Positions 1 to 64,000 of a stretch of DNA of 64,000 nt are shown one piece after another (the first letter of the stretch is position 1; each line of letters starts with the position of its first letter). The DNA comes from Planctomycetota bacterium. Lineage in GTDB: Bacteria > Planctomycetota > JAJSAM01. The translations under genes were made by a program, and so were the position numbers. A model generated the notes under the pieces. It had not been told where the DNA came from. It saw nothing but the letters and a program-made list of their open reading frames with translations, and searched no databases. Where the stretch lies: the NCBI GenBank assembly GCA_024274785.1, contig JAJSAM010000036.1, positions 14,748 to 78,747 of the forward strand, written 5' to 3'.

Positions 1-4
1 CCAG

Positions 5-1222
5 GTGAGCGGTGAAGATCGGGACATTCCCTGCAACCGTTCCGAACTCCTGCTCGAGATCTACCGCCGCTACTTCACCACCGGCGGAAAAACGAAAGCT
101 CGGCTCTTCAACGGTTTCGAGCTGACGGACGAGCACATCGACGACATGGCGGAGAACTTCTGGCGCTGCACCGCCTGCCGACGCTGCAAGCTCGAGTGCC
201 CGATGGGGATCGACCACGGCCTGCTCACTCATCTCGGTCGCTGGATCATCGCCGAGATCGGCATCGTCCCGAAAGCGCTGGTCGTCTCGGTCCGGGAGCA
301 GCTCGAAGGGGAGACGAAAAACACCTCCGCCATCCCCGTCCCGGCCCTGAAGGACAACTGCGATTTCCTGGAGGACGAGTTCGAGGAGATCTATGGCATC
401 CGGGTGCCCTTCCCCATCGACACTCCGAACCCGGAGTGGGTGTTCTTCCCGGCGGTGTCCGACTACCTGCTCGAGCCCGACACCCTGATGGGCGTCGCCG
501 CCGTGATGTGGATCACGGGGGGCTCCTGGACGATCGGCACCGGCAACTTCGACGGGATCAACTACGGGCTGTTCTACAGCGACCGCATGCTGGGCCGGAT
601 CATCAGGGCGGAGGCCGACGAGGTCAGGCGCCTGAACGGCAGCGGCGTGCTGGTCGGCGAGTGCGGCCACGCTTCCCGGGCCGCGAAGGGTTTCCTGCCG
701 ACCTATGCCGGCGGGAAGGACGCCCCGAATGTTCTGAACATCATGCAGTACACCCACCGGATGTGGAAGGAGGGGAAGCTTGAGCTGATCGAGAACGCGA
801 TCAGGGAGCGGACCACCTACCACGACCCCTGCAACCTCGCCCGCAACGGGTGGATTACCGAGGAGCCGCGCGAGATCCTGAATCACATCTGCGAAGACTT
901 CGTCGAGATGACCCCGAACCGTACGGAAGCCTACTGCTGCGGTGGTGGTGGCGGCGCGGTCTCCATCGACGAAATCCGCGAGTTCCGCACGAAGACCGGC
1001 GGCAAGACCAAGGCCGACCAGATCCGCACCACCGGCGCCCGGTGGGTCGTCGCCCCCTGCGCCAACTGCAAGAAGCAGGTCGCCGAGGTCATCGAGGACA
1101 ACGGTCTCGCGGAGCAGGCCGAAGTGACCGGATTGCACGACCTGATCATGAAGAGTATCGACTGGGAGAAGCTCCGCAAGGAGCGCGGCATCGAGATGCC
1201 GACTGAGCAGGAGGATTCGTAG
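5..1222 (+). CDS. HmcF/TmcB/DsrK-like Fe-S oxidoreductase with CCG domain (5'-partial, runs off window start)
   Basis: CTACRRCKLECP ferredoxin motif; HDPCNL, YCCGGG and APCANC CCG motifs; frame open to the window edge. Confidence 0.85.
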   Translation: MSGEDRDIPCNRSELLLEIYRRYFTTGGKTKARLFNGFELTDEHIDDMAENFWRCTACRRCKLECPMGIDHGLLTHLGRWIIAEIGIVPKALVVSVREQLEGETKNTSAIPVPALKDNCDFLEDEFEEIYGIRVPFPIDTPNPEWVFFPAVSDYLLEPDTLMGVAAVMWITGGSWTIGTGNFDGINYGLFYSDRMLGRIIRAEADEVRRLNGSGVLVGECGHASRAAKGFLPTYAGGKDAPNVLNIMQYTHRMWKEGKLELIENAIRERTTYHDPCNLARNGWITEEPREILNHICEDFVEMTPNRTEAYCCGGGGGAVSIDEIREFRTKTGGKTKADQIRTTGARWVVAPCANCKKQVAEVIEDNGLAEQAEVTGLHDLIMKSIDWEKLRKERGIEMPTEQEDS

Positions 1223-1225
1223 GCC

Positions 1226-1927
1226 ATGGAAGATTGGCTCGCCATCGCTCGTGGACCGGCGTTCCGGTTCGCCATCATGATCATGATCCTGGGGGCCCTT
1301 CGGGACCTCATCGTGACCGCGCTGTCGGTGCACACGATCATGGCCCGCGCCGGGGACAAGACCCTTCCCCTCAGGGCCATCCGGAAGGCCACGCTCGGCT
1401 GGCTGTTTCCCCTCGAGCACCTCCGCCAGAGCCGGGTCTTCACCGCCGCCTCGATCACTTTCCACGCAGGGGTGGTTCTCGCCCCCCTCTTCCTCATGTC
1501 CCACGTACTGTTGATCGACCAGGCGATCGGGCTCTCCTGGCCGACCCTCCCGAACATCCTCGCCGACATCCTGACCCTCGGCGCCATCGTCGGGATGACA
1601 GTGGTGTTCGTGCTGCGGGTATCGACCGGTGAAGGATGGGCGCTCTCGCGCGGGTCGGACTACACGATCCTCATCCTCACCACGCTCCCCTTCCTCTCCG
1701 GCTTCCTGGTCATGCACCCCGGTCTGAACCCCTTTCCGTTCCAGGCAACCATGCTGGTGCACGTCCTCTCCGGTTGCCTGATCCTGGCGATCCTGCCGTT
1801 CACCAAGCTGATCCACGTGGTAATCCTGCCGGCCACGCAGCTCGTCTCCGAAGCGGGCTGGCACTTCCCGCCGGACGCGGGTGAGAAAGTCGGCGCGGCG
1901 CTCGGGAAGGAGAATCAGCCGATATGA
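1226..1927 (+). CDS. HmcE/TmcC-like membrane cytochrome b (nitrate reductase gamma-subunit family)
   Basis: Several TM helices with His residues (ITFHAG, MLVHVLSG) and a C-terminal PFTKLIH motif; follows the CCG protein. Confidence 0.8.
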   Translation: MEDWLAIARGPAFRFAIMIMILGALRDLIVTALSVHTIMARAGDKTLPLRAIRKATLGWLFPLEHLRQSRVFTAASITFHAGVVLAPLFLMSHVLLIDQAIGLSWPTLPNILADILTLGAIVGMTVVFVLRVSTGEGWALSRGSDYTILILTTLPFLSGFLVMHPGLNPFPFQATMLVHVLSGCLILAILPFTKLIHVVILPATQLVSEAGWHFPPDAGEKVGAALGKENQPI

Positions 1928-2730
1928 AACCAGCCGCAAAGCACCACTGGGCGATCCTCACCGACGTCACGAAGTGCATCGGTTGCGAATCCTGTGTCGA
2001 AGGTTGCCGCGGGGCGAACCACACCGGCCGGGACCAGCCGTGGACCTGGCAGAACGGTGTCCGTGACCTTTCCGCCAGCCGCTGGACCACGATCGACCGC
2101 CTGCCCGGCAACCACTACGTCCGCCGCCAGTGCCGGCACTGCGTCTCCCCGGCCTGCGCCTCCGCCTGCCCCGTCGGCGCCCTGAAGAAAACGCCGGAGG
2201 GGCCGGTAGTCTACGACGCGTCGATCTGCATGGGCTGCCGCTACTGCATGATGGCCTGCCCGTTTCAGATCCCCCGGTACTCGTGGGACTCCGCCATCCC
2301 CGCGGTGCGTAAGTGCGTGCTCTGCCACGACCGCATCGAAAGCGGAGAGGCAAGGGAGCCCGCCTGCACCTCGGCCTGCCCCGTGGACGCCACGATCTTC
2401 GGCACCCGCGAGGAACTGCTGAAGGTGGCGAAGCAGCGCATCGCCGCGAATCCGAACGTCTACCGGAGCCACATCTGGGGCGAGCACGAAGCGGGCGGCA
2501 CGGGCATCCTGACGATCTCCGACGTGGATATCCCCCTGCCGAACACCGTGCCCACCGACCCGCTGCCGGAGCGAACCTGGGCCGCCCTCCGGACCGTACC
2601 GTTCGTGTTCCTCGGCGTCGGCGCGGGAATGGTCGGGTTGCGCTGGCTCCTGGGCCGCCGGGATCAGCTTCGCCTGGCCGAAGAGAAGGCCCGGGCCGCG
2701 GAGGCGTCCGCAGAGAAGAGTGAGGAATGA
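1924..2730 (+). CDS. HmcB/HybA-like 4x[4Fe-4S] protein with C-terminal TM anchor
   Basis: CIGCESCVEGC, CRHCVSPACASACP, CMGCRYCMMACP, KCVLC..PACTSACP; hydrophobic C-tail. Confidence 0.88.
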   Translation: MKPAAKHHWAILTDVTKCIGCESCVEGCRGANHTGRDQPWTWQNGVRDLSASRWTTIDRLPGNHYVRRQCRHCVSPACASACPVGALKKTPEGPVVYDASICMGCRYCMMACPFQIPRYSWDSAIPAVRKCVLCHDRIESGEAREPACTSACPVDATIFGTREELLKVAKQRIAANPNVYRSHIWGEHEAGGTGILTISDVDIPLPNTVPTDPLPERTWAALRTVPFVFLGVGAGMVGLRWLLGRRDQLRLAEEKARAAEASAEKSEE

Positions 2731-4643
2731 ACGATCAGGGAAGTACCCGGCTTCGCGTGGCGAAGGGCGCCCTCTGGTTCTTCGTCGGTGTCGCCGCGGT
2801 CGTCGCCGTGGCCCGGTTCCTGGCCGGACTCGGCGCGGTGACGAACCTCACCGACCGGACTCCCTGGGGGCTCTGGATCGGCTTCGACGTCATGGGCGGT
2901 GTCGCACTTGCCGCGGGCGGTTTCGTCATCGCGGCGACGGTCTACGTCTTCCGCGGTGAGCGGTTCCGCCCGCTGCTTCGCCCCGCGGTCCTCACCGCGT
3001 TCCTCGGCTACATGGCCGTGGCGGTCGGGCTGCTCTTCGACATCGGCCGTCCCTGGAACATCTGGCGACCGATGTTCTTCTGGCAGCATCACTCCGCGCT
3101 GTTCGAGGTGGCGTGGTGCGTCATGCTCTACCTGACGGTGCTGGCGCTCGAGTTCGCGCCGGTGCCCCTTGAGAGCAGCAGGTTCCACAGGCTCACGAAA
3201 GCGCTGAAGAGCGCGACGCTGCCGCTGGTCATCCTCGGGATCATGCTCTCGACGCTGCACCAGTCTTCGCTCGGCACGCTGTTCCTGATCGCCCCGGCCC
3301 GCGTGCACCCGTTGTGGTACACGCCGATCCTGCCGGTGCTGTTCCTCATCACCGCGGTGGGGCTCGGCATGGGCATGGTCATCGTCGAATCAAAGGTCAC
3401 GGCGTGGCTCTACCGGCGCAAAGCGGAGGACGAGATCCTCAACAACCTGACAAAGCCCCTCGCCGTCACACTCCTGCTCTACGGCGCGGTGCGGCTGATA
3501 GATCTGCTCGTCCGAGGCCAGGGCGGATTCCTCTTCGACGGTTCCTGGGAGAGCACGCTGTTCTGGTTCGAAATGCTGATTTCCGCCGGCCTGCCGACGC
3601 TCCTGATCCTCGGAGGATTCACCGCCCGCAGTGGCCGGGCCCTCTTCTTCGTCGGCCTGCTCGTCGTCTTCGGATTCGTCCTGCACCGCATCAACGTCGG
3701 CGGGGTTTCCGGCATCGGTCTGACCGACACCGGGTACTTCCCGTCCTGGGAGGAGGTCGCCACCAGCCTGGGGGTGGTGTCCGCGGCGACCCTGGCATTC
3801 CTGTTCATCATCGAGCGGTTCCACGTCTACGAGCCGGGAACGGAAGAGGTGCTCGCCGAGGCTGAAGTCACCGTCGACCGCGTCCGGTATCTGCCGCCGA
3901 TGGCCACGCTTCGCTCCTCGACCATGCTCTTCGTCATCGGCGCTTCGCTCGCCTTCGCCCTCCTGCCGGACGGCCTGGTGTTCGGCGCCAGACCGGAGAA
4001 GACACCGGTCGCCGGGCCCCGGCGTGTGCTGGCCGAGCTGGTTTCGCAGGACCGGCCGCCGCACCGGTTCATGAAGCTCGACCTCGACGCCGAGCGGGTC
4101 GGCGGAGACATCCACGAGGCGCTGCTGCTCGACGGCAACCGCAACGGCGAGTTCGCGGTCTTCGACCACGACGCCCACGCCAAGCGCCGCGGTGGCGCGG
4201 CCGCCTGCGCGGACTGCCACCACCTGAACCGACCGTCGGACCGCGAAACGAGTTGCTTCGAATGCCACCGGGATCAGTACCTCGAGACCGACATCTTCCG
4301 TCACCAGCGTCACGTCGAGTCGCTCGGCGGAAACGGCGCGTGCGCGGAGTGCCACACCGACTTGAATGCGACACGTACCCGGAAGAATGTCACCCACTGC
4401 ACGGAGTGCCACCGGGACATGGTGGGGATCGGACTGAAAGCCCTGATTCCACCGCCCGGAAAAGACTCCGACTTCCACGCACCGTCCTACACGGACGCTA
4501 TGCACGGACTCTGCAAGAAGTGCCACGACGAGGAAGACGAGAAAGCCGGCGTCACGATTCCGACCCTCGGACTCTGCGGCACCTGCCACACGGAACCCGC
4601 GGATCTCCGGCCCCGGCGTTCGCGGACGGTGAAGGAGGACTGA
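2727..4643 (+). CDS. HmcC/HybB (NrfD family) membrane subunit fused to a C-terminal hexaheme cytochrome c domain
   Basis: PWGLWIGFDVMGGVALAAGGF, DIGRPW and HQSSLG NrfD motifs; six CxxCH motifs (CADCH, CFECH, CAECH, CTECH, CKKCH, CGTCH). Confidence 0.88.
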   Translation: MNDQGSTRLRVAKGALWFFVGVAAVVAVARFLAGLGAVTNLTDRTPWGLWIGFDVMGGVALAAGGFVIAATVYVFRGERFRPLLRPAVLTAFLGYMAVAVGLLFDIGRPWNIWRPMFFWQHHSALFEVAWCVMLYLTVLALEFAPVPLESSRFHRLTKALKSATLPLVILGIMLSTLHQSSLGTLFLIAPARVHPLWYTPILPVLFLITAVGLGMGMVIVESKVTAWLYRRKAEDEILNNLTKPLAVTLLLYGAVRLIDLLVRGQGGFLFDGSWESTLFWFEMLISAGLPTLLILGGFTARSGRALFFVGLLVVFGFVLHRINVGGVSGIGLTDTGYFPSWEEVATSLGVVSAATLAFLFIIERFHVYEPGTEEVLAEAEVTVDRVRYLPPMATLRSSTMLFVIGASLAFALLPDGLVFGARPEKTPVAGPRRVLAELVSQDRPPHRFMKLDLDAERVGGDIHEALLLDGNRNGEFAVFDHDAHAKRRGGAAACADCHHLNRPSDRETSCFECHRDQYLETDIFRHQRHVESLGGNGACAECHTDLNATRTRKNVTHCTECHRDMVGIGLKALIPPPGKDSDFHAPSYTDAMHGLCKKCHDEEDEKAGVTIPTLGLCGTCHTEPADLRPRRSRTVKED

Positions 4644-4649
4644 TCGATC

Positions 4650-5045
4650 ATGGTCGATGCCCGGCGAATACTCGTGGTGGAGGACGAGGAGGACATCTCC
4701 CGTTATCTGGCCGCCGCGCTCGAAGACGGAGGCTACGAGGTGGAGGCCGCCTTCGACGCCGTCTCGGGGCTCAAGGCCATCGAAGCGCAGCGGCCGGACC
4801 TGGTGTGCCTGGACATCGTCATGCCGGGACCGACCGGGCTCTCGCTCTACCGCGAGATCCGGGAGAACGCGGAACTCGCCGGGATGCCCATCGTGGTGGT
4901 CTCCGGGCTGAATCCGGCCGACGCGGAGTCTTCGCTCGGCTTCGGTGAAACGCTGCCGGCGCCGGAGGCATTCATCGAGAAGCCGGTCGACATTCAGGAA
5001 CTGATCAACGCCGTGAGACGGCTGCTCGCCGCCCGAGGGAAGTAA
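4650..5045 (+). CDS. Single-domain response regulator (REC)
   Basis: ILVVEDE, CLDIVMPG (phospho-Asp), FIEKPV. Confidence 0.92.
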   Translation: MVDARRILVVEDEEDISRYLAAALEDGGYEVEAAFDAVSGLKAIEAQRPDLVCLDIVMPGPTGLSLYREIRENAELAGMPIVVVSGLNPADAESSLGFGETLPAPEAFIEKPVDIQELINAVRRLLAARGK

Positions 5046-5046
5046 G

Positions 5047-6498
5047 ATGATTGCCCCGACCTACGAGAACTGGCTCGAGACCGAACTCTTCGAGAACGCC
5101 CCGCTGAACATCTCGGTCATCGACCGGGACTACAACATCGTCAAAGCCAACTTGAACTTCGTCACACTCTTCGGCGAGGCGCGCGGACGCAAGTGCTTCG
5201 AGGTCCACATGCGCCGGGATCAGGTCTGCGAGAGTTGCTCGGTTGCAAGGACCTTCGCGGACGGCAAGGTTCGAGTGAACGAGGAGATCGGGGTCGACGT
5301 TTCCGGACGCACCGCCCATTACCTGGTCCACGTCGCCCCCATCCGGAGCAAGGATGGACGGATCGACTACGTCATCGAGATGTCGACCGATATCACCGAA
5401 ACGAAGCGGCTGAAGCTCGAGTACCAGACGCTCTTCGAACAGGTCCCCTGCTACGTCACGGTGCTGAACCGCGACTTGCGTGTCATTCGGGCCAACCGGC
5501 GTTTCCGGAAGAAGTTCGGAGAGGTCTCCGGCACCCACTGCTACGAGGCCTTCAAGCACCAGATCCGGGCGTGCCGGACCTGCCCGGCGCAGGAAACCTT
5601 CGAAGATGGGCAGATTCACACTTCCGAGCAGGTGGGCGTCGCGAAGGACGGGGAGACCACCCACTACGTGGTGACCACGGCGCCGGCGTCGCGGGGTGAT
5701 GCGGGGTTCTCGCACGTCATCGAGATGGCGGTGGACGTCACCGCGCTGCGCCGGGCGGAGCGGGAGAGAATCGACGCCGAGCGCCTGGCCGCGGTGGGCC
5801 GGACCGTCGCGGGCCTGGCGCACGGCATCAAGAACATCCTCACCGGACTCGAGGGCGGGATGTACTTCCTCGAGTCGGGACTCCAGGGGGGGAAGAAGGA
5901 ACGCCTCGACGAGGGCTGGGGAATGCTCACGCGAAACATGGAGAAGATCTCGGTCCTGGTGCGCAACCTCCTCTCGTTCTCCAAGGGACGGGTCCCCCGG
6001 GTGGAGTTGAACCGGCCCGAGGAACTGGTCGCCGAGATGATCGCGCTCTACCGGGATGCGGCGGAGGCGGAGGGGATCACGGTGGTGGCGGAGGTAGCGG
6101 ATCGTCCCGCGCCAGCGCCCTACGATGCCGAGTCGATCCATACGTGCCTGGCCAACCTCGTATCGAACGCAGTGGACGCCTGCCGGATGGGTGGAAGAAC
6201 GCCCTGCCGGGTGTTCGTGCGGGCCAGGGATGAGAACGGCGCCCTCGTGTTCGAGGTGGAGGACGAAGGTTGCGGCATGGACCAGGAGGTCAGGAAACTG
6301 GCCTTCACGAACTTCTTTTCGACGAAGGGCTCCGGGGGAACGGGTCTCGGACTGCTCCTGACGCGAAAGATCTCGCAGGAGCATGGCGGACGGGTCGAAT
6401 TCGACTCGACGCCGGGCCGGGGCTCGGTGTTTCGGCTGATTTTCCCACGGGATCGACTCCCCAGGCCGGATCAGGATGCCGGCGAGGAAGGTGCATAA
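5047..6498 (+). CDS. Cytoplasmic PAS-PAS sensor histidine kinase
   Basis: Two PAS domains each carrying a Cys triad; H-box LAHGIKNIL; N/G boxes NLVSNAVDA, DEGCGM, GTGLGL; no TM segment. Confidence 0.92.
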   Translation: MIAPTYENWLETELFENAPLNISVIDRDYNIVKANLNFVTLFGEARGRKCFEVHMRRDQVCESCSVARTFADGKVRVNEEIGVDVSGRTAHYLVHVAPIRSKDGRIDYVIEMSTDITETKRLKLEYQTLFEQVPCYVTVLNRDLRVIRANRRFRKKFGEVSGTHCYEAFKHQIRACRTCPAQETFEDGQIHTSEQVGVAKDGETTHYVVTTAPASRGDAGFSHVIEMAVDVTALRRAERERIDAERLAAVGRTVAGLAHGIKNILTGLEGGMYFLESGLQGGKKERLDEGWGMLTRNMEKISVLVRNLLSFSKGRVPRVELNRPEELVAEMIALYRDAAEAEGITVVAEVADRPAPAPYDAESIHTCLANLVSNAVDACRMGGRTPCRVFVRARDENGALVFEVEDEGCGMDQEVRKLAFTNFFSTKGSGGTGLGLLLTRKISQEHGGRVEFDSTPGRGSVFRLIFPRDRLPRPDQDAGEEGA

Positions 6499-6962
6499 TG
6501 ACGACGACCGGGAAGCTCGTGCTGGTGGTGGATGACGAGGAGGATGTCCGCAGGTACCTCGCCGCAATCCTCGAGGACGGCGGTTTCGAAGTCCAGACCG
6601 CCGCGGACGGCAACGTGGCACTCGAATTCGTCGAGACACGCTCCCCCGACCTGATCTCACTCGACCTGGTGATGCCGCAGAAGAGCGGCCAACGGTTCCT
6701 CTATGCGCTCCGGCGCAACCGGGCCTGGTCGGGCATCCCGGTGCTGATCGTTACCGGCCACGCCCACGACGACCTCGGCCGGAACGACCTCGACGACATC
6801 CTCGCCGGCAAGATGATCTCCGGCCCGAAGGTCTACCTCGAGAAGCCGGTGAGCCCGGACAGCTACGTCCGCGCCGTCAGGCGGCAACTCGGCGTCGAGG
6901 AGGAGGACACCGGGGCCCCGACGCTCCCCTCCGCAGGCCCGCGAAAGAGGGGTCAGGTCTGA
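6498..6962 (+). CDS. Single-domain response regulator (REC)
   Basis: ATG overlaps the kinase stop (TAATG); LVVDDE, SLDLVMP, YLEKPV. Confidence 0.88.
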   Translation: MTTTGKLVLVVDDEEDVRRYLAAILEDGGFEVQTAADGNVALEFVETRSPDLISLDLVMPQKSGQRFLYALRRNRAWSGIPVLIVTGHAHDDLGRNDLDDILAGKMISGPKVYLEKPVSPDSYVRAVRRQLGVEEEDTGAPTLPSAGPRKRGQV

Positions 6963-7036
6963 CATTTGTCAGGTTCAAGACATTTTCCTTCCGGCCAGAT
7001 TCTGGCAGACTCCAGACAAATGTCAGACCTGACCCC
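6949..7036. repeat. 88-bp element with perfect 22-bp terminal inverted repeats (REP/MITE-like)
   Basis: GGGGTCAGGTCTGACATTTGTC (6949-6970) and GACAAATGTCAGACCTGACCCC (7015-7036) with a 44-nt spacer. Confidence 0.85.
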
Positions 7037-7781
7037 GGCCTATCTCCGCGAGTTGCTCGATCCTCTCGGTTTCGATCCCGTCGAGGCCAACCGGCTCGTG
7101 CGACTGATGACGGTCATCGACGGCTTGCCTCCCCCACCGGACCCGATCGGCCTCTACCCGGCCTACGATGAGCACCTCCAGGCCTTCCGCGCCGCGGCCC
7201 ATGGTGACGACGGAGAGAGAGTCGAGGAGACCTTTCTCGCCCTGTACTGCCACCTGCACGGCCACGAGGCTCCGTACTCCGAGGCGGAGCGGCGCCTCGT
7301 CCGCGAGACCGGCGGCTACTGGGCCCATGCCGGCGGCCTCTCCCCCGTTCTCAAAGCCGGCCCACTCATCGGACCGAACGACGTCGTGGGGGATTTCGGT
7401 GCCGGCAACGGCCTGCAGGGACTGTTGATGCAGGTGTTGGACCCGCATGCGCTGACGATCCAGATCGAGGTCTCGGAGCGGATGATCACGGCCGGTCGCG
7501 CCTTGCAGAAGTGGTTCGAAATCCCGCCGGAGAGAGTCGATTGGATCGCCGGCGATGTCCTCGACGCCACCCCACGCGGCATGGACTTCATCTACCTCTA
7601 CCGCCCGGTCAGACCCGTCGGAAAAGGGCGCCGGTTCTACGAACACTTCGCCTCGGAACTCGTCGCGGAGCGGCGCCCGGTGATCATCTTCAGCATCGCC
7701 GACTGCCTGCGGGAGTTCCTGCCGGAGGAATTCACGGTATTCTACGGTGACGGCCACCTGACCTGCTATCGGCGACGTTGA
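7020..7781 (+). CDS. Class I SAM-dependent methyltransferase, substrate unknown
   Basis: VVGDFGAGNG motif I, WIAGDV, DFIYLYRP; start uncertain (7020 vs 6966). Confidence 0.7.
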   Translation: MSDLTPAYLRELLDPLGFDPVEANRLVRLMTVIDGLPPPPDPIGLYPAYDEHLQAFRAAAHGDDGERVEETFLALYCHLHGHEAPYSEAERRLVRETGGYWAHAGGLSPVLKAGPLIGPNDVVGDFGAGNGLQGLLMQVLDPHALTIQIEVSERMITAGRALQKWFEIPPERVDWIAGDVLDATPRGMDFIYLYRPVRPVGKGRRFYEHFASELVAERRPVIIFSIADCLREFLPEEFTVFYGDGHLTCYRRR

Positions 7782-7906
7782 AGCCGGCCCGCTCCCGTTC
7801 ACGGCCGGGATGGCGCGTCGGATTGCGGACCACCGTCGATCCCGATCAGAATGGCGGCTTTCCTGAGCATACGCAACATTCCAGCCGGATCTCATACACT
7901 GTGGCG

Positions 7907-8731
7907 ATGAGCCTGCTCAACGACGACACATTCAAGAACCAGACCGCCATCGTGACCGGTGGTGGAACCGGCCTCGGCCTCGCAGTCTCCAGCCGACTCG
8001 GGCGCATGGGCGCCACGGTCGTTTGTGTGAGCCGCAACACCGGGCACCACACCGAACTCCTGGCGCGGGGCGAGCAGGAGGGCTTTCCCGTCGTGAGCCG
8101 GGCGCTCGACGTCCGCGACGCCAGGGCGGTGAAGACCGTGGTCCGGGAGATTCGCGACACCTGCGGCGGAATCGACGTCCTGGTCAACAACGCCGCCGGC
8201 AACTTCATCCGCCCGGCCATGATGCTGGCCCCCCGGGCTTTTGCGAGTGTGATCGACATCGCGTTGAACGGCGTCTTCTACATGTCGCGCGAGGTCGGCC
8301 GCGTCATGCGGGACACCGGCGGCAGAATCGTGAACATTTCCGCACCATACGCCGCAACCGGCAAGCCCGGGGTGGTGCACTCCGCCTGCGCAAAGGCCGG
8401 CGTCGAGGCGATGACGAAAACGCTCGCCTCGGAGTGGGCGGGCTACGGCATCCGCGTGAACGCCGTGTCGCCGGGCCCCTTCGTCTCCGCGGGCGCGGCG
8501 GATCGGCTCTGGCCGTCGAAGGAGATGGAAAAAGCGATCCTCGGCCAGATACCGCTCGGCCGTTTCGGCACGACAGGAGAGGTGGCGGACCTGGTCTGTC
8601 TCCTGGCGAGCAACGATGTGCCGTGGATGACCGGCACCATTCTCCTCGCCGACGGCGGCTGGTCCCTCCCGGATCCCATGATGAATCCGGAAGATGGCAG
8701 AATCGACCGGCGGCGACAGTCTTCCGACTGA
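7907..8731 (+). CDS. SDR oxidoreductase, 2,4-dienoyl-CoA reductase-like
   Basis: TGGGTGLG, NNAAGNF and HSACAK (Tyr-less catalytic motif typical of DECR-like SDRs); TACACT -10 box 6 nt before the ATG. Confidence 0.82.
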   Translation: MSLLNDDTFKNQTAIVTGGGTGLGLAVSSRLGRMGATVVCVSRNTGHHTELLARGEQEGFPVVSRALDVRDARAVKTVVREIRDTCGGIDVLVNNAAGNFIRPAMMLAPRAFASVIDIALNGVFYMSREVGRVMRDTGGRIVNISAPYAATGKPGVVHSACAKAGVEAMTKTLASEWAGYGIRVNAVSPGPFVSAGAADRLWPSKEMEKAILGQIPLGRFGTTGEVADLVCLLASNDVPWMTGTILLADGGWSLPDPMMNPEDGRIDRRRQSSD

Positions 8732-8783
8732 ACCCGCTGCCCGTATTCCCACCCATGTCCGTGCCACGGGCTTCACGGGGTAA

Positions 8784-8941
8784 GGGCTCGCGCAAGAATG
8801 AGTTCGCGGGCCAAGGAGCGCTGCGGCACCCGTCCAGCAAGGCGCGAGGTGGGCGCAACCTTACTGGTTTCAACAGACGAGCAACGCGGCTTGAAGGGAT
8901 GCAGCGGCCCTCGAATGCAGCAGTTATTCCCAGACAGACGG
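8784..8941 (+). mobile_element. MITE/REP-like palindromic element, copy 1 (right end diverged)
   Basis: Shares the core GCAAGGCGCGAGG..CGCAACCTTACTGGTTTCAAC.GACGAGCAACGC with copies at 28192, 38138 and 44097. Confidence 0.75.
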
Positions 8942-8962
8942 GACGAGACCTGTATCGGCGGC

Positions 8963-10192
8963 TCAATCGCCGGCAGCGACCGCCTCCTTTTCCCGCTGGT
9001 CCACCATCATCCGGTGAGCGCGCTCCGCCCACTCCGCCTCCGGCTCTCGCTTTCTCACCGTCACCGCCACCTTGTAGAGGACGGTCAGAATCAGGGCGCC
9101 GGCGGCGTAGATGGCCAGGCCGATCATGACCTCGATCATCGACGGGGAATAGTGCGGCACCTCGCCGAGCGGAGTCGGGATGAACCCGGTGATGACCATG
9201 CCGAGGCCCTTGTCGATCCACAGCGCAATGAAGACCGCGCCGCACGCCCACGCCAGCAGGTTCTCCCTGCTCCTGAGCTTCGGGGTGAGAAGCAGCACCA
9301 GGGCGATGACCGAGAGGACCGAGGAAGTCCACATCCATGGGACGAGCACGGTGTTGCCCTCGAGTCCGAAGTAGAGGAACTCGAAGTGATGCATGTGCTC
9401 CGGAATACCCGAGTAGGAAGCGGTGAAGACCTCGAGCAGGATGAAGAAGACATTGATGGCCATGGCGTAAGCCACGATCTTGCCGAGCGTCCTGATGGCC
9501 TGCCGCCCCACGTCGTATCCGGTCAGCCGCTTGAGGAGCAGGCAGATCAGGATGAGCAGGGCCGGACCGGCCGCGAACGCCGAGGCCAGGAACCGCGGGG
9601 CCAGAATCGCGGTCATCCAGAAAGGACGCGCCGCGAGGCCGGAGTACAGAAACGCGGTCACGGTATGAATGGAGACCGCCCACGGGATCGAGAGGATCAC
9701 CAGCGGCTTCACCCATCCAGGCGGCCGGATCCCCTTTCTCTCAGCCGAGAACGTCGCGTGTGAAATGAGGACGTTCAGGACCAGGTAGCCGTTCAGGGAT
9801 ACGATATCCCAGAAGATCAGGCTGCTCGGGGAAGGGTGCAACACCGCGTTGAAGATCCGGTCCGGCCGGCCCATGTCCACCACGATGAAGAGAAGGCACA
9901 TGGTCACCGAGGCGATGGCCAGGAACTCCCCCAGCACCGCCATCTTGCCGAAGGCCTTGTAGTTGTGCAGATAGTACGGCAGCACCACCATCACCGCGGA
10001 CGCCGCGACTCCCACCAGGAAAGTGAACTGGGCGATGTAGAAGCCCCAGGGCACGTCCCGCCCGAGTCCGGTAACCGTCAACCCCTCGGAGAGCTGCTTG
10101 AAGTAGCAGAGCTTGCCCACGGCGATCACACCGATCAGGCAGAGAAGCCAGATCCAGTACCGTTTGCTTCCGGTAAGCGCCTTCTCGATCAT
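8963..10192 (-). CDS. dsrP: DsrP, NrfD-family membrane subunit of DsrMKJOP
   Basis: VPWGFYIAQFTFLVGVAASAV, DMGRPDR, AVSIHTVTAFL; last gene of the MKJOP block. Confidence 0.95.
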   Translation of the reverse strand: MIEKALTGSKRYWIWLLCLIGVIAVGKLCYFKQLSEGLTVTGLGRDVPWGFYIAQFTFLVGVAASAVMVVLPYYLHNYKAFGKMAVLGEFLAIASVTMCLLFIVVDMGRPDRIFNAVLHPSPSSLIFWDIVSLNGYLVLNVLISHATFSAERKGIRPPGWVKPLVILSIPWAVSIHTVTAFLYSGLAARPFWMTAILAPRFLASAFAAGPALLILICLLLKRLTGYDVGRQAIRTLGKIVAYAMAINVFFILLEVFTASYSGIPEHMHHFEFLYFGLEGNTVLVPWMWTSSVLSVIALVLLLTPKLRSRENLLAWACGAVFIALWIDKGLGMVITGFIPTPLGEVPHYSPSMIEVMIGLAIYAAGALILTVLYKVAVTVRKREPEAEWAERAHRMMVDQREKEAVAAGD

Positions 10193-10199
10193 GGTTGCC

Positions 10200-11018
10200 T
10201 CATACCAGGTAGAAGACGTGGGGGTTCGTGCCGAGTTCCGGGCGGCGCCGCTGCGAGAGTTCCTCCTCGAGCAGCAGCCGGACCTCCGACTCCGGGTCGT
10301 TCAAATCGCCGAAAATGAGGGCCTCACACTCGCAGGCTTCCACACAGGCGGGCCCCTGGTCCGTACCGAGCCGCTCCGCGCAGAAGTTGCACTTCTCGAC
10401 CACTCCGCGCATCCGCGTCGGGAAATCCGGGTTCGGCGGGCTGTCGACCGGCTCGTTGTCGTCGCCACGCGGCCACGGATCCTTCCAGTTGAAGCTCCGG
10501 GAGCCGTAGGGACAGGCCACGATGCAGTAGCGGCAGCCGATACACCGGTGCATGTCCATGAGGACAATGCCGTCCTCGCGCTGGAACGTCGCCTGCGTCG
10601 GGCAGACCCTGACGCAGGGCGGGTTCTCACAATGGTTGCACATCACCGTGATGGGCAGCTCCTTCAGGCCATGGCGCATGTGCTCCGCCTCCTGGCCGAG
10701 GAAGGCGTGCTTGTATGGTTCCTTCCAGATCCACTTGATCTCCTCCTTTTTGGAATCGATCTCGGGGACGTTATGCGTCTGGTGGCACGCGAGCGAGCAG
10801 GCCATGCAGTCACCCTTCTCCTCGCACTTGCGGGTATCGACGACCATGGCCCAGCGAGGCCCGTCTTCCTTCGTCGACGACCTCGCACTGGCGAGCGCCG
10901 CCAGGATCGGACCACCGCAGCCGATAGCGATCGCCACCGCGCCGCTCGCAGCGAGGAAACCCCGGCGGGAGACATCCTTCTCCACCGCGCCCTCCGCATC
11001 CGGCTTTCGATCTTCCAT
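10200..11018 (-). CDS. dsrO: DsrO, periplasmic Fe-S protein with Tat signal
   Basis: SRRGFL Tat motif; CNHCENPPCVRVCP, CIGCRYCIVACP, KCNFC; start at 11018 after a GGAG SD. Confidence 0.95.
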   Translation of the reverse strand: MEDRKPDAEGAVEKDVSRRGFLAASGAVAIAIGCGGPILAALASARSSTKEDGPRWAMVVDTRKCEEKGDCMACSLACHQTHNVPEIDSKKEEIKWIWKEPYKHAFLGQEAEHMRHGLKELPITVMCNHCENPPCVRVCPTQATFQREDGIVLMDMHRCIGCRYCIVACPYGSRSFNWKDPWPRGDDNEPVDSPPNPDFPTRMRGVVEKCNFCAERLGTDQGPACVEACECEALIFGDLNDPESEVRLLLEEELSQRRRPELGTNPHVFYLV

Positions 11019-11020
11019 GG

Positions 11021-11398
11021 CTACCTCTCCTCCGGGACGACGTGGCACTGCCAGCAGTCCGGCTTGACGTCGGCGTAGGTGTGGCACTTGTGGCAGAACT
11101 TCCGGTAGCTCCCGTGGCAACCGAGGCAGGTCCGGGTGAGACTCTTCTCCCACTCCTTTCCGGCGATGAGCACCGGGCCCCGGTCGTTGTTGCGCACCAC
11201 GTCGTTGCGCCACTCGTTCAGGAGATCCATGTGCCACGCCGTCATGGTCGCCTTGTCCTTGACGCACTCCTTCGCATCCGTGACCGGATCCAGGTTCGGC
11301 GGCGTGAAGTCACCGAAGGCGCCCGTGTACCAGATCGGAAAGAGCACCACGATCAGGAAGATCACGATGCCGGCGATAACCTTGCCCTGGTCATGCAT
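11021..11398 (-). CDS. dsrJ: DsrJ, triheme cytochrome c
   Basis: N-terminal TM; MTAWHMDLLNEWR; CLGCH, CHKCH, CWQCH. Confidence 0.95.
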   Translation of the reverse strand: MHDQGKVIAGIVIFLIVVLFPIWYTGAFGDFTPPNLDPVTDAKECVKDKATMTAWHMDLLNEWRNDVVRNNDRGPVLIAGKEWEKSLTRTCLGCHGSYRKFCHKCHTYADVKPDCWQCHVVPEER

Positions 11399-13040
11399 CG
11401 GACTTCACCTCCTCCTCGGCCTCCCGCTTCTGAAGGTGGGGTATCGGTTCGTTGCGCAGGTCCGTCAGGCGTTCGTTCTGCCCCTTCATCATCAGCGCGT
11501 TGCCCACGAACTCGTGGATCCCGGCCACCTCCACGCCGCCGACCCAGTAGTCGATCAGCGGGGGAAGGACGGCCTTGTCGATCGCGCAGATGCAGGCCAG
11601 CGTGTTGACGCCGTACTCATCCTTCACGTACTTGACGGCGTTCGCCCGCGGCAGCCCTCCGCGCATCCGGGCTTCCATGTTCTCGTCGGAGCCGAGCCCG
11701 GAACCGCCCCCGCAGCAGAAGGTCTGCTCGCGGATCGTGTTCTCCGGCATCTCGATGAAGTTGTTCAGAACCTTCTTCATGATGTAGCGCGGCTCATCGA
11801 GCAGTCCCACCGCCCGCGCCGGATTGCAGGAGTCGTGGAACGTCACCTTCAGGTGGTCGTTTCTGCTCTTGTCGAGGTCGAGCTTGTCGTGGCGGATCAG
11901 GTCGGCGGTAAACTCGGTGATGTGCACCGTGCTCGTGGCCTTCGCGTTCGTGAAGACCGTCCCGGTCACCGGGCTCTTCGGCGTCTCGAGGAAGTCCGCG
12001 GGGCCGTTCATCGTGTCCATGTACTGGTGCAGGACGCGCCACATGTGCCCGCATTCGGCGCCAAGGATCCATTTCACGCCGAGACGTCTGGCCTCGAAGT
12101 AGATCTTGGCGTTCAGGCGCTTCATCATGTCGTGGGACAGGAAGAGCCCGAAGTTGCCGCCCTCCGTAGCGAAGGGGCTGAAGGTGTAGTCGAGCCCGAT
12201 CTCGTGGAAGAGCGCCAGGTAGCCGAGGAAAGTGAAGTAGTGCGGGTTCGCGAAGTAGTCCGCGGACGGCACCACCACCAGCACCTCTGCCCCCTTCCGG
12301 TCGATGGGGACATCCACGTGGACTCCGGTGATGTCCTCCAGGTCCTCGGCCGCGAAGTCGAGGTTGTCCTTGAAGGTGTTCGGCCGGACGCCCAGATGGT
12401 TGCCGGTGCGATAGCAGTTCGCCGCGGGTTCCATGATCCAGCCGATGTTGATGCCGACCAGGTTCAGCAGTTCCCGGCCGATCATCGTGACATCGGCGGT
12501 GTCGATACCGTAGGGGCAGAACACGGAACAGCGACGGCACTCCGTGCACTGGTAGAAGTAGTAGTACCACTCCTTCAGCACATCGATGGTCAGGTCGCGC
12601 GCGCCGGCCAGTTTCCCGAACATCCGGCCGGCTTTTGTGAAGTACCGCTTGTAGACGCTGCGCAGCAACTCGGCCCGGAGCACCGGCATGTTCTTCGGAT
12701 CGCCGGTGCCGAGGTAGAAATGACACTTGTCGGCGCAGGCGCCGCAGCGAACGCAGATGTCCATGAAGAGCCGGAAAGAACGGTACTTCTCGAGCCGCTC
12801 CTTCATCCCGTCGAGAATGATCCGCTGCCAGTTCTCCGGCAGGTTCCAGTCCTCGTTCTGGGGCGCCCAGTCGTGAGCGTTCGGCTGTCCGAGGTATTCG
12901 GGGTGCTTCGCATCCGAGGCGTAGCACCAGTTCCCACGACGGTTCGGAATGTCGACCCCGGTGTCCATCCAGGTCTTCGCCGGGGGAGCGTATTCGACCC
13001 TGGACAGTTCCTCTCTGGTGGGAGTCGGGTCTTCAGCCAT
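11391..13040 (-). CDS. dsrK: DsrK, HdrD-like Fe-S/CCG subunit
   Basis: CVRCGACADKCH, CTECRRCSVFCP, HDSCNPAR, TFCCGGG, CAIDK. Confidence 0.97.
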   Translation of the reverse strand: MAEDPTPTREELSRVEYAPPAKTWMDTGVDIPNRRGNWCYASDAKHPEYLGQPNAHDWAPQNEDWNLPENWQRIILDGMKERLEKYRSFRLFMDICVRCGACADKCHFYLGTGDPKNMPVLRAELLRSVYKRYFTKAGRMFGKLAGARDLTIDVLKEWYYYFYQCTECRRCSVFCPYGIDTADVTMIGRELLNLVGINIGWIMEPAANCYRTGNHLGVRPNTFKDNLDFAAEDLEDITGVHVDVPIDRKGAEVLVVVPSADYFANPHYFTFLGYLALFHEIGLDYTFSPFATEGGNFGLFLSHDMMKRLNAKIYFEARRLGVKWILGAECGHMWRVLHQYMDTMNGPADFLETPKSPVTGTVFTNAKATSTVHITEFTADLIRHDKLDLDKSRNDHLKVTFHDSCNPARAVGLLDEPRYIMKKVLNNFIEMPENTIREQTFCCGGGSGLGSDENMEARMRGGLPRANAVKYVKDEYGVNTLACICAIDKAVLPPLIDYWVGGVEVAGIHEFVGNALMMKGQNERLTDLRNEPIPHLQKREAEEEVKSDA

Positions 13041-13042
13041 GT

Positions 13043-14038
13043 CTAGTCCCTCTCCAGCTTGTAGCCGGCTTCCGCGATCTCCTCTTTGAACTCTTCCTTC
13101 CAGTGCTCGAACTCGTGGACCTGGACCGGCTGCGGGTTCGGGTTCACGTGGCGCACCGCGCGGTTGTTGTTCGCGAGGTTCCGGGTCGGGCTCATGAAGA
13201 CGCCGCCGAGATGCATCAGCTTGCTCAGGGGGAAATAGGCGATGAGGGCCGTCACCAGCAGCAGGTGCGCGTAGAACAGCCCCGAGAGCCCGAGTTCACC
13301 GAGGTTCGGGGGGCTGAAACCGAGCAGCCCCATCCCGAGCTCCTTCACCCCCGCGACGTCCGTCTTCGCGAAGTGGCGCAGGAGGACACCGGTCGAGGCG
13401 ATCCCGAAGATCAGGAACAGCGGGAAGTAGTCTGCGGCCTGCGAGATGTAGCGCACCTGCGGATCCAGAAACCGGCGGCCAATCAGCCACGACAGCGACA
13501 CCAGCAGGAGGACGCTGGTCGCAAAGAGTGCGGGAAGTCCAACGTCGAAGAAGCTGTCCACCCACTCCACCCCGGTGACCAGGGCCGGCACCGGCTCGGT
13601 GAAGAAGCGCAGGTGGCGAATGAAAATGATCAGGAAGGACCAGTGGAAGATCATCCCGAACAGCCAAAGCGCCTTGTCGGCGCCGTAGACCAGTCTGGGA
13701 CCGCCCTTCAACTCCGCCTTCGTGTTGCGGAAGAGCGACCGGAAAAACAGGACCTCGAGCGCCATGCGCAGGACGACCTGGCGCCTGGTGTACGGGCTCT
13801 CGAGCGGCTGGTGTTTGATCCACTCGAGCGACTTCGCCTGTCCCGCAACAGTGGGGATGCGAAAGGGCACGGGGGACTTCGCCCACTTGACGATACGGAG
13901 GACGAAGCCGACGAGGAAGGTCAGGATGGCGGCATAGGGCAGCACCACTCCGAACAGGACCTCCAGCCCGGCACCGGCCCCCAGAAAGGCGATCACTACG
14001 ATGGAGAGGACCGCCAACAACGAAACCAGGGCATTCAT
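13043..14038 (-). CDS. dsrM: DsrM, membrane diheme cytochrome b
   Basis: VPFRIPTVAGQ, EVLFFRSLFRNT, FHWSF..RHLR, FPLSKLMHLGGVFMSPTRN. Confidence 0.97.
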   Translation of the reverse strand: MNALVSLLAVLSIVVIAFLGAGAGLEVLFGVVLPYAAILTFLVGFVLRIVKWAKSPVPFRIPTVAGQAKSLEWIKHQPLESPYTRRQVVLRMALEVLFFRSLFRNTKAELKGGPRLVYGADKALWLFGMIFHWSFLIIFIRHLRFFTEPVPALVTGVEWVDSFFDVGLPALFATSVLLLVSLSWLIGRRFLDPQVRYISQAADYFPLFLIFGIASTGVLLRHFAKTDVAGVKELGMGLLGFSPPNLGELGLSGLFYAHLLLVTALIAYFPLSKLMHLGGVFMSPTRNLANNNRAVRHVNPNPQPVQVHEFEHWKEEFKEEIAEAGYKLERD

Positions 14039-14577
14039 CAGGGTTCACCTCGGTTCATGCCGGATTCCCTTTCCGGCCCCTCCTCCCAGAGGAGACCGGC
14101 TCGTTCCATCAGCTTGTAGCTGCGATCACGCATGCTCCGGACCCGAAGCGCGAAAATCTGCTCCCGGCACCGGACGTAGATGTCGAAGGAGAGGTACAGG
14201 AGTTCGTCGATCGCCCGGTCGAGTTCGGCCTGGTCGTTTCCGCAAGAGACGAGCTCACCGACCTCCTCCCGGATCACGTTCTTCAACTCGGGAATGAAGG
14301 CCAGCGCCTGTGACGGCGGCAGGCCCTGGACCGCGCGGAGGTGGATCAGGTCATCGATGCGGCGTTCGAGCTCCTCACGGGAGGCGCCGGAGAACAACGC
14401 CTCGGTCACGCGAGAGGCACCGGTCCGGAAGGTGGCCCCCATCGGGTTCATCAGGGGATCCCTGCTGGTTGCGAGGAAACCCTGCCCCGCATGAGGGAGG
14501 GTCGCCATCATCCGCTTCTGCCAGGCGGCGGCGATGGCCTCCCGGCGAGCGTGGAGATGTGCCAGGAGCTCACTCAT
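14038..14577 (-). CDS. dsrT: DsrT (RsbRD N-terminal domain protein)
   Basis: DPLMNPMG, IHLRAVQ, FDIYVRCREQIFALRV; immediately upstream of dsrM. Confidence 0.88.
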   Translation of the reverse strand: MSELLAHLHARREAIAAAWQKRMMATLPHAGQGFLATSRDPLMNPMGATFRTGASRVTEALFSGASREELERRIDDLIHLRAVQGLPPSQALAFIPELKNVIREEVGELVSCGNDQAELDRAIDELLYLSFDIYVRCREQIFALRVRSMRDRSYKLMERAGLLWEEGPERESGMNRGEP

Positions 14578-16325
14578 CCCGAAATGCCGAGGGACGCCAG
14601 CTCGAGGTCCGCGAAGTAGAGCTTCACCGCTCTCGCCAGCGCCTCGGGGCTGGTGCCGTTCGGGACCAGGCTCGGCGGGAGTCCGATCCGGGTCAGCCGC
14701 CGGCAGGTTCCCGGTCCGATCCCACCGACCAGCATCCCGCGCTCGCGGATCTGGCTGATGAGCCCGTTCTCGACGGCGGACTTCACCGTCGTCTCGCTGG
14801 AGAAGAGGACAATGTCCGCGGGTGGCACCTCCGTCACGCGCGGGTAGCGAATCGTGTAGAGGTTGACGCGAACGACCTCCGCGGCGTGCGGCAAGAGGGA
14901 TTCACGGACGTGGTCGGGCGCGACCTCGGAGGCGGGGATCAAGACCCGCTTTCCGGTGAGTCCAAGAGAAACCAGCGATGAGCTCAGAGCAGCGCGGGTC
15001 GGCTCGGGCGGGATAAGGTCGGGCTCGATTCCGCGTGCCCTGAGCTTTTCTATCGCAGGTTTCCCGATCGCCGCCACCCTCGGCAGCCAGCGGGAGTCGA
15101 GACCCCACTCCGAGAGAAGGTCGAAGAAGGTATCGGGAGACTTTTTCGAGGTGAAGAGCACCCAGTCGTATGGCCGTGAAAAGACAGCGCCACCGTCGAC
15201 GGGGAGCAACTCGGGCTCGATCAGGGGAACCTCGATACAGGTGGCGCCGAGTTCTTCGAGCCGCTCCCGGTGAGTACCGGCCGTCTCCGCCTCAGCGGGC
15301 AGCCAGACGCGGTGCCCCGCCAGCGGCAGGTGGTCGGGCGTGTGGAACTGGGCTCCCACCAGCACCACCGCGGGGGTGTGGATCTCTTCGCGATCGGCGA
15401 TGTCGACGATCGACTCGATCGTGCCCGTCACTGCCCGGGCGAGGGGTGAGCCCAGCTTCTCGACCACCACCACGGGGGTGGTTGCAGGGTAGCCCGCTCC
15501 CCTGAGGTCGGCCATGCGGGCCGGCAGCACCTTGCGGCTCATGTAGAGCGCGATGGCGGGGGCGCCGCCCTTCAGGGGGAAGGGATTCTTGCCGCCGCCG
15601 GCGAGCCGGCCAGTGGAGAAGATGATCTCCTGGGCGACCTCGCGGACGGTCAGGGGCTGGCCGATGAAGGCTGCGGCGCCCGAAGCGGAGCCGACCCCGG
15701 GAAGAACCCGGAAGGAAAGGCCGAGGGTGCGAAGCTCGTCGGTCTCCTCTTCCAGCCGGCCGAACACACAGGGGTCGCCGCCCTTGACGCGGACCACACG
15801 GCGGCCGAGCCGGGCCTCGTTGACCAGGTGCCGGTTGATGTCACCCTGCTTCGTGGAGGGTGCGCCGCAGCGCTTGCCCACCGGAATGACCATCGCGCCG
15901 GGCTTCCGGTTCTTCAACACTTCCTCCCCGCAAAGACAATCCGCGAGGATCACGTCGGCCGCTGCGATGGCGCGGGCGGCCCCAACGGTCATCATGCCCT
16001 CTCCACCCGGGCCGGCGCCGGTGAGGATCACCGGAGGCAGGTAGAATCGGCGCAGCGTCCGGAAGAGGTCGCTCTTCTCGCGAAAGAGGATGGCGACCTT
16101 TCCAGCGGGCTGATCATCGGGGAAGACGAAGTAGTCGATGCCCCCGGGCAGGTTCGAAGGCAACGCCTCGACCGGGATCGCCACGGCCCGGACGGCCGGA
16201 TCCTCGAGATCATCGACGCTCTCGGCGAAAGAAACGGAAAGCCCCGGGAAGTCGCGATCGATAAGGGCTTTCGCTTCCGCCCCCGGCGACCTCCTGGCCC
16301 TTCCGGTCCGGCGCATCTCAACCAT
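14574..16325 (-). CDS. cobA: Uroporphyrinogen-III C-methyltransferase/synthase fusion (CobA-HemD) with a ~100-aa N-terminal extension
   Basis: ILTGAGPG, KGGDPCVFGR, VLPGVGS; HemD part DWVLFTS, VAAIG. Confidence 0.88.
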   Translation of the reverse strand: MVEMRRTGRARRSPGAEAKALIDRDFPGLSVSFAESVDDLEDPAVRAVAIPVEALPSNLPGGIDYFVFPDDQPAGKVAILFREKSDLFRTLRRFYLPPVILTGAGPGGEGMMTVGAARAIAAADVILADCLCGEEVLKNRKPGAMVIPVGKRCGAPSTKQGDINRHLVNEARLGRRVVRVKGGDPCVFGRLEEETDELRTLGLSFRVLPGVGSASGAAAFIGQPLTVREVAQEIIFSTGRLAGGGKNPFPLKGGAPAIALYMSRKVLPARMADLRGAGYPATTPVVVVEKLGSPLARAVTGTIESIVDIADREEIHTPAVVLVGAQFHTPDHLPLAGHRVWLPAEAETAGTHRERLEELGATCIEVPLIEPELLPVDGGAVFSRPYDWVLFTSKKSPDTFFDLLSEWGLDSRWLPRVAAIGKPAIEKLRARGIEPDLIPPEPTRAALSSSLVSLGLTGKRVLIPASEVAPDHVRESLLPHAAEVVRVNLYTIRYPRVTEVPPADIVLFSSETTVKSAVENGLISQIRERGMLVGGIGPGTCRRLTRIGLPPSLVPNGTSPEALARAVKLYFADLELASLGISG

Positions 16326-17742
16326 GGTTCACTCCGCTCCCCATCACCACGGTGCGGGTCAGGGCCAGTAGCTTTTCACGACTCGACTCCGGATCGCGGA
16401 AGCTCCCGAGGTCGAGGATTTCGATCCCGGGGAGATCGGAGAGAGAGGGATCGATGTTGCGCGGCAGCCCCAGGTCCACGAGCAGCAGGTCGCGCCCGGG
16501 TGTGCCCAGATGCCGGCGACGGACCACCGGCGCGGAGGTCCCCAGCACCGTGACTACCTGGTCGTACTCGGAGAGGCTCGCCAGCGCCTCGGCGAGCCCC
16601 AGGTGGCGGCAGGCCGGAGTTGAAGGGATGTTGGCCGGAGTGCGATTCGCCCAGGTGAGTTCGATCTCCGGCACCGTGGCGACGCGGGACGCCACCTCCC
16701 GGCCCAGCGACCCCGCCCCGAGGAGCAGTACCCGGGAGCCCGCCGGCTTCCGGCGGCTCCGCACCACGCCGGCCACTAGTTTTGGCAGCCCGGCCCCACC
16801 CGCATCGTGCAGCGCCCGGATCTTCTTCCCGAGCGAAAGCGACCGGTCGTGGAGCTGCTGCATGTGCACACCCGCGACGTTGCGGGCGACGGCGTTCTTG
16901 AAGGCCGCCTTGAACTGTCCGGTGATCCGGGTTTCGCAGGCGACTTCCGAGTAGTGGCCGGAGACGACGTTGGCGGCATGCTCCACGACGGCGAAGCCGG
17001 TGCGGATGTACACCGCGCGGGTCCGGAGTCCGAGAAGCAGCATCACCGACTTCAGCAACTGGTCGTCCCGCCGGGCCCAGGCGTACACTTCGAGGCGGTT
17101 GCAGGTCGCGAGGATGGTGAACTCCTCGAGCGCCGCCAGGTGGCGGAGCAGACCCGTCATCTCCCTGAGCCGATCCGCATCGGGGCGAAGTCCCTCGAAC
17201 TCCTCGAGCGAGAGAGTCCGCAGATCCACACCGAGAAGCAGGAAGTCCCGTTCGCCGCCGAGGAGCTCCGAGAGCCGCAGACGCATGAACTTCGCCTGCT
17301 TGCAGGAGGCGCCTTCCGTGCTCACGCTCACCTGACCACGACCCCATGGGATCAGGGAGGGTGAGATGAAGTCGCCTTCCCGCCAGGAGGATGCGGAGGA
17401 GGAGAGAATCCCCCGCTCCGCGGCATCCGCGGCGATCCTCCGGTTCACCTCGTCATCGTTCGTGGCGGCATACACCAGGAAAGGCTGCAGCTCATCGAGC
17501 AATTCCGCGCAATAGCGCTGCTCCCGAACGGCCACCTGCCCGGTCTCCGCAAGTTCGCGGATGCCCTCGGTCAAGTCCGGGGCCACCAGAATCACCGGTG
17601 CGCCGTGATCGAGCAGATTGCGACACTTCCGGTGAGCCACGTGACCGGCGCCCACGAGCAGGCAGGTGCGCCCCTTCAGAAGCACATTGATCGGAAGGGA
17701 CCTTGCGCCGTCGACACCGGGTCTGGACGTTTCCTGGTGCAT
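16318..17742 (-). CDS. hemA: Fusion of precorrin-2 dehydrogenase (SirC/CysG-N) and glutamyl-tRNA reductase (HemA, C-terminally short)
   Basis: LPINVLLKGRTCLLVGAGHVAHRK; ATCNRLEVY; ETRITGQ; LLGAGSLG; ANRT; VDLGLPRNID. Confidence 0.8.
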   Translation of the reverse strand: MHQETSRPGVDGARSLPINVLLKGRTCLLVGAGHVAHRKCRNLLDHGAPVILVAPDLTEGIRELAETGQVAVREQRYCAELLDELQPFLVYAATNDDEVNRRIAADAAERGILSSSASSWREGDFISPSLIPWGRGQVSVSTEGASCKQAKFMRLRLSELLGGERDFLLLGVDLRTLSLEEFEGLRPDADRLREMTGLLRHLAALEEFTILATCNRLEVYAWARRDDQLLKSVMLLLGLRTRAVYIRTGFAVVEHAANVVSGHYSEVACETRITGQFKAAFKNAVARNVAGVHMQQLHDRSLSLGKKIRALHDAGGAGLPKLVAGVVRSRRKPAGSRVLLLGAGSLGREVASRVATVPEIELTWANRTPANIPSTPACRHLGLAEALASLSEYDQVVTVLGTSAPVVRRRHLGTPGRDLLLVDLGLPRNIDPSLSDLPGIEILDLGSFRDPESSREKLLALTRTVVMGSGVNHG

Positions 17743-17771
17743 GCTATCCCGCCACAGGACTGTTCAGGTGA

Positions 17772-17803
17772 GGCCGGATCCGGCACTGGCGCCGGATCCG
17801 GCC
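17772..17803. terminator. Perfect 13-bp GC stem-loop after dsrC (terminator or RNA-stabilising hairpin)
   Basis: GGCCGGATCCGGC-ACTGGC-GCCGGATCCGGCC; no clear U-tract. Confidence 0.6.
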
Positions 17804-17821
17804 GGCAACCATGGAGTTCGG

Positions 17822-18145
17822 CTAGACACAGCCGGTCGGCTTCGGCAGGCCCGCCAGCTTGCAGGCGCCTTTGGCCGGGCCGCTCGGGAACAGCTCGTAG
17901 ATCTTCTTGACGTTGAATCCCGTCTCCTTGCAGAGGCGGCGAACCATCGGGGCGATCTTGTTCTTCAAGTAGTACTCCCGGAGGTAGTTGACGACCTTCC
18001 AATGCTCATCGGTCATCTCCTCGACGCCCTCGTCCCCGGCGAAAGCCACCGCGACCGCCTCGGACCACATCTCGGGCTCCTGCAGGAATCCGTCTTCGTC
18101 CAGGGGCAGTTCGACGCCATCGACAACCTTCATGAATTCGCTCAT
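17822..18145 (-). CDS. dsrC: DsrC sulfur carrier
   Basis: LDEDGFL, HWKVVNYLR; C-terminal GACKLAGLPKPTGCV with both conserved cysteines. Confidence 0.97.
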   Translation of the reverse strand: MSEFMKVVDGVELPLDEDGFLQEPEMWSEAVAVAFAGDEGVEEMTDEHWKVVNYLREYYLKNKIAPMVRRLCKETGFNVKKIYELFPSGPAKGACKLAGLPKPTGCV

Positions 18146-18177
18146 CCGATTTCTCCTGGCTTAAATTCCCTGGCCCA

Positions 18178-19905
18178 CTAACCGACCGTGGTCGTGGGGT
18201 CGTACATCTCGATGTATCCGCACGGGCACTGCTCCGCGCACTTGTCACAACCCTTGCAGAATTCGAGCTTGACCCGGTAGGGCTCGCCCGCCTGCAGGGG
18301 CTTGATGATGGCGCTGTCCTGGCAGTAGCTCCAGCACGTGCCGCAGTCGAAACACGAACCGCAGCTCATGCAACGCATCGCTTCCCTGACAGCCTGTTCT
18401 TCGGTGAGTCCGGACTCGATTTCGCTCTCCGGATCATTGAAACGATCCTCGACGGAGAGGTGACCGCACTGCTCGCGCAGGAGCTTCTCGTAGTAGGTCA
18501 GGACCATCCGGTCGGCCTTGATGACGGGCCGGTCTTCGGCCTGCTCGAGTTCGATACCGCGCAATCTGGCGTGGATCGTGTCCGCGGCGAGGCGCCCCTG
18601 GAAGATGGCGATGGTCACCAGGCCGAGGTTCACGTCGTCTCCCCCGGAGAAGACCATGCCTTCCTTCGTTTCTCCGCCCTCGTCGACCTTGATCCAGTCG
18701 CGCCCCTCCACCAGGCTCTCGAAGCCATCGAATTCGGGGGCCTGGCTGATCGCGGCGACGATGGTGTCGGCGAAGATGGTGAACTCCTCCCCCTCGACCG
18801 GTACGGGGCGACGGCGGCCGGATTCGTCCGGTTCGCCGAGTTCGCACACCTGGCACCGCATGCCGGCGCACTTGCCGTCTTCGGTGAGGATCTCGATCGG
18901 CGCCGCGAGGAACTTGAGGTCGACACCCTCTTCCTCCGCTCCGAGGATCTCCTCATCGATGGCGGGCATCTCGTCGCGGGTGCGGCGGTAGACGATGGTC
19001 ACCTTCGCGCCGTGGCGACGGGACATCCGGGCCGCGTCGATGGCGGTATCGCCACCACCGATGACCAGCACACGCTTGCCGACATCGACCTCCACACCGC
19101 TGTTCACGGCGTTGAGGAACGAGGTGCCGGTCCACATCCCAGCCGCATCCTCGCCGGGAATGCCGAGCAACCGACCCTGATGGGCGCCGATGCCGACGAA
19201 CACGGCCTGGTTCCGCTCCCGCAACTCGGCGAGGGAGATGTCCTTCCCCACGACCGTGTTGAGCTTCAGCGTGACACCGAGGTCGACGATCCGCTGGACC
19301 TCGTGATCGATGACCTCCCGGGGAAGGCGGTAAGCCGGGATGCCATAGCGCAGCATTCCACCCGCCTTCGGGAAGGCTTCGTAGATGGTCACCGCGTAGC
19401 CCTTCAGGGCGAGGTGATATGCAGTGCTGAGCCCGGCGGGACCGGAACCGATCACCGCGACGGACTCGTCATACGTCTTCTCCGGGGCCTTGAACTCGAG
19501 CCCGTGCTCGATGGCCCAGTCCCCCACGAACCGCTCGACGTTGTTGATACTCGCCGGAGCGTCCACTTCGTTCCGGTTGCACTCCGTCTCGCAGGGGTGA
19601 GGACAGACCCGGCCGCAGACCGCCGGCAGGGGATTCTTCGCCGTCAGCATCCGGAAAACTTCGTTCCAGGTCTCCCTGCGGTCGACACCCAGCTTCTCGC
19701 CGGCGGCGATCTTCGTCAGGATGCCACGAATGTCCGTCCCCTGGGGGCAGCCCATCCGGCACGGCGGGTTCTTCTCGACATATCTGGGCCTGCGGGGAGA
19801 CTGCTCGGTGGCCGAGCCGCTGGAACCGGAGCTTCTCAGGCTCCCCAGCTTCTTCTTTTTCTTTCCGCTGCTTCTCTTGATGCCCACGTGGGCCTCACTT
19901 TCCAT
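18178..19905 (-). CDS. dsrL: DsrL Fe-S flavoprotein, NADP(H)-type (DsrL-2)
   Basis: RPRYVEKNPPCRMGCP, CGRVCPHPCE, GSGPAG, GGGDTAID..YRR, C-terminal CMSCGSCFDCGTC / CKGCDKCAEQCP; 575 aa; inside the dsr operon. Confidence 0.9.
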   Translation of the reverse strand: MESEAHVGIKRSSGKKKKKLGSLRSSGSSGSATEQSPRRPRYVEKNPPCRMGCPQGTDIRGILTKIAAGEKLGVDRRETWNEVFRMLTAKNPLPAVCGRVCPHPCETECNRNEVDAPASINNVERFVGDWAIEHGLEFKAPEKTYDESVAVIGSGPAGLSTAYHLALKGYAVTIYEAFPKAGGMLRYGIPAYRLPREVIDHEVQRIVDLGVTLKLNTVVGKDISLAELRERNQAVFVGIGAHQGRLLGIPGEDAAGMWTGTSFLNAVNSGVEVDVGKRVLVIGGGDTAIDAARMSRRHGAKVTIVYRRTRDEMPAIDEEILGAEEEGVDLKFLAAPIEILTEDGKCAGMRCQVCELGEPDESGRRRPVPVEGEEFTIFADTIVAAISQAPEFDGFESLVEGRDWIKVDEGGETKEGMVFSGGDDVNLGLVTIAIFQGRLAADTIHARLRGIELEQAEDRPVIKADRMVLTYYEKLLREQCGHLSVEDRFNDPESEIESGLTEEQAVREAMRCMSCGSCFDCGTCWSYCQDSAIIKPLQAGEPYRVKLEFCKGCDKCAEQCPCGYIEMYDPTTTVG

Positions 19906-19946
19906 ATCAGGGCCGTGCGTGGCCGGCCGTCACTCTTCCGAGTCGC

Positions 19947-20390
19947 TCACCAGCCGTATGGATACAGGTTGCGCTTGATGTCCTCGAGGCTCTCCAGCAT
20001 CCGGTGATGCTTCTCCTCGTCGGCGAGGAGGTAGGACAGGAAGTAACGGATCACCGGGTGACCGGCGGAACGGCGCGCATCGTGTGCCATGGAGATCGTG
20101 GCCTGCTCGAGCTGGTCATGCTCGTCGAGCTTGTCCCAGATCAGAGCGACATCTTCCGGCGACAGCGTGAAGGCCTGCTTCGTCAGACCGTCGATCATGA
20201 GCTGCTGCACGCGGCGATGCTGGCCGGAGTCCTGCTTGATGATCTCGAGGATCTCCTTCAGCACCGGATTGTCCGTGGTGCCCTGGAGCTCGGTGAGGAA
20301 AGTGATGCCTTCGACCTCGAGAGCCTGCCAGTTCGCCAGCAGCGCCACGAGGTCTTCCATCTGTTCCTTCTGCGTCTTCTTCTCCGTCAT
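19947..20390 (-). CDS. Uncharacterised ferritin-like four-helix protein in the dsr operon
   Basis: Two helical-hairpin halves, WQALE..QDSGQH and DQLE..ADEEKH; SD GGGAGAG; start abuts the dsrN stop. Confidence 0.7.
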   Translation of the reverse strand: MTEKKTQKEQMEDLVALLANWQALEVEGITFLTELQGTTDNPVLKEILEIIKQDSGQHRRVQQLMIDGLTKQAFTLSPEDVALIWDKLDEHDQLEQATISMAHDARRSAGHPVIRYFLSYLLADEEKHHRMLESLEDIKRNLYPYGW

Positions 20391-20391
20391 G

Positions 20392-21858
20392 TCACTCTCC
20401 CGCTTGATGACCATGCGACGTTACGAAGTTCGTCCCGGGTGCGTTAGCACTCACGGCCCGGCGCTCAGTGGCGACTTTCCGGGCGCGGCGAACCAGGGCC
20501 GAAGCCCAGGCCGGCGTTCCGAGCGCGTGCAGGTGAAGCCAGGTGGCGAGGACGTTTCGCTTCGTGATGCCGTCCCGGCCATCCTGACCTCCGGCTCCGC
20601 GCCGGACCGTGAAAGCGAATTGCGACGGCAGGGTTCCCCCGACGATCTTCGAATAGTGAAACTCGTGTCCACGGAGCACGGTCCCCTCCGGAAAGAAGGG
20701 GTTCTCCCGATCCACCACCATCTCCGCGTAGCCGTGCCCCCGCGGCCGGGTGTGCACTTCGATATCGAGGTCGAAGACGCCGCAGAGTTCGGTACTTTCG
20801 CCCTCGAAGCGAACCGAGCGGCAGAGGTAGATCAGCCCACCACATTCCGCATAGACCGGTAAGCCGGCCCGTGCCTCCCGGCGGACGGATCGCATCAACC
20901 CCTGGTTGCCGGACAAGGCCCCGGCATGAGTCTCCGGAAAGCCCCCGCCCAGATACAGGAGGTCCACGTCCGGCAGCCTCGTATCCGAAAGAGAGGAGAT
21001 CGGAACCAGTTCCGCCCCGGCGTCCTCGAGAGCCTCGAGATTCTCGGGGTAATAGAAGGTGAACGCCGAGTCCCGAAACACGCCGATGCGGACCGGAGTC
21101 CCGGAGCGCACCGCCGGATGGTCGGGGGGGAGTTCCGGGATTGCGCCGGAAGTACGGGCCAGGTCGATCAGGTGGTCGAGGTCCACGTGATCCCGGGCGA
21201 TCACGCCCAGTCTCCGAACCACCTCTCCCATGCGCCGGTGCTCCTCCGGGGGCACCAGGCCGAGATGACGGTCCGGTAGCGGGTCCGTGCCCGAAAGTCG
21301 CGGGATCGCACCCACCACGGGGACTCCGGTCTCTTCTTCGATGGCTCTCGTGACTTCCTGCGCGTGCCGGCTCCCCCCCACCCGATTCGCGATGACGCCG
21401 GCGAGGGCGGTCTCCGGACTGAGCGCCTTGACTCCAGCCACGATGGCCGCAGCCGTCCGGGTTACCTTCGTCACGTCGATCACGAGAATCACGGGAGCCT
21501 TGATGAGCCGGGAGAGCGCAGCAGTGCTGTGTCCCTCGAACCCATCCAGAATTCCCCGGTTTCCCTCGACGATCGCGATGTCGGTCCCGGCCGAGTTCCG
21601 GCGTACGGAGCGGAGCACCTCCTCCTCCCCCATGATCCAGGTATCCAGATTGCGGGCGGGGCGGTCGGTCGCGCGGCTGAGCCAGGAGGCGTCGATGTAG
21701 TCCGGTCCCTTCTTGAAGGCGGACACAACGAGCCCGGCCTGGCGCCACGCCGTGGCGAGACCGAGGGTGACAAGGGTCTTGCCCGAGTCTCCCCCGGTAC
21801 CCGCCACCACGAGCTTTCCGGGTGCATCCGACATCCGCAGATCGGCGCTAGCCCGCAT
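20392..21858 (-). CDS. dsrN: DsrN, siroheme a-amide synthase (cobyrinate a,c-diamide synthase family)
   Basis: GGDSGKT, FKKGPDYID, RNLD, GGGFPE, YAECGG, GHEFHYS; follows dsrD. Confidence 0.93.
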   Translation of the reverse strand: MRASADLRMSDAPGKLVVAGTGGDSGKTLVTLGLATAWRQAGLVVSAFKKGPDYIDASWLSRATDRPARNLDTWIMGEEEVLRSVRRNSAGTDIAIVEGNRGILDGFEGHSTAALSRLIKAPVILVIDVTKVTRTAAAIVAGVKALSPETALAGVIANRVGGSRHAQEVTRAIEEETGVPVVGAIPRLSGTDPLPDRHLGLVPPEEHRRMGEVVRRLGVIARDHVDLDHLIDLARTSGAIPELPPDHPAVRSGTPVRIGVFRDSAFTFYYPENLEALEDAGAELVPISSLSDTRLPDVDLLYLGGGFPETHAGALSGNQGLMRSVRREARAGLPVYAECGGLIYLCRSVRFEGESTELCGVFDLDIEVHTRPRGHGYAEMVVDRENPFFPEGTVLRGHEFHYSKIVGGTLPSQFAFTVRRGAGGQDGRDGITKRNVLATWLHLHALGTPAWASALVRRARKVATERRAVSANAPGTNFVTSHGHQAGE

Positions 21859-21861
21859 TTC

Positions 21862-21963
21862 TCACCAGTTCACACGATCTGAGGGGCGGTCGCGGCGCAT
21901 CGCGGCGTCAGACCTCCTCCGGGATGGGAAGGCGTCGCGTCGTCGGTCTTCCAAGCGCAGCAT
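21862..21963 (-). CDS. Putative 33-aa Arg-rich small ORF upstream of dsrN
   Basis: GAGGAGG SD 9 nt before the ATG; MLRLEDRRRDAFPSRRRSDAAMRRDRPSDRVNW*; stop 3 nt before the dsrN ATG. Confidence 0.3.
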   Translation of the reverse strand: MLRLEDRRRDAFPSRRRSDAAMRRDRPSDRVNW

Positions 21964-22079
21964 CCGCGCCGGCCTCCTCAGATACACCCTGTTACCGCTG
22001 CAACCCGCCAGAACGCGCCCCCCTTCCGGTAGTTTCCACAGTTGCAGAAACGAGGCGCGCCCTCATGAGAACAGCGGGC

Positions 22080-22337
22080 CTAGTTCTCCGCGCCCTCCTT
22101 GTGCGGCATTTCGATGAAAGAGCCACCGAAATAGGTGTAGACGCAGCGCTCGGTCTCGATGAGCAGCTTGATGGCCTTCTTACAGGCCTTCTTGTCCACC
22201 CGGTCCTCGCCGAACAACTCGATCATCATCTTGACGAGGTCGCCGGGCTTCAGTTTCTTCAGACCCTGAGCGGCAGCCACCTGCTTCTCCATGGCGTCTG
22301 CGATTTCTTCCGTCGTAGCCGAGTCCGCCATAACCAT
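22080..22337 (-). CDS. dsrD: DsrD
   Basis: KKLKPGDL, CVYTYFGGSFIEMP winged-helix signature; directly after dsrB; start may be 22331. Confidence 0.92.
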   Translation of the reverse strand: MVMADSATTEEIADAMEKQVAAAQGLKKLKPGDLVKMMIELFGEDRVDKKACKKAIKLLIETERCVYTYFGGSFIEMPHKEGAEN

Positions 22338-22340
22338 CTC

Positions 22341-23423
22341 CTAGTGCACGATCTGGGTCGACCGCTTGAAAGTCAGCCCGGCGTGCTTGAAGTCGTCGAT
22401 GTGTTCCTTCTGGAACTCGATTCCCGCCATCTTGAAGAACTTGGGCCAGGTGATGCGGTTGATCCACTCACCCATGCGCTCGAAGGGCTTCGCGTTCGCG
22501 GCCCAGAGCTCGACGAGCTTGAGAATCACATCCGTTACTTCCGGCCACCGCGGCGGGTTGTTCGGAATGTACGGTATGGCGAGCTTGCTGAACATCGGCT
22601 CGGATCGAGCATTGCTGACCTTGCCGCCCACCCAGATCGACACGCCGTCGTTCTCGGGGTCGTTCAGAGGCATCGACGGACATACCGTGAAGCAGTTCGC
22701 GCAGTACATGCACTGCTCTTCGATGACCTCGACGGAGGGCGTACCGTCCACCTGAGTCGGCCGGATGGCCGCGGTCGGACAGGCCGAAACCACGTTCGGG
22801 ATCTCACAGATCTTGGCGACCTGAGTGTGATCCGTGCGCGGGGCCTTGCGGTGGATACCGAGAATGGCGATGTCCGAGCAGTGGACCGCGCCACACATGT
22901 TCAGGCAGCAGGCCAGCGCGATGCGCAGCTTGCCGGGGAGCTTCTTCTCGCCGTTGAAGTAGGGGTGCACCACGTCCATGACCGCCTTGACAACGCCGGA
23001 GGCGTCCGTCGCGGCAGAGTGGCAGTGGACCCATCCCTGGGTGTGAACGATGCTGGTGATCGCCGCCCCGATGCCACCGACCGACACCCCCATCGCGGCC
23101 AGATCGGCGATAAGGGGGTCGATGTTCGCATCATAGGTGAGCAGGAACTCGATGTTGTGACGACTGGTGAAGCGGAGGTAGCCGTCGCAGTACTTGTCCG
23201 CGAGGTCCGCGAACTGGCGCAGCCGGTAGATGGAAACGAGACGGGCGCCGGCGGCACGAACCGTGTAGAGCTTGTCGCCCGTCGCACCGACGTGAACCAT
23301 GACACCCGGCTTCAGGACCTCGTGGTACTTCCAGGTCCCGTAGTTCTCCTTGCAGATCGGGGGCATCAGCTTGTCGTGATGAGGGGGGCCGATGTCCGTG
23401 ACCCGCTTGACTTTTTCCGCCAT
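22341..23423 (-). CDS. dsrB: Dissimilatory sulfite reductase beta subunit
   Basis: [37 protein letters not shown]. Confidence 0.98.
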
Positions 23424-23464
23424 GCTCAAATCTCCTTTGGGATCGTTTTTGATGGAGGTTGGCC

Positions 23465-24658
23465 CTACTCGTCCTCGTCCTCGTCCTCGGACAGGTCGTA
23501 GAACACGTACGGGTTTTCGCGTGGGAAGGCGACCATCTCGGGCTCCGGGTCGAGCCCGATCGCCTCGAGGAAGTTACCCATTCCAACGCGCTGAATGAAT
23601 TCACCCACGCGCTCACGGTTCTTGCCTTCCTCACTCCAGACATCCCAGATCGCCTCGACGAGGTCCTTGAGATCCTCGTAGGGCTCTTCCGGCTTCCAGA
23701 ACGGGACCAGGACGGAAGAAAGCAGCGCACCCTCGACAATCGGCGCCTTGGATCCGATCAGAATGGTGGCGCCCCGATCCTTCCCGGGTGCGAGGGCCTT
23801 CGGCATGGCGTTGATGCAGTGCATGCACTTGCGGCAGTACTCGTCATCGATCTCGAGTTTCTCACCGTCCCACTTCATACACTTCGCGGGGCAGTTCAGA
23901 ACCACGTCGTTGAAAATGTCCAGGCCGTTGTCGGCGTACTTCCTGACCTCGGCATCGTCCTTCACGATCTCGTCCCGCCAGGTGCCGATAATCGACAAGT
24001 CGGAGCGGGCAATGGCGGCCACACAGTCGTTCGGGCAGCCGGACATCTTGAACTTCCACTTGTACGGGAACATCGGCCGGTGCAGCTCGTCCTGGTACGA
24101 CATCGTCAGGTCGTAGGTCAGACCGAGGGTGTCGTAGCAGGCCCACTCACAGCGGGCGGGGCCGACGCAGCAGCTGGGGGTCCGCACGTCCGAGCCGGAT
24201 CCACCGAGGTCGAAGCCCTTTTCGGTCAGCTTCTTGAAAGTCGGCTCCAGCTCCGGAGTGCTCGTCCCGAGGAGAACGATGTCCCCCGTCGAGCCGTGCA
24301 TGTTGGTGAGCCCGGAGCCGTGCTCCTCCCAGATGTCGCAGATGTCACGCAGAGCCTTGCTGGTGTAGAACCAGCCCGCGGGCTGATTGACACGCAGCGT
24401 GTGGAAGTGGCTGACGCCGGGGAAGTCATCGGGGAGGTCGGAGTAGCGCCCGATGACGCCTCCGCCATAACCGAGGACACCCACGATTCCACCGTGCTTC
24501 CAGTGTCCGATTCGTTCCCGGTACGAGCGTTCGAGCTGTCCCAGGAGGTCCCTGGCCTCTTCGTGATGTTCTGCGGCTTGCTTGATCTCCGTCACGAAGC
24601 TGGGCCACGGTCCCTTCTCAAGTTCGTCAAGAAGGGGAGTTTCGGGTAGTTCCGCCAT
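23465..24658 (-). CDS. dsrA: Dissimilatory sulfite reductase alpha subunit
   Basis: [61 protein letters not shown]. Confidence 0.98.
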
Positions 24659-24837
24659 GCCGCAATCCTCCTCGATCCTGCCTACTCAGCTTTACCTTCT
24701 CGTTGTGCCCCGTCTCCAGACCGAACGGCGGGAGAGTTCGGGGATCGTTGCCTTCGCGTTCATCGGACGGGATCGATCATGCGCCGTCCGGCACTTTGCC
24801 GAAGCCTTGGGATCCCATCCCGAACCGCAGGTTGTGG

Positions 24838-24853
24838 CGCAAACCGTACGCCA
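24838..24853 (-). promoter_or_regulatory. sigma54 (-24/-12) promoter of the dsr operon
   Basis: Minus strand TGGCGTACGGTTTGCG: GG-N10-GC with TT before GC; about 180 bp upstream of dsrA. Confidence 0.75.
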
Positions 24854-25058
24854 ATCCGGACCGGTGAAGAGGGGACTCACAACCATCTACCAGAGAAGGA
24901 CTTACAGAGCAGCAAGGACTGTTCGATCGCTCGCTCGGAGCCACCCGGCGGTGTGGATGGAGCTTACGGCCAGGAAGCGCCCGGCCGAAGAGGAACGCCA
25001 TAACCATCGCAAGTACAACAATTTACACCGACACGCCCCACCACCCGCACTCACCCGT

Positions 25059-25074
25059 GTTACATCGTTGTAAC
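25059..25074. promoter_or_regulatory. Candidate enhancer (UAS) palindrome, dsr side
   Basis: Perfect palindrome GTTAC-ATCGTT-GTAAC, 206 bp from the -24 element. Confidence 0.65.
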
Positions 25075-25169
25075 GAAGACCTAAGCCGCCTGAATTAAAG
25101 AACTTAGATCGACCGAAGCCCTCTCCCCCCCCATGTTCGTACGGCGGTGGAGGCGTTGCTCCCGAGCCA

Positions 25170-25191
25170 TGTTACGAATGCGCTACGGTTC
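25170..25191. promoter_or_regulatory. Second candidate UAS box, dsr side
   Basis: TGTTAC-GAATG-CGCTACGGTTC; matches 38367-38388 at 17 of 22 positions. Confidence 0.6.
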
Positions 25192-25298
25192 CCACCCACC
25201 AGCCCGGAATCAACGGGTTCAGGGCCGGTCGCCCGGGTATTCTCGATGCACTGGCACTCTCAGGCGGGAAGCCACGCGCGCCACACACCTCTGGTCCA

Positions 25299-26753
25299 TT
25301 GGCAATGCTCAAAGCACGGTCTGCCAGGTATCAACTCGTGATCAGCGCCATCATCCTGATCGGTGGCGGATTCGCGGGGATGATGGCGATCCGCTGGTGG
25401 GACCGTTTCCTGGTCGGCGAGGCCCTCGAGGAGCGCCAGGTCCTGGTCCGCAGCATCGCCATCGGCGCGGAGGCCATTCTCTCCCGTCACGGACCCGAGG
25501 ATGCTTCCGCCCTCGCCGACATTCTGGAACGGATCAGGCAGGAGTCTGAATTCGACGCGGTTCGGCTCGTGATCCTGTCGCCGGATGGGCAGGTCATCTC
25601 CGGCACCGGCACCTCCGATCCTGAGGACCGGATCCACTCCCGCCTTGAGCCCGGGGTCCGGATCATCGACGAGGAAGAGGGCCCGGTGGCGGGCATTCTG
25701 GTCATCGAGCCATTGGCCGGAGACGGATCGAAAGACGGTTTCCTGGTCGTGGAGTTCGGGATGTCCACCGTGAAGCGGGGCACAGTCCGCGCACTCATGA
25801 TCATCGTGATGCTGGTGACCGGCGGGGTACTGATCACCACGTTTTTCGTCGGCTATCTCATCCGGCGCTGGGTGAATCCCATCGAGAGACTCTCCCGCAC
25901 CATGAGCGAGGTGCAGGACGGAAACCTCGATGTCGAGCTGGACGAGAGCAGAACCGACGAGATCGGGGATCTGGGCCGCCACTTCAACGAGATGCTGAAG
26001 AGTATCCGCGCGGCGCGGGGCCAGTCGCTGAACCTGGCCCGCAAGCAGGCAAATGTCGAGAAGTTCGCGGCCCTCGGCCGTCTGTCCGCCGGCGTCGCTC
26101 ACGAGATCAACAACCCGGTGGGCGGCATCATCACCTGCATCGAAACCATGCGAAAGCTCGAGCAGGGTTCGGAGCGGTTCGAGGAGTACCTCGACCTGGT
26201 GCACTCCGGCCTCGAGCGCATCGGGAAGATCGTCATGCAGCTCCTCAGGTTCGCCCGCCAGCCGGAAGGAGAGCGGGCCGAACTGAACCTGAACGCCATC
26301 CTGAAAGAAGTCATGGTCCTCTCGCTCTTCCATAACCGGGACGAAGAGGTCGAGGTCGTGCTCAGGTTCGGAGAGATTCCGATCATCCGGGCCGCCCCGG
26401 ACCTGCTGAACCAGATCTTCCTGAACCTGGTGCTGAACGCGCTGCAGGAGATGCCGAACGGCGGCACGCTCACCGTCTCCACCTGGGCGGAAGGGAATCA
26501 CGTGGCCGCGTCCTTCGCGGACACCGGGCCGGGGATCGCGGATGAAAACCTGGAGCGGATCTTCGAGCCGTTCTTCACCACCAAGGACGTCGGGGTCGGC
26601 ACGGGCCTCGGGCTCTCGGTGGCCCTTGGAATCATCGAGGCTCACGGGGGTACGATCTCCGTAACCAACCGCGAGCAGGGCGGCGCCTGCTTCACGGTGA
26701 CTCTGCCCATCGACGCTTCGGAGCCCGTCAGGATGAAAGCCGCGGAGAGATAG
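25299..26753 (+). CDS. Membrane sensor histidine kinase (2 TM, extracytoplasmic domain, HAMP, HisKA, HATPase)
   Basis: Two TM helices; [27 protein letters not shown]; VAHEINNPV; GTGLGLS; start may be ATG 25305. Confidence 0.93.
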
Positions 26754-26755
26754 GA

Positions 26756-28120
26756 ATGAAGCGCAAGAAGACCATTCGGTTGCTCGTCATCGAAGACGAA
26801 CCCATCCTCAGGAGGACCGTCACGGATCGGCTGACCGACGAGGGTTACGCGGTTCGGGCGGAGAAGGACGGAACCTCCGGGCTCAATGCCTGGCACGAGC
26901 AGCCGTTCGACCTGATCCTCCTCGACCTGGTCATGCCGGGTATCGGCGGCATGAAGGTGCTCGAGGAGATCAGGGCCGAGGACGCGGATGTTCCGATCAT
27001 CATCATGAGCGCGCACGGCACCGTGGAGACCGCGGTAGAGGCCATGAAGCTCGGCTCGAGCGAGTTCATCACCAAACCCTTCAGTCTGGAGGAACTCAGC
27101 AATCGCATCCAGACGTTCGCCGACCTCCTCAGACTGAAACAGGAGAACCTGCACCTCAAATCTCAACTGGCGGAGCGGCCGATCATCGGCAACAGCCGCG
27201 CCATCCAGGACGTGATGGAGCAGATCGGGATCGTCGCCGGCAACCACGCCACCGTCCTCATCACGGGAGAGAGCGGCACCGGAAAGGAACTCGTCGCACA
27301 GGCGATCCACGCCCAGAGCCCCCACGCCGGGGGAACCTTCGTCAAGGTGAGTTGCCCGTCTCTGCCCGAGACCCTGCTCGAAGCGGAACTCTTCGGCCAC
27401 GAGAAAGGCGCGTTTACCGGCGCCTATCAGCGAAAGGTCGGCCGGTTCGAACTCGCCGACGAGGGGACCATCTTCCTCGATGAAATCGGGGACATTTCAC
27501 AACTCGTGCAGGTGAAGCTGCTGCGCGTTCTCCAGGAGCATTCCTTCGAACGTGTGGGCGGCACGGCGACCATCACCCCTCACACGCGCGTGGTCTGCGC
27601 CACCCGGTTCGACCTGAAGGAGATGGTGGACCAGGGCCGGTTCCGGGAAGACCTCTTCTACCGCCTGAACGTGGTCACCATTGAGGTGCCGCCCCTCGCG
27701 AAGCGCCCCGACGACATCCCGCTGCTCGTCGAGCACTTCATGACCCGCGCGAACTTCAACATGGGGAAGCAGGTCACCCAGGTGGCACCGTCCTGCATGA
27801 AGCTCCTGATGGCTTACCCCTGGCCCGGCAATATCCGCCAGTTGGAAAACACCATCGAACGCGCGGTGATGTTCAGTCAGACGAAGGTGATCACCATCGC
27901 CGATCTCTGTTCGGAACTCCACCACTACCGGGATGAGGTGAAGGACCTCTGTCCGGATGAGTTCGACATCCACTGCCAGGTCCGCCAGACGGAAAGGCAG
28001 TGCATCATCAAGGCCCTGCAGCGGACGGGTGGGAACCGGTCGAGGGCGGCGGACCTGCTGGGCATCTCCCGGAAGCGGCTTTGGGAGAAGATCAAGGAGC
28101 TTCATGTGTTGGTGGATTGA
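26756..28120 (+). CDS. NtrC-family sigma54-dependent response regulator (REC-AAA+-HTH)
   Basis: LLDLVMPG; GESGTGKE; GAFTGA; FLDEIG; WPGNIRQL; GNRSRAADLLGISRKRL. Confidence 0.95.
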   Translation: MKRKKTIRLLVIEDEPILRRTVTDRLTDEGYAVRAEKDGTSGLNAWHEQPFDLILLDLVMPGIGGMKVLEEIRAEDADVPIIIMSAHGTVETAVEAMKLGSSEFITKPFSLEELSNRIQTFADLLRLKQENLHLKSQLAERPIIGNSRAIQDVMEQIGIVAGNHATVLITGESGTGKELVAQAIHAQSPHAGGTFVKVSCPSLPETLLEAELFGHEKGAFTGAYQRKVGRFELADEGTIFLDEIGDISQLVQVKLLRVLQEHSFERVGGTATITPHTRVVCATRFDLKEMVDQGRFREDLFYRLNVVTIEVPPLAKRPDDIPLLVEHFMTRANFNMGKQVTQVAPSCMKLLMAYPWPGNIRQLENTIERAVMFSQTKVITIADLCSELHHYRDEVKDLCPDEFDIHCQVRQTERQCIIKALQRTGGNRSRAADLLGISRKRLWEKIKELHVLVD

Positions 28121-28191
28121 GGAGGCGGCCCGCACGGAAGGCGAACGGCCGGAGAACCGTCGCGGCACCGACGGATCGAAAGCAGGGGTAA

Positions 28192-28349
28192 GGGCTCGTG
28201 CAAGAATAAGTTCGCAGGACCGAGAGCGGTGATGCGCCCGCCCGGCAAGGCGCGAGGAGCGCGCAGCCCTACTGGTTTCGACCGACGAGCAACGCAGCTT
28301 GAGGGGATGCGGCAGCCCCCGAATCCCGAAGTTATTCCTGCGCGGGCCC
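28192..28349 (+). mobile_element. MITE/REP-like palindromic element, copy 2
   Basis: 158 bp; TIRs GGGCTCGTGCAAGAATAA / TTATTCCTGCGCGGGCCC; about ten mismatches to copy 4 by eye. Confidence 0.8.
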
Positions 28350-28369
28350 CAGGGGGCCGCGAGACCGCT

Positions 28370-29494
28370 TCACTGCGGAGCCCCGGCCTTCTCCCGTCCG
28401 GTGTAGTGGGCGTGCACGAGCGCCACCGAGCGGTAGACCAGATGCGCGATCTTCGACCACGGCGCGTAGCCCAGCAGACAGAAGACGCAGACCAGGTGGA
28501 TGAAGTAGACGCCGAAAGCCACCGTCTGGATGTCCAGCATGCGGAACGCTTCGACCATGACGCCGGTGACGCCCGTCAGGAGCAGCGAATACATGAAGAA
28601 CCAGTCGTACCAGGTGCCCTTCGTCTGACGCTCGGGGCGGGTCAGGCGATACTTCACCAGGAGGATCGTGCCGATCACCAGGCCGAGAGCGCCGAGGTTC
28701 AGCATCAGCTTCAGCGGGTGGAAGAAGGGCAGCGGCAGGTCGAGCATCCCGAACATGAACCCGATGCCCACGATCGAACCGCCGATGAAGATCAGCGAGA
28801 AACCGTAGAACATCAACATGTGGCCGAGCGCCCGCGACTCGCCGGCTTCACACTGCCTGAACTTCGCGTGCGAGACAATGTCGCTTGCGGCCGCTGCTAC
28901 CGCGCTGATGAAGTTCGCGCCCGCCGGGGCGGGATGCGCCTTCATCAGTGACTTCCAGTAGTTGAATGCACCGATCGCAAAGATCAGGCTGCCGACCATG
29001 GTCATGACGCCGAGCAGCGGTTCCAGAATGCCCGGCGGAAAGATCCCATCGAAGTAGCTGGTCTCGCCGTGCCTGTCCCCGAAGAGCAGGAAGATCAGCG
29101 TCCAGAGCACCACCGGCACCGCGATCAACACCGGCAGGTACTTCGGACTCTCGAGGAGCTTCTGCACGCCCCCCATCGGAGTGTACTCCCGGATCGCCTC
29201 TTTGCGGACGGCGGCGAGCACGTCACCCGGACGGGCGCCGCGCGGACACAGGATCGAGCAGTCGGTACAACCGAAGCAGAGCCAGATGTCCGGGTCGTTG
29301 ATCAACTCCTCTTTCTGTCCCCACTGGGCCAGGATCATCTCCTTGCGGGGGAAAGGACGGTCCTTCGGGGAGAGTTCGCAAGCCACGGAGCAGTTCGCGC
29401 ACTGCATGCACTGCTTCACCGTATCCCCGCCGGACTGAACGATGCGCCGAACGAAGTCGAGGTCGGATCGGATCACCTTCCGGTCTTCCGCCAT
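28370..29494 (-). CDS. qmoC: QmoC, membrane heme b / Fe-S subunit
   Basis: CMQCANCSVAC, IWLCFGCTDCSILCPRGA, GHMLMFYGF, PWSKIAHLVYR. Confidence 0.95.
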   Translation of the reverse strand: MAEDRKVIRSDLDFVRRIVQSGGDTVKQCMQCANCSVACELSPKDRPFPRKEMILAQWGQKEELINDPDIWLCFGCTDCSILCPRGARPGDVLAAVRKEAIREYTPMGGVQKLLESPKYLPVLIAVPVVLWTLIFLLFGDRHGETSYFDGIFPPGILEPLLGVMTMVGSLIFAIGAFNYWKSLMKAHPAPAGANFISAVAAAASDIVSHAKFRQCEAGESRALGHMLMFYGFSLIFIGGSIVGIGFMFGMLDLPLPFFHPLKLMLNLGALGLVIGTILLVKYRLTRPERQTKGTWYDWFFMYSLLLTGVTGVMVEAFRMLDIQTVAFGVYFIHLVCVFCLLGYAPWSKIAHLVYRSVALVHAHYTGREKAGAPQ

Positions 29495-29535
29495 GGTCGT
29501 CTCCTGAGCCTGCAATTCTCACCGGGGAGCGCAGG

Positions 29536-31773
29536 CTAAAAGCCCTTGAAGGGGTTCATGCCGATCTCTTCGATCTCCCCGGCGAACTCGTTGATGATCT
29601 CCGGAAGCCGGTCGAATTCGTCGATGGAGAGCTCTTCGATGCGCACGCGCTCCGTTTCGAGTGCAAGCTGCGTCAGCTTCTCCTTGATGTTGCTGCTGCG
29701 CGTGCCCATCAACTCGCTGCCCTTGATGTAGTGGCACTGATAGTCGTCGCCGGACTTGCAGCCGATGAGGAGGATGCCGTCGAAACCGGACGACAGCGCG
29801 TCGGCGATCCAGACGACGTTCACCGATCCGAGACAGCGCACCGGGATCACCCGGATCCACGGCGACATCCGCGTCTTGAGGGCTGCGGCCCGATCAAAGG
29901 CGGGATACGCGTCGTTTTCGCAGAAGAACGCGAGCAGCCGCGGCTTCTCATCGAACTCGTCGGGGATATCGATCGCCTTCAGCATCGAAGAGACGATGTC
30001 AATCGAGTAGTCCTTGAAACTGACGATCCGCTCCGGGCAGGCGCCGAGACAGATACCGCAACGGCGGCAGCGGGTGGGCATCAGTTCCGGCGTGCCCCTG
30101 GCGTCCTCGTTCAACGTTCCAAAGGGGCACTCCTCCGTGCACCGCTTGCACTGGGTGCAACGCTGCAGGAAGAAGTCCGGGAAGGACTGATCGCCCCACC
30201 GCGGGTGGACCGAGTAGCCCTCCTTCAACAGGTTCGTGGCCTGGATGGTCTTCAGCACCGCGCCCTGCGCGTCTTCCTCGGCGGTGAGGGTGTCGCTCGG
30301 AGCCCGCATGCAGCCGGCGGCGTAGATACCGGTGCGCCTCGTCTCGAACGGGAAGCAGATGAAATGGGAGTCCGGGAAGCCGTACTTCAGCGCCGGAAGG
30401 TCCGGTCCCTGGCGATAGTTCAGGTTCAGGATCTCGGTGCCTTCATGATGGCCGAACTCTTCGACGGTCTGGTTGGCCATCTCGACCTGCACCGGAGAAT
30501 CGTTCTTCGCGATGATCGCCCTGGCTTCGCCTACTTTCCGGATGGCTTCGCCGTCGGCGGCGTCCGGGACCATGCCGGTGGCGAGCACCACCAGGTCCGC
30601 GGGCACTTCGATCTTCTCGCCGAGAAGAGTGTTCTCGGCCAGGACCTTGAGACCACCGTTCACCGTAACGCCGGTGACATCACCCTTGTTGAAGAAGACG
30701 CCCTCGTCCTCCTGAACGCGCTTATAGAACTCCTCCCACTGGGCGGGAGCGCGCATGTCCTTGTAGAGGATGATCGCCTTCGCGTCCGGGTCCATTTCCC
30801 GAACGTAGAGCGCCTGCTTGAGGGAAACCCGACAGCAGACCGCGGAGCAATACGGCAGGTGCTCCTGGTCACGAGAGCCGGCGCACTGGATGAAAACGAC
30901 CTCTCGTGGCGGCTTGCCGTCGGAGGGCCTGAGGATGGCCTCGTTCTTCGCCATCTCCTCGAACTCAACGTTGGTGATGACGTCCGGGGAGAGGCCGTAG
31001 CCCAGGTGCTCGAGCTTCGTGGCATCATAGGGCTTCCAGCCGGTGGCCTGCACGACCGCGCCCACGCGGAATGCCACTTCGCCCGAGGGGGTTTCGAGCT
31101 TCACGTCGAACTGTCCGGGCTGGCCGTCGATCGAGGTGATCTTCGTTCCGGTGTGGACCGTGATCAGATCGGATGACCTCACCGTCTCGATGAGCCTGAT
31201 GATCACCGGCTCCTCGAGTTCCCGGTACGGGGGCTTCGTCGGGAACTGCTTGTGGTTCTTGAGCAACCGGCCGCCGATCTCGTCGGCCTTCTCCACCAGG
31301 ATGACCTCGCGACCCGCCGCCGCCGCTTCCGCCGCCGCGGTCAGGCCGGTGCAGCCGCCGCCCACCACCAGGATACCGTCGGCGATCTCCTCGTCGAACG
31401 GCTGGGGTACGTCGTACTTCTGCGCCTGGACCATGCCCATGCGCATGTAGTCGTTGGCCAGCATCTGCGTGTCTTCCTCGCCGGCGGGCTGGCACCAGGC
31501 CACGCCTTCGCGGAGGCTGACCCGGGACACGAACCGGTCGGGAATGGTGAAGACGTCGCATTTCTCGCGGTGGCTGCACGCGCAGAGGACGGCCTTGCCG
31601 CCGCCGGCGAGTGCCGCCGCGAGAAGAGCCACACCCTCTTCGCCGCAAAGGGCGGGGTGGATCCTCGGCTTTACCTGGTACTCCGATTGGACCAGCTCAC
31701 CGAGCGCATCAACGTCGATGGCGTCGCCGATGCCGCAACCCGAGCAGATGAAAACGTGGATGTCGTCGCTCAT
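29536..31773 (-). CDS. qmoB: QmoB (HdrA-like FAD/Fe-S protein with C-terminal MvhD/FlpD domain)
   Basis: VFICSGCGIG, CAGSRD..HLPYCSAVCC, CTQCKRCTEECP, FFCENDAYPA, RCLGS, CHYIKGS; start at 31773 after SD. Confidence 0.95.
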   Translation of the reverse strand: MSDDIHVFICSGCGIGDAIDVDALGELVQSEYQVKPRIHPALCGEEGVALLAAALAGGGKAVLCACSHREKCDVFTIPDRFVSRVSLREGVAWCQPAGEEDTQMLANDYMRMGMVQAQKYDVPQPFDEEIADGILVVGGGCTGLTAAAEAAAAGREVILVEKADEIGGRLLKNHKQFPTKPPYRELEEPVIIRLIETVRSSDLITVHTGTKITSIDGQPGQFDVKLETPSGEVAFRVGAVVQATGWKPYDATKLEHLGYGLSPDVITNVEFEEMAKNEAILRPSDGKPPREVVFIQCAGSRDQEHLPYCSAVCCRVSLKQALYVREMDPDAKAIILYKDMRAPAQWEEFYKRVQEDEGVFFNKGDVTGVTVNGGLKVLAENTLLGEKIEVPADLVVLATGMVPDAADGEAIRKVGEARAIIAKNDSPVQVEMANQTVEEFGHHEGTEILNLNYRQGPDLPALKYGFPDSHFICFPFETRRTGIYAAGCMRAPSDTLTAEEDAQGAVLKTIQATNLLKEGYSVHPRWGDQSFPDFFLQRCTQCKRCTEECPFGTLNEDARGTPELMPTRCRRCGICLGACPERIVSFKDYSIDIVSSMLKAIDIPDEFDEKPRLLAFFCENDAYPAFDRAAALKTRMSPWIRVIPVRCLGSVNVVWIADALSSGFDGILLIGCKSGDDYQCHYIKGSELMGTRSSNIKEKLTQLALETERVRIEELSIDEFDRLPEIINEFAGEIEEIGMNPFKGF

Positions 31774-31777
31774 GGGA

Positions 31778-33055
31778 TCAACCTCGCCTCGCAATCTGGT
31801 GGGCCTTGAGGACGGCACCGGTGGCGTCCTTCACGCAAGCGGAGACTTCCGCGGGGCGCTTGGCGCACCCGGTCGCGAAAACTCCGGGAGCTGCGGAAGA
31901 AGAGTTGCCGACCATGAAGCCCTGCTCGTCGGTCAGCCACCCAGATGGGAACCCCGCGTCCTTCGCCTCGGGGTCGAGGCCCACCGCCAGCACCGCCAGG
32001 TCGGCGGTGAACTCGACTTTCTGACCGGAGAGCGTGTCCTCGGCGTGGAGGATCACCGCGCCATCGGCCCCCTCGGTGATCTTCGCCACGCGCCCCTTCA
32101 CGAACGTCGCGCGCTCGTTGTTCTCGAGTTCCTGGAGGAAGTCCTCCAGCCGGCCCGGGGCGCGGCGATCGATGTAGAAATGCCGGACCGTCGCATCCTC
32201 GCTGGCCTGCAGCACGTAGTTCGCCTGTTTGAAGCTCGCCAGACAACAGACCGCGGAGCAGTGCGCGAGGTGCAATTCGTCCCGGGAACCGGCGCAGTGC
32301 ACAAAGGCCACCACCTTCGGCGCCTGGTGGTCGCTCGGGCGCAGGATCTTGCCCCCGGTGGGACCATCGACCGCCGCCAGGCGCTCCATCTCCACGTTCG
32401 TAATGACGTTCTTGAACTTCCCGTAGCCCAGTTCTTCGAGCTTGTTCGCGTCGTAGGGCTTCCACCCGGTGGCGACGATCAGGGAGGAGACGGTGATGGT
32501 CTCCGTTTCGACCTTCCCGCCGAAGTCGATCGCGTCGACCTTGCAGACGTCACGGCACTTTCCGCAGGAGTCACGGTCACAGTGATCGAAGTCGATCGCG
32601 TGGCGGGCCGGGAACGCCGCGCCGTAGGGCAGGTAGATGGCCTTCGTCTCATCCATACCGTAGTTGAAGTCGTTCGGCCGCTCCTTCGGGCACGCCTCGA
32701 CACACTCGCCGCAGTTGGTGCAGTTGGCGTTCACTCCGCGGGGTGTCTTCTCGAGCTCGACCTCGAACTTGCCGGGACCGCCCGCAACACCCACCACCTC
32801 GGTCTGGGTGAGGAGATGGACCCTGGGGGTGGTCCGAAGTCTCTTGAGATGGATCTCCACGCCACAGGTCGGCGGGCAGAGCTTCGGGAAGTACTTGTTC
32901 AGTTGCACGACTCGCCCGCCGAGATAGGCGTTTCGCTCCACGAGGTACACCTCGTGGCCCGCCTCCGACGCCTCGACCGCGGCGGAAAGACCGGAGATCC
33001 CTCCGCCGATGACGAGAATGGGCGCGCCGACGTTGTCCGTCGTCGTAGCTGTCAC
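31778..33055 (-). CDS. qmoA: QmoA (HdrA-like)
   Basis: ILVIGGGISG, KYFPKLCPPTCG, CAGSRDE..CSAVCCLAS. Confidence 0.95.
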   Translation of the reverse strand: MTATTTDNVGAPILVIGGGISGLSAAVEASEAGHEVYLVERNAYLGGRVVQLNKYFPKLCPPTCGVEIHLKRLRTTPRVHLLTQTEVVGVAGGPGKFEVELEKTPRGVNANCTNCGECVEACPKERPNDFNYGMDETKAIYLPYGAAFPARHAIDFDHCDRDSCGKCRDVCKVDAIDFGGKVETETITVSSLIVATGWKPYDANKLEELGYGKFKNVITNVEMERLAAVDGPTGGKILRPSDHQAPKVVAFVHCAGSRDELHLAHCSAVCCLASFKQANYVLQASEDATVRHFYIDRRAPGRLEDFLQELENNERATFVKGRVAKITEGADGAVILHAEDTLSGQKVEFTADLAVLAVGLDPEAKDAGFPSGWLTDEQGFMVGNSSSAAPGVFATGCAKRPAEVSACVKDATGAVLKAHQIARRG

Positions 33056-33903
33056 TGTGCAGGCTCCTGGACCGCGTCGTTGTTGATGGCCTCAGCCTTG
33101 ATGGTCTCTGCCTTCAACTCCATGGTCGGCTTCCCGAACAGGCTGAACCGGAGGAACCGGAAGCCGAACTCCATGAGTGCTTCGTCGTCAGACTGGAGCC
33201 GCTCCTGCTCATCCCCGGACACCTCGAATCGTTCGAGAAAAGTGCTCGAGAAGATGAAGCGGCGGAAGGTGTCGAGCTCGTAGGTCCCCATGTAGAACAT
33301 CTGCATCTGCTGGGGAGTGAGCTCCTTTTCGGTCGTGAGGTAGTCGTCGACCGCGAGTTGACGGTACTTCTCGCCCCACTCGTCGTACTCCTCGATGCCC
33401 TGCCCCGAGATCCACTCCCCCACCTTCCGGCTGGTGGATTCGGCGAAGCCCCGGCAACCATCCTCTTCCATCAGGAACCAGAACTCCTCCTCACGACCTT
33501 CCGCTTCCCCGGCCTTGGCGTAACCGAGGGGATACATGCGGCAGGCCCAGGGACGATCTTCGTAGACCTGGCAACCGCCCTTCTCGAGATCCAGGAACGG
33601 GCAGGATTTCTGCTCGTTGTCCCCCATGCGGATCAAGGGAGCCGGCAGCCTCTGCTCCTTCGCGAACGGCAGGACCGTCAGTTGATCGAGGAACTCCTCG
33701 GAAGTGAGGCCCAGGCGATTCTTCAGGCGGAGGACGTCATAGGGGGTGAGGACGATGTTCACATCGCCACAGCAGTCTCCGAAACAGGAGACGCCGGGAT
33801 GGCAGCCAAATGCGAAGCTATCCTCCCGTGTGAGCCGAGGGGCCTCGTCGAGGACCTTCTTTTCGAACTCGGACCTCGCCTTGACGGCTTCTTCGTCGGA
33901 CAT
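33052..33903 (-). CDS. YkgJ-family cysteine-cluster protein
   Basis: FGCHPGVSCFGDCC..LTPYD; CPFL..GCQVYEDRPWACRMYP; SD GGAGG before ATG 33903. Confidence 0.85.
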   Translation of the reverse strand: MSDEEAVKARSEFEKKVLDEAPRLTREDSFAFGCHPGVSCFGDCCGDVNIVLTPYDVLRLKNRLGLTSEEFLDQLTVLPFAKEQRLPAPLIRMGDNEQKSCPFLDLEKGGCQVYEDRPWACRMYPLGYAKAGEAEGREEEFWFLMEEDGCRGFAESTSRKVGEWISGQGIEEYDEWGEKYRQLAVDDYLTTEKELTPQQMQMFYMGTYELDTFRRFIFSSTFLERFEVSGDEQERLQSDDEALMEFGFRFLRFSLFGKPTMELKAETIKAEAINNDAVQEPAQ

Positions 33904-34088
33904 CGGATCAGACCTCCTGGCCGGATCGAGGCCGGCCGGTGAGCCGGGGGACAGGAGGGATTCCGCCCATCGAGTGGACATCGGCAGGGCACGACGGAGT
34001 CCGCGAACGGCGGCCCTGTCATGCGACCACCCGACAAGTCGGGCCGTGTCCCCCCCACCGTGCTCCCGCAAAGGACCCTGGTGGAAAG

Positions 34089-34117
34089 CGACCCTCCGGC
34101 GAAACGCCGGAGGGTCG
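34089..34117 (-). terminator. 13-bp stem-loop just after aprA
   Basis: CGACCCTCCGGCG-AAA-CGCCGGAGGGTCG, followed by CTTTCC on the minus strand. Confidence 0.7.
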
Positions 34118-34128
34118 ATGATGATCGG

Positions 34129-36015
34129 CTACTCGAAGATGCGGTGGATCGGCTTCTTCGACATCTCCCACTCACCCGTTCCCGGGTTCCAGCGAGAGTT
34201 CACGAATACCTTCCACTCTTCCTCGTTCATCGTGGGGCAGTCCGAACGGAAGTAGTATCCGGGCCAGCGCGTCTCCTCGCGGTAGAGCATGGTCCGGACG
34301 TGTACCTCGGCCTGCCAGGTACGGTGCACGTTCTCCCAGCAGCGCAGGAGTTCGTGCAGGTCTTCCGCTCCGAGGTGCTCGAGGTCTTCCCTGAGCATCG
34401 CCAGAAGCTCAAGGGCCTTCTCGAGGTTCTCTTTGCTGGTGGTGAAGTTGGTCGAAACGCCACCCGCGTACTCGTCCATGATCTTCTGCAGACGGAACAT
34501 GGCCATCTTCGGACGCAGGTAGTTCGGGTTGATGTCGGGGTCGGTGGAGGCGTTCTTGTGCTGCTCGAAGAGGTCGAGCGGAGCAAGAATCTTCTCTTCC
34601 ATGGCCTTGACGGCGGCCATGTCGACCTGCGGCTCCTCGGGGTGCTCGATGACGTACTTGAGAGCAGCCTGCGCCGCGATCCGGCCCTCGGTGAAGGAAC
34701 CGGAGGAGAACTTGTGACTCGAAGCGCCGGATGCGTCGCCGACGCAGAAGATACCGGGCACGGTCGCCATGTTGGCGTAGCCCCAGAAGTAGTCGTTCTT
34801 CGACGCGTCGTTCTGGAGGTCGGCCGGACCGGAGACCCAGGCGCCGGAAGCACCGGAGTGCGAGCCGATGAAGTAGGGCTCACAGGCGGCGATCTCGGAG
34901 GGCTTCTCTTCGGGGGCCGTGTTGGTGGACGCCCACAGGAGAGCCTGCGAGATGGTCATGTCGAGGAAGTCTTCCCAGGCCTCTGCCTCGAGTTCCTTGA
35001 GCTTCTTCTTCCGCTCCTTCGGATCCTCGGTGGCCTCGGAGATGTTCTTGATGGCTTCGGCCGTCTGCATGTAGATCGGGCCCTTGCCGTCCATCACATC
35101 GAGCATCATGAGCCAGTTACGCAGGTTGGCCGGAACCGGCTTGACCTTGCCGTACTCGCCCCACTTCTGCAGCTCTTCGGCGTTGGTCTGCATGTAGTTC
35201 TCGCCGAGAGCGTTGGTCGCACGCGACTTGAACAACAGGAACCAGGCGCCGACCGGGCCGTAGGCGTCCTTGAAGCGGACCGGAATGAACCGGACCTCCT
35301 GGCAGGTCATCTCACAGCCGGCACGCAGTGAGAAGTAGGTGCTGGCGCCGGAGTTGAATGGCGGGTACCAGGAGCGGCCGAGGCCTTCACCGACGGAGCG
35401 GGGCTTGAACACGTGCACCGCGCCGCCCATCGCAACCATGACCGCCTTCGCCCTGAAGACGTAGAACTTGTTTTCACGGATCGAGAAGCCCACGGCGCCG
35501 GCGATCTTGTCGCCGTCCATGATCGGCTCGGTGATGAAAACACGCTCGTAGATGTTGTCGATCCCGAGGGCGTTCTTGGCGGTCTCGGCGACGAGTACCT
35601 TGTAGGACTCACCGTTGATCATGAGCTGCCAACGACCCTCGTGAACGTATCCACCTTCCCCGTCCTGCCAGATGGGAAGGCCCCACTTCTCGAACAGGTG
35701 GACGGTCCCGTCGACGTGGCGCGCAATGCTGGCGACCAGGTCCTCGCGGGTGATGCCCATGAGGTCGTTGCGGACGTACGCAACGTAGTCCTGCATGGTG
35801 TTCTGGCCGTCCTTCAGGCCGACGTACTGGTTGATGGCGGAGAGGCCCATCGCCACCGCGCCGGACCGGTCCATTGCAGCCTTGTCGACCACGGTGACTT
35901 TCAGGCCGTGCTTCCTGGCCCAGTGGGCGGCCTCGACGGCTGCGCCACAGGCGGCCATGCCGCCACCGCAGATCAGGAGGTCGGTCTGGACCTCAACGGT
36001 TTCAAAATTCGGCAT
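34129..36015 (-). CDS. aprA: Adenylylsulfate reductase alpha subunit
   Basis: DRSGAVAMGLSAIN, WQLMINGESYK, RFKDAYGPVGAWFL, HKFSSGSFTEGR, ETRWPGYY. Confidence 0.98.
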   Translation of the reverse strand: MPNFETVEVQTDLLICGGGMAACGAAVEAAHWARKHGLKVTVVDKAAMDRSGAVAMGLSAINQYVGLKDGQNTMQDYVAYVRNDLMGITREDLVASIARHVDGTVHLFEKWGLPIWQDGEGGYVHEGRWQLMINGESYKVLVAETAKNALGIDNIYERVFITEPIMDGDKIAGAVGFSIRENKFYVFRAKAVMVAMGGAVHVFKPRSVGEGLGRSWYPPFNSGASTYFSLRAGCEMTCQEVRFIPVRFKDAYGPVGAWFLLFKSRATNALGENYMQTNAEELQKWGEYGKVKPVPANLRNWLMMLDVMDGKGPIYMQTAEAIKNISEATEDPKERKKKLKELEAEAWEDFLDMTISQALLWASTNTAPEEKPSEIAACEPYFIGSHSGASGAWVSGPADLQNDASKNDYFWGYANMATVPGIFCVGDASGASSHKFSSGSFTEGRIAAQAALKYVIEHPEEPQVDMAAVKAMEEKILAPLDLFEQHKNASTDPDINPNYLRPKMAMFRLQKIMDEYAGGVSTNFTTSKENLEKALELLAMLREDLEHLGAEDLHELLRCWENVHRTWQAEVHVRTMLYREETRWPGYYFRSDCPTMNEEEWKVFVNSRWNPGTGEWEMSKKPIHRIFE

Positions 36016-36027
36016 CGCTGGCTCCTT

Positions 36028-36465
36028 CTAGCCCCCGAGGGTGAACAGGTCCGTGCCAATGCAATCGGGCTCGTTGAACAGGATTTCATCGTTGATGTCG
36101 CCATCGAACGTGTACCCCGCCGCCGGGTCCGCCTGCCCTTCCGGAGTCGTCCGGATCGGGAACTTGAAACGCTTCAGCATGCCATTGCGGAACTTCACGG
36201 TCCACATGATCGAGTCGGTGCTCCGCATCGGAGAGACCGTCGCGCCCATGGGGCAGAAGTCTGCGTAACCGCGAACCTCGATCGCCTGAGTCGGGCAGAT
36301 CTTTACACAGGAGTAGCACTCCCAACACATGTCCGGTTCGAGGTTGAACGCCTTCATCGTCTCTTTGTCGAGAGTCATCAGGTCGTTCGGGCAGATGTAC
36401 TGGCAGGCCGTCTTGTCGAGGGCCTTGCAGCCATCGCACTTCTCAGGATTAACGAAGCTCGGCAT
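36028..36465 (-). CDS. aprB: Adenylylsulfate reductase beta subunit
   Basis: MPSFVNPEKCDGCKALDKTACQYICPNDLM, CWECYSCVKICP, RFKFPIRTTPEG. Confidence 0.98.
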   Translation of the reverse strand: MPSFVNPEKCDGCKALDKTACQYICPNDLMTLDKETMKAFNLEPDMCWECYSCVKICPTQAIEVRGYADFCPMGATVSPMRSTDSIMWTVKFRNGMLKRFKFPIRTTPEGQADPAAGYTFDGDINDEILFNEPDCIGTDLFTLGG

Positions 36466-36555
36466 CCCTCACACTGCTCCTTCTGCGCTCTCCCGGGGGG
36501 CGCAATCCCCATCTTTGCGGTTTCTGGTTATCGCCATACGCCGCGGCGCTTCGGA

Positions 36556-37770
36556 CTAACCTTCGCCCGTGGCGCCGCGGTGCAGCTTGATCTCCACTTT
36601 CTCTTCGAGGTTGCGGTAGTACTCCCGCAGGATCGAAAGGACCTCGGGCTTGCTGAACTCCTTCGGGATCTCCCCACCCTCGGAGAGGGTCTTTCTGAGC
36701 ATCGTGCCGGAGAGCAGCAGGCGGTCTTCCTTGCCGTGCGGGCAGGTCTTCATGGAGGCCATGGACTCGCACTTGTAGCAGTAGAAGGTCCAGTCCATCT
36801 TGAGCGGCTGGAGCTTCAGGGCGCCGTCCGGGATCTTGTTGAAGATCTCGTGGGCGTCGAATGGACCGTAGTAGTCACCGACACCGGCATGGTCGCGACC
36901 CACGATCAGGTGGCTGCAGCCGAAGTTCTGGCGAAACACCGCGTGCAGCAGGGCCTCGCGCGGACCGGCGTAGCGCATCTCCATCGGGTAACCGCCCTGC
37001 ACGACGCGCTCCTCGCGGAAGTAGTTCTTCACGAGAGCGTCGATGCAGTTGACGCGGACCTCGGCCGGAATGTCGCCCGGCTTCAGCGCTCCCACCAGTT
37101 GGTGGATGTAGACGCCGTCACAGACTTCGACCGCCACCCAGGCCAGGTAGGCGTGCGATGCATGCATCGGATTCCTGAGCTGAAGAGCGGCAACCGTCGA
37201 CCAGCCACGCTCCTCGAATATGGCGCGGGCCTCTTCGGGGCGCTGGTAGATCCCGAACTTCTCGGGGTAGTCGCTTTCGGAGATGACCTTGACCGGACCG
37301 CCGAGATTCACATCGCCCTGCTCCATGACTTTCTGGACGCCGGGGTGCTCGGGGTCGGTGGTTGTGAAGACGTGCTCGCACTCGAAGTTCTTGTCGATCG
37401 AGTACTTGTCCTCGACCTTCATCGTCCCCATGATCTCGTCGGTTTCACCATCGACGAGAGCGACCTCGGTCCCGACCGCGATCGAGTCCGCGGTGGCCTG
37501 GTCGGTGGAGAGGGTGATCGGGATCGGCCAGAAGACGCCGTTCGTCAGCACCATCGGCTCACAGGCGCCCTTCCAGTCCGCCTCACCCATGAATCCGGTG
37601 AGCGGCGTGAAGGCGCCGATACCGAGCATGATGAGGTCCGAGGTCTCCCTCGTCGTCATCCTGACCTTCTGCATCGTTCTGGCGCGCTCGAGCTCCGCCG
37701 CCCGCTCCCCTTCCGGGAGCAAAAGGGGCATCAGCCTGTCCGAGCCATGGGGTGGAACCAGCTTTGCCAT
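36556..37770 (-). CDS. sat: Sulfate adenylyltransferase (dissimilatory ATP sulfurylase)
   Basis: KLVPPHG, QLRNPMHxxH, [25 protein letters not shown]. Confidence 0.97.
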
Positions 37771-37887
37771 CTCTACCTTCCTTGATCAACGTTCGGTGGT
37801 TGCATTCACAATCGGGTCCGGGCCGGACCCGGTATCGGTATCGGTTGTCCGCGCAGGCATACCCTCCGGCGCTGCGCTGTGGGTATC

Positions 37888-37903
37888 GGCAAACGGTGCG
37901 CCA
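37888..37903 (-). promoter_or_regulatory. sigma54 (-24/-12) promoter of the sat-apr-qmo operon
   Basis: Minus strand TGGCGCACCGTTTGCC; 13 of 16 positions identical to the dsrA promoter. Confidence 0.78.
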
Positions 37904-38110
37904 AAGGAGAACCACAATCCGCGGAAGTCGTAACATATTGCAACAAATGGACTTGTGAATTTTACCGTCAGGCAGGCATAACGCCCAAGCCTCCCGTCCC
38001 CATCCATCGGTCCGGGCCCGGGACCACCGGGCGACGAGAGCGAGAACATCCATAACCACCTACCCACACATGCCTTGAGAACATGTCCACTCACCCCCCT
38101 CCGTCCCCTT

Positions 38111-38126
38111 GTTACGGATATGTGAC
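38111..38126. promoter_or_regulatory. Candidate enhancer (UAS) palindrome, sat side
   Basis: TT-GTTAC-GGATAT-GTGAC-AA, 208 bp from the -24 element. Confidence 0.62.
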
Positions 38127-38137
38127 AACGACGCAGA

Positions 38138-38300
38138 GGGCCCGTCTGGAAAGAACTGCTGCATTCGAGGGCCGCCGCATCCCGCTACGCTTTGTTGTTC
38201 GTCGGTTGAAACCAGCAAGGTTGCGCCCTCCTCGCGCCTTGCTTTCTCGGGCGCAGCGGCGCTCTCGGTGCAACGATCGCACTTGTTTCCAGACGAGCCC
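38138..38300 (-). mobile_element. MITE/REP-like palindromic element, copy 3 (reverse orientation, variant TIRs)
   Basis: TIRs GGGCCCGTCTGGAAA / TTTCCAGACGAGCCC; reverse complement carries the shared core. Confidence 0.75.
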
Positions 38301-38366
38301 AAAGTTCTGGTGCTGAGGGAGCTGCTCTGTTTGGGTGGCCGCACGGGCCGATTCGGGGGCTGCGGG

Positions 38367-38388
38367 TGTTACACACACGCTACGGTTC
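38367..38388. promoter_or_regulatory. Second candidate UAS box, sat side
   Basis: TGTTAC-ACACA-CGCTACGGTTC. Confidence 0.6.
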
Positions 38389-38529
38389 GCCCCCGGATGA
38401 GGGGGCGCTCAATCGAACGAACGTACGGTTCCCCAAGCTGTCAGAGCGACCCTCCAGGGGCCTGCGCTCACTGGCAGGCCGTCGGGATAACGCGTTCCCC
38501 GCAGGCAGTCCCGTCCTCCCGACGGGCTG

Positions 38530-39297
38530 CTAGCTCACCATGAACACATCCGACGGCCCGTGCCGCCCCGCCAGTTCCACCTTCACTCCCGCGGCGCACA
38601 GGCCCTCGGCCGCGGAGAGCGCAGCGTCCGGTGTATTGTTCTCCCCCGAGAGGTGGGAGAGAATGAGCAGCTTCAATCGATCTCCTGCGGCCCGCAGAGC
38701 CAGTTCGGAGCACTCCTCGTTGCTCAGGTGCCCGCAGGGGCCGGCGATGCGATCCTTCAGGTGCTCCGGATAGAGGCCGTGCAGGAGCATCTCCAGATCG
38801 TAATTCGCCTCCAGGTAGGCCGCGTCCAGCCCCGGCAGGGTGTCTTCCAGTTCGGCGAAGCAGTGGCCGAGGTCCGTGAGGATGCCCAGGCGGAGGTCAC
38901 CGTGCTCCACGACGTAAGCGACTCCTTCGCGGCCATCGTGGGGTGTGGGGATCGAGTGCACCATGGTCCCCCCGAAGACGATCGTCTCGCCGGCCGCGAT
39001 CGTCGTCAGCCTGGTTACCTTCCCGGCGCGTTGTCGCGCCGCCTCCCAGGTGCCGCGGGTGGCGAACAGGGGCAGGCCGTAACGGCGGTGAAGAACACCG
39101 GCCCCGCCCACGTGGTCCGAATGGTTGTGGGAGATGAGGAGGGCGTCGACATCGGCAAGATCGACCCCCCCCAGAGCGGCCCGCTCCTCGAGCTTCCTCC
39201 CGGACAGCCCGGCATCGAACAGGAGACGGGCATCGCTCGTCTCGACGTAGATCGAGTTCCCGTTGGATCCGGAAGCCAGGGCGACAGTGCGGATCAA
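38530..39297 (-). CDS. MBL-fold metallo-hydrolase (YycJ/WalJ-like)
   Basis: ASGSNGN, LFDAG, SHNHSDH, TPHD, LTDLG, EANYD, GHLSN, HLS. Confidence 0.9.
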   Translation of the reverse strand: MIRTVALASGSNGNSIYVETSDARLLFDAGLSGRKLEERAALGGVDLADVDALLISHNHSDHVGGAGVLHRRYGLPLFATRGTWEAARQRAGKVTRLTTIAAGETIVFGGTMVHSIPTPHDGREGVAYVVEHGDLRLGILTDLGHCFAELEDTLPGLDAAYLEANYDLEMLLHGLYPEHLKDRIAGPCGHLSNEECSELALRAAGDRLKLLILSHLSGENNTPDAALSAAEGLCAAGVKVELAGRHGPSDVFMVS

Positions 39298-39301
39298 GGT
39301 C

Positions 39302-39712
39302 TCACTGCATTCCGGTGACGGCGTCGATCACATCCTCGGAGACGAAGAGGGCGGCGTCGCACTGCACCGCCAGGGCGATGGCGTCGCTCGGCCGACAGTC
39401 CAGTTCGACGCTTGAATCGTCTTTCTCCAGATTCAGGCGGGCGTAGAACGTATTCTCATGGAGGCGGCTGATAACGACGGAGAGCACCCGGCTGCCGAGG
39501 GCCTCGATGGTGCGGCCGAGGAGATCATGGGTCATGGGGCGGGGCGTGTCGACCCCACGGACGCGGCGGTCGATCGCGGCGGCCTCGAAGTAACCGATCA
39601 CGATAGGAAAGGCCCGGTCCCCGTTCTTCTCCTTGAGGAAGATATACTGCTGATCGCTCGTCTCGCGGATGACGATCCTGACCAGTTCGACCGGCACCAG
39701 GTTCTCGCTCAT
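39302..39712 (-). CDS. Bifunctional nuclease family protein (DUF151)
   Basis: FPIVIGYFEAAAI, PRPMTHDL, FYARL, DCRPSDAIALA. Confidence 0.9.
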   Translation of the reverse strand: MSENLVPVELVRIVIRETSDQQYIFLKEKNGDRAFPIVIGYFEAAAIDRRVRGVDTPRPMTHDLLGRTIEALGSRVLSVVISRLHENTFYARLNLEKDDSSVELDCRPSDAIALAVQCDAALFVSEDVIDAVTGMQ

Positions 39713-39754
39713 GCCCCTGATCCTATACGATACGCTCTGAACGGGAGGTCTTTC

Positions 39755-40627
39755 TTGAAAGAGGTCACCACAGTTCCAGCAGTGCCGAGACGGCCAGAGG
39801 AGGCACACAAGGGCACGTTCGGCCACCTCCTCGTGCTCGGCGGTTCGAGGCGGATGACCGGCGCCGCACTACTGGCCGTGAAGGCGGGGCTCCGCAGCGG
39901 CACGGGGCTCGTCACTCTCGGTATACCCGCAGGCGTACACAAGCTGATCGCGCCGGCGATGCTCTCGGCCATGTCGCTCCCGCTCCCACCGGACGACAGC
40001 GACCGCTTCACGCCGGAGGCAGTCCGGCCGGCACTCGAATTCGCCGCCGGCGTGACCGCCATCGCCCTCGGTCCGGGAGTATCGACGGAGGCCCCGGTGG
40101 CGCAATTCGTCACCGCTTTCGCAAAGAGAGCACCCGTGGCCATGGTGATCGACGCGGATGGACTGAACTGCCTGGCCGCAGACCCCGCCGGTCCGGATGC
40201 CGGCCCCGGCACCCGCATTCTCACGCCCCATCCCGGCGAAGCGGCCCGGTTGCTCCGCTGCCCGGTCTCCGAGGTCCAGAAGGACCGGCGCGTATCCGCC
40301 GCTCTGCTCGCGAACCGCCACCATGCTGTTGTCGCCCTGAAGGGCCACGGCACGATCGTCACGGATGGAGAGTCCTTCTATCGAAATGACACCGGCAACC
40401 CGGGCATGGCCACCGGTGGCACCGGAGATGTGCTCACCGGACTGATCGGCGGGCTCCTCGCCACGGGGATGCCCGCGTTCGACGCGGCGGTCCTCGGCGT
40501 ACACCTGCACGGGTTGGCCGGAGACCTCGCCGCGGCAACGTTGTCGGAACCCGCGCTCACCGCCGGGGACCTGCTCGACCACCTCGGCCCCGCTTTTCTC
40601 GCGATGATCCGGCGTTCCTCACCGTGA
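39755..40627 (+). CDS. nnrD: ADP-dependent NAD(P)H-hydrate dehydratase (stand-alone)
   Basis: HKGTFG, GPG, VIDADGLN, LTPHPGE, GNPGMATGGTGDVL; TTG start after GGGAGG. Confidence 0.9.
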   Translation: MKEVTTVPAVPRRPEEAHKGTFGHLLVLGGSRRMTGAALLAVKAGLRSGTGLVTLGIPAGVHKLIAPAMLSAMSLPLPPDDSDRFTPEAVRPALEFAAGVTAIALGPGVSTEAPVAQFVTAFAKRAPVAMVIDADGLNCLAADPAGPDAGPGTRILTPHPGEAARLLRCPVSEVQKDRRVSAALLANRHHAVVALKGHGTIVTDGESFYRNDTGNPGMATGGTGDVLTGLIGGLLATGMPAFDAAVLGVHLHGLAGDLAAATLSEPALTAGDLLDHLGPAFLAMIRRSSP

Positions 40628-40653
40628 TTCAGCGTTCCTCACCGTGATCCGGC
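40605..40653. repeat. Tandem 20-bp repeat (about 2.5 copies) spanning the nnrD stop codon
   Basis: TGATCCGGCGTTCCTCACCG / TGATTCAGCGTTCCTCACCG / TGATCCGGC. Confidence 0.85.
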
Positions 40654-40676
40654 AACCTGCCCGTATCATGGACAGG

Positions 40677-43600
40677 ATGAGTCGGTTCCAGGTCATGGTC
40701 CTTCTGCTCCTTGTCGCGTCCCCCACCGCCGGCGCGGGAGACCTGCCCGTCTATGAACTGCCGAAATCACTGTCCGGGGTCGTGTGCGACCGGGCGGAAC
40801 TCGTCGGCGGGCTCGTGGCCGATGTGGTGCAGGAGCGCCCCGGCGCCAGCGAAGAGGCCTGGCGAGTCCTCGGGGCGCTGGGCCGTCCCGCCGTACCTTT
40901 GGTGATCCGGGCCCTGCCCGAGGCGGCCTGGCTCGGCCGTTCGCACCTGGTTGCCGCTCTGGCGGAATCCGGGGTCGCAGAGGTGGAGCCGGTGCTCCTC
41001 GCGGCCGGCGACGACCCATCCTGGGCCGTGCGGGAAGCGGCGGCCCGCGGCCTGGCGAAGGGCATTTCGCCGCGCGCCGCAGAGGTCCTCGCCCTGCTTT
41101 CCCGCGACGCTTCCTGGCGAGTGCGGGCCACGGCCTGCCGGTCCCTCCGGATGCTCGTGACCCGCGGCGCCGTTTCCCGGGATCAGGCGATTCCCGTCCT
41201 GCTCGAGCGGGTTCGGGACGGAGATCGCGACGTCCGCCTGACGGCGCTCCGGGAGTTGGGTCACCTCAAGGCCGACGAAGCGCGAACGGCCTTCCTCGCC
41301 GGCATGAAGGAGGACGACGAAGAAGTTCACGACCTCTGTTTCCAGGCCCTGACCGGCCTCGATGATGCACGCGAAGACCTGATTCTCGCGATGCAGGAAG
41401 CGCTCGAGGATTCGGATGAAATGGTGTTCCTCGAAGCGGCCGAGAAAGTTGTGGAGTTGACGGGCGCCGAGATCCTCGAGTCACCGGCCCACCTGAGCCG
41501 ACTCCTGAACCTGCTTCGCTCCCAGACGCTGCGGACTTCGAAGGTGTTCCGGGAGATCGGACGGCCGGCAGTCCCGATCCTGCTCGAGGACCTGCGCAGT
41601 TCCTACTCCGTGGGACGCAGGTTCGCGGCCGGAGACTACGGCCCACGGGTGCTCGACCTGGTGCAGGAGATCCTCGCCGAAAAGGCCGCCCCCATCCTCG
41701 AGGAGATCCTGCTCGGTTGGGAAGAGGCGGATTCGATCCGCCGCCACGCCGTGGATCTGGGGGCTCGCTACCACGCGAAAACCATGGTCGCGACCTTCAA
41801 GAAGGCCTACCGCAGTGGACAGTTCTCGGACATCCGCTCCGCACTGCTGAGGGGCATCGCCGCGGCGAATGACCCGGACCTTCAGAGTGTCGTAAACGAC
41901 GCCCTCACCTCCGGCGATTCCATGCTGAAACGCACGGCCCGGAAGATCGTCGAAGACCATCCGGCGCTCGAGGTCGGCGACGCTCTCGTGAAGGCGGCGG
42001 AAGACGAGCAGGAGAGTCCGGAACTGGCCGCGGGCCTGGTCCGCCTGCTGATCACCCGGGAACACCCCGAGGCACTGCGGGTGGCCAGGGCCTTGCTCGC
42101 CCACGGAAACCCGCGGTTCCGCCGGACCGGGGCCGGACCGATCCGATTCCTCACCGACACAACCCAGGCACTCACCCTGCTCTCCCTCGCGTATCGCCGG
42201 GAAGACGGGCGGAACCGGGAAGAGACCTCGATGGACCAGGTCGGGGAGGAACCGCCAGAGGAGGATCTGGAGCGCTTTGCAAACCTTCGCCGGCAGGTCG
42301 TGAAGGCGATCCTCGCGAGTGCGCAACTCGTCGGTGGCAAGGAGGCCCTCCCCCTCATCTCCGAGGCGGCCCGGGACCGGGATCCGGTCATTCGCGAAGC
42401 CGCAATGTTCCGGGTGGCCGCCATCGACTCACCCGATTCGCTGGCCCTGGCGATGCGACTGGTCGAGCACGATACCGACGACACCGTCATCGCGGCGGCA
42501 CTGCGCGTCGTCGTCGGATACGAGGACGACGCGGCGCAGGCCCTGCTGACCCGCCTGCTTCTCGGAAGCGATGAACGGCAGCGCCTCGATGTCCTTCGCG
42601 CGCTCCGACGATCGGAATCGGCGCACATTCCCACCCTGGTGATCGAGTCCCTGCAAGCGGACGGTTGGGAACAGGGGGCCCGCCTGATGGCCGTCGAAGC
42701 CCTCGGCAATCGAGGCGACCCGGAGCATGTACCGATCCTCTCGAAGCTCGTTCACGACGACGCGAGCCTCCTGGTCCGGGCCGCGGCGGTCGAAGCCCTC
42801 GGAGCCACCGGGGACCGGGCCGCGGTTCCGGTGCTGCTCGATCTTCTGCCGGACTCCGGCGAACTCTTCGAGGGCGATCTCGCGGAAATCCGCTCGATCG
42901 CCGTGGAGGTTCTGGGGGAACTCGGCTCGCCGGATGCCGTGCCCCGGCTGCTGTCCCTGCTCGACGACGAGTGGGCACGAACGGTCGACTCCCCTGAGGA
43001 GGATTCCCGGCACTTACACGCCACGGACCTGCTGCTCACCGCGATCGGCCGCACCGGGGATGAGCGGGCGGTCTACCCGCTCCTGACACTCCTCTTCTCC
43101 CCCGCCCTGCACCGGTCCTTCGCCCTGCTCGATCAGAGTCCGCCTCAGGATCGACGCAGCCTGATCGGCAGCCTGGTCCGCGCTCTGGTCCACTTTCCGG
43201 ACGACCAACTCGTCGCAGTGGGCGGGGCTGTGATCGAGGACCGGAAGCGAAGCGGCGACGCCTTCCGGATCGACGAAGGCTACCTCTCCTACATCGCCAG
43301 TCTCTTCGCCGATCCCCGGAGCGAAGAGATCCGGCTCCCGCGTCCCCGGCGAGGACTGGCCGCGCTCCTGTTCGCCCTGACCCTCGACACCATCCCCCGC
43401 GAAAGCGCCGCCGACCTCGCCGCGATCACCCACCTGTCAGCCGGGGCCGCCGCCCGCCACGATTTCAAGAACGCGTCGGCACTCGCCGCGCGCCGGGTCG
43501 CGCTCGCCGAGTTGCTCGATCCCACGACCTTCCGCGAGGAGGAGGATGTTCTTCGCGCGGATCTCGACTTCCTCACGGGGATGGCGCTCATGCGGGCCGG

Positions 43601-44096
43601 ACGGGAAGAGGAGGGTCTCCTCCGCTACCAGGCCGGAAGGGCACGTGACCCCGAGGAACCCCGGATCCTCAACCTCTTCGCCTGGTACCTGGCCGATACC
43701 GGCCGGCAACTCGATCTCGCACTCGAAGCGGCCATGGCCGCCGGGCGGCGAGCACCGTCGGACCCCTTCGTGATCGACACCATCGGCTGGACGCTGCACC
43801 GCCGAAGTGAGTACCGGGGTGCGGTCCGTCGCCTGAACCTGGCGGCCGCCCTGGATATGGATGATTCGGAGCGCACTCCGGGCCGGCAACCGGACCCCGT
43901 GATCCTCTACCACCTGGCCGCCGCCTGGTCGCGTGCCGGCTTTCCGGGCAACAGCGCGACGGTCCTGGCCCGCGCCGTCATGATGGACGATACACTCGCC
44001 TCCGCCGCCCGCGGGGATGCCGATTTCGCACCCCTTCGAAAGACCGCTTTGTTAGAGAAGGCGGTGAGAGAAGGACTTCGGGCCATCCCGCGGTAA
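40677..44096 (+). CDS. Large exported HEAT-repeat protein with C-terminal TPR-like repeats
   Basis: Signal peptide MSRFQVMVLLLLVASPTAGA; repeated D..W.VR.AA..L units; C-terminal NLFAWYLAD, DTIGW.L, YHLA. Confidence 0.8.
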   Translation: MSRFQVMVLLLLVASPTAGAGDLPVYELPKSLSGVVCDRAELVGGLVADVVQERPGASEEAWRVLGALGRPAVPLVIRALPEAAWLGRSHLVAALAESGVAEVEPVLLAAGDDPSWAVREAAARGLAKGISPRAAEVLALLSRDASWRVRATACRSLRMLVTRGAVSRDQAIPVLLERVRDGDRDVRLTALRELGHLKADEARTAFLAGMKEDDEEVHDLCFQALTGLDDAREDLILAMQEALEDSDEMVFLEAAEKVVELTGAEILESPAHLSRLLNLLRSQTLRTSKVFREIGRPAVPILLEDLRSSYSVGRRFAAGDYGPRVLDLVQEILAEKAAPILEEILLGWEEADSIRRHAVDLGARYHAKTMVATFKKAYRSGQFSDIRSALLRGIAAANDPDLQSVVNDALTSGDSMLKRTARKIVEDHPALEVGDALVKAAEDEQESPELAAGLVRLLITREHPEALRVARALLAHGNPRFRRTGAGPIRFLTDTTQALTLLSLAYRREDGRNREETSMDQVGEEPPEEDLERFANLRRQVVKAILASAQLVGGKEALPLISEAARDRDPVIREAAMFRVAAIDSPDSLALAMRLVEHDTDDTVIAAALRVVVGYEDDAAQALLTRLLLGSDERQRLDVLRALRRSESAHIPTLVIESLQADGWEQGARLMAVEALGNRGDPEHVPILSKLVHDDASLLVRAAAVEALGATGDRAAVPVLLDLLPDSGELFEGDLAEIRSIAVEVLGELGSPDAVPRLLSLLDDEWARTVDSPEEDSRHLHATDLLLTAIGRTGDERAVYPLLTLLFSPALHRSFALLDQSPPQDRRSLIGSLVRALVHFPDDQLVAVGGAVIEDRKRSGDAFRIDEGYLSYIASLFADPRSEEIRLPRPRRGLAALLFALTLDTIPRESAADLAAITHLSAGAAARHDFKNASALAARRVALAELLDPTTFREEEDVLRADLDFLTGMALMRAGREEEGLLRYQAGRARDPEEPRILNLFAWYLADTGRQLDLALEAAMAAGRRAPSDPFVIDTIGWTLHRRSEYRGAVRRLNLAAALDMDDSERTPGRQPDPVILYHLAAAWSRAGFPGNSATVLARAVMMDDTLASAARGDADFAPLRKTALLEKAVREGLRAIPR

Positions 44097-44254
44097 GGGC
44101 TCGCGCAAGAATAAGTTCGCAGGACCGAGAGCGCTGATGCGCCCGCCCGGCAAGGCGCGAGGAGCGCGCAACCTTACTGGTTTCAACCGACGAGCAACGC
44201 AGCTCAAGGGGATGCGGCAGCCCTCGAATCCCGAAGGTATTCTTGCGCGGGCCC
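44097..44254 (+). mobile_element. MITE/REP-like palindromic element, copy 4
   Basis: 158 bp; TIRs GGGCTCGCGCAAGAATA / TATTCTTGCGCGGGCCC; abuts the TAA of the preceding gene. Confidence 0.8.
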
Positions 44255-44375
44255 GAAGAGGTGCGGGCCGATGAAGGTGGCGGCGCCCCGATTGTCCTCT
44301 TCCCCTGAACTCGCCGGTGGACACTTGCGCCCCCGGGATCCCCTGAAACCCTTCTGAAACAGGGCTTCCACAGGA

Positions 44376-44391
44376 TGGCACGCTCTTCGCA
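44376..44391 (+). promoter_or_regulatory. sigma54 (-24/-12) promoter
   Basis: TGGCACGCTCTTCGCA (GG-N10-GC), about 43 nt before ATG 44434. Confidence 0.68.
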
Positions 44392-44433
44392 AAACCTCCC
44401 CGCGTATCAGTCGAACAGACCGGGAGAACAGAA

Positions 44434-44991
44434 ATGAGAACCGCAGCCATCATCCTCGGGATCATCACCGCTACCCTCCTCCTGCCGCAGATCGCCTTCG
44501 CCCGCGGCGGCGGGCAGAGGGCGAAGGCCGACCGGCGGAAATCGAAGGTCGAGGTCGTCAGGAAGCCGGTCATCCTCGAGAGGAGCCGCCGGGCACCGGT
44601 CGCCGTCAGGCCGGTCATCGTGGCGCCGGTCACGGCCCGGCCGGTCGTCGTCATCCGGGCTGAGAAGCCGTGGCCTCACGAGGTGCGTCGGGAGTCCCGG
44701 ACCTCGAGACGAGGCCGTCGCCACTCGATGCGACAACGCCCTCGCCACGAGGTCGGACGCCGCGGACACCGGCACCACGAAGACTGCGGATACATCCCCG
44801 GGCGCTACGAGAGGCGCGCCTACGAGATCGTCGTGCCGGGATACTTCAGGAACGAGGTGGTTGCCCCGATCTACATCGAGCGCCGGGGACCGCGCGGTTT
44901 CCGCGTGAAGATCATGGTCCGCCCCGCGGGCCTGAGAAGAGTCTGGGAGCCGCCGTCCACGATCACTCGCTATGAGCAGGTCTGGGTCTAA
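44434..44991 (+). CDS. Exported Arg/Val/Pro-rich hypothetical protein
   Basis: Signal peptide ending AFA; low-complexity RR/PV repeats; C-terminal YIPGRYE..VPGYF..VWEP. Confidence 0.65.
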   Translation: MRTAAIILGIITATLLLPQIAFARGGGQRAKADRRKSKVEVVRKPVILERSRRAPVAVRPVIVAPVTARPVVVIRAEKPWPHEVRRESRTSRRGRRHSMRQRPRHEVGRRGHRHHEDCGYIPGRYERRAYEIVVPGYFRNEVVAPIYIERRGPRGFRVKIMVRPAGLRRVWEPPSTITRYEQVWV

Positions 44992-45841
44992 GGCCACTAC
45001 CTCTGCGGCCGCTGACCGCAACCGAACCGAAACTCGCGGGGGCGCCCAGCATGGTGCCCCCGCGCTGATTCGGCCAGAGGGACGACATCTGCGGCATCGC
45101 CGAGCCTGGCCTCGCAGCAGCAGCCGATCTCAGGCTCGCAAGTGTCGCCCGCGTGGGAAACACTCCCGCACCTTCCCCGCACCCGTGGCCGTTGCAGGCT
45201 CGCAGATATCGCGGAACGAGCCGTTTCTCAGTACGATCCGTGGCGTGTTTATCGAGCAACAGCGGTTCTGGCTGGAACTCCTCAATGCCCGGCGGGGCTT
45301 CAAGGATGTCGACTCGCTGATGGCCATCGTGCCGTCCTCCCATCGCGATTTTCCCCACCCTCCCGGCTGGCCCGCCCGGAAGGCCTTCATCTACCTTCTG
45401 AACAATGCGGACATGCTCCGCGCAAACCTCACCGCTCTCGAGGCGGGGAAGCCCCTGGACCTGACGATGTTGAACAACATCCTCTCCGAGGGGCGGCTTC
45501 GGCTCGTCAATTGGGGTGGGATCGCCGGTATCGGCCGGGAGCGGAACACACGGCAGGCGGAGGATGACCGGATTGAAACGCTCGTGGCGGATTCCGTCAC
45601 GGCGGGACTGAATCGGGGAACCGCCTATGTCCGGAACCTCGTCGAGCGATCGGTCTTCTACTTCGCGCAATATGTGGACTATCGCTATTCCGACCCGGTG
45701 TACCCGGACTCCTCGCCGGGTCGATTCCAGGTGATGCAATGCCTCTTTGAGGACTGCGGAGGACTTTTCATACGGTCCCCGGAGACTCTGCTCTACTGCT
45801 CCGACGACTGCGCCCGAAAGGACGCCGGAGGCGTCTCATGA
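44972..45841 (+). CDS. Hypothetical protein with C-terminal CGNR/ABATE-like zinc finger (start uncertain)
   Basis: QCLFEDCGGLF..YCSDDC; stop overlaps the purB ATG (ATGA). Confidence 0.5.
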   Translation: MSRSGSKATTSAAADRNRTETRGGAQHGAPALIRPEGRHLRHRRAWPRSSSRSQARKCRPRGKHSRTFPAPVAVAGSQISRNEPFLSTIRGVFIEQQRFWLELLNARRGFKDVDSLMAIVPSSHRDFPHPPGWPARKAFIYLLNNADMLRANLTALEAGKPLDLTMLNNILSEGRLRLVNWGGIAGIGRERNTRQAEDDRIETLVADSVTAGLNRGTAYVRNLVERSVFYFAQYVDYRYSDPVYPDSSPGRFQVMQCLFEDCGGLFIRSPETLLYCSDDCARKDAGGVS

Positions 45842-47268
45842 AAGACGAATACGAGAACCCCCTCACCACCCGCTATGCCGGCAGGGAGATGCGGAGGATC
45901 TTCTCCCCCGACCACCGCTACCGGCGATGGCGTGACATGTGGATCGCCCTCGCGCGGGCGGAGAAGAAACTGGGCCTTCCGATCACCGACGCGCAGATCG
46001 ACTGCCTGGTCGCGCACCGCGACGACATCGACTACGACGTGGTTGCGAAGAAGGAACAGGAGATCCGCCACGACGTCATGGCGCACCTGCACGGATATGC
46101 CGAGTTCTGCCCCGAGGCGCGCCCGATCCTGCACCTGGGGGCCACGTCCTGCTTCGTCACGGACAATGCCGACCTGATCCTGCTCAGGGAAGCCCTCGCG
46201 GTCATCCTCAGGCTGACCGTAAACACCGTGGCCGCGCTCGCCGACCTGGCCCGGAAGCACCGTTCGGTGGCCGCGCTGGGGTTCACCCACTTCAAGCCGG
46301 CCCAACCCACCACGGTCGGCAAGCGGGCCTGTCTCTGGATCCAGGACCTGCTCCTCGACCTCGAACGCCTGTCCTTCGAAATCGAGCATCTCCGCTTCCG
46401 CGGGGTGAAGGGCACGACCGGAACCCAGGCCTCCTTTCTGGACCTGTTCGACGGCGACCACGGCAAGGTGGACGAACTCGACCGCCTGGTGGCCGAGGAG
46501 TTCGGCTTCGACCGCGTCTTCACGGTGACCGGTCAGACCTACCCGCGAAAGCTCGACTACGAGCTGCTCGCCGTACTCTCCGGGATCGCCCAATCCGCCC
46601 ACCGCTTCGCCAACGACATCCGGCTCCTGATGCACAAGGGTGAAGTGGAAGAGCCGTTCGAACAATCCCAGGTTGGCTCGTCGGCCATGCCATACAAGCG
46701 CAACCCGATGCGATCCGAACGCATCACGGCGCTCTCGAGATACCTCATCTCGCTCCCCTTGAACGCAGCGCAGACGGCCGCGGAACAGTGGCTCGAACGC
46801 ACCCTCGACGACTCCGCGAACCGCCGGATCGTGCTCCCCCAGGCGTTCCTCGCCGCCGACGCCATCCTGCAACTCTGCATGAACGTGGGCGGAGGCCTGG
46901 TGGTCAACGAAGCGGTGATCGCGAAGGACCTCGAAAAGGAACTCCCCTTCATGGCCACCGAGCGAATCCTCATGGCGGCGGTGAAGCAGGGGGGCGATCG
47001 CCAGGAGTTCCATGAGCGCATCCGAGTCCACGCCGTCGCGGCCCACCAGGCGATCCTCGCCGGCGCGGACCAAAACGACCTGCTCGAACGCCTGTCGGCC
47101 GACCCGGCCTTCGCGGCGGTCAGCGGGGAGTTCACAGGAATGCTCGACCCCGCAACCTACACCGGTCGCGCTCCGGAGCAGGTCGATCGCTTCCTGGCCG
47201 AGGAAGTAGCGCCGATCCTCGATCGGTTCGGGGATCTTCTCGGTGCCGAGGCGGTGATTACCGTCTGA
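45838..47268 (+). CDS. purB: Adenylosuccinate lyase
   Basis: YENPLTTRYA, RHDVMAH, HLGATSC, THFKPAQPTT, GSSAMPYKRNP. Confidence 0.96.
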   Translation: MKDEYENPLTTRYAGREMRRIFSPDHRYRRWRDMWIALARAEKKLGLPITDAQIDCLVAHRDDIDYDVVAKKEQEIRHDVMAHLHGYAEFCPEARPILHLGATSCFVTDNADLILLREALAVILRLTVNTVAALADLARKHRSVAALGFTHFKPAQPTTVGKRACLWIQDLLLDLERLSFEIEHLRFRGVKGTTGTQASFLDLFDGDHGKVDELDRLVAEEFGFDRVFTVTGQTYPRKLDYELLAVLSGIAQSAHRFANDIRLLMHKGEVEEPFEQSQVGSSAMPYKRNPMRSERITALSRYLISLPLNAAQTAAEQWLERTLDDSANRRIVLPQAFLAADAILQLCMNVGGGLVVNEAVIAKDLEKELPFMATERILMAAVKQGGDRQEFHERIRVHAVAAHQAILAGADQNDLLERLSADPAFAAVSGEFTGMLDPATYTGRAPEQVDRFLAEEVAPILDRFGDLLGAEAVITV

Positions 47269-47306
47269 GGAATCTGCATGAGCGCCCGCTCCGGAACAGG
47301 TACGCT

Positions 47307-48359
47307 TTGCCCGGAGGTATCTCCTTGCCCCTCAACGATCTGGAAAGACTCGGACGACTTCTCGGCAGCAGTCCCGCCATCCGTTCGGTCTACGATCGAA
47401 TTCGCAAGGCGGCAGCCACCGATGTCACCGTCCTGATCACTGGTGAGAGCGGCACCGGAAAGGAACTCGCCGCCCGGGCCATCCGCGACCTTTCCAAGCG
47501 TGCCGAGGGGCCTTTTGTGCCGGTCAACACCGGCGCGATCCCGCCGGACCTGACGGCTTCGGAGCTTTTCGGCCACGAACCGGGCGCCTTCACCGGCGCC
47601 AACCACCGGCGGAAGGGCAAGTTCGAAGCCGCCCACCGGGGCACGCTCTTTCTCGACGAGATCGGCGCCACCGATCAGGCGACCCAGATCGCCCTGCTCC
47701 GCGCACTCGAGGATCGCAGCGTCACCCGCCTGGGTGGCCACGAAGCCATCCCGGTCGATGTACGCTTCATCGCCGCCACCAACCAGAGCCTGACGAAACT
47801 GATCAAGGAGAACCGGTTCCGCGAGGATCTCTACTACCGCCTCGACGTCTTTCAGATTCGCATGCCTCCCCTTCGGAACCGGGGCCGGGATATCGAACTG
47901 CTCGCGGAGGCTTTCCTGATCGAGACCGCATGGGAACTCGGCCGCGAGGTCGAGGCATTCGAACCGGAAGCACTCCTCTGCGTCAACGGCTACGGCTGGC
48001 CGGGAAACGTACGTGAGCTCCGGAACTGCATCCAGCGCGCAGTCGTGAACACCGACACGAAGCACATCCGCCGGGAGGACCTGCCGAGGCGTCTGCAGAA
48101 GGTCAGCCATTCCACGCGAGAGGTCCGGTTCAAGCTGAATCGCAAGCTCGGTGATATCGAGAAGGCCTACGTATCGCAGGTCCTCGAGGAGTTCGGCGGC
48201 AACAAGAAGGCCGCGGCCGAGGCCCTCGGAATCAGCCGGAAATCACTCTACGAGAAGCTCGCCCGATGGAAACTCCAGACGGGGGATGGCGACGTCTACT
48301 CTCTCGGCGACGAGGAAACGATGCCCATCACGCTCCCACCGACATCGGAGGAGGAGTGA
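47307..48359 (+). CDS. sigma54 enhancer-binding protein without an N-terminal regulatory domain (AAA+-HTH)
   Basis: GSSPAI begins near residue 20; GESGTGKE, GAFTGA, FLDEIG, WPGNVREL, GNKKAAAEALGISRKSL; start may be TTG 47325. Confidence 0.9.
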   Translation: MPGGISLPLNDLERLGRLLGSSPAIRSVYDRIRKAAATDVTVLITGESGTGKELAARAIRDLSKRAEGPFVPVNTGAIPPDLTASELFGHEPGAFTGANHRRKGKFEAAHRGTLFLDEIGATDQATQIALLRALEDRSVTRLGGHEAIPVDVRFIAATNQSLTKLIKENRFREDLYYRLDVFQIRMPPLRNRGRDIELLAEAFLIETAWELGREVEAFEPEALLCVNGYGWPGNVRELRNCIQRAVVNTDTKHIRREDLPRRLQKVSHSTREVRFKLNRKLGDIEKAYVSQVLEEFGGNKKAAAEALGISRKSLYEKLARWKLQTGDGDVYSLGDEETMPITLPPTSEEE

Positions 48360-48360
48360 G

Positions 48361-49164
48361 GTGGCGGACCGCGCTCTGGTGCTCTCCATCGCCGGTTCCG
48401 ACCCCAGCGGAGGCGCAGGCATCCAGGCCGACCTGAAGACCTTCCATGCCTTCGGTGTCTACGGCATGGCCGTCATCACCTCGCTGACCGCGCAGAACAC
48501 GCAAGCCGTCACCGGCATCCACGATGTGCCGCCGGAGTTCGTCGCGAAGCAGCTGAAGGCGATCTTCGACGACGTCAGGGTCGATGCGGCAAAGACCGGC
48601 ATGCTGAAGACTCCGGGCATCATCGAGGCCGTGGCGGGTGAACTCACTGATCGCCTTTCCGGGAGGATCGTGGTGGACCCGGTCATGGTCGCCACCTCCG
48701 GCGACCGTCTGATCGACGACGATGCCATCCTCGCCCTCAAAGTCCACCTCCTCCCCCTCGCCGCACTGACCACCCCGAACCGGGCCGAGGCGGAGGTGCT
48801 TTCCGAGCGAAAGATCCGGACGACGACCGACGCCGCCGCGGCCGGACAGGAGATCCTGGCCGATGGCTCGGGAGCGGTCCTGATCAAGGGGATCGAAGAC
48901 GGCGGCGACCTGGTGGACGTGCTCGTATCCGATGCCGGAGCGGAGGAGTTCCGGATGCCCCGGATCGAAACCGGCCCCACACATGGATCCGGTTGCACGC
49001 TCTCCTCCGCCATCGCCTCCGCCATCGCCCGCGGAGCTTCGCTGCCGGAGGCGGTGGAACGGGCCAAATCGTACGTCTGGAGGGCGATCGAACGGGCCTT
49101 TCCGGTCGGCCGGGGCAGCCTGCCCCTCTATCACTTCCCCATATCCGACGAGACAGAGTCGTGA
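48361..49164 (+). CDS. thiD: Hydroxymethylpyrimidine/phosphomethylpyrimidine kinase
   Basis: SIAGSDPSGGAGIQADLKT, TAQNT, KTGML, DPVMVATSG, TPN, THGSGC. Confidence 0.95.
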   Translation: MADRALVLSIAGSDPSGGAGIQADLKTFHAFGVYGMAVITSLTAQNTQAVTGIHDVPPEFVAKQLKAIFDDVRVDAAKTGMLKTPGIIEAVAGELTDRLSGRIVVDPVMVATSGDRLIDDDAILALKVHLLPLAALTTPNRAEAEVLSERKIRTTTDAAAAGQEILADGSGAVLIKGIEDGGDLVDVLVSDAGAEEFRMPRIETGPTHGSGCTLSSAIASAIARGASLPEAVERAKSYVWRAIERAFPVGRGSLPLYHFPISDETES

Positions 49165-50045
49165 GCCGCGGCGTGATCGGCCTGGTCGGTGCGGGCGCCG
49201 TGGGTCCGGCCATCGCGCTGCGGCTTTCCCGAGCCGGATGGACGATCGGAACCGTGGCCAGCCGACGCCGGGAGACGGCCGAGGTCGCCGCGAAGGCTCT
49301 CGATGCCGCTGCCGCGTCCACGGAGAACGCCGATGCCGCGGCCGGGGCCGACCTCCTGCTGCTCGCCGTCCCGGACCGTGCCATCGAAAGCGTCGCTGCC
49401 GAAATCGCCGCCGCGGGAGCACTCCGCGAGGGAGCCCTGGTCCTCCACTTTTCAGGCGCGAAGAGCTCGGTGGCCCTCCGCCCCCTCTCCGACGCCAGGG
49501 CTGTGGCGGGCTCCATCCACCCTCTGCAGTCTTTCGCGGACCCGCTCTCCGCCGTGGAGCGGCTCCCCTCTTCCTTCCTGTTCTACGAGGGAGAAGATCC
49601 GGAGAGAATTCGCGCGGTGGCCGAAGACCTCGGCGGCCGGCCGGTCCCCATCGATCCGGAAGGCAAGGTGCTCTACCACGCCGGGGCGGCGGCGGCCTGC
49701 AACCTGATGGTGGCGATGGTCGACCTCGGAGTCCGGCTCTTCGGGGAGGCGGGCATCGGCCCGGCGGACGCGCTCAAGGCCCTTCTTCCCCTGATCGACA
49801 GTACGACCCGCAACCTTCGGAAGGTGGGCCTGCCCGACGCCCTGACCGGACCGGTCGCGCGGGGTGATCTGGAGACGGTGGCCGGACACATCGAAGCGAT
49901 CAGGAGAAAGCGTCCGGATCTGCTCGTGGCCTACGCCGAGGCCAGCCGGCACGCCGTCCGCATCAGCCGGGAGAAAGGCAGCTTGACCAGGGAAGGAGCG
50001 GAAGAGCTTCGTCGGCTGCTCAGCGACCTTCCATCTCGCGAATAG
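49161..50045 (+). CDS. Rossmann-like + DUF2520 oxidoreductase
   Basis: GLVGAGAVG, LAVPD, HFSGA, HPLQSF, YHAGA..N, LTGPVARGD. Confidence 0.88.
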   Translation: MSRGVIGLVGAGAVGPAIALRLSRAGWTIGTVASRRRETAEVAAKALDAAAASTENADAAAGADLLLLAVPDRAIESVAAEIAAAGALREGALVLHFSGAKSSVALRPLSDARAVAGSIHPLQSFADPLSAVERLPSSFLFYEGEDPERIRAVAEDLGGRPVPIDPEGKVLYHAGAAAACNLMVAMVDLGVRLFGEAGIGPADALKALLPLIDSTTRNLRKVGLPDALTGPVARGDLETVAGHIEAIRRKRPDLLVAYAEASRHAVRISREKGSLTREGAEELRRLLSDLPSRE

Positions 50046-51180
50046 CCAGGTCGAGGCGCTGCCGGATCGTCTCATCCTTTTCCAGGTCGCGCCAGATCCG
50101 GACTTCTCCCACGATCCGGGGGTCCCGCCAGGTGGCCACCTGCATCGAGAGCATCTCCCGCTGCCGCTGGTCCTCCATCTCCGGCGCCAACCGCAGGAAA
50201 GCCTTGATCTTCCCTCGAGAGTTGTCCGGGTGGATCAGGCCGAGCAGTCCCAGCTTGTGGTCGTCGTCAGCGGCCCGGTATCGTTTGACGAACGCCTCCT
50301 CGGCCTTTCGACCGGGCATGCGCGCCAGGACCACCGTCGATGCCATCCGCAGCCGTGGGTCTTCCTCGCGAATCAACTGATCCACGAGGTTGTCGATCAC
50401 TATGACCTGCTCGGGATCGGGATCCGGTTCGGCGGGATAGAGACCGTCGAGTTCCGCGCGAAATCGGACCATGACCTCGGGTTCCTCTGTTTCCAGAGGA
50501 AATCGATGGCCACCGAGGATCTGGTACAGGGTGTCCCGGCGCGTAGCGTCCGGGGTGCTCGCCAGGAGGTCGGAAAACGCGGCGAGGGCCCGATCGTAGT
50601 CCAGATGCGCCAGAACCTGCAGCGAGGCTGCCGCAACCCCTTCGTCTCGCGTCTCCGAGTAGATCCGCCGCAGGACCGGGATGGACTCTTCCTGACCGTT
50701 GATCATCCCGGCGACTCCGGCGGTGCGCAGGGCATCACCGTACTGCCCCCCGGAAGCATCCTTCAGAGCATCGAAGGTGCCGTCGATCCGGCTCTGCCCG
50801 AGGGTGAGGAGGACCACGGCCTTCAGGTTGTCGTCATCCGAGTTCTCGAGGAGCTTCATCAGTTCCGCGACGCCTTCTTCGGTATCCCTGAGCCAGGCCA
50901 GGTCCTCCGGTGACACCGGCTCTCCGGTTCCCAGCATCGCCCGCACCAACGCCCGCATCAGCTCGGAAGCGCGGACCTCGAGCGGAACATCGCGGGGAAT
51001 CTCGGCTGGTTCGAGGGGCTCGTCCTTCTCCTTGACGGGAAGTTCCGGAACGTCCTCGCCGTCCACGACGCCCCCGATGACCGGGGGTGCGGCGGACGGA
51101 TCGCGGAAGAACTGAAACCAGGTCAGGACACTGAGCCCCGCAACCGCGGCGACGATGAGAATCAGCAGGCTTTTCGGCAT
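50020..51180 (-). CDS. Membrane-anchored HEAT-repeat protein
   Basis: N-terminal TM, Pro/Glu-rich linker, alpha-helical HEAT-like repeats. Confidence 0.65.
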   Translation of the reverse strand: MPKSLLILIVAAVAGLSVLTWFQFFRDPSAAPPVIGGVVDGEDVPELPVKEKDEPLEPAEIPRDVPLEVRASELMRALVRAMLGTGEPVSPEDLAWLRDTEEGVAELMKLLENSDDDNLKAVVLLTLGQSRIDGTFDALKDASGGQYGDALRTAGVAGMINGQEESIPVLRRIYSETRDEGVAAASLQVLAHLDYDRALAAFSDLLASTPDATRRDTLYQILGGHRFPLETEEPEVMVRFRAELDGLYPAEPDPDPEQVIVIDNLVDQLIREEDPRLRMASTVVLARMPGRKAEEAFVKRYRAADDDHKLGLLGLIHPDNSRGKIKAFLRLAPEMEDQRQREMLSMQVATWRDPRIVGEVRIWRDLEKDETIRQRLDLAIREMEGR

Positions 51181-51205
51181 GGTACGGATCTCTCGATTGA
51201 ATGAG

Positions 51206-51235
51206 ACGGGGCCGCGACAGGTGTCGCGGCCCCGT
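51206..51235. terminator. 14-bp stem-loop downstream of the giant lipoprotein gene
   Basis: ACGGGGCCGCGACA-GG-TGTCGCGGCCCCGT, followed by TTT on the plus strand. Confidence 0.7.
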
Positions 51236-51261
51236 TTTGCGTCCTTGTTGAAAACCAGCCC

Positions 51262-54200
51262 TTAGGAGTCGTACTCCCAGTGAACCGTGACGCTGTCGAT
51301 CTCGGGGTAGTCTCCGAGGACCGGCTTCAGGATCACCTTGAAGCGGAAGTACCGATACCCATTCAGAACCGAAGTCGTCGTACTGCTTCCGAGCTTGACC
51401 CACGCACTCGTATTCGAGTTGTCGGCCGCACCCGTCAGCGGGTCGGACTGGGCTCCCTGCAGGTAGAACTCGCTGATGGCGCCGTTGTCCACGGCTGTCC
51501 ACTTGAAGTTCTTCGGAGCGAGCGCCACGGAGTCGAAGAACTTCGACACCGCATCAGTGGACAGGGAAAGCCCGCCCGAACTGATGGAGCCGCCACCAAG
51601 CAGGAACTTGCTGGGATCGAGACTGATCACCGGCAACTTCGGAGCGCCGAGGGCGGCAGGCTGCGTGAACCGCATCGCGCCAGGCCCACCATCGCCACCA
51701 AGCGTTGCATTGGAGTACCAGGAGTAGGTGTAGATCTTGGTGAAACCACCCAGACCGCCACCGGTGTCGATCACCGGGCCGGCAAAGGTGATGCCCTTCG
51801 TGGCATGCACGAGGAGGTTTCCACCGGAACCAGCACCCCCCGCGCCCTCGTAGGCCGAGTTCGTGGAGTAGATGTGGCCTCCGCCGTCACCACCACCGAG
51901 CAACCAGGTTCCACCGACAGTCGCCGTACCGCCAGCGCAGATACCGACGCCACCGCCACCACCGCCACCACCGGCACCGGTGCCGTAGGGGTAGTTGTAG
52001 ACGTAGCTTCCGCTCTGGTACTTCCGGCCACCGACCGCGCCACCGGCGCCACCGGCGCCGCCGACCACGGTGTACGGGGTCTTGGTCGAGAGGTCGATCA
52101 GGTCCCCACTGGTGACCTGCGCCTTGCCCGGCGTACCGCCACCGTACGTGGAGTTGTAGTTGCTCCAGCCGCCCTTACCACCCGGGGACGCGCAGGTTCC
52201 ACCCGCGCCGGCGCCGGCGTAGTAGTAGTAGCGGTAGCGGCTGTAGGACTTGTAGTTGGCCTTGCCGCCGAGACCGGCGCCCTTGCCACCCACCTTGCCA
52301 TCCCAACCCGTACCCGCCTGGGCGGTCATGGGGCCGGTACTGTGACTGCTGTACCAGCCGTAGAAACTCTTCAGGGTCTTCTTGGAACCGTTGTTGCCAC
52401 CGGTACCGCCACCGGGTCCACCCGCGCCCCAGGTGGGGCCAGGCTTGTAGTACGAGTAGGTAATCTCGTACCAGAAGTACCAGGTGGACCGGTTGGACTG
52501 GTAGGTCTCGTACCCCTTACGCTCGGGATAGCGAGCCGCACTACCGCCCTCGGCCACGATCGTCCCCTTGATGTCCACATTGCCGGAGGCAATGATCTTC
52601 AGGGGCTTGGTGCCGGTAACCGTCATGACGGCGCCGGCCGCCAGGGTGAAGTTCTTCACCCGGAATTCGCCGGAGGTCTTGTCATAGATCCCGGTGAGGC
52701 CGGTGTCGGTGTTCACCTTGATGCTGGAGTTGATCGTCCAGTCCGTGGTGTAGTTTCCGCCGCAGACCACTTCACTGGTCCCCGTCGTCACGACACCGGA
52801 CTTCATCCACATGGTGACGCTCGTCGAAAGCTTGATCCGGCCACCACTGCCCGCGCCACCCTGGTTCGGGTAGCTGGTCGTGGGGCTGCCGGGGCCTCCG
52901 CCGCTTCCACCACTCACATCGATCGTGCCCTTGAAGTCAAAATCAGGAGCGGTCAGGTGTGCGGTTCCGCCGGAACCACCACCACCACCGCCACCGCCGT
53001 TGTAGCGGTTGCTGTTACCCCAGTAATAGTAGTAGTAACCGTTCCCACCGTTACCACCCTTGCAGTTGATCTTGCCGCTCGAACCGAGCGTGATCTTGCC
53101 GAGGGCGTACACGTTGAGTGCCGCTCCACCACCACCGCCGCTTCCACCGGAGACGCAGCCGGTCCAGCCGAACTTGGCCGTCACGTTTGCGCCCGCTCCG
53201 CCGCCGGCGCCAGCTTCAGCGCCCTTCGACAGTCCGGCGTCACCGAACGTTCCGCCGCCGGTTCCGGCCACGGGGCCCGCCGGCCTCCAGTAGGGGTAAC
53301 CCTTGCTGCCGGCCGTGCCGGTCGCACCGTGTCCGGCGCCGCCACCACCAGGCGTGATGACGTAGTAGGTCACGTAGGAAGCCAGGTACTTGCCCGTCGC
53401 GGCGCCACCACCGCCTCCGGTGAACCCGTAGGCGCTGCTTCCGCTGCTGCCCTTCACGAGCGAACTCTGACCGGAAGTGTACTTCCCGGTGCCTCCACCG
53501 TTTCCACCACCGGCAACGCCGGCTCCACCGTCCCGCATGTTCGTGCCGGACGTACTGGTGAAGCGCGTTCCGCTCAGGCCGTTCAGGCCCTGGCCACTGA
53601 TGGTCCCGTTGATCGTCATGGGACCCTGGACCCGAATGTTGATCGGGCGGGTTCCGCGCAGGCTGAGGGTGTGGCCCGAGGGGAGGTTGAAGCTGGTGAA
53701 ATTCCACTCGGTCTGTGTCGAGGAAGAGGTCAGCGTGGTGCCCGCAGTCAGGGCGCCGTCCGAACCGTCACCGTACTCGAAGAGTCCCATCAGGTAGCCG
53801 TTCACGGCGTTACCGTTGAAAGTGCCGTTCGCGGTTCCCCAGGCAGCCGTGGTTCCGGCCGTATCGAGGTAGGTGTTGGTGCTGAAGCCTTCCGTCTCAC
53901 TGTCGGCATTCGTGGCCGTCGAGGCGACCGTCTGGAAGTTCGGCATCACCTGCGCGCTCAGAGCGTTTCCGGCGAGGTCCGTTACCCCGGTCTTGACGAC
54001 GACGACGATCTTGCTGCCCGGGGGCAGGGTCATGTTCGAGGGCAGAGCGACGGAGAGGATTCCGTACTTCGCCAGCGAACCGCCCGTGCCGGTCAGGTCC
54101 ACCTTGTTCGACAGGAGAACCGTGCCCGGGATGACCGTCTTGACGCCCGTAAAGGTCTCCGCATACACCTCGAAACTGGCCGGGGTGATGCTGAGCGGGT

Positions 54201-57200
54201 CGAGACGTTCGTCGAACCGGAGTTCGACGGTCTTGGTGCCGACTGAAACATCGGTCGACGTGGTCGGAAGAGGCATGGACTCGTAACCCGGGTTGTCGCT
54301 CTCGACAAGAGCGCCGGTTCCGGTCTTGAAGGCCATGGCCTCGGAGCCGTCGGTCAGGATGTTCACCGCATTGGTGTCGTTCGCGGCAGCACCCTTCCGC
54401 TGGATGATGGCCCGCGACCGATCTTCGGGATCGTACGCCGGGATCTCCAGGGAGTAACCGGTGGTGTTCACGAGGACATCCGTGCGCGCGGGCTTTTCCT
54501 GAGCCTGAGGCCAGAAGTCGACGACCGTCCTGCCGCCGATTTCCTGGACGTGGTAGAAGCCCGCGATCTGAGAGCCGCCACCGTAAGGCTTCACGATCAG
54601 GGTGTTCTTGTTGATCGTGCTCTGGTCGGCCAGGCCGGTGAATTCGAACCGGATCGGCTCGTCGACCTTCACGCCGTTGAACATGTATGGCGCAGTGTTG
54701 TCACTGCCGTTGGTCGTCGGATACCAGTCGTCGATCCAGAGACCCTCGGGGTCGCGCTCGATCTCGAACGGGAAGTCCGTGGCATCGTGCGCCCTCTCCA
54801 TGCCGATACCGGAACTCTGGTCGGCGGCGTCAGCCGGGTTGTTGCCGGCGCCCTGGTCCGGGTAGTCGAAAGGCCGCCCGCGGATCAGGATGTCCGTCCG
54901 GGAGTACTTACCCGTAACCGGATCCTTTACCGGAGCGCCGAGGTCGTAGACCGAGTCCCAGATGAAGTGGTGCAGAACACCCCGCGGATAGCCGTTGGCA
55001 TCCGGGTTCCCGCTCGAAGCCGACGTGAGCGTGGTCTGGTCCTCGTACTGGTAGAGAACGCCGTTCAGCGTCACGTCGAGCGGGCTCTGGGTGGCGGTGA
55101 GCCACCGCTCGCTGCCCGGGATCAGGTCGCCCTGATCGTCGCGCTGCTCGATCACCTTGCCGTCGCCATCCGTGTCGACACCGTACTCCCACGCGATCCG
55201 GGCGAGGTCGTCAACGCCCGTACCGGCGGAGTCGGAGTCCTGGACGAAGAACGGAAGCACAATGTTGCCGTGAACGGAGCCGATACCGGAAATCTGCTGC
55301 TGCACCGGCTTCTGAATTCGGAGGATGACCGGAGCGTTCTTGGTCATGCCGAACCGGCTCGTCGAAGCCGTCTCCCCCTGGACCGCGCCATAGGCGATCA
55401 GCCGGAAGAAGACGTTGTCGTAGTCGCCCTTCGGGATGTCCAGGCTGGAGTTCCAGATGAACAGGTGCTCACCCTTGTCCGCACCGGACGTCGCGTCGGG
55501 GTTGTCGATAGGGTTGCTGCCGGAGTCCACCTCGTCCATGCGCGAGACGAGACCGGAGGTCCCCGAAGAGGCGTCGCCGAGAACGGTGTTCGCCTGCATC
55601 GTGGCGGGGAGCCACTTGCCGATGTCATCCTTGCGGGTGGTCAGCCAGTCGCCGCTCTTGGTGGCGTCGTTCGGGTTGTTGCTGTCCAGCACCTTGTACT
55701 GGGCAACGATCCGTCCCGCGTCACCTTCCGCGTCGACCAGCCTGTAGTAGATCCGGACACCGAACGCCCACGGTTCGGGCGTATTGGCGTCAGGACTGCG
55801 GATTTCAATCGCCGGAGCGGTGTTGAAGCCCTGGTCCGGAGCGAAGAGCTGCAGCGCAGACGTCGCGCCCGCCGGGGTGTCGCCACCGAACAGTGCGACG
55901 AACCCGTTGTTCAACAGGGTGGCCGCGGCCATCCGGTTCGGCGAAGGAAGCTCGCCGTTCGGAACATCGATGAACCTGCTGACTTCGCCCGCCGGCGTGT
56001 CCGTCATGCTCTCGTCGGCCGGCGTGTCCGGGTCGTCGTAAACCGCACGCGTCTGCGCCTCGAGAGCCAGGTTGTAAAGGTCGGCCGTGGCGCTGATGTC
56101 GTCACCATTGGTGTCCGTCTGGCCGCCGGCCATGAGAATGCGGCCGTCGCCCATCAGAATTCCGGTGTGGAAGGCGCGCGGCTCGACCATCTTCACCAGC
56201 GACAACATCCAGGTCCTGCTCGCCTGATCGAACACCTCGATGGTGTCCTTCGGCGGGCTGGCCATTCCACCGGCGGCAACCGCGGCGTACGTCCCGTCCA
56301 TGGTCGCCGAGAGGCTGAGACCGAAGCGGGCCTCGGCCATGTCGTTCGCGGCGTCCGTCGCCAGGAAGGTCTCGGTCAGGGCATCGAAGATCTCGATACT
56401 CTTCAGAGCGCCATTCTGATCACGGCCGCCGACCACCAGGACCAGGTCCGTCTCGTCCCGGCTGGCCTCGCCGATTTTCGTCTCGTCCGCCGGCAGAACC
56501 AGCGCACAGGCGTCGGCACGCGGGGAGATCATCTTCTTGTCGATGGCCCCCGGGTCGCCCGGATCCTCGACGAGAGTGAACTCCTGGGTAACCGGGTCGT
56601 AGATTTCAGCGGTGTCGAGGAACGAGGCCGCGTTGCCTGCCGCGTCCTCTACGCCACCGAGGATCAGCACCTTCCCGGAGCGGAGCAGCACCGCATTGTG
56701 GCCGGCCCGCGCTACGGTCATCGAGTTCGCGAGAGGCGTGAACCGGTTCGTCAGCGGGTCGTAGAGCTCCGCCGTGTCCCGCGGGTTCCCGTTCTCGTCG
56801 TATCCACCGGTGATCAGAACCATCGCCGGGGCGGGATCATCGTTCGGGTCCGACGGGTCCACCGCCAGAAGACGGGTCGCGGTGTGGTACGTGCGACCGT
56901 GCTCCAGGGTGTTCTTGGTCGGGCTGACGTTCCCGTATGGGTTCTGGTCGAGAACGTAGTAGACCACGCCGCCGTTCAGCCCCGACATGTCGCCGGTGGA
57001 ACTGCCCCCGGTCACCAGCACGTGGCCGGTGTCCAGGGTCGTCGCCACCGCGCCGACCCGGCCCTCGGGGAGGACCGCATGGGTCGTCGGAGCCATGAAC
57101 GTCGAGTAGTTATCGAGGCTCAGGTGCTCGGGAGCGTAAACCCAGTCACCCTGCTCCCGCTTTCCGTCGAGGGGACGGATACGGACGAGGACGGGGATCC

Positions 57201-58182
57201 GCTGCTGCTGCAGGTCCGCCAGCGAGTCCCAACCGAACTTGTGGGGAACGCCGGGGTTCGGAGTCGAAGACAACTGGAACGTTCCCTCACCGAAACCATC
57301 CGCGGTCGTCGCCGGCACCCAGGGCAGCTCGGCCAGTTCCTCGTCGGACATGCCGAGATAGCTGGAGTCGTCCTCGAGCACGGCGATGTCCACCGTGATG
57401 GTGATGGAGTCGCTGTCGGGGTCGACAGCGGTCCAGTTGATGGCCACCTTTTCGTTGACGGTACCGTCGTCAGCACCCTCGGGCGGGATGTCCGCTCCGG
57501 TGATGATGATGGAGGGCGTGTTGTTGTTGTTCACGCTCATGCCGTCCGACTTGGCCCAGGATCCGGTCGCACCATCCGAACTCGGCTTGATGCGGAGAAC
57601 CACACCCGGGAAGAGCTCAAATCGAATGTCACCCGTTACCAGGTCCTTATCGATCCGGCCGTCTTCGGTGTAGACGTAGTCCTGAGTCAGAAAACGCTTC
57701 GTACCGATGTCGGCAACGCTGTCCCACGTGAAAGCGTGGAGCGCGCCGGCGCCGGGGGAAGAATTGAGCGGTCCGAGCCCATCATGCACCTTGACTCCAT
57801 TCGCATCTACTTCAGGAGCCGGCGTTGCTGGGGCGAACTCGTTGGGGGTCGGATTGCCGAAGCCGTCATCCGTCCCGTCCGTGATGATACCGTCACCGTT
57901 GTGGTCATAGCCGTAATCGACGGCGATCTGACACCAGTCATACTCCCGATCCTGGATGCTATAGAGGATGGAAACCCAGCCATTGTCTGGGTCTACCCCT
58001 CTTGTCCCCTGAAGACCGGAAGGTGTCTGGAGCCCGATGACCTTCGGTGCCGTGTCAGTGCCCGCCCTATTGCCGGCCTCGCTGCCTCCACCGCCGCCAC
58101 CACAGCCGACGGTAAAGGCAAGCGCGGCCGCAATGACGACGGCCAGCTTGACCCTACTCAAGGTCTGAAAAGAACGATGCAT
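51262..58182 (-). CDS. Giant (~2306 aa) surface lipoprotein: repeated beta-domains, Kelch propeller, Ig-like domains, Gly-rich C-terminal region
   Basis: SD GGGAGG, lipobox TVG-C then Gly6; Kelch-like HTAT..VLITGG repeats; Ig-like VELRFDERLD..VTDLAGNAL; GGxGG-rich tail. Confidence 0.85.
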   Translation of the reverse strand: MHRSFQTLSRVKLAVVIAAALAFTVGCGGGGGGSEAGNRAGTDTAPKVIGLQTPSGLQGTRGVDPDNGWVSILYSIQDREYDWCQIAVDYGYDHNGDGIITDGTDDGFGNPTPNEFAPATPAPEVDANGVKVHDGLGPLNSSPGAGALHAFTWDSVADIGTKRFLTQDYVYTEDGRIDKDLVTGDIRFELFPGVVLRIKPSSDGATGSWAKSDGMSVNNNNTPSIIITGADIPPEGADDGTVNEKVAINWTAVDPDSDSITITVDIAVLEDDSSYLGMSDEELAELPWVPATTADGFGEGTFQLSSTPNPGVPHKFGWDSLADLQQQRIPVLVRIRPLDGKREQGDWVYAPEHLSLDNYSTFMAPTTHAVLPEGRVGAVATTLDTGHVLVTGGSSTGDMSGLNGGVVYYVLDQNPYGNVSPTKNTLEHGRTYHTATRLLAVDPSDPNDDPAPAMVLITGGYDENGNPRDTAELYDPLTNRFTPLANSMTVARAGHNAVLLRSGKVLILGGVEDAAGNAASFLDTAEIYDPVTQEFTLVEDPGDPGAIDKKMISPRADACALVLPADETKIGEASRDETDLVLVVGGRDQNGALKSIEIFDALTETFLATDAANDMAEARFGLSLSATMDGTYAAVAAGGMASPPKDTIEVFDQASRTWMLSLVKMVEPRAFHTGILMGDGRILMAGGQTDTNGDDISATADLYNLALEAQTRAVYDDPDTPADESMTDTPAGEVSRFIDVPNGELPSPNRMAAATLLNNGFVALFGGDTPAGATSALQLFAPDQGFNTAPAIEIRSPDANTPEPWAFGVRIYYRLVDAEGDAGRIVAQYKVLDSNNPNDATKSGDWLTTRKDDIGKWLPATMQANTVLGDASSGTSGLVSRMDEVDSGSNPIDNPDATSGADKGEHLFIWNSSLDIPKGDYDNVFFRLIAYGAVQGETASTSRFGMTKNAPVILRIQKPVQQQISGIGSVHGNIVLPFFVQDSDSAGTGVDDLARIAWEYGVDTDGDGKVIEQRDDQGDLIPGSERWLTATQSPLDVTLNGVLYQYEDQTTLTSASSGNPDANGYPRGVLHHFIWDSVYDLGAPVKDPVTGKYSRTDILIRGRPFDYPDQGAGNNPADAADQSSGIGMERAHDATDFPFEIERDPEGLWIDDWYPTTNGSDNTAPYMFNGVKVDEPIRFEFTGLADQSTINKNTLIVKPYGGGSQIAGFYHVQEIGGRTVVDFWPQAQEKPARTDVLVNTTGYSLEIPAYDPEDRSRAIIQRKGAAANDTNAVNILTDGSEAMAFKTGTGALVESDNPGYESMPLPTTSTDVSVGTKTVELRFDERLDPLSITPASFEVYAETFTGVKTVIPGTVLLSNKVDLTGTGGSLAKYGILSVALPSNMTLPPGSKIVVVVKTGVTDLAGNALSAQVMPNFQTVASTATNADSETEGFSTNTYLDTAGTTAAWGTANGTFNGNAVNGYLMGLFEYGDGSDGALTAGTTLTSSSTQTEWNFTSFNLPSGHTLSLRGTRPINIRVQGPMTINGTISGQGLNGLSGTRFTSTSGTNMRDGGAGVAGGGNGGGTGKYTSGQSSLVKGSSGSSAYGFTGGGGGAATGKYLASYVTYYVITPGGGGAGHGATGTAGSKGYPYWRPAGPVAGTGGGTFGDAGLSKGAEAGAGGGAGANVTAKFGWTGCVSGGSGGGGGAALNVYALGKITLGSSGKINCKGGNGGNGYYYYYWGNSNRYNGGGGGGGGSGGTAHLTAPDFDFKGTIDVSGGSGGGPGSPTTSYPNQGGAGSGGRIKLSTSVTMWMKSGVVTTGTSEVVCGGNYTTDWTINSSIKVNTDTGLTGIYDKTSGEFRVKNFTLAAGAVMTVTGTKPLKIIASGNVDIKGTIVAEGGSAARYPERKGYETYQSNRSTWYFWYEITYSYYKPGPTWGAGGPGGGTGGNNGSKKTLKSFYGWYSSHSTGPMTAQAGTGWDGKVGGKGAGLGGKANYKSYSRYRYYYYAGAGAGGTCASPGGKGGWSNYNSTYGGGTPGKAQVTSGDLIDLSTKTPYTVVGGAGGAGGAVGGRKYQSGSYVYNYPYGTGAGGGGGGGGVGICAGGTATVGGTWLLGGGDGGGHIYSTNSAYEGAGGAGSGGNLLVHATKGITFAGPVIDTGGGLGGFTKIYTYSWYSNATLGGDGGPGAMRFTQPAALGAPKLPVISLDPSKFLLGGGSISSGGLSLSTDAVSKFFDSVALAPKNFKWTAVDNGAISEFYLQGAQSDPLTGAADNSNTSAWVKLGSSTTTSVLNGYRYFRFKVILKPVLGDYPEIDSVTVHWEYDS

Positions 58183-58609
58183 CGTGGCTGCACCTCCCAA
58201 GGCGTACTCTCGTTCTTGCCTGTTCACCGGAAGAGAATCTCTCGCACCAGCCGGCGTGCATATCGAGCGGGGCGGGGAAGGAGAGGACATCAAGCCCGGT
58301 CCCGCAGCCACGACCAGCCCCAATAGCCGCGTCGCGCGGGAGATCCTGCCACTGAAACAATGGCAGCCGAACTCGACAGGCCTTTCCGCCCCGTACCCGA
58401 TGGCACGGCGACGAGCCCACCGGCATATCCTTGCCGATGGAGGAAAGATCCTGTTCCGCTCCGCACTAGGATACGGTTGGGGACCAACCCGTCAAGGAGT
58501 TTCCTCCGGGCCTCGGGCGTCCCGGACCCCTTCGTGGGAAAAAACCTTGGTGGCCCGCGGCCCGAGCGGTAGCTTCTGCCGTTTTCCCACTGAACACGCG
58601 AGTTGATAG

Positions 58610-58750
58610 ATGAAGGTCAGGATCCGGAAGAGCAATCTGAAGCGGGCACGGATGTGCGGCTTCCTCGCCAGGAAGAAGACGCGCGGCGGCCGGAAGATCA
58701 TCGCCCGGCAGCGCCGGAAGTACGGTGCTTTCCGCGGTCCGAACCGCTGA
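58610..58750 (+). CDS. rpmH: 50S ribosomal protein bL34 (missing from the ORF track)
   Basis: MKVRIRKSNLKRARMCGFLARKKTRGGRKIIARQRRKYGAFRGPNR*, with the KR.R..GF.AR..T..GR.I.ARxR signature. Confidence 0.9.
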   Translation: MKVRIRKSNLKRARMCGFLARKKTRGGRKIIARQRRKYGAFRGPNR

Positions 58751-58798
58751 TCGAGGTCCCTCGGTCACACCGGATCTCGAGCAAACGGTGAGACCCGG

Positions 58799-60190
58799 GT
58801 GGTGAGCAGCCCCCTCCTCGAACACCTGAGAGCCCATCCTGAAGGGGTACTCCCCATCGAGGTGGCCCGAGGCCTTCTTGCCCTTCGCGGCCCCACCGAT
58901 GTCATCGAAATCATCGCTCGTGCGGCGCTCCTCTCCCTTCCCGGAGCAACACTGCGGCCGGACGGACGCGTCCGCCTTGACGAGGACGCTTCGCCGACAC
59001 CGACGATTGCCCTGGTCTTACGTTCGACAGGCCCCTACCCGCCTCAGGACTTCCTTCTCGAAATCGGTCTGGCGATCATCGAAAGGCTTGAAATCGTCGC
59101 CGTTTACAGCGAACGCATCCTTCCGGATCGCCTGTTGCCGCCCGACGCGGTCCGGGCCGCGGGAGTCGAACCCGCCTCGCTCGCCCTCGGATCGCCGATC
59201 GACACCGTCCTCTCAATTCTGGCCCCCCTGCTCGACGGAGCGACCATCGTCACCTTCGCGGAGCGGACCGAATTCGATTTCCTCCGCCGTATTCTCGACC
59301 TCGAGGAACGGGAAGAGATTCCCGGAGACCATGTGCCTCTCGCCCCATCCCTCCGGAGAGCCGGAGCGATGCCCCCGCGGGGAGATCTCCTGACCGCCGC
59401 TCGAACCCTTCGAGTACGCCCGCCGGAAGCCCCGGGCGCCGGAGAATTCGCCCGAACCCTCGGCGAGATCTACCTGGCGGCGCTCGACCGCGGGATCGAG
59501 TTCAAGCCGCCCGCCGAACGCGAGGAATTCGACTTCGGCAAGACGAAGTTCGGTGTGGACCTTCTGAAGGAACTTCCGGAGCGCCCCGGTGTCTACCGGT
59601 TTCTCGATCGCAACGGCCGGGTCCTCTACGTCGGAAAATCGAAGAACCTCCGGGCCCGGGTCACCGGTTATTTCGGGCGGCGAGCCAAGCGGCGCCGGAA
59701 GCACGCCGACCTGATGGAACAAGTCGTCGACCTGCGGGTCGAGGAGACGGGCTCGGATCTGGCCGCGCTCCTTCGCGAAACCGAACTCATCCGGGAGCAC
59801 GCCCCGCCTTTCAACGTGCAACGCGAAATCAAGCGACGGCGTCCGCGCGGCGGCGACCTCGTCATTTTCCTGCCGGGGGCGGGCGAGGGCGAGATCGAAC
59901 TCCTCTTCGTGCGGGACGGCGCACCGGGCGGCCGCGCCCGATCCGACCGGAAAGCGGTGGGCATGCGGGAGATCCGCCGGGCGGTGGCCCGCATCTACTT
60001 CAGCAACGAGGCCCCCGCCGCGGCCAATGAGGAAGATGCCCAGATCCTCGCCACCTGGCTACACGCCCGCCGGGATGCCCGCAACTTCGTGGATCTGTCC
60101 GAGGTTGCGGGAAAGGACGACGCCGCCCGCCGGATCCGCGAGTACCTCACCGACCCGGAACTGTTTTGTTCGAAGTTTTTCCGGCGGTGA
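58799..60190 (+). CDS. DnaQ-like (degenerate) plus GIY-YIG UvrC/Cho-like endonuclease
   Basis: LPERPGVYRF..VLYVGKSKNLRARV, ALLRETELI..PPFN; N-terminal exonuclease-like region VLRSTG..LEIG. Confidence 0.8.
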   Translation: MVSSPLLEHLRAHPEGVLPIEVARGLLALRGPTDVIEIIARAALLSLPGATLRPDGRVRLDEDASPTPTIALVLRSTGPYPPQDFLLEIGLAIIERLEIVAVYSERILPDRLLPPDAVRAAGVEPASLALGSPIDTVLSILAPLLDGATIVTFAERTEFDFLRRILDLEEREEIPGDHVPLAPSLRRAGAMPPRGDLLTAARTLRVRPPEAPGAGEFARTLGEIYLAALDRGIEFKPPAEREEFDFGKTKFGVDLLKELPERPGVYRFLDRNGRVLYVGKSKNLRARVTGYFGRRAKRRRKHADLMEQVVDLRVEETGSDLAALLRETELIREHAPPFNVQREIKRRRPRGGDLVIFLPGAGEGEIELLFVRDGAPGGRARSDRKAVGMREIRRAVARIYFSNEAPAAANEEDAQILATWLHARRDARNFVDLSEVAGKDDAARRIREYLTDPELFCSKFFRR

Positions 60191-60243
60191 GAGCCATCGG
60201 CGTATGACGGGGGAGGGCACCCCACCGGCCTCTTGCTTCCGGC

Positions 60244-60801
60244 CTACTCACCTCGACCCGACCAGTCGATCAGTTCGGTCTGCACCGCGGCCGGCCCACC
60301 ATCCAGACGCTCCTGCCTGATCAGACCGACGACCGGAACTTCCGGGGAGTACCAGTGGCGAACGGGGCCCATGCCGGCGGCGGAGGTCTCCACGCAAAAC
60401 GACTTGAAGGTGCGGCCGGCGATGGTGATCGGATCCTCGTAGATCCGGGCAACGAGCGCCCCGGCACCGTCGAAACCCCAAAGGAAGTGATTGGGCGCGA
60501 TACGGCGATTGCGACTGCTCACCGTCGCGTTCGTCTTCGCTTCCCGGATCTCCTCGAAGACGGTCACGATCCTCGAAGCGGGGTTCACGGCCACGACCTC
60601 GAGGCGCATCGTCTTCCCGTCCACCAGCCGGTAGAGCGCCCACTCCCCGGCCGTGACCTCGGCCAGAGGATTGACGATCCGGTAGATCTCCCCGGCTCCC
60701 GGTTCGATCTGATCCGTCCCGCGACCGAAGGAAACGAACGCCGCGCCGGCGGCAGCCCCGATCAGGAAAACGACGATGGCAATGACAGCTTTGTTCCGCA
60801 T
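60244..60801 (-). CDS. Membrane-anchored or secreted hypothetical protein
   Basis: N-terminal TM; beta-rich GEWALY..WYSPEVPVVGLIRQE. Confidence 0.7.
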   Translation of the reverse strand: MRNKAVIAIVVFLIGAAAGAAFVSFGRGTDQIEPGAGEIYRIVNPLAEVTAGEWALYRLVDGKTMRLEVVAVNPASRIVTVFEEIREAKTNATVSSRNRRIAPNHFLWGFDGAGALVARIYEDPITIAGRTFKSFCVETSAAGMGPVRHWYSPEVPVVGLIRQERLDGGPAAVQTELIDWSGRGE

Positions 60802-60957
60802 CCGCTCTCTCCAGCCCCGGCGCATTCTACATCCACTTTGCGGCGGGAGACGCAACACATGAAAATCCTTGGGGCCGAAGGACGCTCATGCTTGAATTCG
60901 TCCTTTCGTATCCTATTTATCCCAGGGCGTCCCGATTTTCAAACGCCGGAGGAGAGA

Positions 60958-61284
60958 ATGAGCGCGCTTCCCAAAGTCTCGGACTCGTCTTTCGATCAGG
61001 AGGTCCTGCAATCCGACCTCCCCGTCCTGGTCGACTTTTCCGCCGAATGGTGCGGGCCCTGCAAGAGCCTGGCGCCGATCGTCGAGACCCTCGCGGCTGA
61101 GTACGACGGTCGCGTGAAGTTCGTGCAACTCGACATCGACGAGAACCGGCAGACCCCTTCCAGCTTCGGAGTCATGGCCGTCCCGACCCTCATCCTCTTC
61201 AAGGGCGGCGAGGTGGTCGACAAGGTCACGGGCTTCAAGCCGAAGGCGGTCCTGGCCCAGCACATCGAGAAGCTCGTCGGCTAG
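60958..61284 (+). CDS. trxA: Thioredoxin
   Basis: DFSAEWCGPCK; GGAGGAG SD. Confidence 0.95.
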   Translation: MSALPKVSDSSFDQEVLQSDLPVLVDFSAEWCGPCKSLAPIVETLAAEYDGRVKFVQLDIDENRQTPSSFGVMAVPTLILFKGGEVVDKVTGFKPKAVLAQHIEKLVG

Positions 61285-61463
61285 CAGCCTGTCGGGGTAG
61301 CGCGTCCTCTGGCGCCAAAGAGCACCGACCTCCCCGGCCACCGGAGGGTCGGGCGCGGTCGCAACCAGTCACAACGCCACATCGACCCCGGCAGTCCCTC
61401 CGGTGCCGGCCCACCGCCCACCCGCCCTCGCGTCAGGGAGCATATCCCGACAGCCTGCGGCGG

Positions 61464-62792
61464 TCAGCGCCCGACACGGGTCACCCGGATCCGCAGCTTC
61501 CCGCTTTCGAAGATCTTTCCGGCTCCCGACGTATCCGCAGCCGACTCCTCGAGGACCAGCCAGTCGATCCGGTCCGCCTCCCCGGCCGGCCCGGCCGACA
61601 GGTTCACGCCCTCCCCCTCCGCGTACCAGACGACGCGCGGCAGTCCGTGGTGCCCCACCACCGCTCCGGAGCCTGACATGCTCCGGATGTAGCGGCCCGC
61701 TTCCTTCAGAGGCAACTTCGAGAGTCGTCTCGGCTGCACGGCGATCAGGAGGAGACCGGTGGCGACGAGCGCGGTGGCCAGCACCGCCTTGCGGCCCGGC
61801 AGCAGGAGCAGTCCCGCCGCCGCAAAGGGCAGGAGCAGCGCACTCGAAGTCAGCAGGTGCCGTTCCGCCAGGTAGCCGAAGGAGTGCAGCAACTTGAACC
61901 GGATCACCATCTCCAGGCCGGCAAGCGCCAGGATGAGCAGGGCCGCGGACCGATGCTCCCCGCGGAGGACCGGAGACAGTCCGAAGATGGCGAGCACCAG
62001 CAGAATCCATGAAGATGCTTCGCCGAGGGTCCGCCCCGTGTCGAGAATCGCCGCGCCGACCGAAGGCCGCGGGGTGCCTGGGGCGAAGGGCTTTTCTCCG
62101 GGAAGATCCCGATCGGCAAAGCGTTCGATGCGGCTCTTCTTGCGACTCACCACGAGGCGGCCGGCGTCGGCGGACATCCAGTAGATGTAGGGGCCAGCCA
62201 GCACGACAAAGCCCAGACCGAGCAGCAGGCCGGCGCGCCATCGGCGAACGAGCAGCAGGCCGAAGGGCATCGCCAGCCCGGCGAGCAGGGCGTCCGGCCG
62301 GGTCAGGTAGGCAAGACCGCAGAGCACTCCCCCGATCAGACCTCTTCCCGGCTTTCGCATGGAGCGAAGCGCAAACGCCACCGACCAGAGGAACAGTGGG
62401 ATGTAGAGGCCCTCCGTGAGTGTCGAAGCCTCGTAGCTGACGAGCGCCGGGGATACGGCATAGAGCAGTGCCGCCACGACGCCGACCCGGCGGGATGCGA
62501 CCGCCTCCCCGATCCGGAGCATCGCGATGGCCCCGAGCGCCCCGCCGATCACGCCGATGGTGAGGAGGGCGGCCTCAGTCCCGCCGAGAAGGGCCCCGAC
62601 CAGCGGGTAGAGCGGGTGCTGGATACTCTTGAAGGCCTCGGCCGGACCGCCCTCGGTCACATTTCCGGCAAGGGTCAGGTAGGCAATGCCATCCCTGGGG
62701 ATCACCGCCATTCCAAAGGCCGCCATGGCCCGCGCCACCAACGCGAGCAGGAAGACCAGTCCCTCGGTACGCTCGAGGCGCATTCTCACCAT
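61464..62792 (-). CDS. Polytopic membrane glycosyltransferase-like protein (GT-C, ArnT/PMT-like)
   Basis: PRDGIAY, HPLYP, TEGLY, YLTRPDA; many TM helices. Confidence 0.65.
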   Translation of the reverse strand: MVRMRLERTEGLVFLLALVARAMAAFGMAVIPRDGIAYLTLAGNVTEGGPAEAFKSIQHPLYPLVGALLGGTEAALLTIGVIGGALGAIAMLRIGEAVASRRVGVVAALLYAVSPALVSYEASTLTEGLYIPLFLWSVAFALRSMRKPGRGLIGGVLCGLAYLTRPDALLAGLAMPFGLLLVRRWRAGLLLGLGFVVLAGPYIYWMSADAGRLVVSRKKSRIERFADRDLPGEKPFAPGTPRPSVGAAILDTGRTLGEASSWILLVLAIFGLSPVLRGEHRSAALLILALAGLEMVIRFKLLHSFGYLAERHLLTSSALLLPFAAAGLLLLPGRKAVLATALVATGLLLIAVQPRRLSKLPLKEAGRYIRSMSGSGAVVGHHGLPRVVWYAEGEGVNLSAGPAGEADRIDWLVLEESAADTSGAGKIFESGKLRIRVTRVGR

Positions 62793-62846
62793 GGCGAGAT
62801 CCTACCCGAACGGCGCATCCTGAACATCGGCCTCTATAATGTGCGA

Positions 62847-64000
62847 ATGCGAGCCCCGATCCAGTTGCTCACCTTCCTGATCCTCATGGCCACCGTCGCC
62901 CGCGGTGCGGACCGCGAGGTCTTCCACACCGGGAAGGCCGGCTTCGGGAAGTTCCCGCGAGAGGTCGCCCTGAACGCGACTCAGCTCTTCCAGGTGCGCC
63001 TGAAGTCGGGTTACTTCTCACCGGTCATGGCCGTGACCTATCCCGACGGGTCGACGGAGTACATCCGCCCGGCCCGGGAGGTGAGCAGGCGGAAGTTCGA
63101 GTTCGAGGTGCCCTTCTCGGCGGGCCGCGGCCGCTATCGGGTGGAACTGGTGGTGGATTCGAGAGACGGTGACACCACCGCCGCACAGTTCACAATGTGG
63201 GTGGGCATGAAGAAACCGGCGACGCCGGCGAGCTCGGACACCCCCCTGCCGCAGGAAGAGTATCCACCGGAACCCCGGGCCGAGAACACGATCCGCCTGG
63301 AACGGAAACTGTTTCGGCTGATGAACGACTACCGCGAGGAGTTGCACCTGAAATCCTACCCGTGGATGGAAGAGGCCGCCTACCTGGCCCGGGAGCACCT
63401 GACCGACTACCTGGCCTTGAAGCCCCGGCCCAAACGGCTGACGCATCTCATCCCCGGCAAGGGCTCGATCGCCGATCGTTTCAACAACGTCCTCGCCTGG
63501 CCCCGGACCATCCGGAAGTTCCCGATCCGGAATCCCGCGGTGGGACCGGAGGCAGTCGGCTACTGCTCCGAGGCCCTTGCCGCGGTAACCTCGCTCGACT
63601 GGCTCTTCAAGGAGTACTTCCTCCGGGAGAGCGCCTTCCGGTTGCCGGTCATCTCGAAGTACCCGACCCATGCCGCGGTGGGCATCGTCCGCAACCCCGG
63701 GACCGGGAGGCTCTACACCGCCACGGTCTACGTGCAGCTCAATTCGACGCGAGTCGAGGAGGACCGGGAGGCCCAGTGGGAGGAGACGACGAAACTGGAG
63801 GATCGGGCGACCGATCCCGCAAAGCAGGCCGTCTACCTGAGGCGCCTTGGCCGAATGAGCGATCCGCGCTCGGCGGCGCTCTTTCGCCGCCGCCTCGATG
63901 CGGCTGAACCGGAGGTCCGGTCCGCTGCCCTCGACGCGACCTTCCTCACCAATCCTGAACTCGCCAGGAAGTGGGTGGAACGTCAGCGCTCGAAGATCGC
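62847..64000 (+). CDS. Exported protein with a CAP/SCP-like domain and HEAT-like repeat (3'-partial, absent from the ORF track)
   Basis: Open frame from ATG 62847 to the window end; signal peptide; LFRLMNDYREEL..LAREH..THAAVGIV; TATAAT 6 nt upstream. Confidence 0.65.
   Translation, partial: MRAPIQLLTFLILMATVARGADREVFHTGKAGFGKFPREVALNATQLFQVRLKSGYFSPVMAVTYPDGSTEYIRPAREVSRRKFEFEVPFSAGRGRYRVELVVDSRDGDTTAAQFTMWVGMKKPATPASSDTPLPQEEYPPEPRAENTIRLERKLFRLMNDYREELHLKSYPWMEEAAYLAREHLTDYLALKPRPKRLTHLIPGKGSIADRFNNVLAWPRTIRKFPIRNPAVGPEAVGYCSEALAAVTSLDWLFKEYFLRESAFRLPVISKYPTHAAVGIVRNPGTGRLYTATVYVQLNSTRVEEDREAQWEETTKLEDRATDPAKQAVYLRRLGRMSDPRSAALFRRRLDAAEPEVRSAALDATFLTNPELARKWVERQRSKI

Follow-up and report, generated by a model that had tools for sequence, protein, structure and literature searches.

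A complete sulfate-respiration gene set in one cluster

The 64,000-nucleotide stretch of DNA analyzed here (the window) carries a complete and contiguous set of sulfate-respiration genes within ~29 kb of its minus strand (positions 8963-37770), comprising sat, aprBA, qmoABC, dsrAB, a dsrD-like gene, dsrN, dsrL, dsrC, dsrT and dsrMKJOP. Most of them score above curated HMM cut-offs in a profile scan of the window's open reading frames (ORFs), and all coding space in this span could be assigned. An earlier note on this DNA had placed the genes from sat to dsrMKJOP within 29 kb, and each was indeed found there, all on the minus strand, but the order that it gave, dsrABCDN, did not hold, as the genes run dsrA-B-D-N-(155-aa ORF)-L-C. 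Missing from its list were a YkgJ-type gene, a histidine kinase with a sigma-54 response regulator, the 155-aa ORF and two fused sirohaem-synthesis genes. The cluster appears to form two transcription units, sat-aprBA-ykgJ-qmoABC and dsrABD-N-x-L-C-sirohaem-T-MKJOP. Taken as a whole, the locus probably equips an uncultured Planctomycetota bacterium, most likely from sediment, with the entire apparatus of dissimilatory sulfate reduction.

The first unit begins with sat (36556..37770), encoding a 404-aa sulfate adenylyltransferase (NF003166, 504 bits, cut-off 387; Pfam ATP-sulfurylase and PUA_2), followed by aprB (36028..36465; TIGR02060, 223 bits, cut-off 136) and aprA (34129..36015; TIGR02061, 901 bits, cut-off 642) for the beta and alpha subunits of APS reductase. 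Between aprA and qmoA lies a gene for a YkgJ-family CxxCxxCC cysteine-cluster protein of ~283 aa (33052..33900, the longest ORF extending to 34071; Pfam PF03692, E = 1.7e-11). This gene comes after aprA in each of the 14 fetched loci with aprA, as well as in the relatives L084 and L085, and its product has eight invariant cysteines; a PDB fold comparison returned no match, and this constant companion of aprA is uncharacterized. The HdrA-like flavoprotein QmoA (31778..33055) was assigned from HdrA-family matches (353 bits) and its position in the aprBA-qmo string, and shares 48-52% identity with the products of genes at the qmoA position of related loci. QmoB (29536..31818) joins HdrA-like and ferredoxin regions to an MvhD-like C-terminus (HdrA2 and VhuD matches, and position), and the membrane subunit QmoC (28370..29515) matches its equivalog NF038018 with 387 bits (cut-off 300).

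The pathway roles of Sat, AprBA, QmoABC and the Dsr proteins are established for these families. By analogy, Sat would activate sulfate to APS, which AprBA would reduce to sulfite with electrons from the membrane complex QmoABC. A very improbable alternative is that the host respires only sulfite or organosulfonates and that sat and aprBA are assimilatory or inactive. It would fit with the lack of a sulfate transporter or permease gene in the window and has a precedent in Desulfurella, which has DsrAB and DsrL-2 yet reduces sulfur and thiosulfate, not sulfate (PMC7596348). Against it, sat, aprBA and qmoABC are intact, exceed the equivalog cut-offs for the dissimilatory proteins and are packed together like a single operon, and this arrangement is kept in relatives.

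DsrAB and its partner proteins

The second unit starts with dsrA (23465..24658; TIGR02064, 591 bits, cut-off 393) and dsrB (22341..23429; TIGR02066, 483 bits, cut-off 342). The claim that these subunits are of the reductive type was borne out by phmmer comparisons, in which DsrA scored 493-557 bits against solved reductive DsrA proteins and 346 bits (41.7% identity) against the oxidative rdsrA of SUP05 phage Lau218. A neighbor-joining tree places DsrA as sister to that of Planctomycetota bacterium MAG063, within a Zixibacteria/Ignavibacteria/Phycisphaerales group. With its co-substrate DsrC, DsrAB would convert sulfite to the DsrC trisulfide. The dsrC gene (17822..18145; TIGR03342, PF04358) encodes both catalytic cysteines in a ...C-x10-C-V terminus.

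Three bp after dsrB lies a gene for a divergent DsrD-like winged-helix protein of 85 aa (22080..22337). The earlier call of this ORF as DsrD is supported by its position and by a transitive family link, but not by direct Pfam, PDB and fold tests. Profile searches gave no direct DsrD match in Pfam or the PDB, hhalign did not recognize it (P 0.022-0.38), and neither did Foldseek. Through intermediate sequences, however, the protein reaches Pfam DsrD and the Desulfovibrio vulgaris structure 1UCR, from which it is too divergent for direct detection. A DsrD-like gene is kept at the post-dsrB position in 71 related loci, and the AF2 model of the protein has three helices and a hairpin. Intermediates, gene position and winged-helix fold indirectly link the ORF to DsrD, and its product would act as an allosteric activator of DsrAB.

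The dsrL gene (18178..19905; NF009410, 606 bits) encodes a type 2 Fe-S flavoprotein with Fer4_20, Pyr_redox_2 and C-terminal Fer4_21 domains and Fe-S cysteine sets at both termini. As the earlier note had read it, the protein is short (575 aa) and carries a YRR NADP(H) signature, whose residues 306-308 fall precisely on Y310-R312 in an alignment with Thermotoga NfnB. This alignment shows no DsrL-1A-type insertion, and these two features are the hallmarks of DsrL-2 (Löffler et al. 2020, PMC7596348). The DsrL-2 of Desulfurella amilsii, biochemically characterized as NADPH-specific (PMC7596348), is by description likewise short, has YRR at the NfnB-equivalent position and is paired with reductive-type DsrAB. 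The DsrL encoded here is predicted from its sequence to be NADPH-specific as well, and may pass electrons from NADPH to DsrAB.

Between dsrL and dsrN lies a ferritin/rubrerythrin-like ORF of 155 aa and unknown function (19947..20414; weak Rubrerythrin match, E = 0.007), with homologs at the same place in the MAG063 locus (71% identity) and in numerous loci of Ignavibacteria and Acidobacteriota. The dsrN gene (20392..21858), assigned by NF002204 (425 bits) and position, encodes a sirohaem amidase homologous to cobyrinate a,c-diamide synthase. Downstream of dsrC are two gene fusions: one of a SirC/DsrV-like precorrin-2 dehydrogenase (TIGR01470, residues 16-161) with the glutamyl-tRNA reductase HemA (16318..17742; TIGR01035, residues 168-449), and one of a CobA/DsrW-like uroporphyrinogen-III C-methyltransferase (NF004790, 222 bits, residues 99-329) with the uroporphyrinogen-III synthase HemD (14574..16325; HemD models, residues 346-568). 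Among 80 loci, the SirC/HemA fusion is common to the window and the MAG063 locus only. Together with DsrN, the fused proteins would supply the (amidated) sirohaem cofactor.

The unit closes with dsrT (14038..14577; Pfam RsbRD_N, E = 3e-11), which is directly upstream of dsrM, as described elsewhere (PMC6018805), and with dsrM (13043-14038), dsrK (11391-13040), dsrJ (11021-11398), dsrO (10200-11018) and dsrP (8963-10192), all five above their equivalog cut-offs. DsrJ has three CxxCH haem motifs, and DsrO has a Tat-like SRRGFL signal if it starts at 11018; no relative of DsrMKJOP was found in the PDB. This complex would reduce the trisulfide to sulfide and couple the reaction to the quinone pool.

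Direction of the pathway

We infer from this gene content that the pathway operates in the reductive direction. DsrD and DsrL-2C beside reductive DsrAB have been proposed as an indicator of reduction (Diao et al. 2023, PMC10591310), and here dsrB is followed by a DsrD-family gene. The reported absence of dsrEFH from the window was confirmed, with no DsrE, DsrF or DsrH match in any scanned ORF, nor were sox, sqr or fcc seen among these ORFs. These observations, together with the distance of DsrA from the oxidative rdsrA reference, make it unlikely that the same genes run mainly in reverse or in disproportionation, taking sulfide, sulfur or thiosulfate to sulfate while DsrL-2 reduces NADP+. Such a mode has its precedents: DsrL was first known from sulfur oxidizers, and organisms with DsrL-2 may be reducers, oxidizers (some of them established) or switchers (Löffler et al. 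2020, PMC7596348). Desulfurivibrio and cable bacteria oxidize sulfide with a 'reductive' gene set, and some lineages combine oxidative-type DsrMKJOP with reductive DsrAB and DsrD (Neukirchen et al. 2023).

The host is a probable planctomycete

A Planctomycetota-like backbone, as claimed earlier, holds up as far as it could be tested, and the host phylum is inferred from sequence to be Planctomycetota; the call follows the submitters' labels of metagenome-assembled genomes (MAGs), not a marker-gene tree. The closest named relatives (69-71%) of PurB, encoded on the same contig, are from 'Planctomycetota bacterium' MAGs. Among 5.8 billion proteins, a lineage-specific HEAT protein has just ten relatives, of which the sole named one is from Planctomycetota. 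The best GTDB match of DsrB (81%) is from the syntenic MAG063 locus.

It is quite improbable that the MAG labels are wrong or that the contig is a chimera of a sulfate-reduction island and an unrelated backbone. Genes for rRNA, tRNA or ribosomal proteins are absent from the window, PurB relatives below ~68% identity are spread over many phyla, and DsrA proteins from Planctomycetota-labeled MAGs fall in three separate places in the DsrA tree, so that dsr says little about the host. However, GC content is even throughout the window (61-69%), and four separately deposited NCBI records (P0007, P0018, P0227 and L001, the MAG063 locus) carry the Planctomycetota label. Backbone and sulfur genes are also syntenic in four other independent JGI and NCBI assemblies (L082-L085), with the same junction of sat/aprBA with MBL-BFN-NnrD-HEAT-...-PurB, which argues against a chimera. 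The fixed chromosomal junction points to vertical inheritance of the cluster in this Planctomycetota lineage.

Relation to known sulfate reducers

The arrangement belongs to a widely shared, laterally spread type of one DsrAB clade, which takes in Zixibacteria, Ignavibacteria, Gemmatimonadota, Acidobacteriota and Planctomycetota. The novelty implied by the earlier note was overstated: Planctomycetes with dsrABCD were listed in 2018 (Anantharaman et al., PMC6018805), and almost all of 80 related loci, drawn from roughly twelve phyla, combine reductive DsrAB with DsrD and DsrL-2. Because the same layout is known from many recently discovered non-classical sulfate reducers, the locus is a solid new example rather than a new kind.

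The nearest GTDB locus is that of MAG063 (contig JBDLIY010000001.1, a GTDB species representative). As far as it reaches, its genes run in the same order, with a sigma-54 response regulator and histidine kinase divergent from dsrA-B-D-N-155aa-L-C-SirC/HemA-CobA/HemD-dsrT-M-K, and its proteins are close to those of the window (DsrA 87%, DsrB 81%, DsrC 85%, DsrD-like 77%, DsrL 67%). It represents another species or genus (regulator 73%, kinase 51%), and HmcF/DsrK-like and receiver genes stand beside its regulators, at the place of qmoC in the window, so apr and qmo are not adjacent there.

Next in DsrAB identity (73-80%) are Zixibacteria, Ignavibacteria and Kapabacteria reducers (Anantharaman et al. 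2018; 'Ca. Thermonerobacter thiotrophicus', PMC6338057), which share the dsrABD-N-L-C-T-MKJOP string with its DsrD-like and DsrL genes but are of other phyla, lack the sirohaem insertion and have another backbone. The peatland Acidobacteriota SbA MAGs ('Ca. Sulfotelmatobacter' and 'Ca. Sulfopaludibacter'; Hausmann et al. 2018, PMC6018796) and loci L062-L080 cluster sat, aprBA, qmoABC, dsrAB, dsrD, dsrN, a dsrL-dsrC pair, dsrT and dsrMKJOP, with a short DsrL and dsrV/W-type sirohaem genes within the cluster; L068 and L070 also have the order aprBA-YkgJ-qmoABC-dsrA. They differ in phylum, in DsrAB (only 65-74% identity) and in lacking a kinase/sigma-54 regulator pair between qmoC and dsrA, and the fusion of the sirohaem genes to HemA and HemD sets the window apart from these Acidobacteriota loci.

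In Desulfovibrio, the sulfate reduction genes are dispersed over several loci. D. vulgaris shares Sat, AprBA, QmoABC, DsrABD, DsrC, DsrMKJOP and an Hmc/Tmc-type complex with a DVU0259-like regulator, whereas DsrL is not known from this species, and the DsrA of the window scores 510 bits against its DsrA versus 796 bits against that of MAG063. An Hmc/Tmc-like transmembrane redox complex also lies in the window (5..4643, plus strand), outside the 8963-37770 span, with all NCBIfam and Pfam matches below curated cut-offs; it comprises an HmcF/DsrK-like protein cut by the window start, HmcE/TmcC-like and HmcB-like proteins and a fusion of an HmcC-like protein with a multihaem cytochrome c domain.

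Candidate regulation

Divergent from dsrA and between the two sulfur units sit genes for a histidine kinase and a sigma-54-dependent response regulator (25299-26753 and 26756-28120, plus strand; AtoS/AtoC-like matches), a pair that the MAG063 locus keeps upstream of dsrA. These regulators probably control both units. Upstream of sat, at a distance of 118 bp, a scan found a candidate sigma-54 -24/-12 box with the sequence TGGCGCACCGTTTGCC (37888..37903, minus strand), which alone is not significant; in the relatives L084 and L085, a comparable box, TGGCTCAGCGTTTGCC, precedes sat by 107 bp. A second, weak candidate, TGGCGTACGGTTTGCG, was found ~180 bp upstream of dsrA (24838..24853, minus strand), and the MAG063 locus has TGGCTTGGTGTTTGCG upstream of its dsrA.

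Gene content and order of the sulfate-reduction cluster

Genes were called as GC3-supported open reading frames (ORFs) in the 65% GC window, and these ORFs were scanned against NCBIfam and Pfam. The sulfate-reduction cluster lies on the minus strand at 8963–37770, limits that coincide exactly with its outer gene boundaries. In the order of transcription it opens with sat (36556–37770; 504 bits against a cut-off of 387), aprB (36028–36465; 223 against 136) and aprA (34129–36015; 901 against 642). The genes qmoA (31778–33055; HdrA-like), qmoB (29536–31818; HdrA-like, with a ferredoxin and MvhD-like C-terminus) and qmoC (28370–29515; an equivalog match at 387 against 300 bits) adjoin aprBA, with a single gene for a CxxCxxCC protein of the YkgJ type (33052–33900; PF03692) intercalated. 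Two genes on the plus strand, encoding a histidine kinase (25299–26753) and a sigma-54-dependent response regulator (26756–28120), lie between qmoC and dsrA.

The minus-strand dsr genes comprise dsrA (23465–24658), dsrB (22341–23429), an ORF for an 85-amino acid (aa) DsrD-like protein 3 bp after dsrB (22080–22337), dsrN (20392–21858), dsrL (18178–19905; 575 aa), dsrC (17822–18145), dsrT (14038–14577) and dsrM, dsrK, dsrJ, dsrO and dsrP, which end at 8963. Between dsrC and dsrT are two fusion genes, SirC/HemA (precorrin-2 dehydrogenase with glutamyl-tRNA reductase; 16318–17742) and CobA/HemD (uroporphyrinogen methyltransferase with HemD; 14574–16325), which among the 80 related GTDB loci are shared only with Planctomycetota bacterium MAG063. 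Between dsrN and dsrL lies a 155-aa ferritin/rubrerythrin-like ORF (19947–20414), found at the same position in MAG063 (71% identity) and, with 35–49% identity, in many loci of Ignavibacteria and Acidobacteriota.

Sat, AprA, AprB, QmoC, DsrA, DsrB and DsrM/K/J/O/P all exceed their curated equivalog cut-offs, with E-values reaching 1e-271, which rules out chance matches. The C-terminus of DsrC (...GACKLAGLPKPTGCV) carries both C-terminal cysteines in a functional C-x10-C motif. Three CxxCH motifs occur in DsrJ, and DsrO has a Tat-like signal provided that its start is at 11018. A PDB search with DsrK, intended for reductive or oxidative typing of DsrMKJOP, returned no relatives. The sat/aprBA/qmoABC/dsr set is thus complete and contiguous, as the earlier note had described it, with all members identified and sat, aprBA and qmoABC intact; its observation that dsrEFH are missing from the window also held, as none of DsrE, DsrF or DsrH was matched in NCBIfam or Pfam among the scanned ORFs of the 64 kb.

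The respiratory region extends beyond 8963–37770. On the plus strand at 5–4643 lies an Hmc/Tmc-like membrane redox complex, its first gene cut by the window start and its matches below curated cut-offs; the gene order is HmcF/DsrK-like, HmcE/TmcC-like, HmcB-like and HmcC-like, the last extended at its C-terminus by a fused multihaem cytochrome c domain. Behind it, also on the plus strand (4650–6962), are genes for a receiver, a PAS histidine kinase and a DVU0259-like receiver.

DsrAB and DsrL types

In phmmer comparisons, DsrA scored 557 bits against the solved reductive protein of Archaeoglobus, 510 against that of D. vulgaris and 493–507 against others, compared with 346 bits (41.7% identity) against a single oxidative reference, the protein annotated as rdsrA of SUP05 phage Lau218. 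A neighbor-joining tree rooted on this rdsrA as the sole oxidative outgroup set it on a long separate branch and placed the window DsrA as sister to that of MAG063, both inside a Zixibacteria/Ignavibacteria/Phycisphaerales group. Published work assigns the DsrAB of these taxa, together with those of Acidobacteriota, to the reductive bacterial-type branch. The proposal of a reductive-type DsrAB is supported by the greater proximity of DsrA to the reductive (493–557 bits) than to the oxidative (346 bits) reference.

The DsrA sequences of Planctomycetota-labelled metagenome-assembled genomes (MAGs; loci L001, which is MAG063, L008, L028, L041, L043 and L045) occupy three positions in the tree: one beside the window DsrA, one as a pair from Phycisphaerales and one among Gemmatimonadota sequences. 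These separate positions suggest either several independent lateral acquisitions or some mis-binned contigs. An exact-match query with the window DsrA found no entry in the assembly index, and a tblastn search with DsrA against plasmids gave no match.

DsrL combines Fer4_20, Pyr_redox_2 and Fer4_21 Pfam domains, that is, an N-terminal Fe-S region for two [4Fe-4S] clusters (cysteines 49/53/97/101/105/109), FAD- and NAD(P)-binding domains and, at the C-terminus, a ferredoxin with two clusters (cysteines 512–528/550–562). The defining mark of DsrL-2 proteins is a YRR motif that corresponds to Y310-R311-R312 in NfnB of Thermotoga, and the Desulfurella DsrL-2 depends strictly on NADP(H) (Loffler et al. 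2020, PMC7596348). In a phmmer alignment to NfnB (4ylf_B), Y306-R307-R308 of the window DsrL falls exactly on this motif, and relative to NfnB or NfnI the NAD(P) domain has no insertion of the ~32-aa DsrL-1A type. The protein shares 50–67% identity with the DsrL encoded in Zixibacteria, Acidobacteriota and other loci; the Zixibacteria and Acidobacteriota proteins are assigned to DsrL-2 in the literature. On architecture, motif position and the missing insertion, this short (575 aa) protein is a probable DsrL-2 with predicted NADP(H) specificity, in agreement with the signature first read from the sequence. Residues 1–45 form a Lys/Ser-rich low-complexity extension (...GKKKKKLGSLRSSGSSGS...) that is unaligned in relatives, and tblastn coverage begins near residue 35; the extension is either the product of a miscalled start codon or a lineage-specific tail.

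A divergent DsrD-like protein

The 85-aa protein resisted direct identification as DsrD. It had no match to the Pfam DsrD family (PF08679) at E ≤ 0.01, and neither a single-sequence search nor two profile searches of the PDB recovered the solved D. vulgaris DsrD (1UCR) at E ≤ 10. Alignment of its family to 1UCR with hhalign gave E-values of 0.38 (39 close homologues) and 0.022 (59 diverse homologues), both non-significant and both in the expected register. An AF2 model built from the single sequence (pLDDT 74) shows a winged helix of three helices and a hairpin, for which Foldseek returned only generic winged-helix domains, with 1UCR outside the top 50.

Gene position and intermediate sequences led us to treat this protein as a divergent member of the DsrD family. 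The gene directly follows dsrB, a position kept in 71 related loci. Among the 59 phmmer relatives found in 1.84 billion representatives, PF08679 recognizes four (best E 5.3e-6). One protein relative from these searches (P0179) bridges the two families, matching the 85-aa protein at E 2.6e-7 in the whole library and 1UCR at E 7.9e-4 when fewer than 100 sequences were searched; a second (P0211) is a further intermediate between them. Surveys from 2018–2023 also label homologues of the 85-aa protein as DsrD. The claim that the cluster encodes DsrD therefore stands in part, upheld by the intermediates, the winged-helix model and the location after dsrB but not by a direct profile or structure match, and the label is the weakest of the cluster.

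Linkage to a Planctomycetota-like backbone

The contig, 88,641 bp long, carries both the sulfur cluster and purB, which makes the link between cluster and backbone independent of binning. The backbone (38530–58323) encodes an MBL hydrolase, a bifunctional nuclease, NnrD, a HEAT-repeat protein (1150 aa), PurB, a sigma-54 activator, PfkB, a DUF2520 protein and a giant Kelch/Big_5 protein of 2353 aa. Scanned for Rfam families and tRNAs, the window yielded no taxonomic markers, and it holds no 16S or ribosomal protein markers. Among PurB matches of at least 68% identity, the named ones are two MAGs labelled 'Planctomycetota bacterium' (69–71%). The HEAT-repeat protein near purB has ten relatives in 5.8 billion proteins, the sole named one from Planctomycetota, and the closest named relative of the YkgJ-type protein is from a Planctomycetota MAG (66% identity). 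When GTDB species representatives were scanned with DsrB, the best match (81%) was Planctomycetota bacterium MAG063, and this genome has the same gene order as the window, down to the regulators and the sirohaem fusions. The backbone thus looks like that of Planctomycetota, as had been suspected, and placement in this phylum is supported by the closest named MAG relatives of linked housekeeping and lineage-specific genes.

The same backbone occurs in four independent assemblies (GCA_016277765.1, GCA_008633255.1 and two JGI metagenomes; L082–L085), and in all four the sulfur genes abut the MBL gene. The junction genes of L084 and L085, sat-aprBA-YkgJ-qmoAB, are in exactly the window's order. 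Because L082–L085 share the junction, we rejected the idea that the island was inserted recently and in this genome only; the recurrence of backbone and junction also speaks against a chimera and argues for vertical inheritance of the cluster within this lineage. A search of sequencing runs found only distant holders (6–11% of words), one of them a run labelled marine sediment metagenome.

Much of the carbon mineralization in anoxic sediments is driven by sulfate reduction, and many environmental dsrAB sequences stem from still-uncultured organisms. Planctomycetota are abundant in sediments and usually regarded as polymer degraders. With a long contig that physically ties the complete pathway to a Planctomycetota backbone, and the same junction in independent assemblies, the trait is more firmly placed in this phylum than by binning alone.

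Distribution of the cluster and its YkgJ-type protein

Among the 80 closest GTDB loci, nearly every one of sufficient extent has dsrAB followed by the DsrD-like gene, dsrN, dsrL, dsrC, dsrT and dsrMKJOP, and in many of them sat-aprBA-YkgJ-qmo lies immediately upstream of dsrA. Their taxa include Zixibacteria, Ignavibacteria, Gemmatimonadota, Acidobacteriota, Phycisphaerales, Pirellulales and others. Consecutive DsrABDNCTMKJOP clusters were noted by Neukirchen et al. 2023, and the dsrL-dsrC pair and dsrV/W sirohaem genes have been described (Hausmann et al. 2018, PMC6018796). A Planctomycetes genome with dsrABCD occupies one table line in Anantharaman et al. 2018 (PMC6018805), and the main text of the global review by Diao et al. 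2023 (PMC10591310) makes no mention of Planctomycetota. Our results support the window as a well-linked case of an already known DsrL-2/DsrD-type supercluster in a Planctomycetota lineage. It does not alter current views of the pathway's mechanism or occurrence; it is of use to ecology and can supply proteins for testing.

The YkgJ-family (PF03692) protein of ~280 aa, with eight invariant cysteines, is encoded after aprA in each of the 14 retrieved loci that include this gene (L008, L028, L034, L037, L047, L055, L057, L062, L067–L070, L075 and L080) and in the backbone-sharing L084 and L085, usually before qmo. A search at E ≤ 1e-10 yielded 3475 relatives. Foldseek of its AF2 model (pLDDT 78) gave no PDB fold match, and our literature search found no paper tying YkgJ/PF03692 to aprBA/qmo. 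The protein is a target for work on the poorly understood AprBA-Qmo electron path.

Taken together, these observations allow a joint reading that we offer tentatively and consider rather doubtful as a whole: an undescribed family-level Planctomycetota lineage, probably sediment-dwelling, would have fixed its entire sulfate-respiration apparatus (Hmc/Tmc-like complex, sat-aprBA-qmoABC, dsr, sigma-54 control and dedicated sirohaem synthesis) at a single junction in the chromosome and passed it on vertically, and in every sulfate reducer of the DsrL-2 type the YkgJ-type protein would serve the AprBA-Qmo electron-transfer module as an unrecognized functional partner.

Proposed pathway and regulation

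The pathway roles of Sat, AprBA, QmoABC, DsrAB, DsrC, DsrMKJOP, DsrD, DsrL-2 and DsrN are established for their families. Following these roles, Sat would form APS, which AprBA with QmoABC would reduce to sulfite; DsrAB and DsrC would then produce the trisulfide that DsrMKJOP reduces. DsrL-2 would contribute electrons from NADPH, and DsrN with the SirC/HemA and CobA/HemD fusions would supply sirohaem (amide). DsrD would activate DsrAB allosterically, an effect for which a biochemical assay is described in PMC8794893. DsrL-2C together with DsrD has been proposed as a sign of reductive operation (Diao et al. 2023, PMC10591310). The direction is most likely reduction, which sequence by itself does not prove, and the DsrL-2/DsrD pair is a concrete target for addressing it.

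The genes probably form two operons under the adjacent histidine kinase and sigma-54 response regulator, a two-component system that offers a similarly concrete target for regulation. A scan of 8500–28450 for sigma-70 promoters and terminators found no more sites than in shuffles. A window-wide sigma-54 scan likewise gave a count not above chance, and the two candidate −24/−12 boxes at issue, both on the minus strand, are not significant alone. They lie 118 bp upstream of sat (37888–37903) and ~180 bp upstream of dsrA (24838–24853) and resemble each other (TGGC-N7-TTTGC). We retained them as weak leads because similar boxes lie at corresponding distances in two close relatives, MAG063 (8587–8602) and the backbone-sharing L084 (7333–7348). 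Near-consensus sigma-54 boxes also occur upstream of dsrA in several Acidobacteriota loci.

Follow-up and report, generated by a model that had tools for sequence, protein, structure and literature searches.

Genes of dissimilatory sulfate reduction recur in uncultured Planctomycetota, Acidobacteriota, and Gemmatimonadota. How such a pathway is switched on is the question raised by a 64-kb stretch of Planctomycetota DNA (64,000 nucleotides, hereafter the window), in which two gene clusters carry it. The sequence elements, their conservation and specificity, the domains of the regulators, and the conserved position of the regulator genes were computed, and together they point to a probable answer: both operons are likely transcribed from sigma-54 promoters and co-activated, via GTNNC-N6-GTAAC sites, by the kinase/activator pair encoded beside dsrA.

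The two clusters are the following:
8963 to 24658, minus strand: dsr cluster, co-directional behind the dsrA promoter (Pfam, ORF map).
28370 to 37770, minus strand: sat cluster, behind the sat promoter (Pfam).

The dsr cluster starts with dsrA, dsrB, a dsrD-like ORF, a dsrN-like gene, a 155-aa ORF, a DsrL/GltD-like gene, and dsrC, and goes on with tetrapyrrole (sirohaem-type) synthesis genes, an RsbRD_N protein gene, dsrM, dsrK, and DsrO-like and DsrP-like genes. Judging by the common strand and the mostly short gaps, it would be a single operon, though less surely so across the interval of about 239 bp that follows the dsrD-like ORF. The sat cluster runs in the order sat, aprB, aprA, a CxxCxxCC protein gene, qmoA, qmoB, and a qmoC-like gene, which is also found in the relatives' loci L081, L083, and L170. 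A plus-strand ORF at 28229-28951 is regarded as spurious, because it has no Pfam match and lies opposite the qmoC-like gene (28370-29515, minus strand). An hdrD/narI-like operon, a predicted third target, is cut by the left edge of the window. Pfam bears out the identities given in the initial annotation for dsrA (23465-24658, minus strand), sat (36556-37770, minus strand), and the REC-AAA+-HTH activator at 26756-28120 (plus strand). Nothing in the 64-kb window shows the facultative lifestyle that was also suggested there.

Sigma-54 promoters need an ATP-hydrolysing activator to open and are otherwise silent. Their consensus has GG and GC 10 nt apart, within TGGCAC-N5-TTGCW-like elements. Sequence matching and comparison with relatives, gathered by protein look-ups (a metagenome scan with AprA returned only distant ones, at most 79% identical), give one such element per operon:
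24838 to 24853, minus strand: sigma-54 (-24/-12) promoter of the dsr operon, TGGCGTACGGTTTGCG.
37888 to 37903, minus strand: sigma-54 promoter of the sat-aprBA-qmoABC operon, TGGCGCACCGTTTGCC.

Both have the -24/-12 form TTGGC-N7-TTTGC, with the GG and GC dinucleotides exactly 10 nt apart, and the near-identity of the two promoters, already pointed out in the initial annotation, is exact in the sequence and extends to relatives. Ten promoters were compared, namely those of dsrA (window, L081, L083, L084, L166, and L167) and sat (window, L081, L169, and L171). All ten have TTGGC and TTTGC at a fixed spacing, with six spacer bases varying, the pattern expected of a -24/-12 element. More specifically, TTGGC and GTTTGCG are invariant around a variable spacer in the five relatives' dsrA promoters, and TTGGC-N7-TTTGCC is kept in the three relatives' sat promoters. 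Sigma-54-dependent transcription is expected to begin about 12 nt downstream of the GC; its start is predicted near 24827 for the dsr operon, leaving a 5' UTR of about 169 nt, and near 37877 for the sat operon. When RNA elements were sought in the 5' UTRs, Rfam gave no match in the 64-kb window, and a candidate element in the sat leaders was rejected (weak consensus fold of -8.8 kcal/mol, with 2 of 13 predicted pairs kept by two-sided change).

The rpoN gene is not among the Pfam- or ORF-annotated genes of the window, and what implies its presence in the genome is the occurrence of two GAFTGA-bearing activators. Sigma-54 regulons have been described in the literature for Planctomycetia. A general enrichment of such promoters at sulfate-reduction genes was considered and rejected: a match is present in only about 7% of the 245 upstream regions examined (aprB, sat, and dsrA), where the background rate alone would give 3.4%. 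The arrangement is, therefore, lineage-specific, and no general trait of sulfate-reduction loci.

Upstream of the promoters lie four putative activator sites, for which no strand is assigned:
25059 to 25074: proximal site of dsrA, a perfect palindrome GTTAC-N6-GTAAC, 206 bp from the promoter.
25170 to 25191: distal site of dsrA, with the core GTTAC-N6-GCTAC at 25171-25186.
38111 to 38126: proximal site of sat, GTTAC-N6-GTGAC, 208 bp from the promoter.
38367 to 38388: distal site of sat, with the core GTTAC-N6-GCTAC, 257 bp from the proximal site.

The distances of 206 and 208 bp are measured to the TGGC base of the promoter. Within the 64 kb, GTTAC-N6-GTRAC occurs only at the two proximal sites (0.04 expected by chance), and the far box TGTTAC-N5-CGCTACGGTTC only at 25170 and 38367 (0.01 expected). 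The distal site of dsrA is 112 bp from the proximal one and about 115-135 bp upstream of the start of the kinase gene. Enhancers of such activators usually consist of two or more dyad-symmetric sites about 80-250 bp upstream of the promoter; here the proximal sites fall within this range, and the distal ones are further out by 112 and 257 bp.

The palindromes and the far boxes, the latter as GTTAC-N6-GCTAC variants, had been reported in the initial annotation, which proposed looking for them in related genomes. They are exact in the window, and promoter, palindrome, and far box are all conserved upstream of the relatives' dsrA and sat, both upstream sites being kept in every compared region long enough to show them. 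For dsrA, the proximal site reads GTTAC-N6-GTA(A/G)C in L081, L083, L084, and L167, where it precedes the promoter by roughly 200-221 bp, and GGTAC-N6-GTAAC in L166, where the distance is roughly 105 bp; the distal site is (C)CGTAGC-N6-GTAACA in L081, L083, and L167, and degenerate in L084. For sat, the proximal site is GTCAC-N6-GTAAC in L169 and GCTAC-N6-GTAAC in L171, about 215-222 bp from the promoter. The distal-proximal spacing is not constant: it is 101-112 bp in most loci (102-103 bp upstream of sat in L169 and L171) versus 257 bp at the sat operon of the window. In the intergenic alignment, invariant columns concentrate in four blocks (distal site, proximal site, promoter, and ribosome-binding region), with scattered single ones outside; the DNA is otherwise poorly alignable (56% mean column identity).

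Specificity was assessed with a matrix trained on 13 sites from relatives, picked by eye from the conserved blocks, and none from the window. It scores the four window sites at 17.1-24.9 bits (dsrA proximal, 19.5; dsrA distal, 17.8; sat proximal, 19.7; sat distal, 24.9, the top match), while the next match in the 64 kb reaches 12.3. In 2.4 Mb of other sulfate-reduction loci, scores of at least 17 are confined to the training sites and a position upstream of aprB in L028. Two other matches, in L134 and L160, were set aside, as they look like chance and are not close to any promoter.

One further element shared by the two upstream regions fares differently:
24998 to 25006, no strand assigned: CCATAACCA box upstream of dsrA, with a sat copy at 38050-38058, of doubtful function.

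The initial annotation is right about the presence of this box and its exact 61-bp offset from each palindrome. As a conserved box it was rejected, since L081, L083, L169, and L171 lack it at the corresponding position, and a third copy (22328) is coding sequence that includes part or all of the dsrD-like start codon. It is, thus, probably not part of the regulatory system, and may be either lineage-specific or due to chance. Two other shared words, AGTTCTTT and GGGTGAGTG, were dropped for want of conservation in relatives. Read by eye, the sequence of the window and of relatives is richer in A+T at 50-70 bp downstream of the proximal site. No match to the IHF consensus (WATCAA-N4-TTR) was recognised by eye between enhancer and promoter, where the non-conserved CCATAACCA box sits.

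Two genes divergent from dsrA encode a candidate signalling system:
25299 to 26753, plus strand: membrane histidine kinase (Pfam: HAMP, HisKA, HATPase_c).
26756 to 28120, plus strand: NtrC-type response regulator/sigma-54 activator (Pfam: PF00072, PF00158, PF25601, PF02954).

The kinase, presumed to be the sensor of the system, has two predicted transmembrane segments flanking a domain of about 130 aa, followed by HAMP, HisKA, and HATPase_c; its gene ends 3 nt before the activator gene starts. The activator has the features of the NtrC family, with REC, AAA+ (Walker A GESGTGKE from residue 171, intact GAFTGA at 218), and HTH_8 domains, and its phospho-acceptor is presumed to be the Asp of the LLDLVMP motif starting at residue 55. 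Its ortholog group spans 59-91% identity, below which matches fall to 50%, and the HTH region is nearly invariant inside the group. Kinase and activator genes are divergent from dsrAB in all six ortholog contexts examined, with the candidate sites in the common intergenic region, and it is this synteny that would assign the sites to the activator. In some relatives, a PF12974 periplasmic binding-protein gene precedes the kinase gene.

A mechanism can be proposed on this basis. The two operons would be dsrAB(D)N-L-C with the tetrapyrrole genes plus dsrMK and the O/P-like genes, and sat-aprBA-qmoABC, each promoter being preceded by two GTNNC-N6-GTAAC sites, the proximal at about 205-220 bp and the distal another 100-260 bp upstream. 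The most likely activator would be the NtrC-type response regulator whose gene is divergent from dsrA. On a signal, probably extracytoplasmic, the membrane kinase that is its partner would phosphorylate it, and the phosphorylated activator would oligomerise on the sites and loop the DNA to the sigma-54 holoenzyme, turning both operons on together. Binding of the regulator to the sites, the presence of sigma-54, a single transcript per cluster, and the signal are what we infer here. Since sat, aprBA, qmoABC, dsrABD, dsrC, and dsrMK, with the DsrO/DsrP-like genes, all fall in the two operons, the single-activator regulon over the whole pathway put forward in the initial annotation is the simplest reading of the conserved promoters, paired sites, synteny, and gene content. 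Conserved sigma-54 promoters and paired sites beside a two-component activator gene also make it probable that a signal switches the pathway on.

Beyond the close relatives, palindrome-promoter pairs across 165 loci all lie upstream of aprB or dsrA, except in L164, where they are also upstream of dsrMK-like and hdrD/narI-like operons. In Acidobacteriota-type loci, similar sites and sigma-54 promoters precede aprBA and a dsrMK-like operon. The activator ortholog is absent from the examined DNA of these site-bearing loci, and none of the database matches above 59% identity to the activator comes from them. Either a more distant relative binds these sites, or motif and regulator are not strictly linked. 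L170 offers a natural contrast: its Sat is 82% identical, no activator ortholog lies within the 17 kb examined, and the 194 bp upstream of sat contain neither a -24/-12 promoter nor an activator site.

Among other explanations, it is conceivable, albeit unlikely, that the sigma-54 promoters are real and that a different activator binds the GTNNC-N6-GTAAC sites, the dsrA-adjacent pair controlling something else or only itself. A candidate exists in the window (47307-48359, with GAFTGA and HTH_8, and without a receiver domain), or it could be encoded elsewhere. The Acidobacteriota-type loci, as well as unrelated activator genes near other sulfate-reduction loci (L019, L070, L079, and L080), fit such a view; the invariably divergent position of the kinase/activator pair around the shared sites speaks against it, and an activator of the 47307-48359 type was not seen adjoining sat in L169.

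Much less probable is that the palindromes are Rex or HcpR/CRP-FNR operators serving sigma-70 promoters, the -24/-12 look-alikes being incidental. The sat site with its flanks, TTGTTAC-N6-GTGACAA, does resemble the outline of the Rex operator (consensus TTGTGAA-N6-TTCACAA), sat, apr, qmo, and dsr are reported or predicted targets of these regulators in Desulfovibrio, and a single weak sigma-70-like match (9 of 12) is found upstream of sat, at 37959-37932. This reading was rejected because the conserved core is GTTAC/GTAAC and not GTGAA/TTCAC; moreover, the TTGT/ACAA flanks vary among relatives, and the distance of the sites from the start codons (200-480 bp upstream) is typical of enhancers and not of operators. 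The -24/-12 bases do not vary among the ten promoters compared, and there is no sigma-70-like match upstream of dsrA. That the likeness is a leftover of local duplication, or chance, without regulatory meaning, is hardly credible: two regions of one genome do have several short words at similar spacing, but only short islands match between them, these islands persist in the orthologous regions of genomes with protein identities of only 70-90%, and the matrix built from relatives finds the window sites specifically.

The preferred reading, activation of both operons by the dsrA-adjacent pair, resembles systems of the NtrB/NtrC type (glnAp2, ZraSR, AtoSC), which also combine a membrane or sensor kinase with a REC-AAA+(GAFTGA)-HTH_8 activator, use paired dyad sites 100-250 bp or more upstream of a GG-N10-GC promoter, and have the regulator gene adjoining its target. 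It differs in its targets, dissimilatory sulfate-reduction operons, and in its site: NtrC binds adjacent TGCACC-N5-GGTGCA sites, whereas here the site is GTNNC-N6-GTAAC and its two copies are separated by about 100 bp. Two-component sigma-54 control would, thus, be of a known kind, with dissimilatory sulfate reduction as its new target.

In Desulfovibrio, as the initial annotation stated for Rex, sat, apr, qmo, and dsr are reported or predicted targets of Rex and HcpR (PMC4045070, PMC1274295). There too, sites of a single regulator precede several sulfate-reduction operons, and the pathway behaves as one regulon, but Rex and HcpR repress or modulate genes that are expressed anyway, whereas here the activator would be obligatory, the promoters silent by default, and the motif core is different. 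The sigma-54 regulomes of D. vulgaris Hildenborough and D. alaskensis G20 likewise concern sulfate reducers with many activators; their motifs are comparative-genomics predictions, and a distance of about 100 bp separates the upstream sites from the transcription start (PMC4641369, PMC4045070). The D. vulgaris regulome paper never uses the terms dsr, sulfite reductase, adenylyltransferase, or apsA, and so does not report the core genes of sulfate reduction among its sigma-54 targets (PMC4641369). The OrpR/IHF/sigma-54 orp operons of D. vulgaris (PMC3897727, PMC8359166) share the divergent regulator and target, the sigma-54 promoter, and the upstream palindromes, and the A+T-rich stretch between site and promoter could serve DNA bending here as well. 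Unlike the present system, OrpR senses redox via an iron-sulfur cluster, involves no phosphorylated response regulator, and has other targets; an IHF site was not recognised by eye here. No description of such control of the sulfate-reduction pathway turned up in the literature searched, nor any of the motif set, in line with the initial annotation.

As a sigma-54 promoter is silent without a switched-on activator, the whole pathway is predicted to be expressed only on a specific signal, in contrast to the repressor-type modulation by Rex and HcpR described for Desulfovibrio in the literature searched. That signal could be sought by way of the sensor kinase and the activator, the DNA motif now defined, and the two transcription starts predicted here, and the motif could delimit the regulon in metagenome-assembled genomes. 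More tentatively, sulfate-reduction operons of at least two phyla, in the Planctomycetota-affiliated clade of the window and in Acidobacteriota loci, may be driven by one enhancer grammar, in which GTNNC-N6-GTAAC sites precede a sigma-54 promoter by about 180-400 bp. The Acidobacteriota loci are of the Thermoanaerobaculia/Sulfomarinibacteraceae type, with sites before aprBA, dsrMK-like, and hdrD/narI-like operons. If true, this would amount to a dedicated master switch for sulfate respiration, either ancient or travelling with the laterally transferred gene set, and would explain how non-classical lineages hold the pathway silent until needed.

According to Pfam scans and an ORF map, the sulfate-reduction genes of the window (G+C content ~64%) are organized in two long minus-strand clusters, which flank a plus-strand kinase/activator pair, itself divergent from dsrA:

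24658 down to 8963, minus strand: dsr cluster
37770 down to 28370, minus strand: sat-apr-qmo cluster
25299-26753, plus strand: histidine kinase
26756-28120, plus strand: NtrC-type response regulator (the activator)
28229-28951, plus strand: 240-aa ORF after the activator gene, without Pfam hit
40644-44096, plus strand: HEAT-repeat protein (1150 aa)
51262-58323, minus strand: Kelch and Big_5 domain protein (2353 aa)

The dsr cluster starts with dsrA, dsrB, a dsrD-like ORF, a dsrN-like amidase, a 155-aa ORF, a DsrL/GltD-like oxidoreductase, and dsrC, continues with tetrapyrrole (sirohaem-type) synthesis genes and an RsbRD_N-domain protein gene (14038-14577, minus strand), and ends with dsrM, dsrK, and DsrO/DsrP-like genes. 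The second cluster comprises, in this order, sat, aprB, aprA, a CxxCxxCC protein gene, qmoA, qmoB, and a qmoC-like gene. The nearest relatives of both QmoB and the activator are found in genomes labelled Planctomycetota. The 240-aa ORF is probably not a gene, as it has no Pfam hit and lies opposite the qmoC-like gene (28370-29515, minus strand). Another HEAT-repeat protein follows the dsrMK-like genes of L164, a metagenome contig used for comparison.

Motif scans reproduce exactly the sequence features listed in the initial annotation. The pattern TGGC-N7-TTGC has five copies in the window, and only two are intergenic, upstream of dsrA and sat:

24839-24853, minus strand: dsrA -24/-12 promoter match
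37889-37903, minus strand: sat -24/-12 promoter match

Chance would yield 0.04 copies of the GTTAC-N6-GTRAC palindrome (the proximal site) in the window and 0.01 of the 22-nt far box (the distal site); the former is found at 25059 and 38111 only, the latter at 25170 and 38367 only. Pairwise alignment and k-mer comparison reveal no general homology between the two upstream regions, which share short islands at equal offsets. The CCATAACCA box, proposed as a further common element, is indeed found at 24998 and 38050, each time 61 bp from the palindrome, but it is not conserved in relatives; a third copy (22328) overlaps the start codon of the dsrD-like ORF.

The promoter and both sites are kept in the orthologous dsrA and sat upstream regions of relatives. 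In the dsrA upstream regions of the ortholog loci, invariant columns cluster in four blocks, with scattered single ones elsewhere: the distal site (C)CGTAGC-N6-GTAACA; the proximal site GTTAC-N6-GTA(A/G)C, 101-112 bp downstream of it; TTGGC-N7-TTTGCG, another ~200-221 bp downstream (~105 bp in the activator ortholog context L166); and the ribosome-binding region. The sat upstream DNA of relatives was obtained via Sat homologs. In L169 and L171 (Sat 90% and 82% identical, respectively), both sites are present, 102-103 bp apart, and TTGGC-N7-TTTGCC follows ~215-222 bp downstream, while in L081 the promoter lies within the 214 bp available. In all ten promoters the -24 and -12 elements are unchanged and the spacer varies, as is characteristic of genuine sigma-54 promoters. 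Another Sat homolog (82% identical), from L170, belongs to a sat-apr-qmo-dsrAB superoperon with no activator ortholog within the 17 kb examined; the 194 bp that precede this sat contain neither a -24/-12 promoter nor a site. The sat sites of the window are 257 bp apart (intervening DNA 38127-38366), versus 102-103 bp upstream of sat in L169/L171 and 101-112 bp upstream of dsrA, which suggests a ~150-bp insertion in this genome.

No sigma-70-like match was found upstream of dsrA. Upstream of sat, a weak one (TTCACA-16-TATGTT, 9/12; 37932-37959, minus strand), 30 nt upstream of the sigma-54 promoter and without clear conservation in relatives, could provide basal transcription. Searches of the window for Rfam families and for leader (5' UTR) structures yielded no family and nothing convincing, respectively. 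Within the sat 5' UTR lies a short G+C-rich hairpin (GGGTCCGG...CCGGACCC, 37810-37830, minus strand), which L081 retains and L169 retains imperfectly; its covariation support is weak.

The specificity of the motif was assessed with a position weight matrix trained exclusively on 13 sites from relatives. In a scan of both window strands, the four window sites reach 17.1-24.9 bits and the next-best match 12.3. In 2.4 Mb of sulfate-reduction loci spanning many phyla, a score of at least 17 is reached, outside the training sites, nowhere but upstream of aprB in L028. When 165 loci are searched for palindromes (at most one mismatch) that precede a strong -24/-12 match by 100-500 bp, matches lie solely upstream of dsrA or aprB, apart from two extras in L164, upstream of its dsrMK-like and hdrD/narI-like operons. 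Sigma-54-like promoters are present in only ~7% of 245 aprB/sat/dsrA upstream regions, versus a 3.4% background; the arrangement is therefore restricted to certain lineages rather than general.

Related arrays (GTNNC-N6-GTAAC), 180-400 bp upstream of good sigma-54 promoters (e.g., TGGTACAGCTCTTGCT and TGGTACACCTCTTGCT), precede aprBA in five loci, namely L028 (Acidobacteria), L058 (Thermoanaerobaculia), L076 (Sulfomarinibacteraceae), and the metagenome contigs L131 and L164. The L028/L058 site, GTTAC-N6-GTAACGGTTCC, resembles the far box of the window, GTTAC-N6-GCTACGGTTC. No activator ortholog is encoded in the DNA examined of these five loci, nor does any from them appear above 59% identity in the database match list. 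Their aprB promoters carry TGTGAA a few nucleotides before the -24 GG (L028 ~5668, L058 ~2706, L076 ~5878, L131 ~2150, L164 ~8662); four of the five have the longer form TTGTGAA. Such a half of a Rex/HcpR-like motif hints at a second control layer in Acidobacteriota-type loci; the window has no equivalent.

A further target is predicted at the left window edge:

5-6498, plus strand: hdrD/narI-like operon, cut by the window edge

It encodes an HdrD/CCG protein, a NarI-like protein, a Fer4_11 protein, an NrfD-like protein fused to a multihaem cytochrome c, a stand-alone receiver protein, and a PAS histidine kinase. Since a sigma-54 promoter and a GTTAC-N6-GTAAC site lie in front of the matching hdrD/narI pair of L164 (9-2217, minus strand), the window operon is a putative third target, with its promoter position beyond the window edge. 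Stand-alone receiver proteins recur beside sulfate-reduction genes, upstream of sat in L171 (66-473), beside a dsrK-like gene in L166 (11406-11807), and beside the NrfD-cytochrome gene of the window (4650-5045).

The activator (REC-AAA+-HTH_8) has an intact GAFTGA motif, and its Fis-type HTH is nearly invariant among orthologs. The ortholog group is sharply bounded (59-91% identity, the following database matches falling to 50%), and six contexts were compared: L081 (87%), L083 (81%), L166 (73%; assembly shared with a genome labelled Planctomycetota), L167 (71%), L084 (70%), and L168 (59%; an L084-type copy with a frameshift). In all six, kinase and activator genes are divergent from dsrAB-(D)-N...L-C. 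Another candidate for binding the upstream sites is also encoded in the window:

47307-48359, plus strand: second sigma-54 activator, AAA+ (GAFTGA) and HTH_8

This protein has no receiver or other N-terminal sensory domain. The rpoN gene is not among the genes of the 64-kb window, and its presence in the genome is implied by the two sigma-54 activators encoded there.

For Desulfovibrio, control of sat, apr, qmo, and dsr by Rex and HcpR has been reported or predicted (PMC4045070, PMC1274295). The terms dsr, sulfite reductase, adenylyltransferase, and apsA are absent from the paper on the D. vulgaris sigma-54 regulome (PMC4641369), neither sulfate reduction nor dsrA is mentioned in a 2025 cross-phylum sigma-54 regulon survey (PMC12316311), and full-text literature searches retrieved no account of sigma-54 acting on these genes. 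The machinery is like that of textbook NtrC-type sigma-54 control; what is new is the target pathway, dissimilatory sulfate reduction, and the motif.

The initial reading, an inducible single-activator regulon in a facultative sulfate reducer, is largely supported as regards the conserved sigma-54 promoters and sites, and not as regards CCATAACCA as a part of it; no feature of the window speaks to the facultative lifestyle. The kinase (HAMP-HisKA-HATPase_c) carries a ~130-aa domain between two hydrophobic segments. In three of the six contexts, an extra PF12974 periplasmic binding-protein gene (L084 7628-8527, L167 7572-8501, L168 7628-8527) immediately precedes the kinase gene; tblastn finds no copy in the window. 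Its product also gives weaker SBP_bac_11 and PBP_like matches, among them a family of general extracellular solute-binding proteins, and it offers a clue to the type of signal sensed. With the activator and its partner kinase adjacent to the conserved sites, we infer that the kinase would sense an extracytoplasmic cue, in some relatives with the help of the periplasmic binding protein, and phosphorylate the activator, which would assemble on the proximal and distal sites and remodel the closed sigma-54 complex via DNA looping. The start of the kinase gene is only 115-135 bp away from the distal dsrA site, which might feed back on the regulator operon too. Both operons, and hence the whole sulfate-reduction pathway, would be turned on together.

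Follow-up and report, generated by a model that had tools for sequence, protein, structure and literature searches.

A candidate NtrC-family two-component switch for the dsr and sat-apr-qmo operons of one uncultured clade

How the core genes of dissimilatory sulfur reduction are switched on is the question raised by this locus, in which a two-component system lies between a dsr and a sat-apr-qmo gene set on a 64-kb stretch of DNA (the window). In the literature searched we found no account of dsrAB, sat or apr being controlled by sigma-54 or by a two-component system. Nor do the searchable papers describe a transcriptional switch dedicated to the core dsr, apr and sat genes, and a review of 950 dsrAB genomes is silent on regulators. 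The initial annotation had proposed the pair as a candidate switch for sulfate respiration, and synteny, conserved boxes and sigma-54 promoters before both dsrA and sat support this reading, in which the response regulator would act at both sites. Judged from the sequence, the pair is probably a two-component system of the NtrC family that is found in one uncultured clade and dedicated there to the genes of dissimilatory sulfur reduction, activating the sigma-54 promoters in front of both operons, dsr and sat-apr-qmo.

The histidine kinase (HK) ORF occupies positions 25299-26753 of the plus strand, with a TTG start at 25299 and the probable start at the ATG at 25305. Its stop codon is separated by 2 nt from the response regulator (RR) gene (26756-28120, plus strand), which encodes an NtrC-family response regulator/sigma-54 enhancer-binding protein. 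The pair is divergent from dsrA (23465-24658, minus strand) and convergent with qmoC. Both DsrA and DsrB scored above the NCBIfam equivalog cut-offs (TIGR02064, 590.8 vs 392.85 bits; TIGR02066, 482.8 vs 341.5). The first proposed target operon (8963..24658, minus strand), annotated with Pfam and NCBIfam, runs from dsrA through dsrB, an 85-aa winged-helix ORF, a dsrN-like gene, a 155-aa ORF, a dsrL-like gene (18178-19905) and dsrC, followed by sirohaem synthesis genes, a dsrT-like gene, dsrM, dsrK and dsrO-like and dsrP-like genes. All of these are co-directional with short gaps, and their order is repeated in four metagenome loci (L081, L082, L083 and L085). The second proposed target operon (28370..37770, minus strand; Pfam) consists of sat, aprB, aprA, a gene for a CxxCxxCC protein, qmoA, qmoB and qmoC; it converges on the RR gene from 37770 down to 28370, and the same order was found in L081, L085, L087 and L088. 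The genes of the first operon would form a single transcript, and the extent of both operons is likewise a prediction. Scans with Rfam and for terminators returned nothing relevant. Elsewhere the window encodes a REC-only protein (4650-5045).

That the pathway runs in the direction of sulfate respiration is suggested by gene content only. The regulatory wiring could be right and the pathway label wrong, with the dsr/apr/sat set running sulfur disproportionation or oxidation, which we regard as unlikely. A DsrL-like gene is present, as that alternative would have it, and the 85-aa ORF that occupies the place of DsrD shows no recognisable signature of that protein: it gave no Pfam match at E up to 0.01, the profile of its family did not match DsrD among solved structures, and its single-sequence model, with generic winged-helix matches, would fit DsrD without being specific to it. 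However, DsrA scored highest against the reductive enzymes of Archaeoglobus (557 bits) and Desulfovibrio (510 bits); the 64 kb carry qmoABC, dsrMK(O)P, a dsrT-like gene and dsrC, with no dsrEFH seen, and DsrL-2 together with DsrD is taken as reductive (PMC10591310).

The RR was annotated as an intact REC-AAA+(GAFTGA)-HTH activator divergent from dsrA, and our domain analysis bears this out in both anatomy and gene orientation. Pfam placed the receiver domain (REC) at residues 10-119 (PF00072, 106.8 bits), Sigma54_activat at 143-310 (PF00158, 227 bits), AAA_lid_14 at 316-393 and a Fis-type HTH_8 at 409-449 (PF02954, 58.4 bits). The phospho-acceptor D57 lies in LILLDLVMPG, and the AAA+ domain carries Walker A (GESGTGKE, 171), GAFTGA (218) and Walker B (FLDEIG, 240). 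The RR thus has the receiver, the AAA+ domain with GAFTGA and the HTH of NtrC-family enhancer-binding response regulators, and the target -24/-12 promoters with upstream dyad sites that belong to this family are present at the sequence level. Among solved structures it is nearest to Aquifex NtrC4 and NtrC1, while it scored below the NCBIfam equivalog cut-offs for AtoC (464.6 vs 714), NtrC (408.6 vs 558.6) and ZraR (392.9 vs 760). RR identity across orthologous loci is 70-87%, and within the HTH-region stretch GNRSRAADLLGISRKRLWEKI the core LLGISRKRLWEK is near-invariant among 10 orthologues.

The HK contains HAMP (187-238), HisKA (259-323) and HATPase_c (367-472) domains. All of the H, N, G1, F and G2 boxes of a HisKA-type transmembrane kinase were found (AHEINNP 267, LNLVLNA 375, DTGPGI 408, FEPFFTTK 422 and GTGLGLS 434), and it scored below the equivalog cut-offs for AtoS (219 vs 646) and ZraS (175 vs 479). 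Its orthologue family (P0002-P0035) spans 321-815 bits, after which scores drop to 226. In the numbering of its 482-aa database entry (P0001, starting at the ATG at 25305), hydrophobic segments at about residues 10-30 and 162-186 flank a loop of about 131 aa. The initial annotation had described this as an unassigned sensor of about 130 aa on a membrane kinase; the membrane-bracketed loop stands, as does its lack of a Pfam match, Cache profiles included (residues 1-185, even at E up to 1), but "unassigned" no longer holds, since a PDC/sCache fold is predicted for the periplasmic domain. The AlphaFold2 model of the loop, of medium confidence (pLDDT 74.7), places a long N-terminal helix ahead of a sheet of five strands, the whole lying between the two transmembrane helices. 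The structure comparison against Cache and CHASE folds that had been suggested as a check gave the sensor domains of WalK, DctB, Tlp3, KinD, CitA and DcuS as the top Foldseek matches in the PDB, with probabilities of 0.99-1.00, TM-scores of 0.44-0.69 and 10-18% sequence identity. In addition, 4 of 20 HK orthologues matched the Pfam family sCache_3_2 (best E-value 1e-6). The domain diverges fast, and no conserved polar pocket residues stood out across the family. Because it is so poorly conserved and is missing from several orthologues, it is doubtful that the HK sensor reads one conserved ligand.

The pair keeps its place in most related loci. Among 12 metagenome loci outside the window with an orthologous HK, the HK and RR genes are divergent from dsrA in 11, at HK identities of 45-72%, and qmo-apr(-sat) lies on the other side wherever the contig reaches far enough. 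The orthologues are therefore not mostly away from dsr/apr loci, the arrangement that had been named as speaking against a role in sulfur respiration. The exception is L084, where the pair stands beside a DsrC-fusion gene and dsrMK-like genes instead of dsrAB, and where the boxes described below are absent nearby. In two loci, L082 and L086, a gene for a PhnD/AioX-like binding protein directly precedes the HK gene; against solved structures these proteins matched ArrX (1.3e-8) and AioX-like proteins (5e-3), and they matched the NCBIfam TtrS model weakly (5.2e-5 and 6.1e-4). No PhnD-like binding-protein gene was found in the window. Genes of 430-450 aa follow the RR in some loci, encoding a secreted HExxH protein in L082 and L086 and an unrelated one in L085; they are not conserved partners and have no homologue in the window.

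A metagenome scan anchored on Sat yielded 80 loci, in which clade members were only L087, L088 and L089; around the other 77 Sat genes (Sat at most 74% identical) the best RR-like match within 10 kb was 42% identical, a result that bears on sat neighbourhoods and not on those of dsrA elsewhere. A scan of reference genomes found no orthologue among species-representative genomes, a negative that carries no information because its HK patterns were generic, and the matches obtained were generic relatives of the kinase core, at most 42% identical, with neither a sensor match nor dsr/apr neighbours. The HK-RR pair is confined to one uncultured clade, two members of which carry the NCBI label Planctomycetota, and DsrL-type dsr clusters do not in general come with it.

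We then compared the spacer between dsrA and the HK gene across loci. Footprinting of this spacer revealed four conserved islands: the dsrA ribosome site, a -24/-12 element, and two boxes (Box 1 and Box 2). The element, TTGGCGTACGGTTTGC (24839..24854, minus strand), has the form TTGGC-N6-TTTGC, with GG at 24852-24851 and GC at 24840-24839, and faces dsrA. It recurs in 12 of 12 dsrA-linked loci at 170-240 nt before the dsrA ATG, and scored 28.6 with a position weight matrix, compared with 14.6 for the best other site. The dsrA transcript would start near 24827, with a leader of about 170 nt. A second element, TTGGCGCACCGTTTGC (37889..37904, minus strand; matrix score 26.3), faces sat; its 5' T (37904) is 134 nt before the sat ATG, and the sat transcript is expected to start near 37877. 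It is kept upstream of sat in L087 and L088, where Sat is 92% and 91% identical, respectively. Exact TTGGC-N6-TTTGC has two matches in the 64 kb, these two promoters only, and occurs once per locus in L081-L083 and L085-L088 and not at all in L084. The family promoter pattern found both window sites with an N6 spacer and neither with N7.

It might be objected that TTGGC-N6-TTTGC is no promoter and that dsr and sat are transcribed by a housekeeping sigma factor, the synteny being incidental. The canonical sigma-54 consensus at two mismatches occurs at chance level in the window and misses the dsrA site. No sigma-70-like promoter was found in 24500-28500, and as the lineage's housekeeping promoters may differ from the consensus scanned, this null is weak evidence against the objection. 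Nevertheless, 12 dsrA loci and 3 sat loci have kept the element, its GG and GC canonically spaced, on the correct strand and at the correct position, and in six aligned loci its GG, GC and TTTGC columns are invariant in a spacer with a mean column identity of only 49%. We consider this objection highly improbable and treat both elements as sigma-54 type promoters. Facing the HK gene, no conserved -24/-12 site was found in the spacer, where TGGCAC at 25247 is wrongly spaced; the autoregulation that the initial annotation had allowed for therefore gains no support, and its sigma-54 form was dropped.

Candidate upstream activating boxes had been placed by the initial annotation at 25059 and 25170 in the shared intergenic region; we found them at 25059 and 25171, conserved in position and sequence across loci. 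Box 1 (25059..25074) is the perfect palindrome GTTACATCGTTGTAAC, GTTAC-N6-GTAAC, a proposed UAS centred 215 bp upstream of the dsrA promoter, measured to the -24 GG. It is present in 12/12 dsrA-linked loci with 0-1 mismatch, at a distance from the promoter of 214-218 bp in seven loci, 195-204 in three, 160 in one and 103 in one. Box 2 (25171..25186), the asymmetric variant GTTACGAATGCGCTAC (GTTAC-N6-GCTAC), lies 112 bp from Box 1 in the window; it is kept in 8 of the 12 dsrA-linked loci, degenerate (three mismatches) in L086 and L168, and absent from L083 and L169. The spacing between the boxes takes two values only, 101-102 or 112 bp, one helical turn apart.

The same architecture is duplicated upstream of sat, in a region without a divergent gene that carries the promoter and both box types. 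The sat-proximal box (38111..38126; GTCAC-N6-GTAAC read towards sat) is centred 217 bp upstream of the sat promoter, again measured to the -24 GG, compared with 215 bp for Box 1, and its counterpart in L088 is GCTAC-N6-GTAAC at 228 bp. The sat-distal box (38368..38383; GTAGC-N6-GTAAC read towards sat) corresponds in type and orientation to Box 2, and its 16-mer GTAGCGTGTGTGTAAC is identical in L088. All four box sites fall in the spacers upstream of dsrA and sat. The within-window counts against chance are only suggestive and, taken by themselves, not significant: GTTAC-N6-GTAAC at up to one mismatch occurs twice in the 64 kb, a count reached by 3 of 100 shuffles, and GTTAC-N6-GCTAC occurs exactly twice, with none added at up to one mismatch, a count reached by 15 of 100 shuffles. 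It is their conservation across 12 loci that makes the boxes more than chance.

A palindrome with 5-N6-5 geometry suits a dimeric HTH protein, and the near-invariant core of the RR HTH goes with the conserved GTAAC half-site, which we counted in favour of pairing the RR with the boxes. The RR could still activate the promoters while the boxes belong to another regulator, such as a CRP/FNR-type dimer, or serve the promoter of the HK operon. The 5-N6-5 geometry is found in CRP/FNR-family sites as well, Box 2 lies 45-190 bp before the start of the HK or binding-protein gene in the loci compared, and the enhancer distance is long: enhancers of the NtrC class typically lie 80-150 bp from the promoter, shorter than the 215 bp seen here, and two enhancer sites about 100 bp apart are unusual for the class. 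Against this arrangement stands the recurrence of the boxes before sat, where there is no divergent gene and the proximal box is equally far from the sigma-54 promoter, and the dsrA-HK spacer keeps no other conserved island fit for an enhancer. We accordingly give this arrangement little credence and regard the boxes as the candidate enhancers of the RR.

Equally improbable in our estimation is that the sigma-54 promoters are real and obey a different activator, the neighbouring pair regulating something else or only itself. The window does encode a second enhancer-binding protein, a REC-less AAA+-HTH_8 protein (47307-48359), and the L084 pair is not beside dsrAB. Nothing, however, ties the 47307-48359 protein to dsr; in 11 of 12 loci, with the HK 45-72% identical, the RR still adjoins the region with promoter and boxes, and its HTH and the boxes are conserved over the same loci. 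We infer that this RR, rather than another activator, binds the boxes, and that the HK passes phosphate to it. No rpoN lies within the 64-kb window; its presence in the genome is presumed because two enhancer-binding-protein genes (the RR gene and 47307-48359) are encoded.

The observations are the anatomy of the genes and their domains, the conservation of synteny, promoters and boxes, and the duplicated architecture at two operons; the favoured mechanism would join them as follows. Upon its cue the membrane kinase would autophosphorylate on the HisKA histidine and hand the phosphate to D57 of the RR, whose dimers would bind GTTAC-N6-GTAAC-type boxes about 215 and about 315-330 bp upstream of the two sigma-54 promoters and assemble the active AAA+ ring. 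This ring would then, via DNA looping and its GAFTGA loops, drive open complexes at PdsrA, which would serve dsrAB...C-sirohaem-dsrTMKOP, and at Psat, which would serve sat-aprBA-qmoABC. Since sigma-54 promoters stay silent unless an activator is at work, the pathway as a whole would be strictly inducible.

We tentatively extend this to a possibility of lesser weight, namely that the clade's whole dsr and sat-apr-qmo pathway is a strictly enhancer-dependent sigma-54 regulon, switched by a dedicated sensor of a periplasmic sulfur oxyanion (sulfite, thiosulfate or sulfate), either via the sCache domain or, in some lineages, via the AioX-like binding protein. If true, such an oxyanion-sensing system would be the first case of a master regulator that controls dissimilatory sulfate reduction by sensing a substrate, and the organisms would be facultative, inducible sulfate reducers. 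The locus, with its single regulator pair, its two promoters and a 16-bp site that is well defined, offers an on/off model testable in vitro for an uncultured lineage. The model predicts coordinated switching of both operons in metatranscriptomes, with starts near 24827 and 37877; the combination of RR, boxes and promoter could be used as a genomic marker of inducible sulfate/sulfite reduction in metagenomes, and the sensor domain and the L082/L086 binding protein provide handles on the environmental cue that turns on sulfur respiration.

The architecture of the HK-RR pair is already known, and its regulon is one for which we found no report. TtrS/TtrR is likewise a two-component system dedicated to the respiration of a sulfur oxyanion (tetrathionate), but TtrS has its PhnD-like periplasmic domain in the kinase, whereas here the binding protein is a separate gene in some loci only; to our knowledge, TtrR is not a sigma-54 activator. 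The same REC-AAA+(GAFTGA)-HTH_8 architecture of the RR is found in NtrB/NtrC, AtoS/AtoC, ZraS/ZraR and Aquifex NtrC1/NtrC4, among which AtoS and ZraS are closest to the window kinase core, and NtrC-family systems likewise use palindromic enhancers upstream of -24/-12 promoters. The present system differs in its own sensor and proposed regulon, in an enhancer about 215 bp from the promoter, and in reaching no equivalog cut-off. The predicted fold of the HK sensor is like the PAS/PDC (sCache) domains of WalK/YycG, DctB, CitA and DcuS, although identity to these is 10-18% and the window sensor lacks a Pfam match and is absent in several orthologues. The model sulfate reducer Desulfovibrio vulgaris Hildenborough also has many enhancer-binding proteins, some of them belonging to two-component systems (PMC4641369). 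Because the text on its sigma-54 regulome never mentions dsr, sat, aps or qmo genes, sigma-54 control of core sulfate-reduction genes is not part of the known D. vulgaris picture (PMC4641369).

A close parallel appears to be AioXSR, whose components AioX, AioS and AioR work through the RpoN promoter of aioBA (PMC6011840). In AioXSR, and also in ArrXSR/ArxXSR, a kinase and a sigma-54 activator RR adjoin a respiratory operon with an RpoN promoter (PMC6011840, PMC5908839), as would be the case here. The AioXSR regulatory operon itself is not sigma-54 driven (PMC6011840, PMC5908839), a likeness that the HK-RR genes seem to share. L082 and L086 also have the PhnD-like binding-protein gene before the HK gene; the window differs in lacking one, and its kinase has its own sCache-like domain, which some orthologues do not. 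The targets differ as well, being arsenite oxidase for AioXSR (or arsenate reductase for ArrXSR/ArxXSR) and, as proposed here, dsr and sat-apr-qmo. By analogy, control by the HK-RR pair would thus resemble the control of arsenite oxidase by AioXSR.

The kinase and regulator genes lie in a window of 64% G+C, between two minus-strand gene blocks and flanked by a dissimilatory sulfur gene set that is complete by domain and family profiles. The membrane sensor histidine kinase (HK; 25299/25305-26753, plus strand) and the NtrC-family response regulator (RR; 26756-28120, plus), whose start is 2 nt past the HK stop, are transcribed divergently from dsrA and converge on qmoC. The dsr block runs from 24658 down to 8963 and, in the gene order read from the profiles, comprises dsrA and dsrB (both above NCBIfam equivalog cut-offs), a conserved 85-aa ORF at the DsrD position (22080-22337), a dsrN-like amidase gene, a 155-aa ORF (19947-20414), a DsrL-like flavoprotein gene, dsrC, two fused sirohaem-synthesis genes (14574-17742), an RsbRD_N (dsrT-like) gene and, at its end, dsrM, dsrK, dsrO-like and dsrP-like genes. 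The genes sat, aprB and aprA, a gene for a CxxCxxCC protein and qmoABC follow each other from 37770 down to 28370. We infer the extents of the dsr and sat-apr-qmo operons from this layout. One sirohaem gene fuses a precorrin-2 dehydrogenase-like domain with a glutamyl-tRNA reductase domain and the other a uroporphyrin methylase with HemD, an arrangement within the dsr string that recurs in the related loci L081, L082, L083 and L085. The 155-aa ORF is conserved at ~150 aa in L081, L083, L085, L168 and L169, not in L082, and gave faint rubrerythrin and PrlF matches alone, under cut-offs. The CxxCxxCC protein (PF03692; 33052-34071) keeps its position between aprA and qmoA across the clade and also in distant loci from the Sat-anchored search, e.g. 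L093, L124, L147 and L161 (38-46% identical).

Profiles, hydrophobic segments and motif positions bore out the domain description of both proteins in the initial annotation. Two hydrophobic segments of the HK flank a ~131-aa loop, followed by HAMP, HisKA and HATPase_c domains with all kinase boxes present, and the RR joins a D57-bearing REC domain to an AAA+ domain (Walker A, Walker B and GAFTGA motifs), a lid and a Fis-type HTH. Neither protein reached a named equivalog among the NCBIfam models, the nearest of which (AtoS/AtoC, ZraS/ZraR and NtrC) were all far under cut-offs. Cysteines C399 and C407 in the linker leading into the HTH (CPxxxFDxxC, window ~27950-27976) were invariant in all 10 orthologous RRs, as were C200, C281 and C347. 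By analogy with OrpR, it is conceivable that a redox or metal signal acts straight on the RR via these cysteines.

The protein search gave the HK family a sharp boundary, with ~34 clusters at 321-815 bits and then a fall to 226. We compared the DNA around 12 members, chosen mainly for long contigs and subclade spread rather than gene content; every related locus came from metagenomes. The pair was divergent from dsrA in 11 of the 12 loci (L081, L082, L083, L085, L086 and L167-L172; in L172, whose edge cuts the gene short, only the DsrA N-terminus is encoded). Thus, orthologues are not found mostly away from dsr/apr, the distribution that the initial annotation had named as speaking against its candidate master switch of sulfate respiration. 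In loci with enough sequence, the dsr order was that of the window, DsrL-like gene included, and downstream of the RR came qmo-apr in L081 and L085 and qmoABC-sat in L082. The exception is L084, where the pair adjoins a DsrC-fusion, dsrMK-like genes and another kinase. Identity across loci was 70-87% for the RR versus 45-65% for the far less conserved HK. Two HK-family members carry the NCBI label Planctomycetota, which is provisional, and the regulon so far appears confined to one uncultured clade. The giant repeat proteins of the window, one of 2353 aa with Kelch and Big_5 repeats (51262-58323, minus) and a HEAT-repeat protein of 1150 aa (40644-44096, plus), fit this label of the relatives.

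Alignment of the dsrA-HK spacers (mean column identity 49%) revealed four clear conserved islands, the first being the dsrA ribosome-binding site. The second, TTGGC-N6-TTTGC(G/C) on the dsrA strand (24839-24854), has GG and GC at the canonical sigma-54 spacing and was present in all 12 dsrA-linked loci, 170-240 nt ahead of the ATG. The initial annotation had also placed two candidate enhancer boxes in this spacer. Box 1 (25059-25074; GTTAC-N6-GTAAC) was retained with 0-1 mismatch throughout (12/12), and Box 2 (25171-25186; GTTAC-N6-GCTAC) in eight of the 12 loci, being degenerate (3 mismatches) in L086 and L168 and absent from the spacers of L083 and L169. The distance between Box 1 and the -24 GG is 214-218 bp in seven loci, 195-204 bp in three, and 160 and 103 bp in one each, and the two boxes are 101-102 or 112 bp apart, values differing by one helical turn. 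No conserved -24/-12 site facing the HK was found in the alignment, and a scan of 24500-28500 gave no sigma-70-like promoter. Transcripts are predicted to start at the candidate sigma-54 promoters.

The design upstream of sat in the window is the same. A -24/-12 promoter facing sat (TTGGCGCACCGTTTGC, 37889-37904) is accompanied by a proximal box, GTCAC-N6-GTAAC, centred 217 bp upstream, and farther upstream by a distal box, GTAGC-N6-GTAAC, oriented to the promoter as Box 2 is at dsrA. Because there is no divergent gene upstream of sat, these boxes cannot be attributed to a kinase promoter. The promoter was conserved in L087 and L088, two close relatives with sat upstream sequence; in L088 the distal 16-mer is identical to that of the window, and the proximal box GCTAC-N6-GTAAC lies 102 bp from it and 228 bp from the promoter. 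The separation of 257 bp in the window (38127-38367 between the boxes) versus 102 bp in L088 suggests a ~155-bp insertion in the window genome. The exact promoter pattern occurred in the 64-kb window only at dsrA and sat, on the correct strand, once per locus in L081-L083 and L085-L088, and nowhere in L084. A matrix built from 13 instances scored the two window sites, both among those instances, at 28.6 and 26.3 as self-scores, versus 14.6 for the next best, and the specificity of the pattern is high. The element might be no promoter, or the boxes might belong to another regulator; both readings are disfavoured by the duplication of the architecture at sat and the joint conservation of RR, HTH and sites.

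A second sigma-54 activator, lacking a receiver domain, is encoded at 47307-48359 (plus; 350 aa, AAA+, lid and HTH_8). About 3 kb upstream of it, a near-canonical -24/-12 site (TGGCACGCTCTTCGCA, 44376-44391, plus) lies 58 nt ahead of two ORFs (44434-44991 and 44972-45841) without family match, and activator and site may form a separate small sigma-54 regulon. That this or another activator serves the dsrA and sat promoters is disfavoured on the same grounds of duplication and joint conservation. The RR quite probably drives both promoters through the boxes.

An AlphaFold2 model of HK residues 1-186 (15 orthologues, mean pLDDT 74.7) showed a long helix extending TM1 and a further helix, followed by five strands and TM2. 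Its best solved-structure matches were the extracytoplasmic PAS/PDC (sCache) domains of WalK, DctB, Tlp3, KinD, CitA and DcuS, so the sensor, left unassigned in the initial annotation, is modelled as a Cache-type fold. Pfam sCache_3_2 matched 4/20 HK-family members, not the window HK. Sensor domains are 24-30% identical between subclades versus 43-51% for whole proteins, with few conserved polar positions, and the domain is fast-evolving. Several orthologues lack it (verified in L083, L084 and L085, where no in-frame upstream extension could supply it). Directly ahead of the HK in L082 (9068-9997) and L086 (3409-4308), and absent from the window, is a periplasmic binding-protein gene of the PhnD/PtxB/HtxB group, with ArrX and AioX-like matches among solved structures and a weak match to the TtrS model. 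The same two loci encode a secreted HExxH protein (431-452 aa) directly past the RR, also absent from the window. The input side is therefore variable by sequence comparison, and conservation lies with the kinase core, the RR together with its HTH, and the DNA sites.

A DsrA closest to reductive enzymes and a gene set with qmo, dsrMK(O)P and dsrC, and no dsrEFH seen in the 64-kb window, point to a reductive pathway rather than disproportionation or oxidation, without settling it. The direction is less certain because the ORF at the DsrD position is not shown to be DsrD: its mean column identity is 77% over 11 loci, it had no DsrD match in Pfam or in a profile search of solved structures, and its single-sequence model is a generic winged helix (pLDDT 69.8). 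A second membrane redox module at 5-6498 (plus) encodes HdrD/DsrK-like CCG, NarI-like and Fer4_11 proteins and an NrfD-cytochrome c3/c7 fusion; genes for a REC-only protein (4650-5045) and then for a PAS kinase (5047-6498) come next. L083 and L084 also have a REC-only gene beside dsrK-/dsrM-like genes just past the RR.

At the level of sequence, to which all of the evidence belongs, a standard NtrC-type relay is the best-supported reading of the pair. The HK would phosphorylate D57 of the RR, which would occupy the boxes, assemble, loop the DNA and activate sigma-54 RNA polymerase at the dsrA and sat promoters; rpoN was not seen in the 64-kb window of the 88.6-kb contig. Parts and mechanism are of a well-known kind, and the regulon would be new. 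Literature searches found no description of sigma-54 and two-component control of core sulfate-reduction genes; dsr, sat, aps and qmo go unmentioned in the D. vulgaris sigma-54 regulome paper (PMC4641369), as do regulators in a 950-genome review of dsrAB organisms. The closest described design is AioXSR, whose periplasmic binding protein, kinase and sigma-54 activator turn on the neighbouring arsenite oxidase operon at an RpoN promoter, the regulatory operon itself being constitutive (PMC6011840; PMC5908839). If the analogy extends to the input, a sulfur oxyanion may be the cue, and for kinases lacking the sensor a signal from the membrane or the redox state is just as conceivable.
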